The notes under the pieces: generated by a model
Database searches by the model: none
What the model saw: the letters and a program-made list of their open reading frames with translations, nothing else
Told to the model about the DNA's origin: nothing
Source: a candidate division WOR-1 bacterium RIFOXYB2_FULL_42_35
GTDB lineage: Bacteria > Margulisbacteria > WOR-1 > O2-12-FULL-45-9
Assembly (NCBI GenBank): GCA_001771545.1
Contig: MEUC01000011.1
Span: forward strand, 10,071 to 74,070
DNA length: 64,000 nucleotides
Reading direction: 5' to 3'
Position numbers and translations under genes: made by a program
Shown here: one piece after another, positions 1 through 64,000 of the stretch
Layout of the letters: every line of letters starts with the position of its first letter
Numbering within the stretch: the stretch's first letter is position 1

Positions 1-108
1 TTTAACCCATCAAGCAGGTTCTAACATCATCCAGCCAGCGGAGCTTTACTTTTTGATTGATTTCCATTCAAACAAGAGTATGATTAATTGTAAGAGGGAG
101 TGATATAA

Positions 109-309
109 ATGAAAAAACTTTTTGCGATCGCGTTGATTGTGATAGGCATTCTGAGCTTGGTATATGGCGGGTTTACTTTCACAACTCAAACCAATAAGGC
201 TACTCTGGGCCCAATCAATGTCTCAACAAATGAAAGGCATACGGTCTTCATCCCGATCGGGGTTGGGGTGGCAGTTTCAATAGCAGGCCTCGCGCTACTA
301 ATCTTTTAA
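109..309 (+). CDS. small two-TM membrane protein (DUF3185-like)
   Basis: 66-aa ORF, SD GAGGGAG upstream, two hydrophobic segments around a short beta-hairpin (LGPINVS). Confidence 0.7.
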   Translation: MKKLFAIALIVIGILSLVYGGFTFTTQTNKATLGPINVSTNERHTVFIPIGVGVAVSIAGLALLIF

Positions 310-454
310 CTTGAAGCTTGATTGATAGGATTAAGGATGAGAAAGTTGCGAAACTCGTCCAAAAAGGTGGGTCAAACTTTGCAAACAAACTATTGCGGGA
401 CAGTTTGGAAATGCTATGGATAAATGTAAAGATTTTTCAGATCGTTATAATGGA

Positions 455-868
455 TTAATAAAATTGCTTGGGAATAAAAAGCAATCTGCAGTCATTATCC
501 CCGCTCCCCAAGCCCTGATACTGATTGCCATTATTAAACTTAAAATCCAACCGGGCAGCTAGTCCATCGTGATCATCTCTCTGCCAAAAATGATACTTTG
601 CATGTAGATAGATATCATTTAATCCCGCTGGGGCGGATATTGTATAAGGGACTGCAACTGCTAAATCGAAGTGGGGCAAAATACCATGTCTAAAAACAAG
701 ACCAACTGCATTAGTTAAAACTGTATGCGTATTGGTAGTTCCCAACCCCGCGTCAATCTCTGATCTTTTGGGGGCGACAGTATAGACTGTATCCGTCACC
801 AAGGGAACAGCGGCAAAAACAGGTGCAAGTAAAAATAATAGAATAAAAAAAACCAGGAAAAGCTTCAT
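455..868 (-). pseudogene. truncated outer-membrane beta-barrel (MetA-pathway/transporter-like)
   Basis: Likely start MKLFLVFF at 868 overlaps the permease stop (ATGA); signal peptide, GLNDIYLHAKY and GLGSGDND motifs; ends after about 137 aa, short for a full barrel. Confidence 0.5.
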
Positions 869-2232
869 ACTTTTTGTTTTTTCAAAGAATAGCCAATTAA
901 CACTTCCCCAATAATTACGGTGACAATTGTTCCTACAATGATCGGTAAAGCGATCCACATAAAATCTTTTCCCGGCTGGAGGCATAAGATTATAATCGTC
1001 ACCAAGATTATGATTTCGGCTACTGCTGCCAGCAGAAAGGCAAACCAATCTGGACCTGGAACCTGGTAAGGCCGCTTAATATTTTTATCCCGCTTTCTTA
1101 AAGCGACATAAGCCGGAAAAAGGATTAAGTAAGAAAACAGTTCTATGACCAGGCAAAAAGCTGTGACATGCCAAAACATTTCCGCTGCATTATCTGCAAA
1201 AAACCAATAGACAACTATTATAATAGTAGAAATTATTCCCGATGCGACCGAGGCTCCGATTGGCGCATTATTTTTACTCATTAAACCAAATATTTTAGGC
1301 ATTTCGCCATTATTGGCTGCTTCTGCTATGGCCCGGTTTTGACCCAGAGTCCAGGCCACAATCCCCGTAAAAAGAGTGCTTAGTATCAGCATCCCAATAC
1401 TAATCGTCACTACCCTGCTCAACGCATGCGTATCAAAGGCAATTATAAACATTTGTATAATCCCGCTGGAAACATTGATTTCGTTCGCCGGAACAATCAC
1501 CCAAATTAAAAGTGTGGAAATAAGATATAAAGCCGCAATAGCAAAAGCAGATAGAATTATCGCTTTGGGGACATCCCTTTGGGGATTTTTCATCTCTCCT
1601 GCAGCGCTAGAAACCAGTTCGCAGCCCAGCAGGTTATAGATGATGATTGGGATAAAAATTACCGCGGCATTAAGGCTGGGCAAGATATTAACCAAATTAA
1701 TCTCATTGGCAATGTGACCATGTTTCAAGAAAAACATCGCGGCTGCCAAAATCATCCCGAGGGCAATTAAGACTTTAGAGATTGAACCAATATTGGTTAC
1801 CCATTTTGAAGATTCCAGTGAACAGATATTTACAGCGGTTGTTACCCAAATCATTACAATCCCGATTAAAACCTGATCCCAAAGCGTAAGCCCTGGAAAA
1901 AACATATGTCCCAAGATTTCCGCAAACGCAATATAGATTGCCGGAATCCAAATCGGCAAAGAGACCCAATAATACCAGATAGTACGCGCTGCCCACCTTT
2001 TCCCAAAGGCCCTCTTAACCCAAGCATATATCCCCCCCTGCTCAGGATAGGTGGAGCCTAATTCAGCTGAAATTAATCCGGAAGGCAAAAAATAACCGAC
2101 AATAAAGATTAACCACCAAGATATGGCCGAAGGGCCAATTGCAGCAGCAGTAGCAATTGCTTCTACGCCAAAAATGGCACAAAAGGCAAAAAGAAAAAGA
2201 TCCCAAAACCCTAAAACCTTTTTCCTTTCCAT
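865..2232 (-). CDS. APC-family amino acid/polyamine permease (AguD/GadC-like)
   Basis: 455 aa, about 12 TM segments, AELGSTYPEQGGIYAWVKRAFG and AGEMKNPQRDVPKAI motifs. Confidence 0.9.
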   Translation of the reverse strand: MERKKVLGFWDLFLFAFCAIFGVEAIATAAAIGPSAISWWLIFIVGYFLPSGLISAELGSTYPEQGGIYAWVKRAFGKRWAARTIWYYWVSLPIWIPAIYIAFAEILGHMFFPGLTLWDQVLIGIVMIWVTTAVNICSLESSKWVTNIGSISKVLIALGMILAAAMFFLKHGHIANEINLVNILPSLNAAVIFIPIIIYNLLGCELVSSAAGEMKNPQRDVPKAIILSAFAIAALYLISTLLIWVIVPANEINVSSGIIQMFIIAFDTHALSRVVTISIGMLILSTLFTGIVAWTLGQNRAIAEAANNGEMPKIFGLMSKNNAPIGASVASGIISTIIIVVYWFFADNAAEMFWHVTAFCLVIELFSYLILFPAYVALRKRDKNIKRPYQVPGPDWFAFLLAAVAEIIILVTIIILCLQPGKDFMWIALPIIVGTIVTVIIGEVLIGYSLKKQKV

Positions 2233-2306
2233 TGTTGGAATTATACCAAAAGCTATTAAAGACTTAAAGGATTAGAAACAAGGATTAGAAACAAGATCAA
2301 CTGGCT

Positions 2307-3083
2307 TTATTTATCGTTTTCCAAAAATTCCACTGCAAGCTTCGTAAATAGCGAGGGATTTTCTAAGTGGACATCGTGGGCAGCATTTTTTATTAGTTGA
2401 ATTCTACTGCCCGGGATCTGTTTTACCAGTATTCTGGCCTCATCCGGCAGGATAAGGATATCATCTTCTCCTTCGATTATTAAAGTCTTGGCTTTGATGC
2501 CAGATAAACGGCTGCGAGCATCAAATTTAGCCATTACAGCTACTTGAGCCTTAAAACCTTCAGGGGTCAAAGGATAAGGATACTTACTGGCATTCTTAAT
2601 AAAAGTTTTAACAAACGATCCGGAATCAAAAGTCTTAGGAGAAAATAGCCAGGAGCTCCAGGCTGTAATCCACTTTTCAATAGTTTCTTTCTCTTTGAGT
2701 TTTTTTGCAAACCCGAAAAAGAGGGCATTATTTCGGCTAGAGGAAACAGGAGCAGTTCCTTCCAAGATCAGTTTATTGACCCGTTTTGGATAATTGATAG
2801 CAATCTCCTGGGCAATATATCCTCCCATTGAGTGGCCAATTAGATGTGCCCGCTTAATCCCTAAATAGTCGAGCAACTTTACTGCCTCATCTGCCAAATG
2901 ACGGATAGTATGGGGCTTTTTAAAGTAACTGCTTCGGCCAGAACCTGGATTATCAAAAATAATAGTTTGAAACCGTTTAGAAAAAACTTTAACTACCCCA
3001 CCCCAGCTCGAATTATCCGCCCCTAACCCAGCAATTAACAGCAGCGGCTCGCCGCTGCCGTGAACCTCGTAGTAAAGCTGCAT
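2307..3083 (-). CDS. alpha/beta fold hydrolase
   Basis: GHSMGG nucleophile elbow, DNPGSGRS, C-terminal catalytic His (AAHDVH). Confidence 0.92.
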   Translation of the reverse strand: MQLYYEVHGSGEPLLLIAGLGADNSSWGGVVKVFSKRFQTIIFDNPGSGRSSYFKKPHTIRHLADEAVKLLDYLGIKRAHLIGHSMGGYIAQEIAINYPKRVNKLILEGTAPVSSSRNNALFFGFAKKLKEKETIEKWITAWSSWLFSPKTFDSGSFVKTFIKNASKYPYPLTPEGFKAQVAVMAKFDARSRLSGIKAKTLIIEGEDDILILPDEARILVKQIPGSRIQLIKNAAHDVHLENPSLFTKLAVEFLENDK

Positions 3084-3200
3084 ATCATCTCCCTATAAAC
3101 ATTTCTCGTGTTCGAATTATATCAGAATTTCCTGGACGCTTGAAGGATCCAACACAGGAACCCGCTTCACTTAATTCTTACTAAACTGTATACTTTTTAG

Positions 3201-4469
3201 ATGATGCCCACTAAAAACAAAGATCAATTTGACCTTGTCGTTATCGGCGGAGGACCAGCAGGAATGATGGCTGCAGGCAGGGCTGCGGAATGCGGAGCCA
3301 AAGTACTGCTAATTGAAAAAACTTATCGCCTGGGCAGTAAATTATTATTAACCGGCGGTGGAAAATGCAACATCACCAACAACGCTGAAATGCCGGAGAT
3401 GATTACTGCCTTTGGTAAAGATGGCAAATTTCTCTATCGAGCCTTAACTGTTTTCTCCAGAGACGATCTGATTGAATTTTTCACTTTACGTGGAGTGACA
3501 ATGCAGACTGAACCAGATGGCAGAGTTCTCCCCTTAAATAAAAAGGCCGAAGATGTGCTGGCAGTTTTGCGCACCTATCTGGAAGAACATAATGTCTCCA
3601 TCCTTCATAACACGACTGTTGCCACCATCCAATACGGTTCAAAAAACAAAACCGGCCTTAAAGGGATAACAACATCTGATGGCAAAATGATCAACACCAC
3701 CAAATTAATTATTGCGACTGGAGGAAAATCATATTCGGCTACCGGATCTACCGGTGATGGGTATGAAATGGCTAAACAATGTGGACATACTATTGAGAAG
3801 ATTAGCCCGGGACTTAGCGCCCTTGAATCTAATAGCTTCTTTATTAAAGAGCTCCAAGGCCTGACCCTTCAAGATATTGGCATTTCAGTGATTGTCGGCG
3901 ACAGTAAAAAGTCCACAGCAAAAGGGAACCTCTTGTTTACTCATTTTGGAGTGTCGGGGCCAATTGTTCTCAACCTGAGTGGCACAATTATTGACGCACT
4001 TGCCAACAAAAGCCAAGTTGAATTAGCATTAAACTTGCGCCCTGATTATAGTGACAAAGAGTTTGATAAGATATTGTCAAAAGATATTTGTTCGTTTGGA
4101 AATAGAACTGTCTCTCAATATTTCAAAAAAACTTTACCCCCTTCCCTTGCCTCTGTCATGGAAAAACTTTGTTCTGCAATTATCAATAAAAAATGCAGTG
4201 TGGTTAATCGCGAGGAACGCCAGAGAATTGCATCCTTATTGACTGATTTTAGAATTACCATATCCAGAGCCAGGCCCATCGAGGAAGCAACAATAACCAG
4301 AGGTGGTGTTTCGCTAAAAGAGCTTAATCCACAAACGATGGAGTCAAAGCTGGTCAAGGGACTCTATTTTTGCGGCGAGGTAATTAATCTGGCCGGGCTA
4401 ACAGGTGGCTATAATCTACAAGAAGCCTTCTCAACCGGATATCTGGCCGGTCAATCGGCGGCTAAGTAG
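3201..4469 (+). CDS. HI0933/BaiN-family NAD(P)/FAD-dependent oxidoreductase
   Basis: GGGPAG, GGGKCNITN, ATGGKSY..TGSTGDG, LFTHFGVSGP and TGGYNLQ motifs. Confidence 0.95.
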   Translation: MMPTKNKDQFDLVVIGGGPAGMMAAGRAAECGAKVLLIEKTYRLGSKLLLTGGGKCNITNNAEMPEMITAFGKDGKFLYRALTVFSRDDLIEFFTLRGVTMQTEPDGRVLPLNKKAEDVLAVLRTYLEEHNVSILHNTTVATIQYGSKNKTGLKGITTSDGKMINTTKLIIATGGKSYSATGSTGDGYEMAKQCGHTIEKISPGLSALESNSFFIKELQGLTLQDIGISVIVGDSKKSTAKGNLLFTHFGVSGPIVLNLSGTIIDALANKSQVELALNLRPDYSDKEFDKILSKDICSFGNRTVSQYFKKTLPPSLASVMEKLCSAIINKKCSVVNREERQRIASLLTDFRITISRARPIEEATITRGGVSLKELNPQTMESKLVKGLYFCGEVINLAGLTGGYNLQEAFSTGYLAGQSAAK

Positions 4470-4599
4470 AACAAATTTTTCTTTTGACCAGCGAAACAAG
4501 ACCTGCAGCGGTGGGGGGAAGACTCGGTTAAGACTGGCAAGTAACAGTAACAACTTGTCAAATAATCATTGTTATCTTTACAATTGAAGACAAAAAAAT

Positions 4600-4651
4600 G
4601 GGGGCCAACCCGTTCAAGCAGCCTTGTTTCCTTTGAACAGATTAGACCCCC
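4600..4651. terminator. possible terminator hairpin between convergent genes
   Basis: Imperfect stem GGGG..GTTCAA / TTGAAC..CCCC next to an A-run at about 4592-4598 (U-tract on the minus strand). Confidence 0.4.
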
Positions 4652-4688
4652 GTGCAAATACAAAACTATCGACCCATAATTTCAGATA

Positions 4689-5483
4689 CTAGAATGTGAT
4701 CCCGTATCCAATCTTGAGGTCAACACCTTTCAATGCCGCCTGGTCAGCAGAATATTTAAGAACTCCGTATCCCATCTCGAAATTAACTACTCCCATCTCA
4801 GGTACGTTGTAATTTGCGCCTACACAGCCTTCAAGACCCCACACGCCTGTTCTGGAATCATTAACTTTGACCGGTATAAGATATGCCCCACCCAAATACC
4901 AAGTAAGAGGCATGCCTAGCTCCGGAAGAAATGGACTGATGTAATAAACAGCTCCAAGCTTCGCGAAAATGGCTTGCATCTCGTCTCCACCGCTGGGATT
5001 TGTGCCTGTAATATAATTAGCTCCAACTCTCATCTTTAGGCCTTGAGCCGGCAGCCCTGACAGGTCATAATCAAAATTCCCGGAAAACCCAACCAACCCC
5101 GCATTAAATCCGCCATTGAAATACAAATCAACACCCCTACCTACCTCCTTGGTGTTTGGAACAGTAACAATCACCGGAGGGGGAGCGGGAATTCTTATAA
5201 CCACTGGAGGGGGAGCGGGCGTTCGTATAATCACTGGCGGTTTTGGAGTTTCCATCGTAGCTTTCAGCTTTTCCCAGCGAAGCAGAGTGGCGGCCTTTTC
5301 CTTGTGCAACAAAGCTACCCTGGCCGTATCTTTAGCCTGCTTGGCGGTTGCCAGCTTTGCATCAACAACATTAAGGTAATCCCTGACCGCAGTCATCTCT
5401 TCTGCCATGGTCCGGCCAAAAGACATACTGGCCAAACCAGTGGAAAGAGCGAAAACCATTAGATAAACAATAAATTTCTTCAT
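4689..5483 (-). CDS. secreted/outer-membrane protein: helical N-terminus, Pro-rich repeats, C-terminal beta-barrel
   Basis: Signal peptide, SD GGAGGTG, amphipathic strands ending in Phe (IGYGITF). Confidence 0.75.
   Translation of the reverse strand: MKKFIVYLMVFALSTGLASMSFGRTMAEEMTAVRDYLNVVDAKLATAKQAKDTARVALLHKEKAATLLRWEKLKATMETPKPPVIIRTPAPPPVVIRIPAPPPVIVTVPNTKEVGRGVDLYFNGGFNAGLVGFSGNFDYDLSGLPAQGLKMRVGANYITGTNPSGGDEMQAIFAKLGAVYYISPFLPELGMPLTWYLGGAYLIPVKVNDSRTGVWGLEGCVGANYNVPEMGVVNFEMGYGVLKYSADQAALKGVDLKIGYGITF
5168..5241. repeat. 30-bp tandem repeat (about 2.5 copies) encoding PPVIIRTPAP
   Basis: GGAGGGGGAGCGGG recurs at a 30-bp period. Confidence 0.8.
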
Positions 5484-5542
5484 TCTTTTTCACCTCCCTT
5501 CACAAAAAATACGCTGCCCAACAATAGCTACCAATAATTATT

Positions 5543-5935
5543 TCAGTGCTGTTGTTTCCAGTGCCCATACTTAATGATCCTCTCTTTTTTATAGACTACA
5601 CGATAATTCTTTGGCACTTTAAACAAATGACCGGGAACGTCATTATTGTGCACATATCCCCACGGACCATTGTACTGCCCCGCCCTATACCAGCGCTCAC
5701 CCCTGGGAGACCACCAGTAACCGTTATAAAAGAAAACATCAAAGTTATTACTGGGGACAAAATAGATGTTAGTCCCTGGCATCATAACCACTTCGGAAGG
5801 CGCTGAAACCATTATAGGTGGTGGGCCTAGATCAATAGCAACCTTAACCTTTGCTGGTGTCCTTCCCGAAAATCCTAGAACCGAGGACTCGAGTAATAAA
5901 ACCAATCCAAGTAATGCCCAAAAACTTTTTTTCAT
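5543..5935 (-). CDS. secreted aromatic-rich small protein (YXWGXW/BcpO-like)
   Basis: Signal peptide, FFYNGYWW..WYRA..YNGPW pattern. Confidence 0.7.
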   Translation of the reverse strand: MKKSFWALLGLVLLLESSVLGFSGRTPAKVKVAIDLGPPPIMVSAPSEVVMMPGTNIYFVPSNNFDVFFYNGYWWSPRGERWYRAGQYNGPWGYVHNNDVPGHLFKVPKNYRVVYKKERIIKYGHWKQQH

Positions 5936-5950
5936 ATTACTTATATTCCT

Positions 5951-6100
5951 TTACATTATTGGCTTGCCCTTAATGATCCGGACCAGGATCATCAGAATGG
6001 CAATGACCAGCAAAATGTTAATAAACCCACCAAGCGTGGTTGAAGTAACCATACCCAACAGCCAGAAGATCAACAAAACAACAATAAGGGTCTCAAGCAT
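5951..6100 (-). CDS. lmo0937-family (DUF5670) small membrane protein, copy 1
   Basis: MLETLIVVLLIFWLLGMVTSTTLGGFINILLVIA; ATG at 6100 with SD AGGAG. Confidence 0.85.
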   Translation of the reverse strand: MLETLIVVLLIFWLLGMVTSTTLGGFINILLVIAILMILVRIIKGKPIM

Positions 6101-6131
6101 GTTTATCTTTCTCCTTTCTATCATCATATCC

Positions 6132-6551
6132 TTAGAAAAAATATCCAACCTGGAACTGTAGCCTTCCGGAGTGAACTACATCAATGCCTACTTCCAAAAA
6201 CAATGGTGTTACATCAAGAAACCGTTCAAAAATAAGGGAAATATAAGGGCCAGCTGTTGAATTATTCCCCAGATATCCAACCAGTCCGCCACTTAAATAC
6301 ATAGGGAATCTGCTGCTAACACTACTAAGAAACCATTTTCCACCGATAAAGATAATCCCAGGCGTATTTGAAGTATTGGCTTCAAAACCATATCTTAGTG
6401 TCGCGCCGTTCGTCAGCCCGTTTTCCGCCATTATTCCCAGTGCCATCCCATCCCTGATTCCGCCGATAACTGCGGGTTTGTAAGCAAGACATTCCGATCC
6501 TAACAACAGAACCAAGAGAGCAACCGCGATAAATATATTCCTGCTCATCAT
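6132..6551 (-). CDS. small secreted beta-barrel-like hypothetical protein
   Basis: Signal peptide, SD GGAGGTG, C-terminal FQVGYFF. Confidence 0.75.
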   Translation of the reverse strand: MMSRNIFIAVALLVLLLGSECLAYKPAVIGGIRDGMALGIMAENGLTNGATLRYGFEANTSNTPGIIFIGGKWFLSSVSSRFPMYLSGGLVGYLGNNSTAGPYISLIFERFLDVTPLFLEVGIDVVHSGRLQFQVGYFF

Positions 6552-6571
6552 CTCACCTCCCTTATTCCCTT

Positions 6572-6690
6572 TTATGGCAACGTTACGGTAACGGAGTCTA
6601 ATGTCACGGCAGTCATTGATAATAACCTACCGTTCAGAGTTGCGCCGGTATTCAAAGCAATCAGCGTTTGACAGATAAAATTCCCATTCG
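6572..6690 (-). pseudogene. C-terminal remnant of a DUF3494 ice-binding-family protein
   Basis: GNFICQTLIALNTGATLNGRLLSMTAVTLDSVTVTLP* matches the typical DUF3494 C-terminus; upstream sequence is not homologous. Confidence 0.75.
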
Positions 6691-6922
6691 TTAAAGACAA
6701 TGTTTTCTGAATAATCATTACAAACAAAGTATGCGCAGTTATAAGAAAACACGCAGTAATATGCATAGACGAATAACTGTGATCTATATTACAACTCCGT
6801 TTGCCCCAAGTTTCGAAATTATCACATCAGCCAGCGCAACTTCATCAAGCGAACTGAGATCATACAAGCAAAGACCCCTAATAAAAATAAATATATCCAC
6901 TGCAAGGGAAAACTGGATATTT

Positions 6923-7072
6923 TTACAGGACCTTTCTGACCTTAATAATCCTAAACAAAACCATCACAATCGCAATGACCAACAAAACGTGAATCAGTCC
7001 GCCCATGGTGGTTGTTGTGACCATCCCCAGCAGCCATAAGATCAGCATGATTACGACAATAGTTTCTAGCAT
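6923..7072 (-). CDS. lmo0937-family small membrane protein, copy 2 (not in ORF track)
   Basis: Manual translation MLETIVVIMLILWLLGMVTTTTMGGLIHVLLVIAIVMVLFRIIKVRKVL*; SD AGGAGGTG. Confidence 0.9.
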   Translation of the reverse strand: MLETIVVIMLILWLLGMVTTTTMGGLIHVLLVIAIVMVLFRIIKVRKVL

Positions 7073-7101
7073 GTTGCACCTCCTTCAAACCAAATTTAAA
7101 C

Positions 7102-7647
7102 CTAAATCAGCCAAATCTTTGTCCCCAGGCTTATCGTCCCAGCCGCCTGGTTGATCGTAGTGCCAAGAAAGGAAAAGGATGCGGCCATATATGTGTATTT
7201 AAGTTCTAAATTGCCAAAAATTAAGTTGTCCAAACCAGCGTAAACCTGATAGCCTATACCATTGTTTTCACTAATGCTATTTCCACCTATCGACGAGGTC
7301 CATAAGGTGTAATTTATCCCGCCGCCAAGATATAGGCCACCAGCATTAGTCTGCAAGCTAACTTGCAGAGGAAACATGCTCAGATCAGTTTTTTGTCCCA
7401 AGCCATTGGTAAAACTTGCCAAGGTATTATATTGCCCCTCAAAACGCAAAGAAAGCTTTTTCTTTAACGGGACGCTTAGCACTATGCCGATTCCGTATAT
7501 GGGATCAATATTCTTGGTAGAACTGTAATTACCGACGCTGGTAACATAGCTGACTGTCTTTGCATCCAAGCTAAAAGCAAGACTAGCGGCAAAAGAGGCC
7601 TGTCCCAAAAAAACAAGTAATAAACAGGTGATCAATACATTTCTCAT
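7102..7647 (-). CDS. outer-membrane beta-barrel protein (OmpW/OmpA-TM-like)
   Basis: Signal peptide, LYLGGGINY and GIGYQVYAG strands. Confidence 0.75.
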   Translation of the reverse strand: MRNVLITCLLLVFLGQASFAASLAFSLDAKTVSYVTSVGNYSSTKNIDPIYGIGIVLSVPLKKKLSLRFEGQYNTLASFTNGLGQKTDLSMFPLQVSLQTNAGGLYLGGGINYTLWTSSIGGNSISENNGIGYQVYAGLDNLIFGNLELKYTYMAASFSFLGTTINQAAGTISLGTKIWLI

Positions 7648-7693
7648 TTATTTCTCCTTTAGCATCAAACTTTCTCTGATTTTAGCCGTACAC

Positions 7694-8023
7694 TCAAACC
7701 AAACTCCTTTCGGTCGTTCGCCAGTAAGTAATGATAACTGGAGAAAAGTTCCCACCCTCTCCCAGCGTCATAGCCTTAAACGAAACTAAAAAAAGCTCGT
7801 TAACTATCCCGGGGGGGGATCCAGCCGCGTTGCTATCAGGTGATTGATAGCCCAAACCTATCTGCGTGCTAACAGTATCAGTAAAATTCATTCTAACAGT
7901 GGGGGTTGTGCCAAAGAGCCCGACACCCCACTTACCACTCATTTGATCTATGTCCGCGGCAAAGGTCGAGGAAACCAAAACAATTGAGAAGACTACAATC
8001 CCTATAAATGCTTTTATTTTCAT
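7694..8023 (-). pseudogene. probably truncated outer-membrane beta-barrel
   Basis: SD AGGAGG, signal peptide, GKWGVG first strand; degenerates after about 90 aa. Confidence 0.45.
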
Positions 8024-8079
8024 TTCAATCCTCCTGACACAAAAAATATACTACTCCATATTAGCTACCAATAATTATT

Positions 8080-8193
8080 TCAGTGCTGCTTTTTCCACTG
8101 CCCGCACTTAATAGACTTCTCTTTCTTATAATGTTCACGATAATTACTTGGTATTTTAAACAAATGAGCTGGAACATGGCTTTGTTGTACCAC
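8080..8193 (-). pseudogene. 3' fragment paralogous to gene 5543-5935
   Basis: VVQQSHVPAHLFKIPSNYREHYKKEKSIKCGQWKKQH* aligns with YVHNNDVPGHLFKVPKNYRVVYKKERIIKYGHWKQQH*; flanking TAGCTACCAATAATTATTTCAGTGCTG also shared. Confidence 0.85.
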
Positions 8194-8213
8194 AATTACC
8201 GGTGCAAAATAAT

Positions 8214-8405
8214 TCAAAGCCCTCTCCTTTGTTCTACATTTCCATTCCTGATATCGTGCATATCTAACGAAGTAAGTTGCTTGTGGTTATTTCTTAAAGA
8301 GTATTCGTAACCGGACAATTGGCCAACCCAAAACGCAGGAGCATTATAGACAGCATAGATTTTCTTTTCCGAAGTTTTAGTTATTTCTCTTAGAAATTGC
8401 GTCAT
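8214..8405 (-). CDS. hypothetical protein or gene fragment
   Basis: 63 aa with strong SD AGGAGGTG; first gene downstream of a CRP-like box. Confidence 0.45.
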   Translation of the reverse strand: MTQFLREITKTSEKKIYAVYNAPAFWVGQLSGYEYSLRNNHKQLTSLDMHDIRNGNVEQRRGL

Positions 8406-8541
8406 ATTATTTCACCTCCTTTTTTTTATGATTCCGACTTGAACTTGCTTCATTGTTTTTATTGGCAAGCATTCAATGGTTTTAGGCATAAATTATGACT
8501 GATGGCAAAAAGTTGTACAGTAACACAAACTGCTGTTTAGG

Positions 8542-8557
8542 TGTAAGAGGGATAACA
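8542..8557. promoter_or_regulatory. CRP/FNR-like box
   Basis: TGTAA-GAGGGA-TAACA (TGT-N10-ACA); near-identical to 12979-12994. Confidence 0.65.
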
Positions 8558-8586
8558 AACCACTAAAGGGCTAAATATTGATAAAT

Positions 8587-9234
8587 CTAAAATAATTCGG
8601 ACTCTAATCTATTAATACTCTCAAAGAGCATTACTCGACCAACATATTTTACTAAGCCTTTTTCTTCTAATTTGCCCATTTCAATACTGGCTGTCTCTCT
8701 GGCCACACCCACTAGTGTAGCTATATCCTGTTGCGTAAAGCGGTGATTGACAACGACCCCTTTCCCCTTGTCTTCTCCAAAATGCTTGGCAATATACAAC
8801 AAGACTGAAATCACCCTGCGATATGCGTCACTGAAGACTAAATGTTCCATGCGGGTCAGTGTTTCAGCATAATCCTCTAACAATTCACTCATCAACTCAA
8901 AGATAATAGTAGGTTTATCTTTGATAAAATTTACCACTTTATCCTTGGGGGCACGACCCACTTGGACTTCAGTTAAGGCTTCGAAAAAGTAAACATTGGG
9001 CGTACCATTAATTGCCCAAACCATGGGAAAATAGGAGATGGGCTTGAGGATATGAAGCGTTAGTTCAAAACCTGCTTTAGAAATAGTGTACTGTCTAACA
9101 TACCCTTTGGTTAAGCAAAAAATACCTTGAGGATCATCATCTGCCCTAATAAGCATTTCCCCTTTTTTATAATCCCGCACAGTAAATTGCTCATAAAAGG
9201 TTTCAAAGTCTTTAAGTTTTAGTTTATTTATCAT
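8587..9234 (-). CDS. Crp/Fnr family transcriptional regulator, copy 1
   Basis: cNMP-binding-like domain plus HTH TQQDIATLVGVARETAS; likely start MINKL at 9234, just after a TATACT -10. Confidence 0.95.
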   Translation of the reverse strand: MINKLKLKDFETFYEQFTVRDYKKGEMLIRADDDPQGIFCLTKGYVRQYTISKAGFELTLHILKPISYFPMVWAINGTPNVYFFEALTEVQVGRAPKDKVVNFIKDKPTIIFELMSELLEDYAETLTRMEHLVFSDAYRRVISVLLYIAKHFGEDKGKGVVVNHRFTQQDIATLVGVARETASIEMGKLEEKGLVKYVGRVMLFESINRLESELF

Positions 9235-9290
9235 TATTTTAGTATAGGCTAAGGCATGAAAAGGGACAGTAATATGTATAGATAACAAAC

Positions 9291-9306
9291 CGTGAGCTGG
9301 CTAACA
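9291..9306. promoter_or_regulatory. CRP/FNR-like box upstream of crp copy 1
   Basis: CGTGA-GCTGGC-TAACA, about 45 bp upstream of the -10 TATACT (9241-9246, minus strand). Confidence 0.55.
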
Positions 9307-9368
9307 GAGTAAATATCGCCAAAAACTGGGCACTCAAGGTGCTCTCCAGTTAATTAACAGCTTAATTA

Positions 9369-10963
9369 TTATACGTGATGGTTTCTAAACCCGCTTCGTG
9401 CGGTTGACCCCCAAGATTTTTCTCCGCGCATAAAATCAAACAAACCGTGCAGCCGCCAGACAACGTTCATTTGTCTGTAGCAGACATTTTCCAGGATCGC
9501 AAACAAGATTAGAGTAAGGATGTGGTACCAGTGTTTGTACCATTTAAAATTAATATCTTCATAAAGCACAGCTAACATTGAGAGAAAAGTCCCCCACAGG
9601 ATAGAAACTGCCAGAAAAAGAAAAAACCAGGGCCAGTGCACTGCACCTGTAATAAAACTGTATAGTATATATCACTACTGTCCCAACGTTTGAATTTTTG
9701 ACGTAAATCCTCCAACCCTCTCGACGAGATATAAACTCCAGAACTCAAAAACTGATTTCAAATCGACTACATTCATGATTGCCAGATATCCCTTACCCAT
9801 CAAGCATTACAACGTTTCGACCCCTTCAACGATGGGACGCTAGTGAGTATATATATGTAGCCAATACCCTCAACAATCGGCCCCATAAATTCAAATAAAA
9901 AGAAAAACGGCAAGCTAAACAAGCCTATACTGCCGTACCTGGGATTAAACAACATCTTTTCATGTTTTTGCAAAACGCCAGTCAGCCCCCGATGCCAGCG
10001 GTTTCTTTGTTTGGCCAACGCTTTTATTGTGGACGGAACTTCAGTCCAACAAATAGGATAGGCTCTGAATTTAACTTCATAATCCCTTTTCTTTTCCCTC
10101 ATCGTCCTGTGAACCCTGGTAATAAACTCAAAATCCTCTCCAATCGCGTTGGGGTCATAGCCGCCCATTTCCCTAGCCATGGTAGTGTTGTAAAGGCTAA
10201 AAGCACCAGATGCTATGGGCAATGATTTCAGCAAAGAAAAACCTGTCCTGCCAGCAGTAAAAGCCCTGATATATTCGAGGATCTGAAATATTACCAAGGG
10301 ATTTCTGCTCATCCTAATCTCTTTTACCTGGCCATCCTCCAAATCGCAGTCATTCATCACGCGGATAATACCGCCCACACCTACTACTTTGTTAGGGTTC
10401 TCGTATATCGGCTTCATTATTCTTAACAAGGCATCCCCCTGAAGTATCGCATCTCCGTCCAGGCTGGCAAAATACGGATAATGGGCCGCATTAATCCCGG
10501 CATTGAGGGCGTCAGCTTTTCCTCCGTTTTGCTTGTCAATAACAATTAGGTTGGAGTCTCTTTCCGTAACATAATAGCCTTTAACTGGTTTGCATCTTGC
10601 ATGGGTGCGCAACCTCTTGAATGTTTTTATTAGTCCAAATTCTTTAGCCAGGATTTCCAGCGTGTCATCTGTGGAGCCGTCGTTTACAACGATGATTTCA
10701 AATCTGGGATATTGAAGATTAAGATAACTCCTGACAGAATCTTTGATCAAGACCCTTTCATTGTATGCGCTAACTATTAGTGAAACCCCGGGAGCAAGCT
10801 TGGAATTATTCAAATGCTCATAATCATCGATAAAGGCTCTTCTGTTTTGTATTCTAACCTCAAAAAAAGAGACCAGAAAAACCATCGTATACATTGAGTT
10901 GATCACTAAAAAATACAGTATTACAAAAGCTTCAAATATTATCCTACTATTATTCCAAATCAT
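9369..10963 (-). pseudogene. processive GT2 glycosyltransferase (PgaC/IcaA-like) interrupted by a MITE
   Basis: NDGSTD, GGKADALN, DGD, GED and QRNRW motifs; deleting 9673-9854 (182 bp) restores one 470-aa frame (..GYIYILYSFITGAVHW..). Confidence 0.92.
9673..9845. mobile_element. 173-bp non-autonomous MITE, IS4-like ends
   Basis: TIRs CACTACTGTCCCAACG / CACTAGCGTCCCATCG (13/16); perfect 9-bp TSD AGTATATAT at 9664-9672 and 9846-9854; no transposase. Confidence 0.93.
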
Positions 10964-12065
10964 TGATATCCAGCTCCCCACCTGCAAGCTCTTTACATCT
11001 TACCCACGCTTCAGCAAAAGAACAGGTGGGATCAATTTTTAGCGCGCTCTCCACTTTTTCAGCCCCAAAATTTACCAAGGCAAGACTTGCGTTATAGCTT
11101 ACTTCCCAGCTTTTGTCCTTCATGGCTTCCACCAAACCCACGATAATCGAATCAGTGTTTAACATGCCAAGTGCCCCTGCGGCATATGACCTAACCAGGG
11201 GATGCTGATCATTTTGTAATAACTTAAGGATCTTGGCCGAGGAGTTTTTCTCGCCAAGCTTGGCCAGACAAACCGCGGCAAAAGCCCTAGTCTCATAATA
11301 CTGGTCGTTGAGGAGGGTGATTATTTTACTCTTCATCTCCTCATAAAAAGGAAGATGGACGGTTATATCAATCTCAACTAAAGTCCTTAAACACCAAAAC
11401 CTGGTGTTAGAGTCTGGGCTGTTAAGGTATTTACAAAGTAGCGGCAGGGCTTTGTAGTGGAAATCAATCAAAATATCGGCAACAACCATGCATCTTTCAT
11501 AGGAAAAGCTCTTAAAAAGCCCAATTATTTTTTCTAAAGAGTCGGTCGCCTCAAGCTTGCCCAGTGATTTTAAAGCCACAAACCTGACATCTTCATTACT
11601 GTCATGCAAAGAGATCTCGGTAAGTGGTTTCACGGCTTTTTTGCTTAAAGAGCTGCCCAAATTATAAGCTGCAATTTTTCTTTTGCCTGAGTTTAGGCTT
11701 TTGAGCTGTCCTACCCTCCAATCAACCAGCCCCAACTCTTCGTATATTCGAGTCAATAATTGCTTAAGATGTCTATTGCGTGACTTGTCCTGCTTTTCTA
11801 TCAAAATGCTTTCCAGGACATTTTTGTCCATAAAATTTCTGACCCGCATAAACCTACTGTGCAATATTTTGACAGGCTTCTTATGGTATTTGACCATATT
11901 TACCAGCATCCTGGTGTAAACACTTCTGCGCTTTTTATCCCAGTACTGGAACGGAAAAAGCAATATCCTCCTGGCAAAGATAAAGACAATCATGGCAAGA
12001 ATTGAGTAGGAAAAAAACCAGACAAGTAAAACTATCAACCCATGGTCAAGGTATGATTCTACCAT
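10950..12065 (-). CDS. HEAT-repeat protein with N-terminal TM anchor
   Basis: Repeated D....VR..A..ALG motifs; overlaps both neighbours. Confidence 0.9.
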   Translation of the reverse strand: MVESYLDHGLIVLLVWFFSYSILAMIVFIFARRILLFPFQYWDKKRRSVYTRMLVNMVKYHKKPVKILHSRFMRVRNFMDKNVLESILIEKQDKSRNRHLKQLLTRIYEELGLVDWRVGQLKSLNSGKRKIAAYNLGSSLSKKAVKPLTEISLHDSNEDVRFVALKSLGKLEATDSLEKIIGLFKSFSYERCMVVADILIDFHYKALPLLCKYLNSPDSNTRFWCLRTLVEIDITVHLPFYEEMKSKIITLLNDQYYETRAFAAVCLAKLGEKNSSAKILKLLQNDQHPLVRSYAAGALGMLNTDSIIVGLVEAMKDKSWEVSYNASLALVNFGAEKVESALKIDPTCSFAEAWVRCKELAGGELDINDLE

Positions 12066-12865
12066 TGGTAAGCAACCCCATAATTTGTAGACAAGCCGGT
12101 CACCCCATTATCACGGATTTCCCGAGAAATATCTAATTTCAATGACAGGCCCTTTTTAAGCTCTATTTTTATTCCAGCCATTGTCGTAGTTGAGTTAAAG
12201 GCAAAAGTCGTTGCCAAGCTTATATCCTTGTACGCTTCATTACCAGAGGCATAACCAAGGTATATTCTGGCAAAATCATTTGGCTCATAAAAAAGCTTGA
12301 TTGAACTTGAATTTGACATGGTAGAGTCGCTTGCTTTAGAGACATAATACCTGGCACTTATCCAGCCCGGAAAAGGCAGGTAATAATCAAGGCCAGGGGA
12401 ATATGTATCTAAAAAGCTTTGTAAAAAATTCCTTCTTTTGTAATTGGCTACAAAAACCCAAGGCTTTGCTACGCTGTAGCCCACTTCGGCCTCAAAAGCG
12501 CTTGAGACCAACAGAGAAGGGCTGGTATTATAGGTTCCATTTACATATAAGTAGAGTGCTTGGCTGAAATTATGATAAACCCCCAAAGAAACAAGGACGT
12601 CCTTGTTTTTGTTGTTGTTATAATCACTAAAGAGTAAGCCTAAGACAAAAGTATTATCTGGCAGTTCACTGACCAGGATGTACTTATAACTCAGGTTGAG
12701 CTGGCCGTTGGATAAGGTCTCTTTGGTATAGTCAAATTCAAGCCTCTGAGCAAAAGAGGCTTGACTAAAGAAACAAATTAAAACGAACAGCCAAAATAAA
12801 GTTTTGTTAGCACAATTATTTTTTAACAATTTTAACACGAATCCTCTTCTCCCTGTTTTTTTCAT
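12059..12865 (-). CDS. YaiO-like outer-membrane beta-barrel
   Basis: Signal peptide, GYASGNE motif, terminal YQW; context with HEAT and GT2 genes. Confidence 0.8.
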   Translation of the reverse strand: MKKTGRRGFVLKLLKNNCANKTLFWLFVLICFFSQASFAQRLEFDYTKETLSNGQLNLSYKYILVSELPDNTFVLGLLFSDYNNNKNKDVLVSLGVYHNFSQALYLYVNGTYNTSPSLLVSSAFEAEVGYSVAKPWVFVANYKRRNFLQSFLDTYSPGLDYYLPFPGWISARYYVSKASDSTMSNSSSIKLFYEPNDFARIYLGYASGNEAYKDISLATTFAFNSTTTMAGIKIELKKGLSLKLDISREIRDNGVTGLSTNYGVAYQW

Positions 12866-12978
12866 ATCTTCTCAATTTAAACATTTGAGGGGCTGGTTAG
12901 TAGTTAGTATACGAAGTTGGATAAAATTACGCAGTAACACCAATCAACAACCAACGATTAGACAAATTAACAAGTAGG

Positions 12979-12994
12979 TGTAAGAAGGCTAACA
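12979..12994. promoter_or_regulatory. CRP/FNR-like box upstream of the YaiO-HEAT-GT2 operon
   Basis: TGTAA-GAAGGC-TAACA. Confidence 0.65.
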
Positions 12995-13024
12995 AATTTT
13001 CTGGGGTTTATCCTGCTGTTATGC

Positions 13025-13675
13025 TTAATTGCTGATCAATTCAAGCTCTAATTTCTCGATACTTTCCAATACAATTGCATGATCAGAATATTTAATTAAT
13101 CCTTTGTCTTCCAATTTTCCCATTTCAATGCTGGCGGTTTCTCTGGCCACTCCCACTAGTGTGGCAATATCATGCTGAGTAAAACGGTGCTTAACAATGA
13201 CCCCTTTGCCTTTGCCTGCCCCAAAATGCTTGGCAATATACAACAAAACCGAAATTACCCGGCGATAGGCATCACTGAAAACCAAATGTTCCATGCGGGT
13301 CAGTGTTTCCGCATAATCATCTAACAATTCACTCATCATACCAAAGATAACGACAGGTTTATCTTTGATAAAATTTACAACTTGATCCCTGGGTGCGCGT
13401 GCTACCTGAACCTCGGTTAAGGCTTCAAAATAGTAATCATTAGGCGTTCCATTAATTGCCCAGACCAGGGGAAAATAGGAGGTGGGCTTAAGGATATGAA
13501 GCGTTAGTTCAAAACCTGCTTTAGAAATAGTGTACTGTCTAACATACCCTTTGGTTAAGCAAAAAATACCTTGCGGATCGTCGTCTGCTCGAATAAGGAT
13601 CTCACCTTTTTTATAACGGCGAAGAGGGAATTGCTTATAAAAGGCTTCAAGGTCTTTAAGCTTTGGCTTATCCAT
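13025..13675 (-). CDS. Crp/Fnr family transcriptional regulator, copy 2
   Basis: Close paralog of 8587-9234; 83 bp identical (13491-13573 = 9047-9129). Confidence 0.95.
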   Translation of the reverse strand: MDKPKLKDLEAFYKQFPLRRYKKGEILIRADDDPQGIFCLTKGYVRQYTISKAGFELTLHILKPTSYFPLVWAINGTPNDYYFEALTEVQVARAPRDQVVNFIKDKPVVIFGMMSELLDDYAETLTRMEHLVFSDAYRRVISVLLYIAKHFGAGKGKGVIVKHRFTQHDIATLVGVARETASIEMGKLEDKGLIKYSDHAIVLESIEKLELELISN

Positions 13676-13697
13676 ATATATATATATATATATATAT
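13674..13697. repeat. (AT)12 dinucleotide tract
   Basis: Lies between the -10 TATACT (13703-13708, minus strand) and the ATG of crp copy 2. Confidence 0.9.
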
Positions 13698-13777
13698 TAA
13701 GTAGTATACGGATAGTTGTCAAGGCTAAAAAGATAATGTAGCACCAGCAAGCTTATTTATGCCAACAAGAAGATAGC

Positions 13778-14536
13778 CTATCTCCTATCCCAAATCAACT
13801 TTGTGCCAAAAACATGGGCGAACTCCCAATTAGGAGTAAGAAAGATGGTTCGGTCTGACTCAAAGATATAGTATAAATCAAGCGTAAAATCCTTATAAGG
13901 GTGAACCCAGCCGAGCGTCGTCCAATTACGATAAACTTCCCCAAACTTGAAGCTGTAAAAAATATCATCGCGCAGATAATAAGTCTCAACACCACGTTGC
14001 CAACGCAGCTCCGGTCTAAGCTGAAAAACCAGATTAAGCTTGCCCAGATCGTTGAGGTCAAAATCATGAACTTCAAATTCAGCATAAGACAAGACATCAA
14101 GAAACCTCAAAGTTGCATCATTGGCCTGCTTGACGAAATCATTTTGACCGACCCGTGCTTCGGCCTTTTCCACGATTTGACTAAAATCAATAATAATCTT
14201 TGGGTCAACGACAAACTCGAAAAAATTGTCCGGATCCCAATTGCCGGATAAATTCTTTTCGTTATTAAAACCAACATAAAAACCAAGATCAAGCCACTTA
14301 CTAGGATGAAAAAGCCAGCCAGTTCTAACATGGTAGTAATATAATTCCTTGGCTCCATGCTCAAAGCGAAATTCCGGGGTAAAAGTATAGTCTGAACCCA
14401 GAATAGAAGCTTGCTTGTAGGTAAAAGCAGAAAAATATTTGGTGTCAACGGCTTGGGCTGAGGTAGCAAGCATTAAAACAAAAATAATCCCTAAAATTCT
14501 CGGCCAATTTAGCATGATTAAGTTCAATATATGCAT
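13778..14536 (-). CDS. DUF2490-like outer-membrane beta-barrel protein
   Basis: Signal peptide, amphipathic strands, RNWTTLG and HVFGTKL motifs; true start may be slightly downstream. Confidence 0.65.
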   Translation of the reverse strand: MHILNLIMLNWPRILGIIFVLMLATSAQAVDTKYFSAFTYKQASILGSDYTFTPEFRFEHGAKELYYYHVRTGWLFHPSKWLDLGFYVGFNNEKNLSGNWDPDNFFEFVVDPKIIIDFSQIVEKAEARVGQNDFVKQANDATLRFLDVLSYAEFEVHDFDLNDLGKLNLVFQLRPELRWQRGVETYYLRDDIFYSFKFGEVYRNWTTLGWVHPYKDFTLDLYYIFESDRTIFLTPNWEFAHVFGTKLIWDRR

Positions 14537-14670
14537 AATCCTCTGCGAAAATAACTGCCCCCTCTAAACTAAAAACCCTTGCAGGTAAATTAGCATCAAA
14601 AACCATCCCTAAACGCTGCCGATAAGCCTACTTATGCAAAGACGGCAAAAAAGCAGCCTATAGATAATTT

Positions 14671-15285
14671 TTATAAGACACCTGTGTTAATATGTTGAAC
14701 CAGCTCAATTACACCAGAACTGATCAACTGCACAGCAATAGCGGCCAAAATAATTATCATAACCCTGGAAATAGCCTTAAAAAAGCGACCACCAATATGA
14801 GAATAGAAAATTTCACCAAAATGTAAAATCAACCAAACAAGAACAAAATTAACAATAATTGCCAGGGTCGTTACCCTTAAGCCAACCAGTCCAATCGACA
14901 CCATAGCGGTAGTAATAGCGCCTGGCCCAACCAATAAAGGACAACCTAGCGGCATAATCCCAACATCCTCTGTCCCCTCAGGCAAACGATGCCCTCGAAT
15001 CAAAATTGTAATGGCAATGGTTAAGAGCAGAATCCCGCCGGAGATTTTAAAATCCCTTAAAGTAATATGGAAAATATTTAAGATTACCGAACCAAAAAAA
15101 GTAAAAATGACAATTAAAATCAGTCCGAACAGGATTGCCTTATTAAACTGTGCTAGGCGTTCTTTTTCTGTAAGGCCTTCGGTTAAGCCCATAAAAATCG
15201 GCAGATTCCCCAAAGGATCGGTAATAATAAAGAGCGCGATCACTGTTTGAAGCAAGAGCGAGAAATTAATATTCATTGCCAACAT
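14671..15285 (-). CDS. MarC family membrane protein
   Basis: DPLGNLPIF and PLGCPLLVGPGAI motifs; start at 15285 has SD GAGGTGG. Confidence 0.92.
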   Translation of the reverse strand: MLAMNINFSLLLQTVIALFIITDPLGNLPIFMGLTEGLTEKERLAQFNKAILFGLILIVIFTFFGSVILNIFHITLRDFKISGGILLLTIAITILIRGHRLPEGTEDVGIMPLGCPLLVGPGAITTAMVSIGLVGLRVTTLAIIVNFVLVWLILHFGEIFYSHIGGRFFKAISRVMIIILAAIAVQLISSGVIELVQHINTGVL

Positions 15286-15372
15286 ACTTAAAACCACCTC
15301 GGGGATATTATAACACACCCGATAAATTGTCATTATTTCAGCCGCAATCGTCGATGTAACAAAAAAGTTAAA

Positions 15373-16443
15373 CTAAAAGGCTTGGTTATAAAAGAAATAA
15401 GCATTAGTCCCTTCAGTGCCATGACCAAAGTCACCACGCACAATAACATTGCCGCCTAGATTGAGATGAAGGCCCAAGCCGGCATCAGTCGCCCAATTAT
15501 CAAAGCCTAGGCTGGAAAGATTTGGCCCAACTTTACCTGCTTCAAAGAAAAAGACCGTACTTAAACCTTTAAGAAAAGGGACTGGGGTTGGCAGACGATA
15601 TTCTAAATTAACCAAGCCTAAGCCTTTGTCCCGCCAGCGATTAACCGTATAGCCACGCATCGTATCCTTGCCGCCCAGGAACGGATATTCATAGATGGGG
15701 ATTTTATCTCCCCCAGCCTGCTCCAGCATGAACCGTGTGGCCAAAACCTGGTCTGCCGCAATTGGAGTGTGATAACTTCTGAAATCAAAGCCAGCCTTAA
15801 CATACTGCGCATTAGTTAAACCAAAGTCGATATTAGTTGAACAATAGATCCCCTGATGGGGATCAAGGACCTGGTCTCTTTTGTCCAGGGTCAACTTAAA
15901 ACTAACTCCCAAATAGTTGCTGGCTAAATTAGTAATTTGAGGAGTCAAAGCATTCGCCCCTTGAGAGATATTAGTATAATTATTATTGGCGACAAAAAAG
16001 TCAGCCGCTAATTGTGTTACCGGGCTGATGGCACGTGAGAACTGAAAATCCAACTTGTTATGGACATTATCCATGGTCGTGTATCCAGTTGCTGGAGTTG
16101 AGTTGCCTAAACCATAGTAACGTTCCTGAACAGTTTTTCCGATTGCTCCGGTTAAATCAAAAGTCAAACCGAGCATTTTGTCGTGACGATCAGCAGAATC
16201 TGGCAGAGAAAAAACAAAGTAAGCGCCATTGCCGCCATTACTGATCAAATAAGCAGATAAAGTTAATGATTCGTCTTGATTGAAGAAGTTTTTACCCTTA
16301 CCTATCACCCCATAATAAGCGCCATAGGTCGAGTTATAAATTAGGTAAGGGATCCCATTAACAACCCCTGTTGGCCCAACTTTAAAAGCCAACGCCGGAC
16401 CAACGAAAACTAGTATCATCAATAAAATTAAAAATCTTTTCAC
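15373..16443 (-). CDS. BamA/TamA (Omp85)-family barrel-only protein
   Basis: LGGKDTMRGY lid-loop motif, terminal QAF, signal peptide, no POTRA domains. Confidence 0.85.
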   Translation of the reverse strand: MKRFLILLMILVFVGPALAFKVGPTGVVNGIPYLIYNSTYGAYYGVIGKGKNFFNQDESLTLSAYLISNGGNGAYFVFSLPDSADRHDKMLGLTFDLTGAIGKTVQERYYGLGNSTPATGYTTMDNVHNKLDFQFSRAISPVTQLAADFFVANNNYTNISQGANALTPQITNLASNYLGVSFKLTLDKRDQVLDPHQGIYCSTNIDFGLTNAQYVKAGFDFRSYHTPIAADQVLATRFMLEQAGGDKIPIYEYPFLGGKDTMRGYTVNRWRDKGLGLVNLEYRLPTPVPFLKGLSTVFFFEAGKVGPNLSSLGFDNWATDAGLGLHLNLGGNVIVRGDFGHGTEGTNAYFFYNQAF

Positions 16444-16455
16444 CCTTGTCTCCTT

Positions 16456-17130
16456 TTAGTTTTGCAAAAAAACTGCTCGACCATCATGATCACCGGTAGT
16501 TAGCTTTGATTCTGCCGGCAAGTTATTGGCCAGATCAATAAAGCCAGTAAGTTTGAAGTCGGTTTTTTGATCAAGCTTTTGAGCAAAATCATCCCTAGCC
16601 TGGACAAAAGAACCAAACTGGTGAATTTCTCTGATTTTGAACCAGTTGACCAATTCACGACTAAAAGCCGCAATAAAATAATATTTGTGATCAGAAAAAT
16701 AAGGGCCAAAAACACGTCCATGACTGTTATTAACGGCAAAGATTGCATTGGAAAAAGCTTGTCTTTTCCCTGGAGGCAACTGTTCTGCCAACTGACCATT
16801 AAAATAACCTTTGTAACCGGTAGAATGGCCCCATCTGGCTGGGTAGCCAGCCATTGTACAAGCAACAACTAAATTTTGTTTGGCTGCTGCAATTGATTTA
16901 GCTTGCTGGTCAACAATAATAACATTGATCGGCTCACGCATCTCTTTACCCTGATATTTCTGACCAAGCCAGTTGGCTGATTTTAGATCAGGGGTAATCA
17001 TCCACTTACCAATAACCGGCAGACCAGCTGAATGAGAAATATCAGCAGCTACTGGTTGATAAGCTACAGCAGGAGCAATAAGAAGAACAACCAGGAAGAA
17101 ATAGAAAAAAGACTTTTTAAATATTTTCAT
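16456..17130 (-). CDS. secreted hypothetical protein (possibly LssY C-terminal-like)
   Basis: Signal peptide; REPINVII, SHGRVF and DGRA motifs. Confidence 0.6.
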   Translation of the reverse strand: MKIFKKSFFYFFLVVLLIAPAVAYQPVAADISHSAGLPVIGKWMITPDLKSANWLGQKYQGKEMREPINVIIVDQQAKSIAAAKQNLVVACTMAGYPARWGHSTGYKGYFNGQLAEQLPPGKRQAFSNAIFAVNNSHGRVFGPYFSDHKYYFIAAFSRELVNWFKIREIHQFGSFVQARDDFAQKLDQKTDFKLTGFIDLANNLPAESKLTTGDHDGRAVFLQN

Positions 17131-17235
17131 AATATGCAAGTTGCATTATAACAAATCGAAGAAGGTTAGCAAGTAATGAAATTTTGTTGAAATTATTATA
17201 AATCTTTGAAGATAATAAACTAGAGAGGAAAACCA

Positions 17236-18597
17236 ATGAGCGTGGATCTCAACAAACAAAGTTTAGCTATAAGACAAAGAATGAAAAGTTGTCCACTTCC
17301 TGGCGGCTATGCTTTACCAGTAATGGATAGATCAGAAAAAGCACAAAGACTCGCCACTAGACTAATGCTCCAAGCCTTATTGGCTGCTCATAGAACTGCA
17401 CATACATACCCAAAAATTGCTGAGAATTGGCAAAGATTACTTTTGTTAAGCCAAGAGTTGAGAAAAACCACTACCAATAATCATCAACCAGTAGATAAAG
17501 ACTTAACTCCAACAGCTCTCTGGAGGAAAGAATCATTTAGTCTGCGAGGAACAACTGGCCAAGAATACCAGGTGGCACAACTTAATCCAACAACAACTCC
17601 CAACAACAAATTAGTAGTCTTACTAGGCGGTCTGGGGATGTCCACAGAGGCCTATTTTCGTATTGGCGAAAAATGTTCTGCAGTAGGTGAACCAATTTTA
17701 GATCGTCTAACTAAACGTGGTTTTACGGTTATTATTTTAGACTTGCCTGGCATTGGTAAAAACGATCGTTATCAAGCAGCAAACAGAGAGATGGCCGCTA
17801 TGCTGGCAGAAGTAATGCCAAGTTTTGTTGAGTTTTTAACTAGCCAGCAAAGACGTTTTTCTGCAGGATTATATTTTCTAACCCACAGCTTAGGTGGTTT
17901 AGTTTTAAATCTATATTTAGATCAACATCAAGAAGAGGTTAAGGCCAACAAAACCTTAGCTAAGCTTTTTAAAAACATTATGACTTTAGGTGGACCAGAA
18001 GTTCCTGTAATTGATGTCCATCCTATTTATCCTTTAGCCATGGGACTAGTGGCTGGGTTTGGCCCCTTGCTACCAGCAATCCCTTATCAGGCTTTAGGCA
18101 AAGCGGCTGGCAGGTATATCCCTTACCCGGCTTTAATTGGCGGTAATTTAAGTTTAGTTTCTTATTATCGGGATTTTCCGCCACAGCTTTTACAGGAGAT
18201 GTTTAATTATGCCACTAAAAACTTTTCTTTAGGCCTAGCACAAATGCTTTGCCAGGCTTTTTGGTCTGGCAGCTATCCTGGAGAAAATGGCCACGCCCCA
18301 ATGGTTACAACAGGTCAAAGACACGTCCGCTTAATTGGGCACAATGATCCGTTAGCCCCTGTTGAAAGTTTATACTTAAGACTAGCTCATCCTGAAATTG
18401 CTGAACAAACTGCCTTAGTAAGAATTCAAGGAGATCAGACAGGTTTGCGACAAGCACAAGATTTCTTAAAAACAGTTCCACTGCTTGGCGTAGCAGTCGA
18501 TAATCTTCACCACCTCGACTGCTCTTGTCCTAACCCAAACTTTGAAAAAACCGTTTGGCCAATGATTGAAGCGTTTTTGGGCTTGCTAAACAATTAA
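17236..18597 (+). CDS. divergent alpha/beta hydrolase with N-terminal extension
   Basis: GGLG oxyanion loop, DLPGIG, THSLGG nucleophile, NDPL acid and HHLD His. Confidence 0.75.
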   Translation: MSVDLNKQSLAIRQRMKSCPLPGGYALPVMDRSEKAQRLATRLMLQALLAAHRTAHTYPKIAENWQRLLLLSQELRKTTTNNHQPVDKDLTPTALWRKESFSLRGTTGQEYQVAQLNPTTTPNNKLVVLLGGLGMSTEAYFRIGEKCSAVGEPILDRLTKRGFTVIILDLPGIGKNDRYQAANREMAAMLAEVMPSFVEFLTSQQRRFSAGLYFLTHSLGGLVLNLYLDQHQEEVKANKTLAKLFKNIMTLGGPEVPVIDVHPIYPLAMGLVAGFGPLLPAIPYQALGKAAGRYIPYPALIGGNLSLVSYYRDFPPQLLQEMFNYATKNFSLGLAQMLCQAFWSGSYPGENGHAPMVTTGQRHVRLIGHNDPLAPVESLYLRLAHPEIAEQTALVRIQGDQTGLRQAQDFLKTVPLLGVAVDNLHHLDCSCPNPNFEKTVWPMIEAFLGLLNN

Positions 18598-18610
18598 ATC
18601 TCCTCTGCTT

Positions 18611-18635
18611 CCCCCCCCCCCTCCCTTCCCGCCCC
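18611..18635. repeat. C11 homopolymer plus C-runs (G4-capable on the minus strand) in the typA promoter
   Basis: CCCCCCCCCCCTCCCTTCCCGCCCC; TATAAT at 18645-18650. Confidence 0.8.
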
Positions 18636-18683
18636 AAAACCTGCTATAATAGTCTATAAGCCGCGAGTTTAGCGGCTATTATT

Positions 18684-20489
18684 ATGGTAAAAATAATCAA
18701 CATCGCTATCATCGCTCACGTTGACCACGGTAAAACCACTTTGACCGACTTTTTGTTGCGTCAAGGAGGCGCTTTTGGAGAACGAGAAGAACTGCAAGAT
18801 CTAGTTATGGACTCTAATGATCTAGAAAAAGAACGTGGTATCACCATTTTCTCCAAAAATTGCTCAATCCACTACAAAGATTATAAAATCAATATAGTGG
18901 ACACCCCCGGCCATGCCGACTTTGGTTCAGAAGTTGAACGCGTCCTTAAAATGGTTGATAGCGTTCTCCTTCTTGTTGACGCCAAAGAAGGACCAATGCC
19001 ACAAACTAAATTTGTCTTGTCCAAATCACTCAAACTGGGTTTAAAACCAATTGTCGTCATCAATAAAATTGATAAAACCGGTCATCGTGCCCACAACGTA
19101 GTTGATATGGTTTTTGACCTCTTTATTAAACTTGAAGCCAACGACGAACAGCTAGACTTTCCCATTGTTTACACAATTTCCAGAGAAGGTATTGCCAAGT
19201 ATAACTTAGAAGACGAAAATCCAGATTTAACTCCTCTTTTTGAAACTATTTTAAAACACGTTAAGCCCTACCCTGATAAAAGCAACGAGCCCCTGCAAAT
19301 GCAGGTAGCTAACTTAGCTTACAACGACTATATGGGCCGGATTGGTATTGGTCGGGTTTTTTCCGGCCACCTAAAAATCGGTGACAACATCGTTGTCTGT
19401 AGAAGAGACGGCTCCATTCATCCGGCTAAGATAACTAAGCTTACTAATTTTGAGGGTTTAAAAGAGGTTGAAATTGCAGAAGCTGCTTGTGGTGATATTG
19501 TTGCTGTGGCTGGAATTACCGATATAACTATCGGAGAAACACTCTGTACTCATGATAACCCTCTGCCAATGCCCTTGCTGGTCATTGACGAACCGACCTT
19601 ATCAATGGAGTTTTTGGTTAACAACTCCCCCTTTGCCGGCAAAGAAGGCAAATTTATTACGACGAGACATTTACGTGCTCGCTTGGAGCGAGAACTACAA
19701 ACTAACGTGGGCCTGCGCATGGAACCCTTTGTAAATGGCGAAGGATTTAGGGTCGCAGGTCGAGGAGAGCTTCATCTTTCCATTCTTTTAGAGGAAATGC
19801 GCCGCCAGGGCTTTGAAGTACAAGTCTCCATGCCCCAGATTATTTTTAAAACTATTAACAACGAAAAAATGGAACCGATTGAACAAGCCGTTATTTCTGT
19901 ACCAGAACAATTTGCCGGGACTGTCATTGAAAAGCTGGGCCAGCGCAAAGGCGAAATGATTGATATGCAGGTTAAGAATGGCATTACTAATTTAACTTAT
20001 AATATCCCCACTCGAGGCTTGCTCGGTTTTCGAGCTGAATTCATCATGGATACTAAGGGCGAAGGCATTTTAAACCATGGTTTTTATCGTTACGAAAGAT
20101 ATAAGGGTGATATTGCCAAACGCAAGAATGGCACCTTGGTTGCTTGCGAAGGGGGCAAAACCGCCGGTTATGCGCTGAACAACATTCAAGAACGCGGTCG
20201 ACTTTTTATTGAGCCTGGCGTTCAGATCTATGAAGGCCAGATAATTGGGGAAAGTTCTCGCGACAAAGATATCCCAGTCAATGCCTGCAAAGAAAAGAAG
20301 AAGACCAATATCCGTGCTGCCGCTGCTGATATAGCCATTAAACTCACCCCACCAATAAAACTGACCATTGAATCTGCGCTGGAATTCATCTCTAACGACG
20401 AGTTAGTAGAGCTTACTCCACATAGTATCCGTTTAAGGAAAAAATTCTTAAAAGAACATGAACGGAAAAGAGCGGAATCAAACTCCTAA
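18684..20489 (+). CDS. typA: translational GTPase TypA/BipA
   Basis: [28 protein letters not shown] and C-terminal [13 protein letters not shown]. Confidence 0.98.
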
Positions 20490-20499
20490 ACCCCATTTT

Positions 20500-20527
20500 G
20501 AAACTTTTAGGCTATAATATTGTCTAA
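20500..20527 (+). promoter_or_regulatory. ECF-type promoter overlapping the sigma start codon, with a nested TATAAT
   Basis: GAAACT-N16-GTCTAA; last A is the A of the ATG at 20527; TATAAT at 20513-20518. Confidence 0.6.
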
Positions 20528-21108
20528 TGGATAGCAATGACCAAGAATTAATCAAACGCTTTCAACAAAACAATGGCTTAGCTGTCTTTGATCAATTGGT
20601 CATAAAGTATAAGGACATGGTTTTTAACCTGTGTTATCGCTTTATGGGCAATTATGATGATGCTAATGATTGTGCTCAGGATACCTTTTTAAAAGCTTTT
20701 AAAGGCTTGAAAAAGTTCCGGGCTGAGGCAAATTTCTCAACCTGGCTCTATCGGATTGCAGTTAATACTTGTAAGAATAAGCTGGCATCACTGACCTATC
20801 GCTTTAGCAAGATGTTAATAAGAATAGATCAGGCAAAATCAGAAGAAGAAAGAGGGACAATCAGGGAAGTCAGAGATGATTCAATGTCTCCAGTTAGCCT
20901 GTTAATGAAGAAAGAGACCGACAGATTAATTCAAAAAGCCATTGACTCGTTGCCTAAAGATCAAAAGATAGTCGTGGTTTTACGCGATGTTGAAGACCTG
21001 GCCTATGAGGAAATTGCCGCAATAACCGGCCATAATCTAGGCACAGTTAAATCAAAGCTGTTTCGGGCCAGGGAACAATTGAGAAATAAATTAAAAGGAC
21101 TGATTTAA
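20527..21108 (+). CDS. ECF RNA polymerase sigma factor (RpoE/SigW-like)
   Basis: DANDCAQDTFLKA, FSTWLYRIAVN and YEEIA...GTVKSKLFRAR. Confidence 0.96.
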   Translation: MDSNDQELIKRFQQNNGLAVFDQLVIKYKDMVFNLCYRFMGNYDDANDCAQDTFLKAFKGLKKFRAEANFSTWLYRIAVNTCKNKLASLTYRFSKMLIRIDQAKSEEERGTIREVRDDSMSPVSLLMKKETDRLIQKAIDSLPKDQKIVVVLRDVEDLAYEEIAAITGHNLGTVKSKLFRAREQLRNKLKGLI

Positions 21109-21756
21109 ATGGATGATAATAAATTAAAATCTTTAGAGTCACTAGAAAGAGTTAAAGCCCCGGCTAATTTTGTAGAACAAGTACGCTCTCGCTTGGAAAA
21201 GAAAAGTCTTTGGCAAAGGATCTTTTTACCATTACAGATAAAAATCCCTCTTCAGCTAGCTGGCACGCTGGTTACAGTACTATTAGTAACATTTATTTAT
21301 AATGCTTATCAACCCGAACAATTAATGGTTAGCAAAGAGAGATTAAAATCCGAGAAAACAGCTAAATTATCGGCCCCAAAAGCAACTGCCAGTGGTGCTG
21401 GGGCCAAGAGCAAAATTTATCAAGAGCCAATCGAACTGGCTTTGGTCATGGCAGCACCTGCTGCCCCAGAAAAATCAATGATGAGAGAAAGCGCAGCTAG
21501 TGGAATGTCACTTAATTTGGAGCTCGCAGACGAAAAAACAGCAGTTTCTCAAGCAGACCCCCTTCAAACGATTATCTTATCAGTTCAAGGCAAAGTTATC
21601 TCTAAAATTAATAATCAATATATTATTGAAGTTCCCCAGAATAGATATAAAGTTCTAGTCAATGAATTGGAACAACTAGGGAAGATAACTTCAAAAACCC
21701 CTCCTACGATAACAGACCAAGAGACCCTGCTGATTTATTTAACTGTTAAGAAATAA
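21109..21756 (+). CDS. single-TM anti-sigma factor (putative)
   Basis: Immediately follows the sigma gene; short cytoplasmic APANFVEQVRSRL segment, TM, periplasmic domain. Confidence 0.75.
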   Translation: MDDNKLKSLESLERVKAPANFVEQVRSRLEKKSLWQRIFLPLQIKIPLQLAGTLVTVLLVTFIYNAYQPEQLMVSKERLKSEKTAKLSAPKATASGAGAKSKIYQEPIELALVMAAPAAPEKSMMRESAASGMSLNLELADEKTAVSQADPLQTIILSVQGKVISKINNQYIIEVPQNRYKVLVNELEQLGKITSKTPPTITDQETLLIYLTVKK

Positions 21757-21759
21757 TCG

Positions 21760-21787
21760 GGAACTTTTCCTCTCCTCCCCTGTCTAA
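21760..21787 (+). promoter_or_regulatory. ECF-type promoter for the VIT-vWA gene
   Basis: GGAACT-N16-GTCTAA followed by SD AGGAGG. Confidence 0.85.
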
Positions 21788-21822
21788 CCACTAGACCGCA
21801 AGAAAAATAGGAGGAGAAGATT

Positions 21823-23952
21823 ATGCGAATTAGAAGTTTAGTTATAGGGATTGGTGTCGTGTTAGGCTTAATTTTAGGAGCCAACGTAGTCAAAGCAGAT
21901 GGTTTTATGATTGTGGAACCAAGACCTGTCTATCAACCTTGGTTAAAACAACCTACCCCCTTATCGGTCAAATATCATCATGTTACAGTCACGATTAATG
22001 ATAATATTGCTACTACCACAGTAGATGAAGTCTTTCTCAACGATTTTGATCATGAGATCGAAGGGACCTATATTTTCCCTTTGCCGGCAGAAGCAGCAGT
22101 TACCGAATTTGCCATGTATGTTAATGGTAAAAAAGTCAGCGGCCAGGTTTTAGATAAAGGCCAAGCCCGTAAGATCTATGAAAACATTGTCCGGCAGATG
22201 AAGGATCCAGCTCTTTTAGAATATGTGGGGAGGAACCTATTTAAGGCCAGCATTTACCCAATTCCGGCCAAAGGGGAGAAAAGAGTCCAATTAACTTATA
22301 AACAAGTACTTACCTACGACGCTGGCAGCTATAAATACGTTTATCCTCTGGACACAGAGAAATATTCGCCTAAACCAGTTAATGACGTAACAATCTCAAC
22401 AAAGATTAACTCAAAAATCCCCATTAAGAGTCTGTACTCGCCTAGCCACAATATTTCCAGCAAAATTGAAAGATACAAAGCCTCTGCTGGTTATGAAGCC
22501 CAAAATGTTAAACCCGATAAGAATTTTGTACTCTACTACACAGTTTCCGACCAAGATATTGGTTTAAGCTTACAAACTTACCAACAGAACAGTGAAGACG
22601 GCTATTTTATGATGTTGCTCTCCCCTGGTCAACTCAAGAGCAAGGCTAGTGCTAAAGATCTTATTTTTGTACTGGACACTTCTGGCAGTATGAGCGGAGA
22701 GAAGATCAGACAAGCTAAAGAAGCCTTGCGCTTTTGTTTAAGCAAATTAAATTCGGATGACCGTTTTAGTGTAATAGGTTTTGAAACCAACATAAATATT
22801 TATAAACAATCTCTAGTTTCTGCTAACGATAACAATATTAATAAGGCCTTGGAGTTCGTTGATCAATTTGAGGCCAGCGGCGGCACCAATATTAACGAAG
22901 CCCTGGTTAAAGCCTTAGGAATGATTAAATGGTCAACCAGGCCACGCATGATCGTCTTTTTAACCGACGGCGAACCAACCGAAGGGGTAACTGAGATGAA
23001 AGATATTATTGCCAATGTCAAAAACGCCAATAAAAACAAGGCTCGTCTCTTTGTTTTTGGTGTTGGTGATGATGTAAATACCCATCTTTTGGATAAGATC
23101 GCCGAAGACAATCGTGGGGCTTGTGAATATGTTGATCCAGGTGAAGATATTGAAAAGAGTGTTTCAACTTTTTATAGCAAGATTAATGAACCTGTTCTGG
23201 CTGATATTAAATTAGATTTTGGCGGCATCAGGATTTATGACCTCCAACCGAGAGTATTCCCGGATATTTTCAAGGGGACTCAGTTAGTCCTCTTGGGTCG
23301 CTACAACGGCGATGGCAACAGGAAAATAACCTTAACCGGTTATGTTAATGGCCGGAAGAAACAGTTTTTTTACGAAGCCAAATTTACCAGAGAAGACTCA
23401 AGCAACAACTTTATTCCTAGGCTATGGGCAACCAGAAAGATCGGATATCTAACCAGTGAAATCCGTTTAAGGGGAGAAAAGAAAGAGTTGATTGATGAGA
23501 TCATCAAACTCAGCAAAAAGCACGGAATTATGACCGAATACACCTCATATTTAGTCATGGAAAATGACCAGGATTACAAACGTTATGGTCTTAATGAAGC
23601 TATGGCTCCTAAGCTAAAAGAAGCCGGCAATAAATTTGCTCAAGCCATGAAAAGCTATACCGGCAGTGGGGCTGTTTCCAGCGCCAGAAACATTCAAGAC
23701 ATGCAACAAAAAGCCTTGCCAGCTGCTCCAGAGCTAGAGACAGTCAAATACGTTGGCAATAAAACTTTTTATCTTCAAGATCTGACTTGGACTGATTCAG
23801 AATACACGCAAGGAATGAAAACTATCAAGATTAAATATTTAAGCCAAGAATACTTTGCGCTCTTAAAGGCTAGTCCGGAATTGGGCAAGTATTTTGCTGT
23901 GGGAGAAAATATAATTGTGGAACTCAAAGGAACAGTTTACAAAATAATGTAG
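21823..23952 (+). CDS. secreted VIT + von Willebrand A domain protein
   Basis: Signal peptide, EGTYIFPLP VIT motif, MIDAS DTSGS..GGT..LTDG. Confidence 0.95.
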   Translation: MRIRSLVIGIGVVLGLILGANVVKADGFMIVEPRPVYQPWLKQPTPLSVKYHHVTVTINDNIATTTVDEVFLNDFDHEIEGTYIFPLPAEAAVTEFAMYVNGKKVSGQVLDKGQARKIYENIVRQMKDPALLEYVGRNLFKASIYPIPAKGEKRVQLTYKQVLTYDAGSYKYVYPLDTEKYSPKPVNDVTISTKINSKIPIKSLYSPSHNISSKIERYKASAGYEAQNVKPDKNFVLYYTVSDQDIGLSLQTYQQNSEDGYFMMLLSPGQLKSKASAKDLIFVLDTSGSMSGEKIRQAKEALRFCLSKLNSDDRFSVIGFETNINIYKQSLVSANDNNINKALEFVDQFEASGGTNINEALVKALGMIKWSTRPRMIVFLTDGEPTEGVTEMKDIIANVKNANKNKARLFVFGVGDDVNTHLLDKIAEDNRGACEYVDPGEDIEKSVSTFYSKINEPVLADIKLDFGGIRIYDLQPRVFPDIFKGTQLVLLGRYNGDGNRKITLTGYVNGRKKQFFYEAKFTREDSSNNFIPRLWATRKIGYLTSEIRLRGEKKELIDEIIKLSKKHGIMTEYTSYLVMENDQDYKRYGLNEAMAPKLKEAGNKFAQAMKSYTGSGAVSSARNIQDMQQKALPAAPELETVKYVGNKTFYLQDLTWTDSEYTQGMKTIKIKYLSQEYFALLKASPELGKYFAVGENIIVELKGTVYKIM

Positions 23953-23954
23953 AC

Positions 23955-24034
23955 CTCAGAAACTTAGTGACTTTGTGCCTTAGTGGTAAATAAAAAATAG
24001 CCGCAAAGGCACGAAGCCTCAAAGGGACACAAAG
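23955..24034. repeat. inverted array of degenerate 8-mers (CTTTGTG / CACAAAG type)
   Basis: cttagtgactttgtgccttagtgg ... caaaggcacgaag..acacaaagg between convergent genes. Confidence 0.65.
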
Positions 24035-24056
24035 GAAAAATCCGAATAGTTAAAAC

Positions 24057-24398
24057 CTACAGCACCGTCATCAAAACCCCACCAAATATGGTGGCTAACA
24101 GATCCCAGTTGTCCCACTTTTGCGCATAATACTGATCGAAAGCTTCGCGTAACAACCCAACTGTAGCAGCACTTAAGACCATTGTATTAGAATCTGCTCC
24201 ATGTTTATAAGCTCCAGCAGCTACAAAACCTCCCAAGAGAACATGTGCCGCCTTGTCAGAATACTGATCAAGTCGTCGCTTCAAATTTATACTTTGAACT
24301 TCAGAAGTTTGAGCCCAACATGTCCCTCCCATTAACAATAATAACAATATAACAATCCCCTTTATAACAATTAACTTCATAATAATTATTTTTCTCAT
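24057..24398 (-). CDS. hypothetical membrane protein
   Basis: Signal peptide; DKAAH..E..D..DLLAT..G pattern like VanZ/YfiM-type families. Confidence 0.7.
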   Translation of the reverse strand: MRKIIIMKLIVIKGIVILLLLLMGGTCWAQTSEVQSINLKRRLDQYSDKAAHVLLGGFVAAGAYKHGADSNTMVLSAATVGLLREAFDQYYAQKWDNWDLLATIFGGVLMTVL

Positions 24399-24622
24399 CT
24401 CCTACCTCCTAGATATTGGTTATGCAGTTATCCTATCATGATACTTATTCTTAGCAATAGAATTTTCAGACAAAAAATGCCTTTCTATCGAACGGCTAGT
24501 CTTACACTATTATATAGCTTTGTATCCCTTATGGCTCTAAGAAGATATTTAGATTTGTTTTGCCGAAAAGTGAAATCGCCCACCAATAATGCGGACATAG
24601 AAGTATAACAAGGAGATAAAAA

Positions 24623-26788
<2,166 letters not shown>

Positions 26789-26853
26789 TAATTTAAAAGA
26801 TTCTAAAGGCGTTCACTAGTTTTAGCCTCTAAATTCTGCTAAAATTACAATTG

Positions 26854-27651
26854 ATGCCTATTCAAGAGAAATGCCGAATCTTAGACCACCAGAAAGTTGC
26901 CCCTTTCCATTTTAAAATTACCCTTGTTTCTAAATATATCTCTTCACACGCAGAACCAGGCCAATTTGTTAACGTCCGCTGCTCACAAGATTACGATCCC
27001 CTACTTAGACGACCACTAGGAGTTCATAACGTTAACCCAGAAGAAGAAATCTTTGAATTGCTTTATGAGATCGTTGGCAAAGGGACAGAATTACTTTCCA
27101 AGCATCAAGTTGGACAGGAAATAGATATCCTTGGTCCTTTGGGGAACGGATTTGATATCAATAAAGACAAAAAGGTTGCTATTCTAGTTGCTGGCGGAAT
27201 GGGCGTTGCACCTCTGCTCTACTTAGCTAAATTCCTACGATCCACGATCCACGATCCACGATCAATCCACATCCTAATTGGCACTAAGACAAAAGAGCTG
27301 ATTCTTGCTGAAAAAGAATTTAAAACTTTAACAGATAACGTTATCGTTTCAACAGATGATGGATCTTACGGCAAAAAGGGTTTTGTTTCTGATGTCCTAC
27401 TTGAAACTTTGGACCCAAGAACCATTGATGCTTCAGCAACCATATACGCTTGTGGCCCCAAACCAATGCTCAAGGCCATTGCAGAAATTGCTTTCCAAAA
27501 GAAGATCGACTGCCAAGTTTCCATGGAAGCTAGAATGGCTTGCGGGATTGGCACTTGCTTGGGTTGTGTGATTAATACGACAAAAGGTTATCAAAAGGTT
27601 TGTGACGACGGCCCGGTTTTCGACGCAAAGGAGATTGTATGGACAAGCTAG
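26854..27651 (+). CDS. pyrK: dihydroorotate dehydrogenase electron transfer subunit
   Basis: LRRPL, GGMGVAP, CGP and MACGIGTCLGC..CDDGPVF motifs. Confidence 0.96.
   Translation: MPIQEKCRILDHQKVAPFHFKITLVSKYISSHAEPGQFVNVRCSQDYDPLLRRPLGVHNVNPEEEIFELLYEIVGKGTELLSKHQVGQEIDILGPLGNGFDINKDKKVAILVAGGMGVAPLLYLAKFLRSTIHDPRSIHILIGTKTKELILAEKEFKTLTDNVIVSTDDGSYGKKGFVSDVLLETLDPRTIDASATIYACGPKPMLKAIAEIAFQKKIDCQVSMEARMACGIGTCLGCVINTTKGYQKVCDDGPVFDAKEIVWTS
27235..27262 (+). repeat. 4 x 7-bp repeat (CCACGAT) inside pyrK
   Basis: ctacgat ccacgat ccacgat ccacgat, translated RSTIHDPRS. Confidence 0.9.
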
Positions 27652-28550
27652 CTATTGAACTCTGCGGTATCAAATTAAAGAACCCGGTCATGGTTGCCTC
27701 TGGCACTTTTGGTCACGGCGAAGAAGCAGCTAAGTTTGTTGATCTAGATAAACTTGGGGCAATCATCACCAAAACTATCACCCTAGAACCACGCCAAGGC
27801 AATAAACCACCACGAATCTGCGAAACAGCTTCTGGCATGCTCAACTCCATTGGCCTACAAAACAAAGGAGTTAAGGATTTCTTGGAAAACCGTCTACCTA
27901 CACTGGCCAAATATAAAACCCCTGTAATTGTTAACATTGCCGGGGAATCAGCTAAAGAGTTTGAAGAGCTGACCAAGATATTAAATAAAGAACCGTTAGT
28001 TAAAGGGATTGAAGTTAACATTTCCTGTCCTAACGTGTCTAAGGGTGGAATGCTCTTCTGCTTTGATCCCAGGGCAACCAGAGAATTAGTTGCCACTGTT
28101 AGGAAAGCAACTAGTCTTCCGGTAATTGTTAAATTGTCACCCAACGTTACAGACATCGCTTTAATCGCTAAAGAAGCAGAAAATGCCGGGGCTGATGTAA
28201 TTTCTTTAATCAATACTCTCTGGGGCATGGCCATCGATACCAATACCCACAAACCAAAACTGGGCAACATCACTGGCGGCCTCTCTGGTCCTGCCATTAA
28301 ACCAATTGCCATCAGAATGGTTTGGCAGGTTGCTCAAGCTGTTAAAATCCCGATCATCGGAGTTGGAGGAATTATGACCGGAGCAGATGCAATTGAATTT
28401 TTCCTAGCCGGCGCTTCCGCAGTTCAGGTTGGTACAGCTAATTTTGTTGATACACAGGCACCTGTAAGGATTGTCGAAGAAATCAAAGAATATTTAGATT
28501 CCCACAATATCAGCCACTACAAAGAATTGGTTGGAAAAGTAACTGCGTAG
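27639..28550 (+). CDS. pyrD: dihydroorotate dehydrogenase (family 1B) catalytic subunit
   Basis: ASGTFG, NSIGLQN, NISCPN, KLSPN and GGLSG motifs. Confidence 0.97.
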   Translation: MDKLAIELCGIKLKNPVMVASGTFGHGEEAAKFVDLDKLGAIITKTITLEPRQGNKPPRICETASGMLNSIGLQNKGVKDFLENRLPTLAKYKTPVIVNIAGESAKEFEELTKILNKEPLVKGIEVNISCPNVSKGGMLFCFDPRATRELVATVRKATSLPVIVKLSPNVTDIALIAKEAENAGADVISLINTLWGMAIDTNTHKPKLGNITGGLSGPAIKPIAIRMVWQVAQAVKIPIIGVGGIMTGADAIEFFLAGASAVQVGTANFVDTQAPVRIVEEIKEYLDSHNISHYKELVGKVTA

Positions 28551-28568
28551 CTATTCCCCAAACTTAGG

Positions 28569-28664
28569 CTAATCCGGCGGTTGAAACTTACCTTTGTACA
28601 TCAGAATAAATATCACTACAATGATGAAGATTATTAGAACTAGAACTGCTTGTGATTCGGTCAT
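28569..28664 (-). CDS. 31-aa single-TM small protein (not in ORF track)
   Basis: MTESQAVLVLIIFIIVVIFILMYKGKFQPPD*; AAGGA upstream. Confidence 0.45.
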   Translation of the reverse strand: MTESQAVLVLIIFIIVVIFILMYKGKFQPPD

Positions 28665-28682
28665 GGTTTTATGGTCCTTAGA

Positions 28683-28815
28683 ACATCAGTGAACCAGAAT
28701 ATCAGAGCAAGATTATCAGATTATTAGATGATCAGAATACCAGGAAACAACTTATATTCTGATTCTCTATTACTCTGATATCCTAGTTCTGATAAACTAA
28801 TATTCTGATGATCTC
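28683..28815. repeat. inverted array of degenerate 8-9-mers (ATCAG / CTGAT)
   Basis: About 7 ATCAG-type units followed by about 6 complementary CTGAT-type units. Confidence 0.75.
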
Positions 28816-31627
28816 AAAGAACTCTCTTCAAAAACATCCCCGTATAACTCTTTGAATTATTGCTAACCTGTTCAGGAGTCCCCTCCGCCACCACAAAGCC
28901 CCCCTCATCCCCACCACCTGGTCCTAAGTCAATAATATGATCCGCAGTTTTGATTACATCTAAATTATGTTCAATCACAATTAAAGTATTGCCAGTTGAG
29001 ACTAAGCGTTTAAGTACCTCCAATAACTTCTTAATATCAGCAAAATGTAAGCCAGTGGTTGGTTCGTCTAGAAGATATAATGTTCTGCCTGTTGAGCGAG
29101 TTGCCAACTCTGTGGCCAATTTAATCCTCTGGGCCTCACCACCAGACAAAGTAGTCGCTGGTTGGCCTAATTTTACATAACTTAAACCGACATCATTTAA
29201 AGTCTCTAACTTTCGCCTAATTTGGGGAATATTCTCGAACAAATCCAAAGCCTCTTCAACTGTCATATCCAACACATCATAAATGGACTTACCACGATAA
29301 TGAACTTCCAATGTTTCTCGATCATAACGCTTACCCTTGCAAACATCACAAGGCACATAGACATCCGGCAAGAAATGCATTTCAATCTTGACTAAGCCAT
29401 CACCGGAACAAGCTTCGCAACGTCCCCCTTTGACATTGAAGGAAAAACGACCCGGCTTGTAACCCCTGATTTTAGCCTCATTGGTCATAGTAAATAAGTC
29501 ACGGATATGAGTAAAAACTCCCGTATAAGTTGCTGGGTTAGAACGTGGAGTGCGACCAATCGGCGTTTGATCAATAATCACAACTTTATCGATATGCTCA
29601 ATGCCATCAATTCGATCATGTATCCCGGCCTTATCCAAAGCACGATAAAACTTTTTAGCTAAGGCACGATACAAAATATCATTAACCAAGGAACTTTTAC
29701 CGGAACCGGAAACACCGGTCACACAAGTAAAGGTTCCCAAAGGAAAAGAGACATTAACTTTCTTTAAGTTATTATGTTCCGCTTTAACAATTTTAAGAAA
29801 TTTGCCGTTACCGGGCTTGCGTTCAACTGGAACCTCAATCTTTTCCTTGCCAGAAAGAAATTTTCCTGTAATTGAAGCTGCTGTCTTTTCAATCTGCGCT
29901 ACTGTTCCGCTGGCTACAATCTCCCCCCCATGCCTCCCTGCCCCCGGCCCAATATCAACCAGATGGTCTGCCAGCCGCATCGTTTCTTCATCATGCTCTA
30001 CTACTATTATAGTATTACCCAAATCCCTTAAACGGAACAAAGTCTCAATTAAGCGTTTATTATCACGCTGGTGCAAACCAATTGAAGGCTCGTCTAAGAT
30101 ATAGAGCACTCCGACTAAGCCAGAGCCGACTTGGGTGGCCAAACGAGTCCTCTGTGCTTCTCCGCCAGAAAGTGTGGCAGATTGGCGGTCAAGGGTGACG
30201 TAATCCAACCCAACATCAACTAAAAACATTAAACGTGCGGTTAGCTCTTTAACAATTTGTTTGGCAATAACTGTTTCCCGCTCTGTGAGCTGCAAATCAG
30301 TTAAAAAAGCCATCACTTTGTTGATTGATAAAGCTGAAATTTTGGCAATTGATTTGCCGGCAATTGTCACTGCTAAACTTTCCGGCCGCAGTCTCTGCCC
30401 ATGACAAACAGGACAGCTGACACTACTCATGTAGCGATAAAGACTAAAACGCACATTTTCTGATTTGGTCTCATAATAGCGCCGTTTAAGCCAGTTAATT
30501 ATGCCTTCGTAAGAGCCCTCATGCTCCCAATAGCTGCGATCCATACGATGTTTAAACATAATTGGTTTATCGGAACCATAAAACAAAACCTTAAGTTGTT
30601 TTTTGTTTAGTTTCTTAACCGGGGTAAAAATATCAAAACCATAGGTTTCCCCCACAGATTCCAATTTTTGGATAAAATATGAAGCTGCCTCACCCCAACA
30701 AGCGATGGCTCCATCGGCAATAGTCAGGCTTTTATCAGGAATGACCAGATCAGGATCAAATTGCAGCTTATCTCCCAACCCCTTACACTCTGGGCAAGCG
30801 CCATAGGGACTATTAAAAGAAAAGATCCTGGGAGTGATTTCATCAAGGGAAAGGCTACAACTGGCACAAGCAAACTTTTCACTATAACTCTTCGGCTTAG
30901 CCCCTTTTTTCTCGCTTAAAATCTCAACCACGCCATTACCAAAGCGCAAAGCTGTTTCTACTGATTCGTTTAAACGTTTTTTGTTTGAGGTTTTGACAAC
31001 TAAGCGATCAATTACTATTTCAATATTATGTTTCAGTTTCTTGTCTAAAACCGGAACTTCGGCAATTTCATAGACCTTGCCATCAACCCGAGCTCGAATA
31101 AAACCGTCTTTTTGGATATCAGCAAAAAGTGTTTTATACTCCCCCTTACGTCCACGGATAACCGGTGCAAGGATTTGGATTTTCTCCCCAGCTGGCAATT
31201 GAAAAATCTGATCAACAATCTGCTGTGGAGTTTGCTTTTCGATCTTTTTCCCACATTTAGGACAGTGCGGAATACCAATATTAGCAAAGAGGAGTCTTAG
31301 ATAATCATAAATCTCTGTGACAGTCCCAACAGTTGATCTTGGATTTCTGGGTGGAGATTTTTGGTCAATAGAAATAGCCGGAGATAAGCCTTCAATTGAA
31401 TCAACATCGGGCTTTTGCATTTGTTCTAAAAATTGTCGAGCGTAAGCAGAAAGAGATTCAACGTAGCGACGCTGGCCTTCAGCATAAACAGTGTCAAAGG
31501 CTAGTGATGATTTACCTGAACCAGATAGACCAGTAAAGACAATAAATTTATTGCGCGGAAGTTCTAAACTAACGTCTTTTAGGTTATGCTCGCGGGCACC
31601 TTTGATGATGATTTTGTCTGAGTTCAT
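28814..31627 (-). CDS. uvrA: excinuclease ABC subunit A
   Basis: Two ABC ATPase domains ([18 protein letters not shown]), zinc fingers, LSGGEAQR twice. Confidence 0.99.
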
Positions 31628-31703
31628 GGAATTTTCTATTGTAGCAAAAAAACCTGAAACTATCGAGTAAATCTAAAACGATGTAGTATGTTATAATAAC
31701 TCA

Positions 31704-31949
31704 ATGAAAAAACTACACTATTTCACAGCAATCTGCTCTGCCCTGGTTGTTGGGTTGGGTCAAATTATTGAGGGTGAAAGCAAAAAAGGTCTTCTGCTCC
31801 TGTTGGTTTTTTACTTTGCTCTGCCTGCTCTGACCTATTTAGCCTTATTAACTGGTGGCTCCCTCCCTCTTTACATTTGGGGACTAACAATTGTGGCTGG
31901 CTTAATTATTTGGACCTATAGTGTTGGGGAGGCCCTTTTTAAATCATGA
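31704..31949 (+). CDS. small membrane protein
   Basis: SALVVGLGQI..G..KKG pattern; ATGA overlap with the next gene. Confidence 0.7.
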   Translation: MKKLHYFTAICSALVVGLGQIIEGESKKGLLLLLVFYFALPALTYLALLTGGSLPLYIWGLTIVAGLIIWTYSVGEALFKS

Positions 31950-33073
31950 GAAGATCCTTCAAACTATTTACCATTTTTAATATTCCGATTGAGATAAATA
32001 TCAGCTGGTTCATTATTCTCAGCTTGATTGTCTTTACGCTGGCTCGAGGGTATTTCCCTTATACCAATCCAGAACTTTCAACTACTAGCCATTGGTTGAT
32101 GGCGCTAATTGCTGCGCTGCTACTATTTGCCTCACTTTTAGCCCATGAAATGGCCCATTCCTTAGTAGCCATAAAACATCAGCTGCCAATTCATGGCATA
32201 ACTTTATTTGTTTTTGGCGGTGTGGCACAGCTGGAAAAAGAACCGGACTCTCCCGCTGTTGAATTTAGAATGGCCATCGCTGGCCCAATTATGAGTTTTT
32301 CTTTGGCGGTATTGTTTTTTAGCTTAACCAAAACTTTCTACAATTTAGGCTTGCCTTCCCCTATCTTAGCCATTACCAATTATCTTTTTATGCTCAATTT
32401 GGTGGTAGGGATGTTTAACCTTATCCCTGGCTTTCCGCTTGATGGTGGTCGAGTGTTGCGTTCCATACTCTGGGCCTGGTTCAAAGATTTAAGAAGGGCG
32501 ACTAAAATTGCCAGTGCATTCGGCAAAACATTTGCTTTTGTTTTAATTGCCTTTGGTTTGTTTAATTTGTTTTCCGGGGCTTTTGTTTCCGGCATCTGGT
32601 TTATTTTTATCGGCTTATTCTTGCATGAAGCAGCTGGATCAAGCTATCGGCAAGTTGCCATGAAAAAGCTTTTAAGCGGAACAAAAGTAGCAGCGATGAT
32701 GACCAAGAATGTTATAACAGTTCCTGCTGAAATCACTTTAGATAAACTGGTTGACGATTACTTTTTTAAATATCGGCACGCCACTTTCCCAATCATGACA
32801 GATGATAATATTATTGGACTGGTAACTTTTCATGACATCAAAGAAGTAACCAAAGAAAAGTGGTCAACCACAACGGCACAGGACATCATGATTCCACTAA
32901 TTCATGATTTTGTGATTGACGCCCAAGCTGATGTCATGGAAGCCATGCCAATCTTAGCCAGGAACGGCCTGGGTCGCGCACTTATTATCGAAAATAAAAA
33001 ACTGATTGGTATCCTCTCGCAAAAAGATATCCTGCAATTATTTAAGTTTAAGTCGGCGATTGGTGGGAAATAA
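31946..33073 (+). CDS. site-2 protease (M50) with CBS pair
   Basis: HEMAH and NLIPGFPLDGG motifs; C-terminal CBS domains. Confidence 0.95.
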   Translation: MRRSFKLFTIFNIPIEINISWFIILSLIVFTLARGYFPYTNPELSTTSHWLMALIAALLLFASLLAHEMAHSLVAIKHQLPIHGITLFVFGGVAQLEKEPDSPAVEFRMAIAGPIMSFSLAVLFFSLTKTFYNLGLPSPILAITNYLFMLNLVVGMFNLIPGFPLDGGRVLRSILWAWFKDLRRATKIASAFGKTFAFVLIAFGLFNLFSGAFVSGIWFIFIGLFLHEAAGSSYRQVAMKKLLSGTKVAAMMTKNVITVPAEITLDKLVDDYFFKYRHATFPIMTDDNIIGLVTFHDIKEVTKEKWSTTTAQDIMIPLIHDFVIDAQADVMEAMPILARNGLGRALIIENKKLIGILSQKDILQLFKFKSAIGGK

Positions 33074-33081
33074 TCTCTACT

Positions 33082-33645
33082 ATGGAGAAACTCATCTGGC
33101 AACCAGGGACAATGGTCTACCCCGCTCCAGCAGTGTTAGTTAGCTGTGGGGATAAGCCAGAAAACTACAATATCATTACCATTGCTTGGACAGGCACAAT
33201 TTGTTCTGACCCAGCAATGACCTATGTTTCCATCCGTCCCTCACGACATTCATATGCACTCATTAAGAAGAACAAAGAGTTTGTCATTAATTTGACAACG
33301 AAGCGATTGGCTTTTGCGACCGACTTTTGCGGAGTAAAATCTGGTCGAGATATAAATAAGTTTGAGCGGCTAAAACTAACTCCTCTCAAAGGAGAAAAGG
33401 TTGCTGCCCCTTTGATCGAAGAGAGCCCCATTAACATTGAATGCCAAGTCACAGAAATAAAATCTTTGGGATCACATGATATGTTTCTAGCTAAGGTTTT
33501 GTGTATCCACGCCAGTAAAGAGTTTATGAATAAAGCGGGCAAGTTTGACCTGCGTAAAACTGACCCAATTTGTTATTCACATGGCAACTATTATGCGCTG
33601 GGGAAATGCCTGGGACACTTTGGATATTCAATTAAGAAACGTTAG
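33082..33645 (+). CDS. flavin reductase family protein
   Basis: YPAPAVLVS, CGVKSGRDINKF and GSHDMF motifs. Confidence 0.93.
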   Translation: MEKLIWQPGTMVYPAPAVLVSCGDKPENYNIITIAWTGTICSDPAMTYVSIRPSRHSYALIKKNKEFVINLTTKRLAFATDFCGVKSGRDINKFERLKLTPLKGEKVAAPLIEESPINIECQVTEIKSLGSHDMFLAKVLCIHASKEFMNKAGKFDLRKTDPICYSHGNYYALGKCLGHFGYSIKKR

Positions 33646-33676
33646 CCTTTACCACTTACACCGTACACTTTAAACC

Positions 33677-34648
33677 TTAAACATTCCCCATCACACTATC
33701 AATCAACTCCAACAACTCTTCATAACTTTTAACTTCTGTAACCCTGCGACGGACTTCATCTTTTTTTAAATACCACATGGCAATCTTGCGCATAAAACCG
33801 ATGTTCCCCCTAGGCCTTCTTTGTTTATACTTTTGCACATAAGCAAGGTGCTTTTTTAAAACCGCTATCTTTAGTTCTAAACTAACTTGATCCGCAACAG
33901 TTCCTGTTGCCAAATACTGTTCAATATTTTTAAATATCCAAGGATCACCGAATGAACCCCGGGCAACCAAAACACCATCACAACCGGTGCGATCAACCAT
34001 CTCCTTAGCCTTTTTCGGAGAGAAAACATTACCAGAACCAAAAACCGGAATAGTAACATTATATTTTATGGCCTTGATAGCCTCATAATCAATTTCCCCG
34101 GTATAAGCCTGCTTTTGCGTGCGACCATGAACAAAAAGCGCTGCTGCCCCACTCTGCTGGCATTTTTTAGCAATCTCGACAACACGAGCAACATTCCGCT
34201 CATCAAAGCCAGTCCGCAACTTAACTGTAATTGGCAAAGAGATAGCTTGCGTTAAGCTACTGATAATTCTATAAAGATCCTCTGGTCGAGAAAGAAGATA
34301 GGCCCCAGCTTTTTTCTTGAGGACTTTTTTAGCCGGACAGGCAGCATTAATATCAATAAAAGTAGGCTGAACAATTTCTAGCAGTTTACGAGCAGCTTCA
34401 ACCATTTTATCGGTACCAGAACCAAGCAGCTGCGCGGCAATTGGCTGATCATCCGGATGACTTTTGAGAATCTCAATGTTTTTACTGGCCCCATAGATCA
34501 AGGCATTAGCATCAAGCATCTCAAAAAAACCAAAGCCTGCCCCAAACTCACGCGCAATCAGCCGAAAAGCCAAGTCGGCACAACCAGCTAAGGGAGACAG
34601 AAAAACGTTGGTCTCAATTTTTTTATTACCGATTTTTATACTTACCAA
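33677..34648 (-). CDS. dusB: tRNA dihydrouridine synthase (DusB-like)
   Basis: IDINAACP, TVKLRTG, VHGRT and ARG motifs. Confidence 0.9.
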   Translation of the reverse strand: MVSIKIGNKKIETNVFLSPLAGCADLAFRLIAREFGAGFGFFEMLDANALIYGASKNIEILKSHPDDQPIAAQLLGSGTDKMVEAARKLLEIVQPTFIDINAACPAKKVLKKKAGAYLLSRPEDLYRIISSLTQAISLPITVKLRTGFDERNVARVVEIAKKCQQSGAAALFVHGRTQKQAYTGEIDYEAIKAIKYNVTIPVFGSGNVFSPKKAKEMVDRTGCDGVLVARGSFGDPWIFKNIEQYLATGTVADQVSLELKIAVLKKHLAYVQKYKQRRPRGNIGFMRKIAMWYLKKDEVRRRVTEVKSYEELLELIDSVMGNV

Positions 34649-34649
34649 A

Positions 34650-35621
34650 TTAAAACCTCACGGCCAAGCCGATATTGTGGTTCACAACCCCAGCACTATT
34701 CCCGGCAATAACATAAGCTCCCCAGTAACCCAGTTCCCAACCATCATTAAGTTTATATCCATAACCTAAAGTCATAAAGCCCGGGGTTGTTACCGATTTA
34801 TAATTATAGTACCCTGCTCGAAAACTACTGCGATAAAAACGCTGACCAGGTTGCGGCGAATATTCAAAACCACCAGAATAATATGGTCCACCGTATAAAG
34901 CCAATAAATCATACACCCCGGCATTGACAACTAAACCCTGAAGTTTCCCCTTGGGGCTCCAAGCTAGAGCAGGTCGAACATTAGGCGACTGCAAAATCCC
35001 CTGGCAAACCTTTATTTGTAAACTGGAATTATCCGGGGATGTGTACTCACCAGACAAAAGCCAAAAGTTTTCAATATGCACACCAAAAGACCACTCAGGA
35101 TGAAAACGCCAAAGATAATCCAAATCAATTACTCTTTCAAGATAATCCAGACGAACCAGCTGGCTTTGATAAATGCCATAGCCTTCTGTTCGATAAACAA
35201 CATAACCGACACCCACCGACATAGCTTCGAACCAGGGCAAACTAAAAGCCCGACCATAAGAAAGATAATATGAACCACCCCCACTCCAGGAAGCTGCTAA
35301 ACTCAATCCATTCCCTTGATTAATTTTTTGGGCATAGTTGATTGAATCATAGTAAGTGTTGCCGGAACGCGGTTCAGTATTAAAATAACCGGCAGGACTC
35401 CAAGCTTGACTGGTTAAAACTAGTTGCTGCTCACCGTCTCGCCAATTTTCCAACTGCGCAGCCCCGGCCCTATTCCAATAAGCCAGATTAGCATCATCAG
35501 CAACAGCAGTAAAAATACCCCCCATGGCCATGGGCCGAAAACCCCAACAGGCAAAAGAAGGAGAACTGATTACAAAAAGACACGTCAAAAATAAAAGATA
35601 TTTTTTTATCATTTTTTTCAT
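34650..35621 (-). CDS. outer-membrane barrel (FadL/PorV-like N-terminal motif)
   Basis: RPMAMGGIFTAVADDANLAYWN; signal peptide; terminal Phe. Confidence 0.75.
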   Translation of the reverse strand: MKKMIKKYLLFLTCLFVISSPSFACWGFRPMAMGGIFTAVADDANLAYWNRAGAAQLENWRDGEQQLVLTSQAWSPAGYFNTEPRSGNTYYDSINYAQKINQGNGLSLAASWSGGGSYYLSYGRAFSLPWFEAMSVGVGYVVYRTEGYGIYQSQLVRLDYLERVIDLDYLWRFHPEWSFGVHIENFWLLSGEYTSPDNSSLQIKVCQGILQSPNVRPALAWSPKGKLQGLVVNAGVYDLLALYGGPYYSGGFEYSPQPGQRFYRSSFRAGYYNYKSVTTPGFMTLGYGYKLNDGWELGYWGAYVIAGNSAGVVNHNIGLAVRF

Positions 35622-35677
35622 CCCCCTCTCTTCCTTAAGAGAGGGGGAGGTGTGCCAATCATAGATGGGGGTGAGTT
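35622..35677. repeat. REP-like GC hairpin
   Basis: CCCCCTCTCTT-cctt-AAGAGAGGGGG (11-bp perfect stem) followed by GGGGGTGAG. Confidence 0.7.
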
Positions 35678-35683
35678 AGTAAA

Positions 35684-35845
35684 TTACTTGTCGTTTTCTG
35701 CTACAAACTTTTTAATCTCTTCGATATTTTCCACGATCTTTTTGGCTTTTGACAAACCAAAAGAAAATGGGAATTTATCATTCTCATCATTTTTAATTAC
35801 TATCATCGGCCGGCCCTTAAACTCTGATCTTTCAATAATCGCCAT
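35684..35845 (-). CDS. 53-aa small protein (not in ORF track)
   Basis: MAIIERSEFKGRPMIVIKNDENDKFPFSFGLSKAKKIVENIEEIKKFVAENDK*; SD GGGAGG and TATAAT upstream. Confidence 0.8.
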   Translation of the reverse strand: MAIIERSEFKGRPMIVIKNDENDKFPFSFGLSKAKKIVENIEEIKKFVAENDK

Positions 35846-35933
35846 TGTTACCCTCCCTTTTTATTTAGTCTTGGCATTATAACATAGAGAACAACAAGAT
35901 AAAAAAACTTCCTTGAAAATTCCGGCGGAATAC

Positions 35934-37895
35934 TTATTCGTAACGCAAAGCAACAATTGGCAAGAGCTTGGCCGCCCGCCAGGCTGGCCAGAGACCAAAG
36001 ACTACTCCAACTAAAACCGAGAAAGTAAAAGCCAGGATGATCGAACCTAAAGAAATTAAAACATTCCAACCGGCAAAGGTAGCCAAGCTAAAACTAATCA
36101 ACGAACCAAAGCCAATCCCCACAATCCCGCCAAAAAGACAGATTAAAATCGACTCAACCAAAAACTGGACCATAATATCACTTTTCTCCGCTCCCAAAGC
36201 CTTGCGCAGGCCTATTTCATGAGTCCGCTCCATCACCATCACCAGCATGATATTCATAATCCCAATACCACCAACCAGTAAGCTGACCGCAGCAATCGCC
36301 CCTAAAAGATAGGCCAAGGTTGAGATCATTTCGCCGGCTGCCTTTTGAATCTCCGCCATATTACGAACTTCAATACTATCGCTTTGAGACTCTGGTAAGC
36401 GATGCAGTTTCACCAGCTGCACGATGATTTCATCCTGAACATACTGCATTGAATTTAGATCACTAACCTGAACGTCAAAGTAGCTAATATAATCACTGCC
36501 TAACAAACGATACATCGCTGTTTTTATCGGAATAACTATTTGATCATCAACATTACGCCAGCCAGAGACCCCTTTTTCCGGCATCACACCAATAACATTA
36601 AAGCTGACCTTATTAATGCGAATCCATTTCCCCACAGGATTTTCGGCACCAAACAATTCAGTTGCCACCGTTTTACCAAGCACAGCAACTTTGGCTCGGC
36701 TGGCAGCCTCTGCGGCTGTAAAAAACCGGCCAATATCCGGCACAGATTCACGCACATACTGAAAATCGTAATTGGAACCAACAATTGAAGTATTCCAGTT
36801 ACGATTTTGATAAACCGCCTGTCCTCGACCGCTAACATACGGCGCCACCTTTTCAACTGATTCAATTTGCTCGATCACAGCTAAATCAGCAAAGGTAAAA
36901 CGAGTTACAGAATCTGAGCCCAGGGAAATTCCATGACTGCGCTGTGAAGTTCGCACCATCAATAAGTTTGTGCCTAAACCGGAGAGTGTCTTCTCCATAG
37001 CCTTTTGCGCCCCTGTGCCTAAGGCCAACATGGTGATAACTGCAGCTACGCCAATCATCACCCCTAAAATAGAAAGGAAAGAGCGTAATTTATTATTTAG
37101 CAGAGATAAAGTTGCTTCATAGCAATAATCCTTAAGGCGCCCAAAAGAAAAAACACTTTTCCCTTTCTTATCTCCCCAATTAAAGACAGGAACAGAAGTT
37201 TTTATCCCGGGTTGTTTTCGATCGTCAGATAAAATACTGCCATCACGCAAAGTGATAATTCGTGAGGCATGGGCAGCCACATCGTGCTCATGCGTAACCA
37301 TGATAATCGTATTGCCTTGGGCATTAAGTTCTTTTAATAAATCAATGATTTCTTGCGACGATTTTGAGTCGAGGTTCCCGGTTGGTTCATCCGCCAGGAT
37401 AACTAACGGCTTATTAGCTAAGGCACGGGCAATGGCCACTCGCTGCTGCTGCCCACCAGAAAGTTCATTAGGCCTATGATGTAAGCGGTCTTCCAAACCA
37501 ATTTTCTTTAATACTTCGACACTGCGCTGACGGTTCTCTTTTGAGGCTTCGCCGGCATAGATAAAAGGCAACATGGTATTATCGGTAACATTGAGTTTGG
37601 GCAGGAGATTGAACATTTGAAAAATAAAACCAAAAAAGCGGTTGCGCAAACGGGCATACTCATTTTCAGTTAACCCGGTAATATCCTTGCCCAGCAATTT
37701 ATACTCACCGTTATCGGCATTGTCCAGCAGACCTAAAATCGCCAGCAGGGTTGACTTACCGGAACCGGAAGCCCCCATAATCGCCACGAATTCGCCTGCC
37801 TCAATCTTAAGGGAAACGCCCTGTAAGGCATGGACAGGCAGGTTGCCGCCAATATAGTAAGTCTTAACAATAGAATTGAGTTCAATTAAAGACAT
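35934..37895 (-). CDS. macB: MacB-type fused ABC ATPase-permease
   Basis: [16 protein letters not shown] and [22 protein letters not shown] motifs. Confidence 0.95.
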
Positions 37896-38887
37896 TAGTT
37901 TTTCTTGGTAAAGGGATTAATTGGCCCCCGACGACCAGTCTCCGGAAAAAGTTCCTTGGTCAGCTTCGAAGTCGGAACAACCAACGTTTGACCATCAGCA
38001 AGCCCGGAGAGCACCTCAAGATCAGTAGTATTTTCTAATCCAACTGATATTTTAACGGCTTTAATCTCTTTGGATTCTTGATCACCAGTAAAAACATAAG
38101 CCTGCCCCTTGACCTTTTTGACAACTTTGAGAGGAACCAGCAAAGCATTGGCTTTCTCATTCAAAACAAAATCCACGGTAGCGCTCATCCCCGACCTAAA
38201 AAACGGGGGCACTTCATTTGGAATAACATCAACCGTATAAACGGTGACATTACTTATTTCTTCGGCTTCATAAGCAATGTGGGAAACATAACCGGGAATT
38301 TTCTTACCCTGATAAGCGTCAAGTTCAATGGCAACTTTTTGTTTAAGCTTGATCTGACCAATATCAGTTTCATCTACCTGAGCTTCAACGATTAAACGAT
38401 CAGCCATAACCAAGATGGGATCAGCTGCTGTTACAGATTGTCCCGGCTCAATATCCCTTTTAACAATAAAACCGTTGAGGGGTGCAATGATTGGCGCCGG
38501 CTTATAAATATCCTGCCAATGTTTATATTCATCTTCTCCTTGAGACCTGGCAGCATCCAACAAAGTTGCCCTCTCACTGGAGCTCATCCAGGCTAAAACC
38601 TGTCCAGTCCAAACCTTTTGTCCTTCTGTGACTAAAACACTGTCAAGCCGTCCGGCAATTGGCGGTTTTATTTCTACACGATTTCTAGGCAAAACAATCC
38701 CTGTCGAAGGCAGGGTTGCCAAAATATTGCCCCGTTTAACTTTAACGAATTTGAGAGGCTCTTCACTCTTGCCAGCACAACCAAACAATAAAAGAACCAA
38801 TCCCAAAACAAAAAAAGTCAGAAACTTTGTCTTAAAATAATTAATTCCATAATTTTGATCTTTGATTTTTGATCTTTGATTTTTCAT
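37895..38887 (-). CDS. macA: MacA-type periplasmic adaptor (lipoprotein-like signal)
   Basis: LLFGC, IIAPLNG, VDETDI and FRSGMSA motifs. Confidence 0.88.
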   Translation of the reverse strand: MKNQRSKIKDQNYGINYFKTKFLTFFVLGLVLLLFGCAGKSEEPLKFVKVKRGNILATLPSTGIVLPRNRVEIKPPIAGRLDSVLVTEGQKVWTGQVLAWMSSSERATLLDAARSQGEDEYKHWQDIYKPAPIIAPLNGFIVKRDIEPGQSVTAADPILVMADRLIVEAQVDETDIGQIKLKQKVAIELDAYQGKKIPGYVSHIAYEAEEISNVTVYTVDVIPNEVPPFFRSGMSATVDFVLNEKANALLVPLKVVKKVKGQAYVFTGDQESKEIKAVKISVGLENTTDLEVLSGLADGQTLVVPTSKLTKELFPETGRRGPINPFTKKN

Positions 38888-40113
38888 TTTTTAGTCCCTC
38901 CATAAGCTTTATACCAGCTCGCTTCAGCCAAATAGGCAGCCTTGCGATAGGTTAGCAGGTTGTTTTGAGCCGCAACATAATCGTTTTCTATTCTATCCCA
39001 ATCATCATAATTGATTAATCCATTTAAGTATTTTGCACGAGCAATTATTGCCCGCTCCTTAGCCGCAGCCAGTGAAACAGTTTTAACCTCTAAAGCTTCT
39101 AGGGCATCACTAAAATCACTATAAGCTTTTTGAACACTATAGCGCAGATCATTTTCAGACTGCTTAAAATCCTGTTCGGCCTTTTCCAGTTTTAAGTTAT
39201 AGATCATGGCATCAGCGATATTGCTACCACCAGGAAAGAAAGAATAAGACAGACTTAGTGTCCAACTACTGTTTTCTGAATTTGGCGGCCAGCTGTTACC
39301 ACGATTACTATAATTAGCACCTAAAGAAACTGAAGGGAGAAATCCGGCAATAGTGGCGTTCTTGGCAATTTGGGCAGATTCCAACTGATATTTAGCCATA
39401 ACATAGCTCGGTGACCTTTTAACCAGCTGATCAAAATTATCTTGACTAACAGCTTCTACGGAACCCAAATCCTGCAAATCATCAACATTTTGTTCAATTA
39501 GTTGCGACAGATTAAGTTTGGCTAAGGCCAGATCCCTTTTGGCTGCAGCAAAATCATATTCCGCCTGCGCTTGATCAGCTTGAGTCCGCATCAAATTACC
39601 CTTATCTTCCTTGCCACTTTTATAGCGCAAAGCAATTAGGCGCGCGTTGCTAATCCGTTGTTCCAGGATTTTTTCTAGGATAGCAACATTCTCCTGGGCA
39701 AAAAATAGGTCTAAGTAAGCTGAACGAATATTATAAGAAAACTCGGCTTCAGCCTTCTTTAAACTGGACTCATAATATTTTAGGTCGGCGTAGGCTGACT
39801 GCACATTGTAATAATTGTCTAGGCCGTCAAAAATAGATTGCGTGGCGCTTAAACCATAAGAATAAGTTCTCGCCGCAGCCCCAAAGCTGGCACTGGTTGA
39901 TAAATTAGCAGACAATTGCGGAAGATAACTTGAATAAGCTTTTTTATATGTCCACTGATACGATTCCAGTTGTTTCTGGGCACTTTTTAAATCGTGGTTT
40001 TTTTCGCGGGCTAAAGATTCTACTTCCGACCAATTCAAAGCAAAAACAACAGAGGAACAAACAACCATTGCTGTAATTAAAAAAAACTTCAGATGTTGCT
40101 TCGCATCACACAT
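38884..40113 (-). CDS. TolC family outer-membrane efflux protein
   Basis: Two OEP repeats (YLPQLS, FLPSVS; RYKSG, KYLNG). Confidence 0.92.
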   Translation of the reverse strand: MCDAKQHLKFFLITAMVVCSSVVFALNWSEVESLAREKNHDLKSAQKQLESYQWTYKKAYSSYLPQLSANLSTSASFGAAARTYSYGLSATQSIFDGLDNYYNVQSAYADLKYYESSLKKAEAEFSYNIRSAYLDLFFAQENVAILEKILEQRISNARLIALRYKSGKEDKGNLMRTQADQAQAEYDFAAAKRDLALAKLNLSQLIEQNVDDLQDLGSVEAVSQDNFDQLVKRSPSYVMAKYQLESAQIAKNATIAGFLPSVSLGANYSNRGNSWPPNSENSSWTLSLSYSFFPGGSNIADAMIYNLKLEKAEQDFKQSENDLRYSVQKAYSDFSDALEALEVKTVSLAAAKERAIIARAKYLNGLINYDDWDRIENDYVAAQNNLLTYRKAAYLAEASWYKAYGGTKK

Positions 40114-40164
40114 AACACATTACTCTTTACTCATTACTTATCAGTCTTTCCACTCATCATTATA

Positions 40165-40193
40165 TTAGACATCCGAGAAAAAGGAAAGGTTCC
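40165..40193 (-). promoter_or_regulatory. ECF-type promoter for tolC-macA-macB
   Basis: Minus strand GGAACC-N17-GTCTAA; same TGTCTAA -10 as at 20521 and 21781. Confidence 0.75.
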
Positions 40194-40235
40194 TTTTTAA
40201 TTCTAACAGTCCGGCTGTCATTTCCCCTCCTCGGC

Positions 40236-40282
40236 TTGACAAATATTACTTAACCGGTTAAACTATTTATCAGGTTAACTAT
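40236..40282 (+). promoter_or_regulatory. sigma70 promoter with candidate MarR operator
   Basis: TTGACA-N17-TAAACT; palindrome TTAACCGGTTAA (40250-40261) and related CAGGTTAACTAT downstream. Confidence 0.7.
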
Positions 40283-40286
40283 TTTT

Positions 40287-42173
40287 ATGGCTAAAAACAT
40301 CAAAGAATATGCTGATAAATTCGAAAGCGTTATGCAGGGCTTTATTAAAACCCTGCACTCCTCATCCGACTCTTCCCAGCCCAACAACCTGGATATAACC
40401 ATTGGCCAATGTCTTGTTTTACAAAATCTATATCAAAACGACAACTGCAAAATGTCCGACCTAAGCAAAGCCCTTGGCGTTACCCTCCCCAACATAACCG
40501 GACTAATTGATCGGCTAGAAAAAGAAGGCTTGGCAAAAAGAAACCACGACCCAAAAGATCGTCGCATAATTAGAATCACTCTCACAACAAAAGGCAAAAA
40601 AACCATCAAAAAGATCAAACAAAAAAAGCAGCAGCATCTCAGCTCAATTCTTGGTAAAATAACAAACAAAGAGAGGAAAACATTAATGGAAATCATGGAG
40701 AAAATTGCCGCGAAGCTAAAAAAAACCTGCGCTATCGTCACAATAGCCCTGCTCTGTTCCGGAGCTGTCTTTGCCAATAGTACGTTGAGCCTGGACGAAT
40801 TCATCAAAACAGCCGTTAAAAATAACCCTCAATACCGAATCTCTGCCCAGGACTATCTAATTGCCTTAGAACAAAACAAATCGGCCAATTCCCTACAGGA
40901 CTGGAACTTGGTAGCTTCAGGGTATTTTAACGAGGCAAACCCACCGCAAGCCAGCTCTTTCTCCCCCAGCTACCAAAAAATTGCCAGCTACTCATTTGGA
41001 GCCAGCAAATACCTGGCGGCATCAGGAACCGGCATTGAAATTAAAAACAGTAATACCAGAATGGCAGCCAATTATGGCTCAGCCAGTGCATTTTTTCCCA
41101 CCTCACCCTATTACACTTCTAATTTATCATTAACCATTACACAACCACTCCTGCGTAATGCTTTTGGCCTGGCAACAAGAAACAACCTGGCCATGGCCGA
41201 TAGCGCCCTGTCCATTGCCAAAGTCAAACTAAGTGAGGACTGGGAAAACTTTCTTACTACCCTAAAAGAAGAATACTTTAAATGGCAGTTGTGTCATTTA
41301 AACATTACCAATTACCAAACTAAAGTCAAAAAAGTTGAGGATCAGCTGGCCTTGGTAAAAAAACAGAACCGCTACGGTTTGTCAGAAGATCTTGACCTGG
41401 TGCAAATCGAACAAAAACTCCAAGGCTACAAAATTATGCTGGCACAAGCTGAAATGGCTTGCGATAACCAAACAGAGAAAGTCCTGGGTTTGATTAAAAA
41501 ATCCAACCTTGACTATCCCACCATTAGCCCGGAAAAATTCGTTAAAGACGGTACCGTGCTGCCAAAAGAGCAAGCCATAGCTTACCTGCTTAACAACTCC
41601 AATTTAAAACAAACCACTGATCTTTTGGTCAAGATACAACAGCAAAATCTCAACTCCAAAGACAACCAATTACTGCCCGACCTTAACTTAATTGCCCAGT
41701 ATAAGCCCAACGCCTTAACTTACAATTTTAGCGACAGTGTTATGCGGGTTGGCAGTAAAAGCGAATACAGCATTACCCTAAGTGCTTCCAGGACATTAGC
41801 CAACGACCAGGCCAACGCCGAAGCTAACAAAGCCAAGGCAGAATACGAAAAAGTCTTAAAAATTCAGGACAACACCCTGCTTAATGCCCAAGTTGGCCTG
41901 ACCAATCTCTACACCACCCTCTCTTATTTAGATAGTATGCTGGAGCTTAATAAACAGAGCTTAAAATTGGCCCAAGAACGGTTAACACTGGAACAAAAAA
42001 AGTTTAATCAGGGCCGTAGTTCGGTCTTTTTTGTCCTGCAAGCTGAAGATGATGTTTTGGCCGCAGACAATACTTATCTGGAAATACTTTTTAACCGCGA
42101 AAAGGTTATCAATCAAATTAAATCATTTACTGACCGTTATTTAATTGAATACAAGGAGCTGCTAAAAATATGA
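40287..42173 (+). CDS. MarR-TolC fusion protein
   Basis: MarR wHTH (ITGLIDRLEKEGL..DPKDRR..LTTKG), then KKTCAIVTIALLCSGAVFA signal, then TolC repeats; no stop between them. Confidence 0.9.
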   Translation: MAKNIKEYADKFESVMQGFIKTLHSSSDSSQPNNLDITIGQCLVLQNLYQNDNCKMSDLSKALGVTLPNITGLIDRLEKEGLAKRNHDPKDRRIIRITLTTKGKKTIKKIKQKKQQHLSSILGKITNKERKTLMEIMEKIAAKLKKTCAIVTIALLCSGAVFANSTLSLDEFIKTAVKNNPQYRISAQDYLIALEQNKSANSLQDWNLVASGYFNEANPPQASSFSPSYQKIASYSFGASKYLAASGTGIEIKNSNTRMAANYGSASAFFPTSPYYTSNLSLTITQPLLRNAFGLATRNNLAMADSALSIAKVKLSEDWENFLTTLKEEYFKWQLCHLNITNYQTKVKKVEDQLALVKKQNRYGLSEDLDLVQIEQKLQGYKIMLAQAEMACDNQTEKVLGLIKKSNLDYPTISPEKFVKDGTVLPKEQAIAYLLNNSNLKQTTDLLVKIQQQNLNSKDNQLLPDLNLIAQYKPNALTYNFSDSVMRVGSKSEYSITLSASRTLANDQANAEANKAKAEYEKVLKIQDNTLLNAQVGLTNLYTTLSYLDSMLELNKQSLKLAQERLTLEQKKFNQGRSSVFFVLQAEDDVLAADNTYLEILFNREKVINQIKSFTDRYLIEYKELLKI

Positions 42174-45100
42174 GAAACCTATTTAAATACTTTATTGAAC
42201 ATCCCAAATTAGTTAACCTCTTCCTTGTACTGGTCATTATTATGGGCAGTCTCTCTTTTATTAATCTTAAACGTGACAGCATCCCTAACGTTGATTTCAA
42301 GATGATGTTTGTCAGCACAATTTATCCCGGAGCCGCACCAGAAGACGTAGAAATCAATGTCACGATTCCCATCGAAGAACAAATCCAAAGGGTAACCGGT
42401 ATTAAAGATTTGCAATCGTTTTCAACAGAAAACATCTCCACAATTTTTATTGAAATTGACCCGGACGCCAAAGATGTGGAAGAGGTTAAGCGTGATATTT
42501 ACAAAGCTGTTGATCGTGTTGCTAATTTGCCGCCGCAAGTCAAAGATAAGCCCTTGGTCATTGAGCTAAAATCAGAGGTCTTTCCTGTCTTTGAAATTGC
42601 GGTTTCCGGCAACGGCAATACCTCTGAATTAAATCTAAGAAAATATGTTGATATTTTGGATAAAAAAATCCGGCTTCTAGCCGGAGTAAGCGGCACAAAA
42701 TTAGTCGGCTACCGCAAACGGGAGATCAGAGTCGAAGTTGACCCGCAAAAGCTGGAAGATCAATATGTTTCGCTGGCCGAAGCTATGGCTGCAATTAAAG
42801 CTACTAATGTACGCCTAAGCGGTGGCACCATCCAATCTTTAGCTGCTAAGAAAAAAGTTATTACCCTGTCCCAATTTGATAATCCCCTTGAGGTAAAAGA
42901 GGTAATAGTCCGCTCGGCCTTTTCCGGTCAACGTTTAATTATAAAAGACCTTGCCAAAGTTTCCGACAGTTTTGAAGACGAATCTAGATTAATTAAAACT
43001 AACGGCAATAAGTGCATTAATATAGTAGTGGATAAAAAAGCGACTGCCGATGCCGTTAAAGTTGCCGGTTCAGTCTCACAACTGCTAAAAAAATTCAACC
43101 AGGACTTGCCTCAAGGCATCAAGGCCCAAGTTGTTAAAGATTATTCTGTTTACGTAAAAACAATGCTTAGCGTAGTTATCTCCAATGCCTTATTTGGTTT
43201 TTTTCTGGTTGTCATCTGCTTAATGATTTTCCTGGATATCCGGGTCGCCTTTTGGACGGCGATGGGTATTCCCTTTTCTCTGCTGGTGGCTTTTTATTTT
43301 ATGCCGATTTATGATGTCGCCGTCACCACCCAGGCACTACTCGCTTTTGTAATTGTTTTGGGTATGCTGGTAGATGATGCCATTGTGGTGGCTGAACATA
43401 TTTTTTCCTATCGGGAAGAAGGCCTAGATGCCGTGGAAGCTTCTTTACGAGGAGTCAGCGAAGTCTTTTGGCCGGTCTGCGCTACAGTTGCTACCACCAT
43501 TGCCGCTTTCCTGCCTATTTTACTGATGGGCGGTATTTGGGGTGATTTTATTAGGGCCATACCGATTGTTATTACCGTTACTCTTTTGGCCTCACTGTTT
43601 GAAGCCGCCTTTATCCTGCCGGCACATTTAGCCGGCACCAAGCTAAAACAAAAAGGCAAGCCAAAACTTCTGGTCTTTTTAGAAAATTGGTATCGCCGTA
43701 ATCTCATTAGAGTTTTAAAGAAAAAAAATCTCTTTATCGGGCTTTTTATTTTAATCTTTATTTTTTGCACCGCTGTTATTCTTCCCAAACTTGGGTTTGT
43801 GCTTTTTCCTTCTTCAGACAATGATGTTGTTCAAATCAAGATTGAAACCCCTAAAGGGACCCCTCTTTATGAAACCGAGCATCGGGTAACTGAAATAGAA
43901 AAAATCATTACAGCAACAGTCCCTGAAAATATATTAGCGAGCTATGTTACCACTATTGGCGAAAAAGGGACTGATATGTGGGACACTGTTTCCGGCATGA
44001 CACAAGACCATTGGGCCAGGATAGCAGTTAATCTTATTCCAGCCCAAAAAAGGAAAATCTCGGCAAAAAATCTAGCCCAGCAGCTGCAGGTTAAACTAGA
44101 AAAACTTAAACAGTCTGACAAATTTACTGACGTTGCTGTAATTGCCCTGCGCGGCGGCCCGCCTAGCGGCAGCCCAATTGACCTGACTTTTATTGGCAAT
44201 AACGATGAGATCAGAACCAATTTAGCCGATGAATTGGTCACCTTCCTAAAAAATACCGATGGGGTTTATGATCTTGATCGCAATGACGAAAAAGGCTTAA
44301 AAGAGCTCAACATTAAACTTAATTACAATTTGATGTCTGATCTAGGCATCACAGCCCTTGATGTGGCTCAAGTAGTAAGGGCGGCAATTGCCGGCACAGT
44401 TGTAACCTCTATCCGCAAAGAAGGCGAAGAAATTGATTTCAGAGTAATGCTAGCAGAACCGTACCGCAACAACCCCGAATATATCAAAGAATTAACAATT
44501 CCCAACCGTTTCGGTAAACTAATCAGCTTAGGCAGCTTTATCCGCTTTGAGGAAAAGATCTCTGCCCTGGGCATTCCCCATATGCAAGGAGATCGCTCGG
44601 TTAAGATCACCGCTGAAATAGATCAGAAAAAACTAAACTCCAAGGAATTTAATCTGGTTTTAAAAAATAAATTTGCGCCCCTGGCCTTAAAATATCCCGG
44701 TTTTAGGCTGGAGTTTGGCGGCGAAGAAAAGATCGCCAATGATTCATTGTCTAGATTTTTTCGCTCTATGATTATTGCCCTGGTAGTAATCTATATTATC
44801 CTGGTGGTATTGTTTAACTCTTTTACCGAGCCAATGATCGTAATGACAGCCATTCCCTTTGGTCTGGTGGGAGTGATTTTGGCTTTTGCTCTACATCGCG
44901 AACCGTTAAGCTTTTTAGCCTTGATCGGGATTCTGGGCTTATCGGGTGTAGTTGTTAATAATTCCCTGGTTATGCTCGAATTTTTAAACAATGAAGAAGA
45001 AAGGGTTTGTGATCAGGGAGAAAAATTAACCCTAGAACATATTGCTGATGCAGCTAAATTAAGATTTAGGCCAATCATCCTAACAACCGTTACAACTGTG

Positions 45101-45283
45101 GCTGGCATAATCCCTTCTCTCTATGGTTTCCTTGGCGGCCGGGTAGACTTTTTGTTCCCCCTACTGCTAGCTTTAAGCTGGGGACTGCTCTTTTCCACCT
45201 TTATCACGCTGTTTTTGATCCCGTGTTTTTATCTGGTGGAAAAAGATGTCACTTGTTGGCTGTCTAGCAAATTAAAAAAATAA
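42170..45283 (+). CDS. RND efflux permease (AcrB family)
   Basis: GMLVDDAIVVAE, GVVVNNS and RFRPIILTT motifs; 1037 aa. Confidence 0.96.
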   Translation: MRNLFKYFIEHPKLVNLFLVLVIIMGSLSFINLKRDSIPNVDFKMMFVSTIYPGAAPEDVEINVTIPIEEQIQRVTGIKDLQSFSTENISTIFIEIDPDAKDVEEVKRDIYKAVDRVANLPPQVKDKPLVIELKSEVFPVFEIAVSGNGNTSELNLRKYVDILDKKIRLLAGVSGTKLVGYRKREIRVEVDPQKLEDQYVSLAEAMAAIKATNVRLSGGTIQSLAAKKKVITLSQFDNPLEVKEVIVRSAFSGQRLIIKDLAKVSDSFEDESRLIKTNGNKCINIVVDKKATADAVKVAGSVSQLLKKFNQDLPQGIKAQVVKDYSVYVKTMLSVVISNALFGFFLVVICLMIFLDIRVAFWTAMGIPFSLLVAFYFMPIYDVAVTTQALLAFVIVLGMLVDDAIVVAEHIFSYREEGLDAVEASLRGVSEVFWPVCATVATTIAAFLPILLMGGIWGDFIRAIPIVITVTLLASLFEAAFILPAHLAGTKLKQKGKPKLLVFLENWYRRNLIRVLKKKNLFIGLFILIFIFCTAVILPKLGFVLFPSSDNDVVQIKIETPKGTPLYETEHRVTEIEKIITATVPENILASYVTTIGEKGTDMWDTVSGMTQDHWARIAVNLIPAQKRKISAKNLAQQLQVKLEKLKQSDKFTDVAVIALRGGPPSGSPIDLTFIGNNDEIRTNLADELVTFLKNTDGVYDLDRNDEKGLKELNIKLNYNLMSDLGITALDVAQVVRAAIAGTVVTSIRKEGEEIDFRVMLAEPYRNNPEYIKELTIPNRFGKLISLGSFIRFEEKISALGIPHMQGDRSVKITAEIDQKKLNSKEFNLVLKNKFAPLALKYPGFRLEFGGEEKIANDSLSRFFRSMIIALVVIYIILVVLFNSFTEPMIVMTAIPFGLVGVILAFALHREPLSFLALIGILGLSGVVVNNSLVMLEFLNNEEERVCDQGEKLTLEHIADAAKLRFRPIILTTVTTVAGIIPSLYGFLGGRVDFLFPLLLALSWGLLFSTFITLFLIPCFYLVEKDVTCWLSSKLKK

Positions 45284-45307
45284 ATGGTAATATAAATACC
45301 TTCATAT

Positions 45308-45382
45308 GGCGGCCTTGGTGTAGTGGCAACACAACAGATTGTGATTCTGTCGTTGCGGGTTCAATTCCCGCAGGCCGCCCCA
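45308..45382 (+). tRNA. tRNA-His(GTG)
   Basis: G-1, acceptor GCGGCCT/AGGCCGC, anticodon arm ACAGA-TTGTGAT-TCTGT, discriminator C, encoded CCA. Confidence 0.96.
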
Positions 45383-45383
45383 G

Positions 45384-45461
45384 GGTTAGAAAGTAGATAG
45401 TGGATATTAGAAATTAGGAATGAAAAACACTATCCTATTTTCTACACTCTACGCTCCACTT
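45384..45461. repeat. inverted degenerate heptamer array (xxTAGAx / xTCTAxx)
   Basis: gttagaaagtagatagtggatattagaaattagg ... ctatcctattttctacactctacgctccac. Confidence 0.65.
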
Positions 45462-45462
45462 T

Positions 45463-46101
45463 TTACTTCACTAAATTAATTCTCCAGGGCAAAGATCTTC
45501 TTACTATTTCTTCCAGACTTTTATTCCCTTTTATTTCCGATGTTGGCTGGGGCATCTCTTTTAACCTATTATTTTCTGGCCCAACATTTAGATCATCAAG
45601 GTCTGGTGGCAAAACTCTTATGACTGGCTCAGCTTCTCTTTTTACCGGTTGCCATTTTATAGGAAGCTTAATATCAGGTAAACTTGCTGTTTGCTCTGGG
45701 TATGCTTTTAAATCATCTGGGTCTGCAGGCAAAGCTCTTATGACTGGTTCTTCAAGGGCTTCTGGGTTCGCTGGTATAGCCCTAAATACCGGTTCTTGCT
45801 CATCCGGGTTTTCTGGCAAAGCTGGCAAAGCTCTTATGACTGGTTCTTCAAGGTCTTCTGAGTTCGCTGGTATAGCCCTAAATACCGGTTCTTTAAGCTC
45901 ATACGGGTTTTCTGGCAAAGCTGGCAAAGCCCTTATAACAGGTTCTTTTCCCACCAGAGAGACAAAGTCCTGGAAATCCTCCCCACTAATTCCTGGGTTT
46001 TCTGATTGGCAAGTTTTTCCATCCTTATTCTTATCCAAAGCCTTTACTGCCTTTTTGAAACCAGGCTTAACATCACCCGTATTTATACATAAATCTCCCA
46101 T
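45463..46101 (-). CDS. orphan protein with EF-hand leader and EPV(I/F)RA(L/I)PA tandem repeats
   Basis: DKNKDGKTCQSE loop; about 6 repeat units; SD AGGAG. Confidence 0.75.
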   Translation of the reverse strand: MGDLCINTGDVKPGFKKAVKALDKNKDGKTCQSENPGISGEDFQDFVSLVGKEPVIRALPALPENPYELKEPVFRAIPANSEDLEEPVIRALPALPENPDEQEPVFRAIPANPEALEEPVIRALPADPDDLKAYPEQTASLPDIKLPIKWQPVKREAEPVIRVLPPDLDDLNVGPENNRLKEMPQPTSEIKGNKSLEEIVRRSLPWRINLVK

Positions 46102-46183
46102 ATCATTCTCCTTTTGGTATTAGTTGCGCTTCTACTATATATATCGAAAGAAGACCGATAAAACTTGTGTTAAATTACTATCC

Positions 46184-46846
46184 TTAGAAGCTTAAAAATC
46201 TAGTTCCACCATAGGGATCGGATTTCTTGGGAACAGACGAAGGCAGAGGCGCAGGCTGAGGAGAAGGTGAAGCAGAAGGCAAAGGAGGAACAGGCCTTGC
46301 TATCGGTTGAGCAACTGGTCGGGCAACTGGTTTTGGAGCTTCAACAACAGTGTTTTTTTGGAAATTAGCCATGGGAAACATCGGCTTTTGGATTAAAATT
46401 GATTTCTGTGTTTGCGGCTTGGGTTGAAGATCTTTTGCTTCCGCTAAATAAACCACATCTTGTTCCCGCACTTTATGTTTAACCTTGATCCCAACCTCAT
46501 CGCCTTTTTTAGCTTTCAAAACACTTTCATGTTCGATTTGAATTGAATCAATTCTTTGGATAAAATCTGTCTTGTGACCTTTAATTAGAATAATATCGCC
46601 AACTTTTAGCGGGGCTTTAAGCTTGAAAGCAGCTACTGAGATTTTACCAAAGTAGTGTTCAATCTTGGCAATAACCCGAGGACCTTTGATTTTTTTTACG
46701 GTTTTCTTTCTATTGACACTCTTTTTAACTTTCTTACTGGTTAGTTTTTTTGGTTTCTTAGACTTCTTTTTCCCCTTAACCTTAGTCCTTCCCTCTTTCT
46801 TAGTCTTCGCCTTTGCCCTTAGCCTCTTTATTTTCTTCTTCACCAT
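46184..46846 (-). CDS. Lys-rich N-terminus + translation-factor-like beta-barrel + Pro-rich tail
   Basis: HYFGKISVA..LKVGD.I.IKGHKTDF.Q...SIQIEH..V..AKKGDEVGIKV motif; start MVKKK with SD GGGAG. Confidence 0.8.
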   Translation of the reverse strand: MVKKKIKRLRAKAKTKKEGRTKVKGKKKSKKPKKLTSKKVKKSVNRKKTVKKIKGPRVIAKIEHYFGKISVAAFKLKAPLKVGDIILIKGHKTDFIQRIDSIQIEHESVLKAKKGDEVGIKVKHKVREQDVVYLAEAKDLQPKPQTQKSILIQKPMFPMANFQKNTVVEAPKPVARPVAQPIARPVPPLPSASPSPQPAPLPSSVPKKSDPYGGTRFLSF

Positions 46847-46857
46847 CGCTCCCACTC

Positions 46858-48003
46858 CTAAACCATAATAATTTTAGCCGGCGGAAACCCGTTAAAACCC
46901 GGAACCGCACTAGCACACGAGTAAGCCCCGATATTTTTAACGTAAACAATATTGCCAACCTCCAACTCCGGTAAATCTTCACTAATGGAAATAGTGTCAA
47001 AAGAATCACAAGTTGGGCCAGCCAAAGTACTTAAAAATTTCTGGCCGCGCCTTAAAGTCTTAAACTCATAACGACAATGATCAAAAACAATCCCGGAAAA
47101 ATCGGCATAAACACCATCATTGAGATAATAATAGTTTTTATTGTTGCGAAAAGTTCTACCCACAACTTGCGTAATCAGGGTGCCGGCTAACCCGGCAAAA
47201 AATCGCCCCGGCTCGGCAATAAAGTTCGTATCCTTGGCAAACAAACGGCGTAGCTTTTTTCGTAAATGTTTGGCCATGTCCTTAAAGGTAATATGGTTAT
47301 CACTGTCAAAATGACGAATCGGAAAACCACCGCCAATATCAAGGGTGTCTAATTTTAAACCGTAACGCTCTGCCTCATTAAATATGGCGGCTGAAACCTC
47401 CAAAGCCTGTAAGTAATTCTCCACATTAGTACACTGCGAACCAACATGAAAAGAGACCCCGGCCGGCTTTAAACCCAAGGACTTAGCCTTGCGTAACAGA
47501 AAGACCGACTGATCAGGGTCAGCGCCAAACTTAAGGGATAATTCAACCGTACTGCCAATATTACTAACCTTAATACGCACCAAAACCCCGGCTCCGGGAC
47601 AATACTTGGCAATCTTATAAAGTTCCGGTTCATTGTCAAAGGTCATAAAGCGGACTTTCTTTTTATAAGCCTCGGCAATATCCCGGTTAGACTTTATCGT
47701 ATTAGCAAAAATCACCTTATCAGGAGAGGCTCCCAAAGAAAGAACCTGATTCATCTCCACAGCACTAGCCACATCAAAACCAGCTCCAAGCTTCACAAAG
47801 GTTTTAATAATTTCCGGATGGGGATTAGCCTTAATGGCATAATAAGGGGTGACGTCAGGAAGATATCTGGTAAAACGCTCATATTGCTGACGCAGGGCTT
47901 CACGATTAATTAACATTAACGGGGAACCGTATTTCTTAACGGCATTGCGGATAGTTTTTTCTAAACCGCCGCGACCAGAAGCTTTAGCACCTTTAGTGGT
48001 CAT
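46858..48003 (-). CDS. ornithine/lysine decarboxylase (PLP fold III)
   Basis: YAIKAN, SFHVGSQ, DIGGG, EPGR and GPTCDSFD motifs. Confidence 0.93.
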   Translation of the reverse strand: MTTKGAKASGRGGLEKTIRNAVKKYGSPLMLINREALRQQYERFTRYLPDVTPYYAIKANPHPEIIKTFVKLGAGFDVASAVEMNQVLSLGASPDKVIFANTIKSNRDIAEAYKKKVRFMTFDNEPELYKIAKYCPGAGVLVRIKVSNIGSTVELSLKFGADPDQSVFLLRKAKSLGLKPAGVSFHVGSQCTNVENYLQALEVSAAIFNEAERYGLKLDTLDIGGGFPIRHFDSDNHITFKDMAKHLRKKLRRLFAKDTNFIAEPGRFFAGLAGTLITQVVGRTFRNNKNYYYLNDGVYADFSGIVFDHCRYEFKTLRRGQKFLSTLAGPTCDSFDTISISEDLPELEVGNIVYVKNIGAYSCASAVPGFNGFPPAKIIMV

Positions 48004-49535
48004 GCAAATAAATTCAAAGGCTCGCCTTTTTTGCAGGCCTCTATCATTGCCTTTGCCTCATTTTCCGGTAGTAAATCAACTTTGTTGGTTAAAAATGTAG
48101 AAAATTGCCAGACATCTTCTTCAGGCGGTCTGGGCATATCATATTTTGTAAACTTGGTGTTAAGATTTTTTAAAGGGGTCCAATCAACTGCCTTAGAAAC
48201 AAAGGGGCTAATATAAGGCATCGAAATTCTAAGTATTTCTTCAAAATCAATATCATCCGGCATACGAAAACCCATCTTAGGATTTTTAATCATCCAAATA
48301 GCAGCAGCTACAACAGAAACAGCTACTTGCATAGTAGTTGCTTGTTGATGCGGCACCAGTTTTCTGGAAGTGTGGATATCAAGAATACTGCCGCACCACC
48401 AGGAATTAAAATCATGACCCATTAAAAGCACGCCTAGTTGATCCTCCCCATCAATAATTTCGTCGTTCATAATACGTTGTTTTTCTTGTAAATGAAATTG
48501 CCGCATTTCCAGCTCGCGCAAAGAATTAATTGCCGCATTAGATGGACAATAGGCATAATGCACCGTAGGCCGATAGACTGCTTCCCCATTTTCCCAGACG
48601 GTTAAGCGATCAGAAATACTAAAGGCTTCACCATGGCGAATAACCATGCCAATAATTTCACCACAAGGCACCCAAGAACGCACTACTGTTCTCATCCCAA
48701 GAGAGCGCAGGCAAATCTGGTTTCTCGGCCCGGTCTTATGGAAGAAAGCAGTTTTGGGAATATTTCTCTCGTGAGTTCCCCAACCTAATTCTGCCGGCGC
48801 CACCCCCTCCTCATAAAAACCTTCTATACTCCAGGTATTAACGAATTCGTTAACCTGTTTGGGCCGATCTGTAATTTGGGTATCCCGCTCAGAAATATGG
48901 ATAACCTTAACCCCTTCAAGCTGCGCCAGCTTAGCAAAGTTTTTCTCACTCAAAGCATCTTCTAAACTCTTCTTGCGTGGATCATGAGGTTTTTCTTGTA
49001 AGATTTTATTAGCAATCCCAATTAAAGCATGTTTTGTGAAATGTGACACCAAGCCAGGATTAGCACCATGGTCAACAACTGCCGAAGTCCCCTTATTATC
49101 ACCCCAACGCTTGACCATGTCTTTAAGCTGCATATGACGTTGATACAAGGTATATCTGGTGGGATCATTGCGTTCTTCATCTTTATAGGGATTCCATTCT
49201 TCCACGGAAGTATTAACATATAAAATTTGATTGTTGCGGCAATAAGTTAGCATTGACTCGCAATCAATGTTCCAGGCCAAATCAACAATTAGATCACCAG
49301 CCCCAACATATTTTTTTAAAAGTTCCTTGTAATTATCTTTGGTAACTTTATCATTAACATAGGTAACCCCTTTAGCAAGAGAATCTTTAACGCGGGCTCG
49401 ATTATCAACAAAATCCATAATAGTGATATTTTGAGGGGGAACATCGATTAATTGCAAGACAATGGGTACCGCACATTGCGAAACAGAACCACAACCAATG
49501 ATCAGGATCTTACCGGGAAATTTGACATGCTTCAT
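48000..49535 (-). CDS. hss: homospermidine synthase
   Basis: GCGSV, HGANPGLVSHF, HISERDTQ, EFVNTWSIEG, HGEA and YRPTVHYAY motifs. Confidence 0.95.
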   Translation of the reverse strand: MKHVKFPGKILIIGCGSVSQCAVPIVLQLIDVPPQNITIMDFVDNRARVKDSLAKGVTYVNDKVTKDNYKELLKKYVGAGDLIVDLAWNIDCESMLTYCRNNQILYVNTSVEEWNPYKDEERNDPTRYTLYQRHMQLKDMVKRWGDNKGTSAVVDHGANPGLVSHFTKHALIGIANKILQEKPHDPRKKSLEDALSEKNFAKLAQLEGVKVIHISERDTQITDRPKQVNEFVNTWSIEGFYEEGVAPAELGWGTHERNIPKTAFFHKTGPRNQICLRSLGMRTVVRSWVPCGEIIGMVIRHGEAFSISDRLTVWENGEAVYRPTVHYAYCPSNAAINSLRELEMRQFHLQEKQRIMNDEIIDGEDQLGVLLMGHDFNSWWCGSILDIHTSRKLVPHQQATTMQVAVSVVAAAIWMIKNPKMGFRMPDDIDFEEILRISMPYISPFVSKAVDWTPLKNLNTKFTKYDMPRPPEEDVWQFSTFLTNKVDLLPENEAKAMIEACKKGEPLNLFA

Positions 49536-49644
49536 TTATCTAAAACTCCTTTTTTTAAAATACTTTTGTTTTTTTCATTGTAACAAATAAAATATTTTTT
49601 GGCAAATAATGTTGTCTAGATGTTGTATAATGGATTAACAGAAT

Positions 49645-49718
49645 GCGCCCGTAGCTCAACTGGATAGAGCGTCTGCCTTCGAAGCAGCAGGTTAGAGGTT
49701 CAAGTCCTCTCGGGCGCA
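49645..49718 (+). tRNA. tRNA-Arg(TCG), CCA not encoded
   Basis: Acceptor GCGCCCG/CGGGCGC, anticodon loop CTTCGAA, T-arm AGAGG-TTCAAGT-CCTCT; TATAAT upstream and T-run downstream. Confidence 0.93.
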
Positions 49719-49738
49719 CTTTTTTTATTAACAGTATT

Positions 49739-50575
49739 ATGTCAGCAATGTTTTTATCAGCAATATTATTCGGTTTCATGGGCTTAATGGTTAAGATCTT
49801 AAGCCAATCAATCCCTGCTGAGCTGATTGCCTTTGGCCGTTTCTTTTTTGGTCTTTTCGCCGTCTCAATCCTGGTGGTTGCCAGGCTGGTTAAATTAAAA
49901 TTCGTTAATCGCCCGCTGCTTATCTTTCGAGGAATTGTTGGCGGTTTTGCTATTCTCTGTTACTTTAAGTCTGTCAGCTTAATTCCTCTGGCAGATGCAG
50001 CTGTAATTTCTTTTTCTTACCCAATTTTTGGCACAATTTTTGCAGCAATCTTTCTTAAGGAAGAACTAAAGCCTCAAGCCTTGTTGGTCTTAATGATAGC
50101 CTTATTCGGCATGGTTTTAGTGGCTGATCCTAAATTCAGGACAATTAATATTGGTTACGTCTTTGCTTTAATTTCTTCGCTTTGTGCTGGCGCAGCAGTA
50201 ACTTCTGTTCGTCAATTAAGGAAAACAGATGACCCCTGGTCAATCTCTATTGCCCAAATGGTGGGAGGCATTATAATAGTTAGCCTGCTTAGTTTTAAGA
50301 GCCTTAGTATTCCCAACCCTAACATTCTCTTGTTGCTTGTTTTTGCTTCCTTAATTTCAACCATTGGACAATTATTATTAACTTATGCATATGAATTTTG
50401 CAGCGTGACTGTAGGGGGAACAATTTCTTTAGCGGTTGTGCCAACTACTGTTGTTTTGGCAATTGTTTTTCTGGGGGAAACTATTACCGCCTCATTCCTG
50501 GTGGGTAGCAGTATGATCTTTGGTAGTGCAATTTATTTACTTAACAGCCAAACCGAAGCCGGTTCCAAAGGTTGA
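49739..50575 (+). CDS. DMT/EamA family transporter
   Basis: 10-TM duplicated EamA pattern (FLKEE, FLGE). Confidence 0.92.
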   Translation: MSAMFLSAILFGFMGLMVKILSQSIPAELIAFGRFFFGLFAVSILVVARLVKLKFVNRPLLIFRGIVGGFAILCYFKSVSLIPLADAAVISFSYPIFGTIFAAIFLKEELKPQALLVLMIALFGMVLVADPKFRTINIGYVFALISSLCAGAAVTSVRQLRKTDDPWSISIAQMVGGIIIVSLLSFKSLSIPNPNILLLLVFASLISTIGQLLLTYAYEFCSVTVGGTISLAVVPTTVVLAIVFLGETITASFLVGSSMIFGSAIYLLNSQTEAGSKG

Positions 50576-51355
50576 TTATTTATCTAACTGCATCAAAACG
50601 TATGGGGTCCCTAGCCCACTTTCCAAGCCTTCATACTTAATCCATTCTGCTGGTTTGGAATCAGAATACCAAAAATAGATCTTAGGCAAGAAAGCCCCAA
50701 CAAAGCCCAAAGCTCCCAAATTAACAGTGAGTTCAACCTTATGACAGTCGAACTCACCTGCAGGAACAGTGACTTTTTCTTGATCACGATAAATTAGCGT
50801 ATTGGAATAAATTTTTGGCTCATCGGAAAGGTAATGAAAAGCAAAGTCTTGTTTGCGCTGAAAATCATAGCCCTGTATTGCCAAGCCTAAGATATATTTA
50901 TCCACAACATCATTTTCAAATTTAAAGATTTGCTTCTCGATTTTATTATTAACTTTGTCTTCGCGCCTAAAATAAATATTCTTATCCTCATCATCATACT
51001 GTAATATCTCTACCTTAAGCAGTTTGCCCTGATTGGAGAAGACTCTTTTCTCCGAATAATAGGGCCTAAGAGACGGCTCTAGATAATAGTAGCCGGTAAC
51101 TTCCCATTTAAGGGGGACTTTTGACCCGCCGTATTTACCCTGACCTTTTTCCGAATAGCGAATATATTTTTGACCATCTTCAGTTGCCAACTGATATTGG
51201 ATCTCCGACTGCCACAGTATTTTTCCAGACTCCTTATCTAGGGTGATGATTTTGTTTTTGATTAACTGAGGAATTTCCGGCAGTTTAAAATTTTCGGCAC
51301 TAACACTTATTGAAAAAAACAATAAACCCAGCATTACAACAATTATCTTTTTCAT
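50576..51355 (-). CDS. secreted protein, DUF3108-like
   Basis: Signal peptide; EKVTVPAGEFDCHKV motif. Confidence 0.7.
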   Translation of the reverse strand: MKKIIVVMLGLLFFSISVSAENFKLPEIPQLIKNKIITLDKESGKILWQSEIQYQLATEDGQKYIRYSEKGQGKYGGSKVPLKWEVTGYYYLEPSLRPYYSEKRVFSNQGKLLKVEILQYDDEDKNIYFRREDKVNNKIEKQIFKFENDVVDKYILGLAIQGYDFQRKQDFAFHYLSDEPKIYSNTLIYRDQEKVTVPAGEFDCHKVELTVNLGALGFVGAFLPKIYFWYSDSKPAEWIKYEGLESGLGTPYVLMQLDK

Positions 51356-51909
51356 AAGAGCTCCTTCAATTTCTTTAAGGCCCTACCCCTGTGACTCAAA
51401 CGATTTTTCATCACCGGACTCATCTCGGCAAAAGTTTTCTTGTAACCTTGGGGAACAAAAACGGGATCATAGCCAAAACCACGCTCGCCCCTCATTTCGT
51501 GGATGATCTTCCCCTTACAAATCCCTTTGACTGTTTTGACTTCACCATTTGGATAAACTATCGCTATCACGCAAACGAATTGAGCTATTCGCATTACTTC
51601 ATTCACATTACTCATTACTCTCAAAAGTTTTGTGCAGAGTTTCTCCGGGGTTGGATTTGGTCCGGCAAAGCGAGCGGATTTAATCCCTGGTTTACCATTA
51701 AGGGCTTTAACTTCTAGCCCGGAATCATCGGCAATGGCAATTTGACCAGGCTTTAATTTAATGGCCTTGGCTTTTTTAATCGCATTGGCTTCGAATGTTT
51801 TTCCGTTCTCATGAACTCGCAATTCGCAACCGGTAACCCGTAACTTGAGAATTTGTTTAACTTCGCGGAGTTTGTGTTTATTGCCCGTAGCAACCAGAAT
51901 TTGCATCAT
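51352..51909 (-). CDS. rdgB: non-canonical purine NTP pyrophosphatase (RdgB/HAM1)
   Basis: ATGNKHK, ADDSGL, PGIKSAR, GFGYDP and SHRG motifs. Confidence 0.96.
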   Translation of the reverse strand: MMQILVATGNKHKLREVKQILKLRVTGCELRVHENGKTFEANAIKKAKAIKLKPGQIAIADDSGLEVKALNGKPGIKSARFAGPNPTPEKLCTKLLRVMSNVNEVMRIAQFVCVIAIVYPNGEVKTVKGICKGKIIHEMRGERGFGYDPVFVPQGYKKTFAEMSPVMKNRLSHRGRALKKLKELL

Positions 51910-53174
51910 AAATACTTCAAGGCCTTTTTCCCAATATCCTTCCGATACTGCATCCCTTTAAACTTAATCATCTCAACAGCTTGATAAGCATTTTTAATCG
52001 CAAACTTAATGTTGTCTCCAAGTGCGGTAACGCCTAAGACTCTCCCGCCAGAGGTGACTGGGCCAGGAAACTTTGTGCCTGCATGAAACACATAAGCATT
52101 GGCTAATTGGTCAACTTTATCAATGCCAGTTATTGGCATCCCTTTCTCATATTTACCAGGATAGCCGCCAGCTGCAATTACCACGCACACCGCAGCCTTC
52201 TCATGCCACTCAATCTCACGATTATTTAACTTGCCATCAATGACTGCTTGAAAGATTGGCACAATGTCACTCTTCATCCGCATTAGAATTGGTTGAGTTT
52301 CTGGATCACCAAAGCGACAGTTAAATTCTAAAACCTTGGGTCCTTGTTTTGTGACCATAATCCCAGCATAGATAATTCCTTTATAAGGAATCCCTTCTTG
52401 TGCCATACCCGCCACTAAGGGACGCAATACTTCTACATCAATTTGTGACATTAAATGATCGGTGATAACTGGTGCCGGTGAATAAGCCCCCATACCGCCA
52501 GTGTTTGGTCCTTTGTCACCATCATAAATTCGCTTATGATCTTGAGACGTTTCGAGTGGAACAATTGATTTGCCATCAGTTAGAGCAAGAATGGAAGCTT
52601 CTTCACCGACTAAACACTCTTCAATGACAACTGTGTCTCCAGCAGAACCAAACTCTTTCTTTTCCATAATATCTTTAACTGCTGTGATAGCTTCCGCAGT
52701 GGTCTGACAAATCAAGACCCCCTTGCCTGCTGCTAAACCATCGGCTTTAACCACAATTGGCGCGCCCATTTCATTAATATAAGCAATGGCTTTAGCTGGA
52801 TCGGTAAAAATACCGGTTTGCGCAGTAGGTATATCGTATTTAACCATAATGTTTTTGGCAAAAGCTTTACTACCTTCTAATTGTGCTGCAGCTTTGCTAG
52901 GACCAAAGGCTTTTAAGCCGGCCTTGTCAAATTCATCAACCACACCAAGGACTAGAGGAATTTCTGGGCCAACAACGGTTAGATCAATCTTCTTTTCTTG
53001 AGCAAAATTTAGGAGGCCGGCGATATCGTCAACTTTGATATTAACATTTTCCGCAAACTCTGCAGTCCCAGCGTTACCAGGCGCACAGTAGATTTTATCA
53101 ACTTTAGGACTTTGGGAGATTTTCCAGACTAAGGCGTGCTCGCGACCGCCAGAGCCGATGACTAAGACTTTCAT
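51906..53174 (-). CDS. purD: phosphoribosylamine-glycine ligase
   Basis: GSGGREHA, KADGLAAGKGV, GPNTGGMG and EFNCRFGDPE motifs. Confidence 0.98.
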   Translation of the reverse strand: MKVLVIGSGGREHALVWKISQSPKVDKIYCAPGNAGTAEFAENVNIKVDDIAGLLNFAQEKKIDLTVVGPEIPLVLGVVDEFDKAGLKAFGPSKAAAQLEGSKAFAKNIMVKYDIPTAQTGIFTDPAKAIAYINEMGAPIVVKADGLAAGKGVLICQTTAEAITAVKDIMEKKEFGSAGDTVVIEECLVGEEASILALTDGKSIVPLETSQDHKRIYDGDKGPNTGGMGAYSPAPVITDHLMSQIDVEVLRPLVAGMAQEGIPYKGIIYAGIMVTKQGPKVLEFNCRFGDPETQPILMRMKSDIVPIFQAVIDGKLNNREIEWHEKAAVCVVIAAGGYPGKYEKGMPITGIDKVDQLANAYVFHAGTKFPGPVTSGGRVLGVTALGDNIKFAIKNAYQAVEMIKFKGMQYRKDIGKKALKYL

Positions 53175-54871
53175 TTGTTAGCCTCCTTAATATCAACTAA
53201 CGAGAGTTGAACGCTCTCAAACCCGTTCCATAAATTTGTTTCTAAACGATAAGCAATGTCGTACATATTATTATAATTGAGTTCAGCCGCTTTTTCACCT
53301 AGGCCAAAGCCAATGGAATCAAAACTATTGCCCTCTTTCGCAAACTTGGCCTTAAGATGCCTGCCATCAGCGCCAACAGCTCTCATGCTCTCAATTTTCA
53401 TCCCCTTAGTCACAAAGATAGGAACTCTGTTTCCTTCTCCATAAGGGCCTAAAACGCTTAACTCTTTAGCTAGGCTCATAGTAATAACCTTAGCCTCAAG
53501 TTCAGCATCAATTAAAAGCCTGGCCTTCAAATCCTCGTCAGAAATTAATTCTGCAGCTTTTTCCTGTAAACGTTTTTTAAGTTCAGGGATTTTATCTACA
53601 GCCACTTCAAAACCAGCCGCTCCCTCATGCCCGCCAAAATCTAAAAACAAATCCCGGCAAGAATCCAGTAAAGCATAGATATTAACTCCACCAATTGAAC
53701 GCGCAGAACCACGACCAACCCCATCGTTAATACCAATTAAAACCGCTGGGCAACCTAATTGATCAACTACCCGTGAAGCCACAATCCCAATCACCCCAGG
53801 GTGCCAACCCTCACCTTCCAGCACCACAACTTTAGCTCCTGCTGGTTGATCTTTTAATCTTTCAAAGACTTCCTCACGAATATCTTTGCCAATACCTTGC
53901 CGCCGCGTATTAATCTTATTAAGTTCAGCTGCTAAAGCTTGAACCTCATCAGCATCTTCGGACAAAAATAATTCAACTGATTTTGAAGCATGTTCAATCC
54001 GACCAGCTGCGTTAATCCGCGGGGCCAAACCAAAATAGATTTGATTTTCAGTGATTTGGTCCTTAAGCGAAGAAGCTTCCGCTAAGGCTTTAATTCCTAA
54101 ACGCTTCCGCTCATTGATAAGCTTAAGCCCACCAACTGCGATAACCCTGTTTTCTTCATTTAATGGCACTACATCAGAAAAAGTACCCAAGGCTGCTAAA
54201 TCCAGTAAGGAAGTTAAAAACTCAACATCTTTAAGCTTGGCAACTTTAAGTAAAGCCCAAGCAAACTTAAAAGCTACTCCAGAACCAGACAAATATTTTG
54301 AGGGCTGTTCATTGGGGATTAATTTTGGATTGACCAGCGCATAAGCATTAGGCAACTGCTGGGGAATATTATGATGATCAGTCACCACAACTTCCAGACC
54401 CAAACGGTTGGCTTCATCAACCTCTTTAACACTGGCAATGCCACAATCAACCGTGACGATTAACTTAACTCCAGAATCAGCAATTTTTTTAACGGCTTCA
54501 ATTGATAAGCTATAGCCTTCTCCATAACGATCGGGTATATAGTAAGCAACTTCAATCCCCAAATGTCTGAGAGTTTGAACCAAAATCGTCGTACCAGTAA
54601 CGCCGTCAACATCATAATCACCATAGATCAGAACTTTCTCGCCTTTTTCTTTAGCCAGTAGCACCCTTTCCGCAGCTTTAACAATATTGGGGATTTCAAA
54701 GGGGTTGCGTAAGTTTTTTAAAGTGGGTTTTAAGAAAACTTCTGCTTCTGGAAGGGTTTTGACACCACGATTAAGCAAAACTTGGGCAATGATGAGGGAA
54801 ACAGAAAGGCTTTGAGAAAGTTTTTCAGCCAGCACAGGCACCGGCTTAACAAGCTGCCATATTTTATCCAT
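53171..54871 (-). CDS. recJ: ssDNA exonuclease RecJ
   Basis: GDYDVDG, TVDCG, TDHH, PRINAAGR and GGH motifs. Confidence 0.97.
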   Translation of the reverse strand: MDKIWQLVKPVPVLAEKLSQSLSVSLIIAQVLLNRGVKTLPEAEVFLKPTLKNLRNPFEIPNIVKAAERVLLAKEKGEKVLIYGDYDVDGVTGTTILVQTLRHLGIEVAYYIPDRYGEGYSLSIEAVKKIADSGVKLIVTVDCGIASVKEVDEANRLGLEVVVTDHHNIPQQLPNAYALVNPKLIPNEQPSKYLSGSGVAFKFAWALLKVAKLKDVEFLTSLLDLAALGTFSDVVPLNEENRVIAVGGLKLINERKRLGIKALAEASSLKDQITENQIYFGLAPRINAAGRIEHASKSVELFLSEDADEVQALAAELNKINTRRQGIGKDIREEVFERLKDQPAGAKVVVLEGEGWHPGVIGIVASRVVDQLGCPAVLIGINDGVGRGSARSIGGVNIYALLDSCRDLFLDFGGHEGAAGFEVAVDKIPELKKRLQEKAAELISDEDLKARLLIDAELEAKVITMSLAKELSVLGPYGEGNRVPIFVTKGMKIESMRAVGADGRHLKAKFAKEGNSFDSIGFGLGEKAAELNYNNMYDIAYRLETNLWNGFESVQLSLVDIKEANK

Positions 54872-55844
54872 TAGAACTATAGTACTTAAGAGCCCTTTCT
54901 ATCCCCTGACGAAAACTTATCTTATGTTTAAAGCCTAAGCGATGCAATTTTGTTGGGTCACCAGCACGGGCAAAGACCCCTTCAGGTTTGTCGGAAGCAC
55001 CTCGCACATCAGGAGAGAAACCATAAATCTCCGCGACAATCTTAACAAAATCAATAAAACTAGTGTATATACCTGTGGCAAGGTTAATTGCACCGCCATC
55101 ATCAATCTTATCCATGGTTGCCAAAATTCCGGCAACACAATCTTCGATATGAATAAAGTCCCTCATCTGCTTGCCAGTGCCCCAAACTTGAATTACCGGA
55201 GCCGCCCTATTGGCCAGGACACGTTTACAAATGCTTGGGAAAGGATAATTGTCATCCTGATCTTCACCATAGCCGGAGAAAGGCCGATAAACAACTGACT
55301 TTAAACCATGTTTATCATAAGCAAGTTTGGCCAAATACTCACAGGTAAGCTTGGCCCAGCCATAACTCATATCAGGCATGCCAATATCGTCGGCAAAAGA
55401 GATCATTTCTTCTTTGAGCAGTTGATAACCTTTACAGCGCTGATATTTGATGGGATAAGCTGCACTCGAACTAAAACAAAGACTTTTTTTAGGCTTAGTG
55501 CGGACCGCCCACTGCCAATATTCCGCATCAATTGATAAATCATCAGCCACAGCTAAGGGGTTATCTTCAATCATCAACCGGCCGCCAACCATTGCTGCCA
55601 AGTGAAAACAATAATCGAAATCGTTATCCTTAATCCTGGTAAAATAATCACGGCAATCTTCATGATAGAAATGGAAATTTTTATAATCCCGGGGTTGAAA
55701 CAAGGGCCACTTTTCTGGAAGTAACCCGCCGGTTAAAGGAACTATCTTGTCAACACAATGAACCTCATCCCCCAATTCAAGCAACCGCCCAATAACATGA
55801 CGCCCCACAAAACCAGCGCCCCCGGTTACTAAAATCTTACGCAT
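54864..55844 (-). CDS. NAD-dependent nucleotide-sugar epimerase/dehydratase
   Basis: GGAGFVG, SSSAAY, YGWAK and RDFIHIED motifs; likely start MRKIL at 55844. Confidence 0.92.
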   Translation of the reverse strand: MRKILVTGGAGFVGRHVIGRLLELGDEVHCVDKIVPLTGGLLPEKWPLFQPRDYKNFHFYHEDCRDYFTRIKDNDFDYCFHLAAMVGGRLMIEDNPLAVADDLSIDAEYWQWAVRTKPKKSLCFSSSAAYPIKYQRCKGYQLLKEEMISFADDIGMPDMSYGWAKLTCEYLAKLAYDKHGLKSVVYRPFSGYGEDQDDNYPFPSICKRVLANRAAPVIQVWGTGKQMRDFIHIEDCVAGILATMDKIDDGGAINLATGIYTSFIDFVKIVAEIYGFSPDVRGASDKPEGVFARAGDPTKLHRLGFKHKISFRQGIERALKYYSSNG

Positions 55845-56754
55845 TAAAATGCCTCCTGTACAAAGCAAAGGCTTGTTTTGACCGTTCTGGTAAATAAGCC
55901 AACAGCGTCTCTGGATCATGGGAAATCGCCTTGAGTAGTTCAAAATTGTTTTCATAACCAATATACTCTTTTTTCATGTCCACAACAAGATCATGAATAT
56001 TCCTTTGCTGATAAACCGAAGCTTTATTAAAAACTACTTTAGCCCCTCTAGCCTGGACATAGTAAGCGGCCCAAATATCATCCATACGACCAACATGAGG
56101 GAATAAAAAATAATCCTTAAGCAAACTTCCTTTAAGAAAAGTGTTCTGCGAGTTAAAAGGCGCAGGCTTATTGGCTGCCAAGGGAAAAAATCCCGGCTCA
56201 AAATTACATTCTGGAGCATAGATCATCCGGCACACCGCATCAATATCCGGATCTCCGTTCCAAAAATCAGCTTGAACATCACAAATTATTTTCTGTTTTT
56301 TTATACGACTATAGTCCCTTTTGGGCACAAGTTGCAACGGGTAGCCTCGATGCCAAAGATGTTTTTCGTTGGTTGCCCCAACCGGATCAAAAGCCGGCAA
56401 ATCAGTATCGTAATAATTTACCTCAACTTCTTTTCCCAACAAAAGATCCTCACCCCAGCCTTCGTAAGGAATATTATCATCATCAATCACAGCCACAACA
56501 TCCGCCTTCATATCGTGGGCCCAAAGCAAGCCAAAGCTGCGGCGTTGGATACATTTCCAGCCAATTGCATCAGAAAGCTTCTGATCGTACTTCTCTTGTT
56601 CGGCTGGTGATATATAAAGACCGTTTTTTAATTTGTAATCTTTGGGAGTCTTTAGGTCTCCAATCACCACAATGGTCCAATCCGACCTGGCATCAAAACG
56701 CTCAATTGCTTCGGTGGGCGGATTGATTGTTGTAGTTACAATTACTTTTTTCAT
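55837..56754 (-). CDS. STELLO/DUF288- or GT75 (RGP mutase)-like protein
   Basis: VTTTIN.PT, VIGDLKTP, IDDDN, WHRGYP, GDPDIDA, FNSQNT and GRMDDIW motifs. Confidence 0.8.
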   Translation of the reverse strand: MKKVIVTTTINPPTEAIERFDARSDWTIVVIGDLKTPKDYKLKNGLYISPAEQEKYDQKLSDAIGWKCIQRRSFGLLWAHDMKADVVAVIDDDNIPYEGWGEDLLLGKEVEVNYYDTDLPAFDPVGATNEKHLWHRGYPLQLVPKRDYSRIKKQKIICDVQADFWNGDPDIDAVCRMIYAPECNFEPGFFPLAANKPAPFNSQNTFLKGSLLKDYFLFPHVGRMDDIWAAYYVQARGAKVVFNKASVYQQRNIHDLVVDMKKEYIGYENNFELLKAISHDPETLLAYLPERSKQAFALYRRHFNA

Positions 56755-57503
56755 TTGCTTTCCCCTTTTAAAATTTGCTTTCGAGAATATAACAATGTTT
56801 TTAAACCAATGCGAAAGTATTCGAAATTACGCATAAAGCTATTCTGGGTTCCCCCTTCTGCCCGGGCCTTCCATTCTGCCGGAATCTCTCTAACCTTCAC
56901 CCCTAACTTAAGGGGCTTGACAATCGTTTCAAAAAGAAAGGGATGCCTGGTTTCTTCCCAGTTGATCGCTTGAACCAGCCTAGTTGGAAAGAGACGATAA
57001 CCATAAGTCATATCTGTTAAATTTGTTCGATAAAGCAAGCAAAAAAACTTTTGAAAGATAAAGTTGAATACAAACTTTATCGGACTGTACCCTTCAAATC
57101 CCCCACCCATTATCCAGCGTGAGCCCGTAATAATCATAGCTGGGTTTTCTTTCGCTTCGAGGATGAAGTCCTTGACTTTGTCGGGCGGGGTTTCCAGATC
57201 GGAAGCCATCATTAAAACATGGCTGGCAGAGGCACGCAGAAACGAGTCACGCATTGCCCCTCCCAAAAATGGCCGGGTTTGCTCAAAAACTTTAACCTTC
57301 TCCCCATATTTCTCCCTAACCTTTTCACACACCTTCAAGCTTTCAGGCAGTGTCTTTTTGCAAATAACAATTAATAGCTCTAAAACGTCATCACTGCACC
57401 CTGACATGATAATGTCGACAGTTTTCTCAAGTGAGGTTGTTTCATTCACAACCGGCAAAATAATAGAAACCGCCTTAAACGGAATACTGAGTAGGTCTCG
57501 CAT
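56751..57503 (-). CDS. GT2 glycosyltransferase (polyprenol-phosphate/Dpm1-like)
   Basis: ILPVVNE, ITGSRW..GG and TDMTYGYRL motifs; likely start MRDLL. Confidence 0.85.
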   Translation of the reverse strand: MRDLLSIPFKAVSIILPVVNETTSLEKTVDIIMSGCSDDVLELLIVICKKTLPESLKVCEKVREKYGEKVKVFEQTRPFLGGAMRDSFLRASASHVLMMASDLETPPDKVKDFILEAKENPAMIITGSRWIMGGGFEGYSPIKFVFNFIFQKFFCLLYRTNLTDMTYGYRLFPTRLVQAINWEETRHPFLFETIVKPLKLGVKVREIPAEWKARAEGGTQNSFMRNFEYFRIGLKTLLYSRKQILKGESK

Positions 57504-57523
57504 CAGCTTATCCTTTTCTACCA

Positions 57524-58999
57524 TTAACTGACAATCACAGAAAAAATATGCCCCACAACTTTTAACCACAAAAAGAAAGCATCGATTTTACCCCCGAAAT
57601 ATTGTTGGAAGGTCAAATCTCCTGCTCGAGGGATCATGCCATAAGCCCACTGAAAATAAAAGAGTAAATTAAAAATTATCAGGAGAGAAAACAAGCCCAG
57701 CACCGAATAAAAAACTGTCTTATATTTCTTCAGCCAATTAAGCAAATTAGCTAATCCCCAGGCAAAGATGATTGAACAGCTTAAAAATCTTCTGCCGCCA
57801 AAGGCCCAACCACCATCCCAAGCCGCTGCCGCACTATTAACATAGAGCTCAAAAAGAAAAATCAGCAAAAAAGAGAGGAAGATCAAAAGTTGTTGTCTGT
57901 CTTTCCTATTAAAAATAAATAGTCCCAGCAAGGTAAAGAGAATGATCGGCGTATAGGTAATTAGTCCATGATTACTAGAAAACATGACAGGGATAACGTG
58001 CGGATTAGACCATTGCATAAATCCAGCTCTTTGCGGATTAGCAATAAAAGCCCCTTCCAGGATCTTCCAAGCCAACATTTGTGGGATAAAACAAACCACC
58101 ATGACAAACCCCATTAGAAAAAGTCCCAATATTAAGCTAAGCGGGATTTTTTTATTTCGCCAGATAAGTACCAAAGACTCAAACAAAACCGGGAAAAAGA
58201 TGAAAAAAACGTCCTGGGGACGAATTAGCATAACCAGACCACTCCACACCCCTAGAATAAGCCAGTCTTTATTGCTTTTATTCAACCAAGTCTTGTACCA
58301 AAAATAAATCAAACCTGAAACAGCAAAAACCGTGGGAATGTGGGACATTGTCGGTTCGTGAAACTCATAAAAAATCAGCGGGGAAGCATAAAAAAGAAAG
58401 AAAAAAGCCAAAAAACTAATAACTGGCGAGAAGAAAAACCTTAAAAAGAAATAGATAAACAAAAAACCGATCAAGCCATAGAACATTGACAGCATCACTA
58501 TAAAAAAATCATAGACAAAGGAAACCCCATTGGTTGGCAAATTAGCCCCAAACAAATTCATCCCATGAGAAACCGCATGGCCAACAAAAAATGCCGGGGA
58601 CCAAAGAATAGCCGGCCCAACTGACCAGGGATTAAAGGTTAAACCTGTAGGAGATTTTTCTTCTTCTCCCCACCTTTTCCAGCCAAAAAGGGTAAAATCA
58701 TTTTTAAAATCCAAATCGTGATCAATTACAGTTGAACGCAAATAAGAATAATAGCCAATGCAATCAACCTCAGAGATAATAAAATATTGATAACCTAAGC
58801 GCGGCAAAACCTGTTTCATTTCATAAAAGTAAGAGCCAACATAGGGGACATTGATCATGGCTCTAAAAACCGGGGTCAAAGAACCAATAAAAACCAGAAG
58901 AACAATCAGGCTAACAGCCAAGCGATCATTAAATGGCCAGAAACGCTTGATGATTCCTTTAAACTCTTGCTTGGGTTCTTTTTTTTTATTTTGTTTCAT
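57524..58999 (-). CDS. polytopic GT-C-type membrane glycosyltransferase
   Basis: D..GYYSYLRS...DHDLDF loop, MSH, HGLITYTP and WDGGWAFGGRRF motifs; many TM segments. Confidence 0.8.
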   Translation of the reverse strand: MKQNKKKEPKQEFKGIIKRFWPFNDRLAVSLIVLLVFIGSLTPVFRAMINVPYVGSYFYEMKQVLPRLGYQYFIISEVDCIGYYSYLRSTVIDHDLDFKNDFTLFGWKRWGEEEKSPTGLTFNPWSVGPAILWSPAFFVGHAVSHGMNLFGANLPTNGVSFVYDFFIVMLSMFYGLIGFLFIYFFLRFFFSPVISFLAFFFLFYASPLIFYEFHEPTMSHIPTVFAVSGLIYFWYKTWLNKSNKDWLILGVWSGLVMLIRPQDVFFIFFPVLFESLVLIWRNKKIPLSLILGLFLMGFVMVVCFIPQMLAWKILEGAFIANPQRAGFMQWSNPHVIPVMFSSNHGLITYTPIILFTLLGLFIFNRKDRQQLLIFLSFLLIFLFELYVNSAAAAWDGGWAFGGRRFLSCSIIFAWGLANLLNWLKKYKTVFYSVLGLFSLLIIFNLLFYFQWAYGMIPRAGDLTFQQYFGGKIDAFFLWLKVVGHIFSVIVS

Positions 59000-59120
59000 T
59001 AGGAATAAGTTTTCTCAATAAAATTAAGATGATAAATAATACAATTAATACTGTTACCATTCAAGAGGTCAAAGAGACAGAGGTCAAAGAGCTAGCAGCA
59101 AGGTTTCAAATCAAGCTAAG

Positions 59121-59561
59121 TTATTCTTTTTTAATCAGCATTAACTTTTGGCCGTATTCCACCGGTTGCCCATCTTCAACCAAGATCTTTTCAATCTTTC
59201 CGCTGACCTCCGCCTCAATCTCATTAAACAATTTCATGGCCTCAATAATACAAACAACCTTAGCCGGATCAACTGAATCCCCCACTTTAACAAAGGACGG
59301 TGATCCAGGGGAAGGTGAACGGTAAAAAGTTCCTACCATCGGAGAAGTAATGGCAATTAACCCATCATCTTCATTAACTTGTGCTACTGGCGCAGAAGCT
59401 AGGGGTGCCGGAGCAGCTATTGTCATGGGCTGACTGGCCACAACCTTGCCATTTTCCGCCTTAACTTCATATTTGACCCCATTTTCTTCAACCGACAAAC
59501 CAGTAATCTCTTCATCTTTGATAACTTTTATTAATTTTTTAAGCAAATCCCAATCAACCAT
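59121..59561 (-). CDS. accB: acetyl-CoA carboxylase biotin carboxyl carrier protein
   Basis: [13 protein letters not shown] and EAMK motifs. Confidence 0.97.
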
Positions 59562-59571
59562 GAGTCACCTC

Positions 59572-60126
59572 CTATACTCTACCACAATATTTACCGTCTC
59601 TGGTATCAACTTTTAAAAGATCACCTTCATTAACAAAAAAAGGGACTTGAACCACTAAACCTGTCTCCATAGTAGCAGGCTTGCCACCAGAAACAGTATC
59701 ACCCTTAAAACCCGGAGAAGTTTCCGTAACTTTTAATTCCACAGCCGTTGGCAGATTAACATCCAAAACCTCATCATCATAAAAAGCAATCGTAGCAACA
59801 AAGCCCTCTCTTAAGTACTTAATGGCATCCTCAACCTTCTTAGCGGGGATAGCCACCTGTTCAAAAGTGGTTTGCTCCATAAAGTGGACGAAATCCTGGT
59901 CAGCATAAAGATACTGCATTTGTTTATAATCAATATGAGCGGCTTCAACCTTCTCCCCGGGCTTAAAGGTTTTTTCGATAATTGCCCCGGTGCGCATGTT
60001 TTTGAATTTAATCTTAATCCAGCTCTGCTGGGCAGCTCGCTGATGATGGTATTCTAAACAACGAAACAACTGTCCATCAAGAACAACTGTTAGACCTGGT
60101 TTTACCTCGTTAATTGAAACTGACAT
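59572..60126 (-). CDS. efp: elongation factor P
   Basis: MQYLY, PGFKGDT, KPATMETG..VQVP.F and KVDTRDGKY motifs; start MSVSI. Confidence 0.95.
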   Translation of the reverse strand: MSVSINEVKPGLTVVLDGQLFRCLEYHHQRAAQQSWIKIKFKNMRTGAIIEKTFKPGEKVEAAHIDYKQMQYLYADQDFVHFMEQTTFEQVAIPAKKVEDAIKYLREGFVATIAFYDDEVLDVNLPTAVELKVTETSPGFKGDTVSGGKPATMETGLVVQVPFFVNEGDLLKVDTRDGKYCGRV

Positions 60127-60134
60127 ATTTTGGT

Positions 60135-60175
60135 AGTATATCAATCTTGACGGTCTATTTCAAGTCAGGTAGAAT
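60135..60175. promoter_or_regulatory. overlapping divergent sigma70 promoters (efp / plsY)
   Basis: Plus strand TTGACG-N17-TAGAAT; minus strand TTGAAA-N17-TATACT. Confidence 0.7.
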
Positions 60176-60181
60176 GACTTG

Positions 60182-60766
60182 ATGATTTTTTTAGTCTTAT
60201 TATCCGCCTATTTGCTCGGTTCAATCCCCTTTGGTTTAATCATTGGCAGGTTGTGGAAGATTGATGTTAGGCAGCACGGTTCAGGCAATATCGGGGCTAC
60301 CAATGTTTTTCGCATCCTGGGCCCTGTTCCAGGAGTGATTGTCTTTGTCCTGGACATGTTAAAAGGTTACGTTAGTATCTTGCTGGCTAGCCAGCTAATC
60401 GGCGACCCCTGGTTAATCATTGCAACAGGATTAATTGTTATTTTGGGCCATATGTTTCCCCTCTTCTTAAAATTTAAAGGCGGTCGCGGGGTTGCCACTG
60501 GAGTCGGAGTTTTATTAGGATTATCTCCTCTGACTTTTTTAATTGCCATGTCTACTTTTGTTTTAGTACTATTCGTAACCCGTTATGTTTCATTAAGTTC
60601 AATGCTGGCCACAATTGTAGCTGCAATCATTTTTTTTATTACCAAGAAACCACTACCCTACCTTACCATTGTAGTGGTTGGAACACTATTAATTATTTGG
60701 AAACACCGGCCCAATATCCACCGCTTACTTAATAAAACAGAACCAAAGATTGGAGTAAAAAAATGA
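60182..60766 (+). CDS. plsY: glycerol-3-phosphate acyltransferase PlsY
   Basis: YLLGSIP, GSGNIGATN, FKGGRGVAT and HRPNI motifs. Confidence 0.97.
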   Translation: MIFLVLLSAYLLGSIPFGLIIGRLWKIDVRQHGSGNIGATNVFRILGPVPGVIVFVLDMLKGYVSILLASQLIGDPWLIIATGLIVILGHMFPLFLKFKGGRGVATGVGVLLGLSPLTFLIAMSTFVLVLFVTRYVSLSSMLATIVAAIIFFITKKPLPYLTIVVVGTLLIIWKHRPNIHRLLNKTEPKIGVKK

Positions 60767-61749
60767 GTAAAATCGCAGTTATTGGTGCTGGCGCCTGGGG
60801 AACGACCATCTCACTCTTACTAGCCCAAAACAATCATCAAGTCACCTTGTGGGTCTTTGAAAAAGAGTTAGTTAAAGAAATGCAAACGAGCAGAGAAAAC
60901 GAGAAATTTCTACCAGGTTTTCAGTTGCCAGAAAATATTGAGGTCGCCAGTGAGCCTGAACAATTAGAATCTGCCCAAATCTTCTTTTTTGTCGTACCGA
61001 CTCAATTCTTACGTTCAACCGCTAAACAATTTAAACAGATTATTCCTCCCGAAGCAATTGTTGTTTGTGCTAGTAAAGGGATTGAAAACAAAACTTCTCG
61101 ATTGCCTTTAGACATTTTAGCCGAGGAACTTGGCAACACCAATTTAGTTATTCTTTCTGGCCCAAATTTATCGGCAGAAATTGCTAAGGGTCTGCCGGCT
61201 GCAGCTGTCGCTGCCTCAGTAGACGAGAAAAACGCCAAAACAGTTCAGGAAACTTTAATGCTAGAGCGCTTTAGGGTTTACACCAACACAGATCCTTTGG
61301 GAGTCCAAATAGCTGCCAGTTTAAAAAACATTATGGCAATTGCAGCCGGAATTATCGACGAACTAGACTTGGGCAATAATGCTAAAGCCGGGTTATTAAT
61401 TCGTGGCATGGCAGAAATTACTCGCCTGGGACTGGCCATGGGTGCTAAAGCCGAAACCTTTGCCGGCCTTTCCGGTATGGGTGATTTAATCACCACCTGT
61501 TCCAGCAAACTCTCCAGAAACCACTATGTTGGCGAACAAATTGCCCTGGGTAAAAAATTAACAGAAATCGTTCAATCAACAAATCACATCGCTGAAGGTG
61601 TTACAACTACAAAAGCTGCCCTTGAGTTAGCAAAGAAATATAAAGTTACTTTGCCAATTACTGAAAAAGTTTATCAGGTCCTCTACGAAGATAAAGATCC
61701 TTTTCAAGCCATTAATGAGTTGATGACCAGAACCGCTAAGAGCGAGTAG
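60763..61749 (+). CDS. gpsA: NAD(P)H-dependent glycerol-3-phosphate dehydrogenase
   Basis: GAGAWG, SKG, SGPN, LKN and GDLITTC..SRN motifs. Confidence 0.97.
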   Translation: MSKIAVIGAGAWGTTISLLLAQNNHQVTLWVFEKELVKEMQTSRENEKFLPGFQLPENIEVASEPEQLESAQIFFFVVPTQFLRSTAKQFKQIIPPEAIVVCASKGIENKTSRLPLDILAEELGNTNLVILSGPNLSAEIAKGLPAAAVAASVDEKNAKTVQETLMLERFRVYTNTDPLGVQIAASLKNIMAIAAGIIDELDLGNNAKAGLLIRGMAEITRLGLAMGAKAETFAGLSGMGDLITTCSSKLSRNHYVGEQIALGKKLTEIVQSTNHIAEGVTTTKAALELAKKYKVTLPITEKVYQVLYEDKDPFQAINELMTRTAKSE

Positions 61750-62925
61750 CTAAAAACTCAGCTTAACCTCATAATACTGCGATTCTTCTACCAGGCCGGT
61801 AGTTGGATTGTAAGCCTTCTTATAGTGCGTCACCAAAGTAGTATAAGGATTAACCTTATAATAAACCACCCCACCCACTACTGCCCCATCCTGCAAATTT
61901 AAAGAGCGAAAATCAACAAAGTTTGGCTGCTCATAATATCCCGTCACACTGACTTGTTCGGAAAGTTTTGCAAAAACTTTACCGGACAAAGTTGCCTCTG
62001 TCTCATTATATTTTTCGTAGCCAATAGAAAAAGAAGCTAGATCTAAAAAGCTCAAGCCATATTGAGCTAAATAGCCGTTTTTATCATTTGTTGCTTCGGC
62101 CGAAGCCAAATTAACCGGATTAATTTCATAATCAACCCCAAAATAACCCGGAGCAAAACCCCTGTTCATCAGACGGTAAGCAACCAGAAAGGACGATTTA
62201 AACACGCTCAAATCAGCTGACCACTTTACCCCAGTGCCAAAACCATCGCCATGATCCACTAAACGAGCAACTTCAGCAAAGCCAACAAAATTCAAAGGTA
62301 AAGGAACGGTTACATCAACACCAATACCTGTTACTTTCTGAATCGTGGTCGCTCCTACCGGGGTAACCCCATCAATATCTGTTATAACTGTCTGACCAAG
62401 CGTTAACGATGGATTAACTCTCTCTTCTAAACGCAAGGCATAGACACCGGTTCTCGTGACAATAGACCTGACAACATACTGATCAAAATCAACATAACCT
62501 TGAAAAGCTTGTTGAGTATTGTTAGCCAGAAGCGGCCCAAAGTTCGCCGTGGAATAATTATCTAATAATAAACCATGCCCCCAAGTGACATTATAAAGAA
62601 TGCCATAGCGCAAACCGATCTGGCCATCATCATACTCAACATAACGCAAAACAACATTTTCATAACCAAACGGTCTCTGCTCTCCCATCGGCATATTAAC
62701 ATCTAGCCCCAAACCAAAATAACCCAATTTAAACTCTGGATGCCAGGCTAAATTACCAACTACTTCTGAGCCGACCTTGAGATAACCAATGCTCATCCCT
62801 CCCAATTGTGACTGGAGCTGTTGAGTTCCACCTCCGGGACCAGGGATATAGGAGAAGTCAAAGGCCTGGGCTGATCTAACCCCTAAGCTCAAAGCTACAA
62901 GGGAAAAAATCAAAAAAAATTTCAA
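61750..62925 (-). CDS. outer-membrane beta-barrel-like hypothetical protein
   Basis: TTG start at 62925 gives signal MKFFLIFSLVALSLGVRSAQA; terminal LSF; start uncertain. Confidence 0.7.
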   Translation of the reverse strand: MKFFLIFSLVALSLGVRSAQAFDFSYIPGPGGGTQQLQSQLGGMSIGYLKVGSEVVGNLAWHPEFKLGYFGLGLDVNMPMGEQRPFGYENVVLRYVEYDDGQIGLRYGILYNVTWGHGLLLDNYSTANFGPLLANNTQQAFQGYVDFDQYVVRSIVTRTGVYALRLEERVNPSLTLGQTVITDIDGVTPVGATTIQKVTGIGVDVTVPLPLNFVGFAEVARLVDHGDGFGTGVKWSADLSVFKSSFLVAYRLMNRGFAPGYFGVDYEINPVNLASAEATNDKNGYLAQYGLSFLDLASFSIGYEKYNETEATLSGKVFAKLSEQVSVTGYYEQPNFVDFRSLNLQDGAVVGGVVYYKVNPYTTLVTHYKKAYNPTTGLVEESQYYEVKLSF

Positions 62926-63020
62926 GCTCAAAATCCCAAAACCCAAGCATCTTGATCTTTATTCTTTGATCTTGTTTTGTTCTTTGATCTTTGCTCTTTG
63001 ATCTTCATATCTACTTCCCC

Positions 63021-64000
63021 CTAGTGTTTAAAATGCCTCCGCCCCGTAAACACCATAGCCAGGCCGGCCTCATTAGCCTTATCAATGGACTCTTGGTCTC
63101 TTTTTGAGCCACCTGGCTGAATAATGGCCGAGATGCCATGTTTAGCCGCCAACTCTACAACATCGGCAAAAGGGAAAAAAGCATCTGAGGCTAAAACTGC
63201 ACCCTTAATATCTGTCCGTGATCTTTGGACTGCCAGGCCAGCCGCTTCTATTCTGCTCATTTGACCGGCTCCGATACCCATGGCTACCCCATTTTTAACA
63301 AAAACAATGGTGTTTGATTTAACATGCTTGGCCACACCCCAGGCAAAAAATAAATCTTCCATTTCTGCCAAGCTAGGTTGTTTATTGGTAACAACTTTTA
63401 TCTCATTAATCGCCAGCTGAGCAACATCCGGTTGTTGAACCAACATTCCACCACTAACTCGTTTATAATCCAGCCCCTTAAAAGATTTGCCCATTGACTG
63501 CTCACCCATTTCGATAAGACGAATATTTTTCTTCTGTTTTAAAACTTCTAAGGCCGCAGGAGTATAGGCCGGGGCAATAACCACTTCTATAAATAAAGAG
63601 TGCATTTCCTTAGCAGTCTCTTCGTCAATCCGACGGTTGGAAGCAACAATCCCGCCAAAAGCAGAAACCGGGTCACAGGCTAAAGCTTTCTTGTATGCAG
63701 ACAAAACCGTTTTTCCTCTAGCTACACCACAAGGATTAGTATGCTTTATGATAGCCACAGTGGTATCCGCGAAATAATTAGCACACTGCCAGGCCGCTTC
63801 CATATCAACAATATTATTGAAAGAAAGCTCTTTGCCGTGTAACTGTTTCGCATTAGCTACCTTGGGACCCAAGTCCCTATTACCATTGCCTATTTCCCGA
63901 TAAAAGGCCGCTTTCTGGTGAGGATTTTCTCCATAACGTAAATCTTGCACCTTTTCCAACAGAAGCTCTGTTTCTTTGGGGAATTCATCACTGGCAACCA
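63021..64000 (-). CDS. purH: bifunctional AICAR transformylase/IMP cyclohydrolase (5' part outside window)
   Basis: LRYGENPHQ, IKHTNPCG, KSN, GAGQMSR and SDAFFPF motifs. Confidence 0.98.
   Translation of the reverse strand, partial: VASDEFPKETELLLEKVQDLRYGENPHQKAAFYREIGNGNRDLGPKVANAKQLHGKELSFNNIVDMEAAWQCANYFADTTVAIIKHTNPCGVARGKTVLSAYKKALACDPVSAFGGIVASNRRIDEETAKEMHSLFIEVVIAPAYTPAALEVLKQKKNIRLIEMGEQSMGKSFKGLDYKRVSGGMLVQQPDVAQLAINEIKVVTNKQPSLAEMEDLFFAWGVAKHVKSNTIVFVKNGVAMGIGAGQMSRIEAAGLAVQRSRTDIKGAVLASDAFFPFADVVELAAKHGISAIIQPGGSKRDQESIDKANEAGLAMVFTGRRHFKH

Follow-up and report, generated by a model that had tools for sequence, protein, structure and literature searches.

The 64 kb of DNA analysed here (the window) appear to carry an ECF25-like sigma factor circuit with three promoters of a single type, in which P2 would serve the gene of a secreted VIT-vWA protein, P3 probably a tolC-macA-macB operon, and P1 the membrane antagonist encoded immediately downstream (+1) of the sigma gene. 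We give this reading as a whole a probability of about 0.7. Small-regulon ECF sigma factors are textbook knowledge, and the circuit is of a type ordinary for bacteria, save that P1 lies on the start codon of the sigma gene. The genes concerned, in a window whose gene calls are backed by Pfam and NCBIfam, are the following.

20527..21108, + strand: ECF sigma factor, 193 aa (Pfam Sigma70_r2 and Sigma70_r4_2; TIGR02937)
21109..21756, + strand: +1 membrane protein, 215 aa, probable anti-sigma factor (alignment; weak DUF2275 match; complex model)
21823..23952, + strand: secreted VIT-vWA protein, 709 aa (Pfam VIT and VWA; sequence)
38884..40113, - strand: TolC-family outer membrane channel, 409 aa (Pfam OEP; TIGR01844 below cut-off)
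37895..38887, - strand: periplasmic adaptor, MacA-like, 330 aa (HlyD_3 and HlyD_D23; TIGR01730)
35934..37895, - strand: MacB-type ABC exporter, 653 aa (Pfam ABC_tran, MacB_PCD and FtsX)

The sigma factor contains the sigma-2 and sigma-4 domains only (Sigma70_r2 at residues 24-88, Sigma70_r4_2 at residues 133-185, region 3 absent) in a chain of ~190 aa, which makes it a member of the ECF (group 4) class, and its TIGR02937 (sigma70-ECF) score was 109.7 bits (cut-off 42.9). Relatives at 55-80% identity were found, and 6175 of 6307 candidates were related to it with an E value of 0.001 or better; the best named relatives of the uncultured source bacterium in this analysis were Omnitrophota MAGs. 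An earlier note on this DNA had called the factor RpoE-type, a designation that was given up: TIGR02939 scored 169.2 bits, under the RpoE equivalog cut-off of 236.15, and RseABC genes are absent. Assignment as an ECF02/RpoE equivalog was rejected on the same score, with a DUF2275-like single-pass protein at +1 and the VIT-vWA protein at +2. Compared by written description alone, the sigma factor fits ECF25 better than RpoE. The descriptive part of PMC7826278 gives for ECF25 GGAAC at -35 and GTC at -10, a +1 single-pass zinc anti-sigma factor with DUF4349, and a spread including Deltaproteobacteria, Spirochaetes, Fibrobacteres and Nitrospirae, and the motif of the present sigma family has both GGAAC at -35 and GTC at -10.

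Three copies of this motif, reported in the earlier note with one spacer 1 nt longer than the others, were recovered at the same positions and on the same strands, with site lengths of 28, 28 and 29 nt. They are given here with their scores in a position matrix (PWM) trained on the sites 5' of the sigma genes in 17 related loci, the window itself being left out; the null windows counted are those, out of 300 sequences of 64 kb from a first-order Markov model, whose maximum was at least as high.

20500..20527, + strand: P1, ECF-type promoter motif (GAAAC at -35, TGTCTAA at -10), GAAACTTTTAGGCTATAATATTGTCTAA; PWM 21.1 bits, rank 2, 12/300 null windows
21760..21787, + strand: P2, ECF-type promoter 5' of the VIT-vWA gene, GGAACTTTTCCTCTCCTCCCCTGTCTAA; PWM 26.4 bits, rank 1, 0/300 null windows
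40165..40193, - strand (read from 40193 to 40165): P3, ECF-type promoter with a spacer 1 nt longer, GGAACCTTTCCTTTTTCTCGGATGTCTAA; PWM 19.7 bits, rank 3, 26/300 null windows

The next match in the window reached 16.7 bits. The window holds exactly three copies of AAC[CT]TT-N12/13-TGTCTAA, all directly 5' of correctly oriented genes, and the relaxed AAC[CT]TT.{12,15}GTCTAA, searched on both strands, returned the same P1, P2 and P3. The half-motifs alone are frequent (GTCTAA 24 times, G[GA]AAC[CT]TT 21 times). The strict pattern GAACYTTT-N10-15-TGTCTAA matched P2 and P3 against 0.00 expected from 100 dinucleotide shuffles, and the loose GAAC-N14-20-GTCTAA, present twice against 0.43 expected and at least twice in 9/100 shuffles, is by itself not rare; P1, with GAAAC instead of GGAAC, is missed by any pattern requiring GAAC.

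Of the 35 best related loci, 22 have a site of at least 17.5 bits within 200 nt 5' of the sigma gene; 16 of these were training sites and 6 lay outside the training set. The related loci, 569,639 nt in total, held only 36 sites at this score, 35 of them on the sigma strand. GGAAC stands at -35 in 15/17 training sites, from which P1 departs with GAAAC, a point against it, and 29-nt sites such as P3 also occur in relatives, e.g. L019, L021, L024 and L029. These comparisons support the motif as the cognate promoter type of the sigma family, so that the factor would read GGAAC(T/C)TT-N12/13-TGTCTAA promoters, three of which lie in the window. In the part of PMC7826278 drawn on here, ECF02, ECF111, ECF281 and ECF25 all have predicted motifs like GGAACTT/GTCTAA, and the DNA examined amounts to 64 kb of the genome, hence the three sites might be read by a different ECF sigma factor encoded elsewhere. 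This is improbable, as the motif travels with orthologs of the sigma factor across phylum labels, in front of the sigma gene as well as behind the anti-sigma gene, and a search of the window for other sigma genes found none. It is very improbable that the motif is, instead of a promoter, an operator for a DNA-binding protein or a repeat element: a 9-nt perfect inverted repeat does overlap the -35 element of P3, but the sites consist of two conserved blocks at a fixed 16/17-nt type spacing with unconserved spacers, they always point toward a gene, their form equals that of known ECF promoters, and Rfam returned one tRNA and no other match over 18000-46000. For this ECF sigma family, widespread in uncultured phyla, the analysis provides a promoter code and first candidate regulon members.

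By sequence comparison, P2 can be regarded as secure as an ECF-type promoter of the VIT-vWA gene. Its predicted start is ~21793, followed by a leader of ~30 nt with AGGAGG; this and all other start sites were predicted from the geometry of another sigma factor, sigma-H, as described in part in PMC6411747. The encoded protein begins with a signal-like segment and has the domains of VIT-vWA proteins (PF08487 at residues 50-159, PF00092 at residues 279-431) with a MIDAS-type DTSGS, which conforms to the DxSxS metal site of this class. A second ECF-type site precedes VIT-vWA/vWA genes in eight related loci (L003, L004, L006, L007, L009, L013, L030 and L032), and the VIT-vWA ortholog of L003, at the equivalent position, shares 54% identity over 694 residues. 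These loci bear out the proposal that the VIT-vWA gene is a regulon target. P2-type promoters are established by this comparison and would depend on the sigma factor; P2 would give a leadered mRNA for the secreted VIT-vWA protein, the family's conserved core target. A sortase/exosortase-sorted VIT protein (TIGR03788) was considered and rejected, with 331.5 bits under a cut-off of 551.65 and, by eye, no hydrophobic anchor at the C-terminus. The sigma family is thereby tied to a recurrent, uncharacterised partner, and the tie suggests that bacterial VIT-vWA proteins act at the surface or in the periplasm, controlled by envelope stress.

The three adjacent genes on the opposite strand encode the parts of a tripartite MacB-type exporter as judged by Pfam, namely a fused ATPase, MacB periplasmic core and FtsX protein, an adaptor (TIGR01730 123.9 bits, cut-off 94.9) and an OEP channel; the E. 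coli type MacB equivalog NF007826 scored 502.6 bits, below its cut-off of 966. P3 is a plausible promoter of this operon. Its score, equalled or exceeded in 26 of the 300 null windows, is only marginally above chance, and credence in P3 is raised by its place, 51 nt 5' of the tolC ATG, on the right strand and in the sole intergenic gap upstream of tolC. It agrees with P2 at GGAAC, TTT and TGTCTAA. A sigma-70-like promoter (40236-40264) of the divergent marR operon stands back to back with P3. P3 may nevertheless be a chance match, with the operon controlled by a MarR-type regulator or from a housekeeping promoter, and with only the sigma, +1 and VIT-vWA genes in the regulon; this is possible but doubtful. 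Beside the null count, this reading is favoured by the divergent marR gene and an operator-like 21-nt inverted repeat next to P3. Its spacer is 1 nt longer than those of P1 and P2, but the 29-nt sites of relatives named above have the same length.

The conservation evidence for P3 consists of four other loci, and in all of them ECF sigma genes adjoin tolC-macAB, which speaks against a chance match. L060 has, on one strand and with gaps of at most 100 nt, the order sigma, tolC, macA, macB and zinc anti-sigma behind AAACCTTT..TGTCTAT, and in L069 the sigma gene is followed by a zinc anti-sigma gene, the gene of a small periplasmic protein and then tolC-macA-macB. ECF-type sites stand 5' of a tolC/adaptor/ABC cluster in L052. 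The exporter of L002 lies 4.3 kb 3' of the orthologous sigma gene and comes after a second, paralogous ECF sigma gene (29% identity); this homologous operon has a sigma-70-like promoter of its own (11/12 match), which again favours chance. MacB identity to L002, L060 and L069 is 49-52%. On balance P3 probably drives tolC-macA-macB. Of the circuit proposed in the earlier note, which joined the VIT-vWA protein to the MacAB-TolC pump, the VIT-vWA target is supported by the promoters of eight related loci, and the link to the pump is plausible, with P3 at 19.7 bits. If the link is true, an export pump has been recruited into an envelope-stress response.

Alignment identified the +1 protein as an ortholog of the family's single-pass zinc-finger anti-sigma factor whose N-terminal zinc finger is missing, ~45 residues being absent relative to orthologs. 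There is no His or Cys in its first 40 residues, no Pfam match to zf-HC2, and no N-terminal HxxxCxxC as in ZAS anti-sigma domains. The first downstream ORF encodes zf-HC2 in 25 of 31 related loci, and the domain is absent in the window, L001 and L008. A Shine-Dalgarno-like sequence resembling AAGG/GGAG is found 9-14 nt 5' of the start codon of the +1 gene in the window and in relatives. A complex model of the sigma factor with residues 1-48 of the +1 protein scored 0.78 versus 0.01 for the best of three controls, a mark reached by 58/80 solved complexes and 2/110 mismatched pairs; since solved sigma/anti-sigma complexes exist, the pass may reflect likeness to them. The model runs share at least 89% of contacts with a partner pLDDT of at least 71, and the modelled contacts fall on sigma residues 18-58 and 128-193. 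As the model places it between sigma-2 and sigma-4, the +1 protein probably still holds the sigma factor at the membrane despite the lost zinc finger. Of the anti-sigma assignment made earlier, the binding of sigma is favoured by the model, and the zinc-finger domain of the orthologs is lacking.

RseP/RasP-type site-2 proteases are defined by an M50 domain together with PDZ domain(s). The ORF at 31946-33073, put forward earlier as a candidate anti-sigma protease, has by Pfam an M50 domain with two CBS domains and no PDZ domain; an RseP/RasP-type identity was rejected for this reason, no tie to the circuit was found, and the window contains no PDZ-type site-2 protease.

P1 occupies the 37-bp gap that separates the sigma gene from bipA, and its -10 element ends on the A of the sigma ATG. 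The distance from the -10 element to the start codon is 0 or -1 nt in 16 of the 22 loci with strong sites and in 6 weaker ones, hence in 22 of 35 related loci, under Omnitrophota, Spirochaetota, Elusimicrobiota and Nitrospirota labels, and the exchange of ATG and GTG between L021 and L024 speaks for a real start codon at the -10 element. In four Desulfobacterota-labelled loci (L006, L009, L010 and L022) it follows the -10 element by 4-5 nt. In the part of PMC6411747 used here, the sigma-H open complex has GTT at -11 to -9 and a bubble from -9 to +2. With P1 overlapping the ATG, the predicted start falls ~6 nt downstream, in codon 3 and inside the ORF, so that simple positive autoregulation is not expected from the anatomy; the description of the factor as autoregulatory is at odds with it.

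No terminator-like site was found in the last 700 bases of bipA and the 37-bp gap, and no Shine-Dalgarno sequence is present at the sigma ATG; on this basis, full-length sigma factor would be translated from read-through of bipA. Transcripts initiated at P1 would carry the +1 membrane partner and not the sigma start codon, and P1 would thus close a negative and not a positive feedback loop. The sigma and +1 genes abut (TAAATG), and abutting genes are usually translationally coupled. Such coupling would limit +1 synthesis on transcripts without sigma translation and counts against this reading of P1.

Positive autoregulation is typical of most ECF systems, and P1 may after all yield a translatable sigma mRNA that is leaderless or has an unusually placed start. 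P1 is conserved 5' of the sigma gene in relatives, the ATG of the four Desulfobacterota-labelled loci has leaderless geometry, which suggests that the family may be built for autoregulation, and the sigma ATG lacks a Shine-Dalgarno sequence, as that of a leaderless message would. TAATAT at -12 to -7 relative to the sigma ATG could also act as a housekeeping-type -10 element giving a leaderless start; the A-rich, -10-like spacer is confined to Omnitrophota-type loci and absent in Nitrospirota and Spirochaetota ones. Moreover, L001-type sigma genes have no later in-frame start codon in the N-terminal region, and where the ATG follows GTCTAA at 0 or -1 nt, initiation at the A of the ATG would be 5-6 nt too near the -10 element by the sigma-H geometry (PMC6411747, in part). 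Classical autoregulation seems unlikely, and the transcription of the +1 antagonist from P1 is retained as the likeliest reading.

The fusion of promoter and start codon can tentatively be taken further, as a conserved regulatory device by which sigma activity would feed only the membrane antagonist, the sigma protein coming solely from read-through of the upstream gene, whichever it is. The shift of 4-5 nt in the Desulfobacterota-labelled loci would then make the same promoter leaderless and positively autoregulated. If true, an evolutionary toggle within one ECF family would make feedback negative or positive, an unusual design among ECF systems.

The studied member of ECF25 is SigG/SapG of Nostoc punctiforme (PMC7826278, group description). 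The present family resembles ECF25, as described there, in GGAAC at -35, GTC at -10, a very wide taxonomic spread and a cell-envelope role. It differs in the +1 protein of the window, which is without a zinc finger, and in features that the descriptive part of that source does not name, namely a VIT-vWA or MacAB context and a -10 element abutting the start codon; the likeness to the group rests on written description. According to the same part, ECF289 and ECF226 have DUF3520-vWA anti-sigma factors and ECF28 has vWA in its context. Those groups likewise show a genetic tie between an ECF sigma factor and a protein with a von Willebrand A domain, but there the domain belongs to the proposed anti-sigma factor or to the context, whereas the window encodes it in a separate, secreted VIT-vWA protein whose gene has a promoter of its own. 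In SigR of Streptomyces coelicolor, two promoters give two sigma isoforms (PMC4921905, in part), and the product of the sigma-dependent promoter likewise differs from that of the constitutive one; there the induced transcript encodes a longer, unstable sigma factor, whereas here it would lack the sigma start codon.

The promoter is near-identical in form to that of E. coli RpoE (ECF02), with GAACTTT at -35 and GTCT at -10 (PMC7826278, in part). Like RpoE-RseA-RseB-RseC, the circuit would combine an envelope-stress sigma factor with a membrane anti-sigma factor, but the RpoE score is below its cut-off, and RseA, RseB and RseC genes and a PDZ-type site-2 protease are absent in the window. The exporter shares its three parts and the domain order of MacB with E. 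coli MacAB-TolC, from which it differs in its sub-threshold MacB equivalog score and in having tolC first in gene order; the E. coli system is not known to be controlled by an ECF sigma factor. In E. coli, a sigma-E-dependent promoter inside rpoE serves rseABC; as a precedent for a promoter that feeds the antagonist only, this would come nearest.

The ECF sigma system of the window is real and its promoter motif is confirmed. The features concerned are the following.

18684-20489: bipA/typA
20500-20527, + strand: P1, motif site before the sigma gene, GAAACTTTT-N12-TGTCTAA
20527-21108, + strand: ECF sigma, 193 aa
21109-21756, + strand: +1 protein, a single-pass membrane protein of 215 aa, its ATG directly after the sigma stop codon
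21760-21787, + strand: P2, motif site before the VIT-vWA gene, GGAACTTTT-N12-TGTCTAA
21823-23952, + strand: VIT-vWA protein, 709 aa, with a signal-like N-terminus and the motif DTSGS
37895-35934, - strand: macB-like gene
38887-37895, - strand: macA-like gene
40113-38884, - strand: tolC-like gene
40193-40165, - strand: P3, motif site before tolC-macA-macB, GGAACCTTT-N13-TGTCTAA
divergent from tolC: marR-type ORF, then an AcrB-type pump

The remainder of the window consists of ordinary chromosomal housekeeping genes, and no second sigma gene was found in it. An earlier note had placed one promoter motif before the sigma gene, the VIT-vWA gene and tolC-macA-macB, and sequence inspection found all three sites at the positions and on the strands it reported. 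Over both strands, the pattern AAC[CT]TT.{12,15}GTCTAA matches P1, P2 and P3 and nothing else in the window; the motif halves occur singly 24 and 21 times. Only two blocks are common to the three sites, the spacers being unrelated. A strict form of the motif matched P2 and P3 (0.00 expected), and P1 carries GAAAC and so fails every pattern requiring GAAC. Apart from one tRNA, no Rfam family matched in 18000-46000.

The window was scanned with a matrix derived from the sigma-upstream sites of 17 related loci only, the window sites being excluded. P2 (26.4), P1 (21.1) and P3 (19.7) ranked first, second and third, and the next match scored 16.7. As null, the maximum score was taken in each of 300 first-order-Markov windows of equal size; 26.4 was reached in none of them, 21.1 in 12 and 19.7 in 26. 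Against these null windows P2 is a secure call and P1 a good one, and P3, by score taken singly, is marginal; P3 is strengthened by its place: it is correctly oriented, in the sole gap upstream of tolC, with the ATG 51 nt further on. A candidate fourth site at 31594-31621 (+; GGGCACCTTT…TTGTCTGA, 16.7 bits) was not counted, its score being inside the null range. It lies inside the 5' end of uvrA, which is on the opposite strand, and is followed by an ORF of 81 aa and then by an M50-CBS protease gene. The product of the latter (31946-33073), earlier put forward as a candidate anti-sigma protease, has no support in that role, as it has CBS domains and no PDZ domain and the sole motif-like site upstream is within null range. 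No PDZ-type site-2 protease was found in the window.

A profile search of genome contigs with the sigma alignment matched at least 600 stretches, of which 584 proved to be true relatives, and 80 loci were retained; among the matches listed the best sigma identity was 60%, and neither the genome of the window itself nor the relative with an 80%-identical sigma was among them. Within 200 nt upstream of the sigma gene, sites of at least 17.5 bits were present in 22 of the best 35 loci (16 in the matrix training set, 6 outside it); 6 more had weaker, similar-looking sites (14-16.4 bits) and 7 had none. The 569,639 nt of these 35 loci contained only 36 sites of at least 17.5 bits, of which 35 were on the strand of sigma; 22 of these preceded the sigma gene, and most others came directly after the anti-sigma gene. 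This distribution indicates that the motif is the sigma family's own promoter type and not peculiar to the window. The only strong site on the opposite strand (L005:9848-9876 (-), 19.2 bits) faces a divergent 452-aa gene adjoining the sigma gene, which is a possible divergent target. In four loci with Spirochaete/Leptospirales labels (L011, L027, L028 and L031) GATC replaces GAAC in the sigma-upstream -35 block, and the TGTCTAA/ATG junction is kept.

The VIT-vWA gene is a secure target of the motif promoter, and its place in the regulon, as the earlier note had it, is supported by the score of P2 and by like promoters in relatives. Eight loci have another promoter of this type after the anti-sigma gene and before a VIT-vWA/vWA gene (L003, L004, L006, L007, L009, L013, L030 and L032), the VIT-vWA protein of L003 being 54% identical to that of the window. 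The distance from -10 to start codon is 31-43 nt in all eight, and a GGAG-type sequence stands before the start codon, as in the window. The module of sigma, anti-sigma, promoter and VIT-vWA gene is thus conserved among loci of several phylum labels. The window lacks the second vWA partner gene that L003, L007 and L030 have. A literature search found no published link of an ECF sigma to VIT or von Willebrand proteins, and the portion of the ECF classification supplement covered has no relevant passage on VIT, PF08487 or inter-alpha-trypsin.

The spacers of target promoters are pyrimidine-rich (CCTCC-like; window 21765-21822, L006:12427-12490, L009:11660-11722, L030:1894-1948) whereas those next to sigma are A-rich. 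When read-through RNA is folded, the former pair with the downstream Shine-Dalgarno sequence; in the window the minimum-energy fold pairs UCUCCUCC with GGAGGAGA, and a transcript beginning at the predicted start is open. A role of these spacers as anti-Shine-Dalgarno elements in read-through RNA is not supported, the fold z-score being only -1.07 and the shuffle p values, from 0.08 to 0.99 over 9 sites, not significant; at P3 of the window, the tenth, no Shine-Dalgarno-type start was found. Downstream of the VIT-vWA gene, 24623-26788 (+) encodes a 721-aa protein with no family match; in its low-confidence Atlas model a part similar to an SGNH/GDSL hydrolase (TM 0.40/0.64) precedes parts that look like an outer-membrane beta-barrel, which is a lead only.

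Of 31 related loci, 25 have an N-terminal zf-HC2 domain in the first downstream ORF. The alignment of the window's +1 protein with these proteins begins at the helix VKAPxxF, crosses the membrane segment and extends into a conserved C-terminal domain, and about 45 N-terminal residues, the zinc-finger domain, are absent from it and from its counterparts in L001 (8947-9588) and L008 (10527-11174). A homolog search retrieved a single relative, 67% identical and equally short. The sigmas of L001 and L008 also lack the first N-terminal helix. A complex model of sigma with residues 1-48 of the +1 protein scored 0.78, versus 0.01 for the best of three controls, a mark that 58 of 80 solved complexes attained, and 2 of 110 mismatched pairs; the runs agreed on at least 89% of contacts, partner pLDDT was at least 71, and the modelled contacts involve sigma residues 18-58 and 128-193. 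As the model used our own alignments and sigma/anti-sigma complexes have already been solved, its pass shows likeness and not binding. The name anti-sigma given to this protein earlier agrees with the ortholog alignment and is qualified by the loss of the zinc-finger domain; the protein is a truncated partner that probably still binds sigma.

In the window the -10 of P1 (TGTCTAA, 20521-20527) meets the sigma ATG (20527-20529; xGTCTAA/ATG); an in-frame TAA at 20515 rules out an earlier start, and the alignment backs this N-terminus. Among the 22 strong loci the start codon follows the -10 by 0 nt in 14, -1 nt in 2, 4-5 nt in 4 (L006, L009, L010 and L022, all with Desulfobacterota-type labels) and 23 nt in 2, and at the six weaker sites it likewise lies 0 or -1 nt after the -10. 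The difference between L021 and L024, ATG versus GTG at the start position, speaks for a genuine start codon. PMC6411747 places the -10 GTT of the Mycobacterium tuberculosis sigma-H open complex at -11 to -9 and the bubble at -9 to +2. By this geometry P1 transcription is predicted to start about 6 nt after the TAA, at about 20533 in codon 3 of sigma, so that P1 transcripts would lack the sigma AUG. As to the autoregulation raised earlier, the motif does lie upstream of sigma, here and in relatives, but the -10 overlaps the ATG and the predicted start is internal; this placement is conserved and argues against plain autoregulation.

No Shine-Dalgarno sequence precedes the sigma ATG. P1 is all that the 37-nt gap between bipA and sigma contains, and neither this gap nor the final 700 bases of bipA has a terminator-like site. 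In most related loci the upstream gene is on the sigma strand, 29-155 nt off. An AAGG/GGAG-like sequence 9-14 nt before the ATG of the +1 gene is made by the conserved C-terminal Lys-Gly codons of sigma. With modest confidence, sigma would be translated from read-through of the upstream gene and P1 transcripts would feed the +1 protein. Two features pull against this reading: the spacing in the 4-5 nt class is exactly that of a leaderless start, and the sigma and +1 genes abut, which suggests that they are translationally coupled. A literature search found no account of ECF promoters that are leaderless or overlap a start codon. A coupling of sigma translation to an upstream ORF ending at the -10 TAA was rejected, a long ORF being present only in L001 and most loci having none or few codons, as was an NNT second codon plus purine marking a start 7 nt after the -10, a pattern that tracks the ATG even where this is 4-5 nt further. 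A consensus scan of the + strand at 19220-21091 found no housekeeping promoter inside the bipA end.

For the exporter, window proteins were compared with the 80 loci by tblastn. Full-length MacB was found in three, L069 (52% identical), L002 (50%) and L060 (49%), with macA and tolC beside it in each; L052 makes a fourth locus, with a tolC-like gene and an ABC ATPase. L060 (7019-12537) carries sigma-tolC-macA-macB-zinc anti-sigma on one strand, with gaps of at most 100 nt, behind AAACCTTT-N-TGTCTAT, and in L069 (9992-15675) sigma, zinc anti-sigma and a small periplasmic protein precede tolC-macA-macB. L052 has GGAACAAA-N-CGTTTAA sites before the tolC-like cluster and before the anti-sigma gene. 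The sigmas of L060, L069 and L052 are 39-40% identical to that of the window. L002 (12776-18949) has an orthologous sigma (57%) with the exporter 4.3 kb downstream, where it follows a second ECF sigma (29%) and its own sigma-70-like promoter matching 11/12. ECF sigma genes in or next to the tolC-macAB clusters of these four loci suggest that ECF control of this type of exporter recurs. In L002 and L069 the zinc anti-sigma and a small Lys/Glu-rich periplasmic protein are inserted before tolC.

It is rather likely that P3 is the promoter of tolC-macA-macB, and tolC-macAB is a probable target; membership of MacAB-TolC in the regulon, as claimed earlier, gains from the position and strand of P3 and from the ECF sigmas beside exporters elsewhere, but loses from a score that some null windows also reach. 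A perfect 9-nt inverted repeat (AAAAAGGAA/TTCCTTTTT; 40178-40198) is centred on the P3 -35. At 40242-40286 the sigma-70-like promoter of marR is overlapped by an imperfect 21-nt inverted repeat with a TTAACCGGTTAA core, which is probably the operator for MarR. The MarR-type ORF (40287-42173, +) reads in frame, with no stop, into an outer-membrane efflux protein with its own signal-like segment (…KKTCAIVTIALLCSGAVFA…), which reflects two genes that are fused or overlap, or else a sequencing error.

The best curated match of sigma is RpoE, at 169 bits versus a cut-off of 236; the label RpoE-type used in the earlier note needs correction, sigma being no RpoE equivalog. Its relatives number thousands, 55-65% identical, in MAGs labelled Omnitrophica/Omnitrophota, Spirochaetes, Elusimicrobiota, Deltaproteobacteria and others. 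In PMC7826278 group ECF25 is given a GGAAC/GTC promoter and a +1 single-pass zinc anti-sigma with DUF4349, and is spread over Deltaproteobacteria, Spirochaetes, Fibrobacteres and Nitrospirae; the studied member is SigG/SapG of Nostoc punctiforme, with an envelope-stress role. The window system fits ECF25 by that written description only, and overall it is an ordinary kind of ECF system and a new example of that kind.

Follow-up and report, generated by a model that had tools for sequence, protein, structure and literature searches.

A MarR repressor fused in frame to a TolC-type channel, probably a tolerated accident in an efflux operon without an adaptor gene

The window, the whole stretch of 64,000 nucleotides analysed here, carries an efflux operon whose first gene is a single 628-aa frame that holds a complete MarR domain, then a cleavable-looking signal sequence and then a full TolC-type channel. 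An earlier, sequence-only reading had described this MarR/signal/TolC frame, and we find it at 40287..42173 with every sequence feature listed there. The locus comprises the following features.

35934..40113, minus strand: divergent neighbour operon with an OEP (38884-40113), a HlyD/RND_mfp-type adaptor (37895-38887) and a MacB-type ABC pump (35934-37895); from ORFs and profiles.
40236..40264, plus strand: sigma-70-like promoter of the marR'-'tolC-RND operon, TTGACA at 40236-40241, a 17-nt spacer and TAAACT at 40259-40264; from the consensus match.
40242..40286, no strand: probable MarR operator, a 45-bp inverted repeat; geometry conserved in relatives, binding predicted.
40250..40261, no strand: 12-bp palindrome TTAACCGGTTAA within the left arm of the larger repeat; from the sequence.
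40287..42173, plus strand: fused marR-tolC ORF, 628 aa; from the ORF list and Pfam.
40287..40715, plus strand: MarR domain, aa 1-143 (winged helix 37-95; end of the last helix ...IMEKIAAK); from Pfam and alignments.
40671..40697, plus strand: candidate internal translation start, GAGAGG at 40671-40676, ATG 40686 (M134) and ATG 40695 (M137); from the sequence.
40713..40775, plus strand: junction and internal signal sequence K143-A163; from alignment with relatives' signal peptides, hydropathy and the junction DNA.
40776..42173, plus strand: mature TolC-type outer-membrane channel N164-I628 (465 aa) and stop; from Pfam OEP, the Atlas model and conserved columns.
42170..45283, plus strand: RND inner-membrane pump, 1037 aa; from Pfam ACR_tran and the nearest solved chains.

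The Pfam profile PF01047 matches aa 37-95 of the fused protein with 58.7 bits (cut-off 24.6) and is covered over all of its 59 positions. Residues 4-142 align with residues 2-139 of the stand-alone 146-aa MarR protein P0074, and residues 33-141 with 36-144 of the 150-aa chain 2rdp_A, one of the solved MarR proteins matched. As judged from these alignments, the MarR part is a full-length fold of about 140-150 aa that includes the predicted N- and C-terminal dimerisation helices. In NCBIfam, MprA was among the weak best matches (48.8 bits, under its cut-off). A PDB sequence search with the whole protein gave 74 matches, the 60 best of which were all MarR chains with no OEP chain among them. Annotation pipelines name the fused ORFs simply 'TolC family protein', which hides the repressor.

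The channel part is matched by PF02321 with 100.5 bits (cut-off 22) in two stretches, corresponding to tandem OEP repeats, and the NCBIfam models of the TolC and NodT subfamilies stay far under their cut-offs (46.5 versus 225 and 37.3 versus 210, respectively). The Atlas model (pLDDT 0.77) matches TolC-family clusters over 447-470 residues with TM values that range by row from 0.81 to 0.88; on this model, the channel part has the TolC fold. Downstream, the RND protein matches PF00873 (ACR_tran) with 602 bits, aa 5-1023 lying on profile positions 2-1019 of 1021. Its nearest solved chains are MdtB, MexK, MtrD-like and AcrB, with end-to-end matches to MdtB, MexK and AcrB. By sequence, the RND gene is intact and encodes a full-length AcrB-type permease with 12 predicted helices and two large periplasmic loops. 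It fits no curated multidrug subfamily: all NCBIfam equivalog models were far under their cut-offs, and the best NCBIfam model, RND_permease_2, reached 534.9 bits where 1250 are required. As the sequence-only reading had stated, tolC ends and RND begins within one ATGA (42170-42173); AAGGAG lies 10 nt ahead of the RND start.

The promoter matches the consensus at 10 of 12 positions and ranks first among 13 promoter-like sites in 40050-45600; its TTGACA and TAAACT/TAAGCT boxes can be lined up in each of the five loci compared, and the five aligned promoters share 24 invariant columns. Over it lies an inverted repeat with arms of 21 nt (40242-40262 and 40266-40286, 76% complementary) around the 3-nt centre CTA, which spans the -10 box and the probable transcription start and runs as far as the marR ATG. 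The same geometry is found ahead of marR in the related loci L013 (20-nt arms, 85%, 3-nt gap) and L042 (22-nt arms, 86%, 3-nt gap), and the half-site pattern has its sole zero-mismatch match at this operator. The 45-bp repeat is therefore likely to be the operator bound by MarR. The 12-bp palindrome, previously taken for the likely operator, is indeed present as a single exact copy in the window, inside the best promoter of the region and overlapping the -10 box; the homologous bases are non-palindromic in L007, L009, L012 and L013, and the palindrome makes up just a portion of the left arm in the conserved larger repeat. In Escherichia coli emrRAB, the MarR-family repressor (MprA/EmrR) is likewise the first gene of an efflux operon that it represses. 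The present operon resembles emrRAB-type operons in that a MarR gene heads a pump operon with an inverted-repeat operator over its own promoter, and differs in that the repressor is fused to the channel, the pump is of the RND rather than the MFS type and there is no adaptor gene.

At the junction, the segment K143-A163 (KLKKTCAIVTIALLCSGAVFA) reads as an n-region KLKK, an h-region TCAIVTIALLC and a c-region SGAVFA, with predicted cleavage at A163|N164. The hydrophobic core T147-A163 comprises about 17 residues, has an 11-residue Kyte-Doolittle peak of 2.55 and ends in V-F-A before N164; core length and V-F-A together look like a cleavable signal peptide rather than a permanent anchor. In 11 stand-alone TolC relatives, the sequence that aligns with this segment is the N-terminal signal peptide, though in the fused protein the segment stands behind 143 residues. 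Leu144 (CTA, 40716-40718) occupies the position of the relatives' tolC start codon, and no purine-rich box precedes this CTA. A run of eight A residues follows at 40718-40725; a homopolymer error there was rejected, since a +1 or -1 slip brings the frame to a stop 17 or 6 codons further on, with no start remaining for TolC, so that two genes are not restored. The internal Shine-Dalgarno-ATG pair reported ahead of the signal is present, with GAGAGG 9 nt before ATG 40686, and is joined by a second in-frame ATG at 40695. Both ATGs and GAGAGG lie inside the last MarR helix, where GAGAGG supplies the codons for E-R in a conserved MarR motif and M137 corresponds to the conserved Met of IMEKI; coding constraint therefore accounts for these bases as well, and 40686 and 40695 are candidate starts.

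Related marR-tolC-RND cassettes occur in Margulisbacteria-type MAGs and in Omnitrophota, at 43-52% protein identity. In all six related loci with an upstream marR (L007, L009, L012, L013, L042 and L032), marR and tolC are separate genes: L007, L009, L012 and L013 have separate ORFs of 143-149 aa (marR), 487-497 aa (tolC) and 1035-1055 aa (RND), and the Omnitrophota loci L042 and L032 likewise hold three separate ORFs. The two upstream genes are tightly abutted in the relatives, and in L007 and L009 they share one frame with a single stop between them (...IMEKISKGKD-stop-Y-MIKR and ...IMEKLAKGSK-stop-VKR, respectively). Stand-alone MarR relatives terminate 5-9 residues past the IMEKI/IMEKL motif, and the tolC genes of the relatives have their own Shine-Dalgarno sequence and start. 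The window junction, IMEKIAAK-L-KKT, is 3-5 codons shorter than those of L007 and L009, has CTA at the start position, no marR stop and, for tolC, neither a ribosome-binding site nor a start codon. Judging from the junction length, the lesion was probably a small in-frame deletion; the nearest unfused relative is 59% identical. Compared with the unfused cassettes of L007, L009, L012, L013 and L042, the window thus shares gene order, promoter/operator layout, tight tolC-RND coupling and the lack of an adaptor, and differs in that those loci have the marR/tolC stop and the tolC Shine-Dalgarno and start.

The sequence-only reading had held that a stop or frameshift between marR and tolC in close relatives would overturn the fusion. 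Relatives do have the stop, but none of them is close, the nearest unfused ones being at most 59% identical; the near-identical records carry the fused junction and no separating stop. These are P0001, an identical protein, and P0002, a near-identical one in which 35 residues (208-242) are missing from a conserved part of TolC, both in public protein sets. They are the only fused proteins among 63 homologue matches, 45 of which, at 46-57% identity, are stand-alone TolC, and also the only matches among 617 candidates (lengths 345-1099) when the MarR part (residues 1-165) served as query.

The proposed search for MarR+OEP architectures in other genomes did find them, as infrequent single cases dispersed among unfused sisters. 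Public protein sets contain eight or nine other MarR-signal-OEP fusions: all eight long matches tested contain MarR and OEP, and P0216 is a further case. The fused proteins of other lineages, examined as protein, are P0077, P0078, P0095, P0104, P0107, P0114, P0121, P0143 and P0216; P0078 is encoded on a 187,731-bp NCBI contig. Four of them (P0078, P0104, P0114 and P0143) have kept the TolC initiator Met at the junction. Among the Omnitrophota-type OEPs listed, three of 120 are fused, and the fused share over the three lists is 2/63, 3/120 and 9/150, each fused form having one to three member sequences. Fused P0078 shares 64-65% identity with unfused P0197 versus 54% with fused P0216. In an OEP tree of 246 rows, the eight fused tips require seven changes and their nearest relatives are unfused, which argues that the fusions are recurrent and shallow rather than a conserved design. 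A large conserved fused family was ruled out with the 30 nearest Atlas clusters of at least 50 members, none of which has MarR (28 are OEP-only and two are without a common family). Literature searches found no paper on a MarR-TolC fusion.

Could marR and tolC be separated by a stop in the real genome and the fused frame be an error of sequencing or assembly? The sequences are derived from metagenomes, this fused form is confined to near-identical records and the A8 run lies at the junction. Against this stands the identical protein on a separate 7,412-bp ENA contig, with three member sequences, as well as the same junction in P0002. Moreover, no single indel restores two genes; one base would not bring back the usual layout, for which a stop is needed as well as a ribosome-binding site and a start codon. 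Independent fusions also occur in other lineages, among them the one on the 187,731-bp contig. We consider such an artefact very unlikely.

Alternatively, the lesion may be real and have inactivated tolC, which would be left with an improper start and a MarR domain blocking export, in a cassette on its way to a pseudogene. The native tolC start and Shine-Dalgarno are indeed lost, P0002 has its deletion in conserved TolC sequence, and a second, complete OEP lies beside the fused operon at 38884-40113. However, the window TolC retains 105 of the 111 columns that are invariant in 11 relatives, within a leave-one-out range of 0.85-1.0 for the relatives themselves, and its end branch in the OEP tree is ordinary (0.36 versus a median of 0.39). 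The 1,665 codons of tolC and RND are free of stops and frameshifts, and the ATGA coupling and the AAGGAG before RND are intact. Decay is accordingly quite improbable, and the retained columns indicate that the window TolC is still under constraint. Being constrained, the channel must be exported, either through cleavage of the precursor by signal peptidase or from an internal start at 40686 or 40695; the sequence favours neither route over the other.

A further possibility is that the fusion is a selected design in which the repressor is tied to export: cleavage would leave a tail-anchored MarR made 1:1 with TolC, and repression would report secretion or pump assembly. The same architecture arose repeatedly: a complete MarR is followed by some 20 hydrophobic residues that include a small-x-small site, and then by an OEP. 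Each recurrence has the whole MarR and an undamaged signal sequence, which can be read as a sign of benefit. In solved MarR structures the termini of the dimer lie opposite the DNA-binding wings, so that tethering to the membrane need not prevent the dimer from binding DNA. According to the survey PMC10269533, regulators of the ToxR/CadC type function from the membrane. As in the fused protein, their winged-helix DNA-binding domain is N-terminal and cytoplasmic and is followed by one hydrophobic segment and a periplasmic part, whereas their segment is a permanent transmembrane helix and their outer part a sensor, in place of a cleavable-looking signal and an outer-membrane channel. The supplement of that survey places Pfam MarR among the DNA-binding domains absent from transmembrane regulators and gives 273 cases for MarR_2; a search of nine of its supplementary files for the string OEP found no occurrence. 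The tree contains no deep fused clade, the fused forms are few, have one to three member sequences each and are missing from the large Atlas clusters, and several retain the TolC start Met, as plain stop loss predicts. A selected design is highly doubtful in light of these comparisons.

We propose instead, with a probability of about 0.7, that the fusion is a tolerated accident in a MarR-autoregulated efflux operon whose junction was recently damaged, and not an evolved regulatory device; by the tree, at least seven independent fusions appear to have occurred in this operon family. The anatomy given by the sequence-only reading was right, and both fates that it considered for the product, a tailed MarR left by cleavage or two nested products, remain available; the comparative data oppose the purposeful coupling of repression to export that it also suggested. 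In the ancestor, marR and tolC would have abutted with coupled translation, probably sharing one frame. The marR stop would then have been lost together with the tolC Shine-Dalgarno and start through a small in-frame lesion, so that ribosomes initiating at 40287 would now continue directly into tolC. Transcription would start from the promoter at 40236-40264, with repression by MarR via the 45-bp inverted repeat over the -10 box.

In such a tolerated fusion, the MarR domain of the 628-aa precursor would fold in the cytoplasm and the internal signal K143-A163 would engage Sec, whereupon signal peptidase I would cut after A163 and free a mature TolC of normal form, destined for the outer membrane. 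MarR would stay attached to the inner membrane by a hydrophobic tail of about 20 residues until this is cleared by proteases that degrade signal peptides; an M50 site-2-type peptidase, encoded at 31946-33070, may be named beside these for tail removal. In parallel, some TolC may be made from ATG 40686 or ATG 40695 with a signal peptide of 27-30 residues, and RND would be translated by coupling at ATGA. There are precedents for either route: the Bradyrhizobium FbcH cytochrome b/c1 precursor is a bacterial polyprotein split at an internal signal peptide, and CheA (long and short) and IF2 (alpha and beta) arise from in-frame nested starts. As in these cases, one ORF is predicted to give two products by signal-peptidase cleavage or internal initiation; unlike them, conserved and experimentally shown as they are, the MarR-TolC fusion is recent, sporadic and known from sequence. 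That all of this adds up to a working polyprotein, with Sec-exported TolC freed by signal peptidase, a tail-anchored MarR made one for one and released or degraded according to signal-peptide proteolysis, operon transcription thereby tied to channel export and the OEP-RND pair acting as a two-part pump without a classical adaptor, is unlikely.

The absence of an adaptor gene from the operon had been pointed out before; this is correct, and it is a conserved trait of this OEP-RND family. No HlyD-family match was found among the 48 other window ORFs scanned, and the only adaptor gene in the window, of the HlyD/RND_mfp type at 37895..38887 on the minus strand, lies 1.4 kb upstream in the divergent operon. 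The adjacency of this OEP-MFP-MacB operon is absent from all related loci scanned. In 17 related loci from several phyla, OEP is followed by RND with no HlyD-family gene nearby: none of 97 neighbour ORFs in 11 related loci is of the HlyD family, and no adaptor was found beside seven further OEP-RND pairs. A hidden adaptor was sought among nine unannotated neighbours of OEP-RND pairs, which gave no HlyD-type match at E up to 1. Hence, across the operon and the neighbours of the related loci, the absence of the adaptor is conserved, and the tripartite arrangement, which calls for an adaptor encoded within the operon or next to the permease, is not found. Like AcrAB-TolC and MexAB-OprM, the system has a full-length AcrB-type permease and a TolC-fold channel; unlike them, it has no adaptor gene in or beside the operon, here or in the 17 related loci. 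Literature searches found no paper on adaptor-free OEP-RND operons.

It seems impossible to route a single chain that joins a DNA-binding protein of the cytoplasm to a channel of the outer membrane, yet by the tree the combination has arisen at least seven times, with the channel under constraint. If the precursor is processed, these proteins would be a natural test of how bacteria deal with an internal signal peptide that a folded domain precedes and of what a MarR with a membrane tail does; if TolC comes only from the internal start, they would show the speed at which a new start replaces a lost one. The adaptor-free OEP-RND pairs, in turn, bear on whether every RND pump of double-membraned cells requires a periplasmic adaptor.

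The fusion of MarR to TolC is real, and odd-looking. A single reading frame encodes a 628-aa product in which Pfam places the MarR domain at aa 37–95 and the outer membrane efflux protein (OEP) domain in two stretches. The MarR part is complete (aa 4–142 align with aa 2–139 of P0074, a stand-alone MarR of 146 aa, and aa 33–141 with solved MarR chains), and K143 is followed by L-KK-TCAIVTIALLC-SGAVFA, with a hydrophobic core at T147–A163 (Kyte–Doolittle peak of 2.55 over 11 residues) and V-F-A just before N164. In alignment, this internal segment matches column for column the signal peptides with which 11 stand-alone TolC relatives begin. Pfam, alignments and hydropathy agree with the sequence-only reading of a full MarR, a signal and TolC in one frame; the candidate internal ribosome-binding site with ATG and the ATGA overlap of the tolC stop with the RND start, both pointed out there, are likewise present, and the operon lacks a membrane fusion protein, the window's sole HlyD-type adaptor gene belonging to a divergent operon. 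AAGGAG lies 10 nt 5' of the RND start. The sizes are ordinary (OEP, 465 mature residues; RND, 1037 aa), and the G+C content of the window is 41%.

Features of the window around the fused marR-tolC frame
31946–33070, + strand: Peptidase_M50 gene (site-2 protease type) with CBS domains
35934–40113, − strand: complete divergent MacB-type export operon; OEP of 409 aa, HlyD/RND_mfp-type adaptor of 330 aa
37895..38887, − strand: the sole HlyD-type gene, within the divergent OEP-adaptor-MacB operon
40178–40198: inverted repeat without mismatches, 9-nt arms AAAAAGGAA / TTCCTTTTT 3 nt apart, intergenic, nearer the divergent operon
40236–40264: best promoter-like site of the region (TTGACA, 17 nt, TAAACT)
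40242–40262 and 40266–40286: arms of an inverted repeat (21 nt, 76% complementary, 3-nt centre) that spans the −10 and reaches the marR ATG
40287..42173, + strand: fused marR-tolC ORF, 628 aa, single frame
40671–40676, + strand: GAGAGG, 9 nt ahead of ATG 40686
40695, + strand: second in-frame ATG
42170..45283, + strand: RND gene, 1037 aa, ACR_tran across the whole profile
45463–46101, − strand: 212-aa ORF with repeats of type EPVIRALPALPENP / EPVFRAIPANPE, convergent with the RND gene
46858–49535, − strand: adjacent Orn/DAP/Arg-decarboxylase-type and saccharopine-dehydrogenase-type genes (Pfam domains), 4-nt overlap

A protein search returned 63 proteins at E ≤ 1e-3; the closest TolC relatives are named Margulisbacteria or Margulisiibacteriota, Saganbacteria, WOR-1 or just 'bacterium' by their sources. 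Two of the 63, P0001 and P0002, combine MarR and OEP. P0001 (three member sequences; a 7,412-bp ENA contig) is identical to the window's protein, and P0002 differs from it by one Q-to-R substitution and the loss of aa 208–242 (window 40908–41012). The 35 residues absent from P0002 include nearly invariant TolC residues; the deletion may reflect variation within the population, decay or faulty assembly. The next 45 proteins (46–57% identity, 394–533 aa) are OEP-only, and the top identity in the species collection of genomes scanned was 53%. Immediately 5' of tolC, marR is found in 6 of 51 related loci (L007, L009, L012, L013, L042 and L032), as a separate ORF in all six. A stop between the genes in close relatives had been named as evidence against the fusion; relatives do have such stops, but none of these relatives is close: the nearest unfused one is at most 59% identical, a distance that puts the ancestral junction DNA beyond reconstruction.

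In L007 the junction stays in one frame (...IMEKISKGKD, TAA, TAT, then ATG-IKR), as it does in L009 (...IMEKLAKGSK, TAA, then GTG-KR); in L012 and L013 marR and tolC overlap by 8 nt in different frames (ATGAATAA, ATGAGTAA). Each of these relatives carries a purine-rich box ahead of the tolC start, within the last marR codons. The window reads IMEKIAAK-L-KKT, with CTA at the position expected for the tolC start, no purine-rich box ahead of that CTA, and four codons between the conserved IMEKI and the two adjacent basic residues of the signal peptide, compared with seven in L009 and nine in L007. We infer a small in-frame deletion that would have taken the stop, ribosome-binding site and start together. 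A wrong base count in the A8 run (40718–40725) was rejected as the cause: read in the two other frames, the sequence meets a stop after 17 or 6 codons, and either shift would leave TolC without a start.

The same architecture, sought in other genomes as the sequence-only reading had proposed, occurs in nine proteins of other lineages. An exhaustive search of 1.84 billion representatives gave 20,276 matches at E ≤ 0.001; phmmer classed the best 150 as 8 MarR + OEP, 44 MarR only and 98 OEP only, and Pfam adds P0143 as a ninth two-part protein. With P0002 left out, these are P0077, P0078, P0095, P0104, P0107, P0114, P0121 and P0143, all eight confirmed as MarR + OEP by Pfam; P0216 is the ninth from other lineages. 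All share one anatomy, the last MarR helix running into about 20 hydrophobic residues with a small-x-small end and then into the OEP. Four junctions retain the TolC initiator Met (P0078, NK-MKK; P0104, EK-MKK; P0114, EK-MRI; P0143, SI-MAK), as would be expected from simple loss of a same-frame stop. Fused P0078 is publicly annotated just as 'TolC family protein', and no source name is recorded for P0095 or P0216; in such records the repressor domain passes unnoticed.

A profile built from the fused proteins recovered 161 proteins at E ≤ 1e-10, with fusions in three of the best 120 (P0078, P0095 and P0216) and the remainder of these OEP-only, mostly named Omnitrophota. P0078 is 64–65% identical to unfused P0197 versus 54% to fused P0216, and pairs with P0197 on a FastTree phylogeny of OEP parts (local support 99%). 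On this tree of 246 rows, from which P0002 (a duplicate of the window) and OEP matches under 380 residues, including P0121, were dropped and P0143 was missing for want of a phmmer OEP match, the eight fused tips require seven state changes, a count that is approximate because the support values of FastTree are purely local and some branches, including P0114, were flagged as long. The identity figures agree in direction. The 30 nearest Atlas clusters of at least 50 members comprise 28 that are OEP-only and 2 without a common family. Since the representatives searched stand for clusters at 50% or 90% identity, a small fused clade within one cluster would stay hidden. On this evidence MarR-TolC fusions are recurrent, rare and shallow, not conserved.

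The window's tolC keeps 105 of the 111 columns invariant in the 11 stand-alone relatives (leave-one-out equivalent for those relatives, 0.85 to 1.0), its end branch on the OEP tree measures 0.36 (median, 0.39), and the RND gene is intact with its coupling to tolC kept; together these indicate that TolC is very probably still made and exported. Because the frame is continuous, ribosomes starting at 40287 yield one chain of MarR, signal and TolC; tolC no longer has its native start. From what is established about Sec export, a hydrophobic stretch this long with V-F-A behind it would direct Sec targeting and be a substrate of signal peptidase I. Cleavage after A163 would release a mature TolC the same as that of the relatives and leave MarR with a hydrophobic C-terminus lodged in the inner membrane. 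Signal peptides left over after cleavage are normally broken down by SppA or by site-2 proteases, and site-2-type M50 enzymes are known to clear them; given the M50 peptidase gene at 31946–33070, the tailed MarR might be freed again by such a protease. By a second route, translation would begin at ATG 40686 or ATG 40695 and produce TolC behind a signal peptide of 27–30 residues. GAGAGG also codes for the residues E-R in a MarR motif that is conserved, and the conserved Met within IMEKI is M137, so these bases are not independent evidence of a start.

An alignment of five promoters has 24 invariant columns, even though protein identity is no more than 43–52%. The inverted repeat at the marR promoter has counterparts of like geometry 5' of marR in L013 (20-nt arms, 85%) and L042 (22-nt arms, 86%); no such pair above thresholds was found in L009 or L012, and L007 has only a short unrelated one. 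The sole exact match to the half-site pattern in the window is this site. A 12-bp palindrome earlier suggested as operator does sit in the left arm of this candidate repeat, but is not palindromic in relatives. In L042, an Omnitrophota locus, the mechanical marR ORF (9812–10366) starts at TTG and overruns the repeat (9856–9902); the true start is more likely an ATG some 34 codons further on (MADRKELE...), and the repeat would then lie just 5' of marR, as in the window.

The OEP gene is directly followed by RND in all ten loci with both (L004, L006, L007, L008, L009, L011, L012, L013, L014 and L042), and none of 97 neighbour ORFs scanned at 11 related loci is HlyD-like. More distant loci (89 ORFs from 13 loci, of which the 56 nearest, from 12 loci, were scanned) supplied seven further adaptor-less pairs (L015, L016, L019, L020, L022, L025 and L036); in L030 the OEP gene is followed by two HlyD genes, L024 and L026 are MacB-type, and in L018 and L043 no RND gene adjoins OEP. 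Unannotated OEP-RND neighbours scanned at E up to 1 gave no adaptor match. The adaptor-less order is common to window 40776–45283 and 17 related loci, with record names of Margulisiibacteriota, Saganbacteria, Omnitrophota, FCPU426 and a Rickettsiales-labelled MAG. This pump family may need no classical adaptor, or may borrow one from elsewhere; a literature search at the level of titles and abstracts found no paper on an OEP-RND module without adaptor.

The divergent MacB operon, 173 bp from the fused operon, was not seen beside marR-tolC-RND in any related locus examined. The repeat at 40178–40198 may be a regulatory site of this OEP-adaptor-MacB operon, or a small hairpin. Downstream of the RND gene, the 212-aa ORF has no Pfam match, and a 167-aa + strand ORF overlapping it is probably spurious. 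The gene pair at 46858–49535, assessed by Pfam domains alone, resembles the carboxynorspermidine route to polyamines.

We interpret the fusion as, most probably, a lesion at the gene junction, recent and tolerated, within a conserved marR-tolC-RND cassette, and not as a new regulatory architecture. Of interest are the way in which the fused chain is routed in the cell, and whether the OEP-RND family works without an adaptor.
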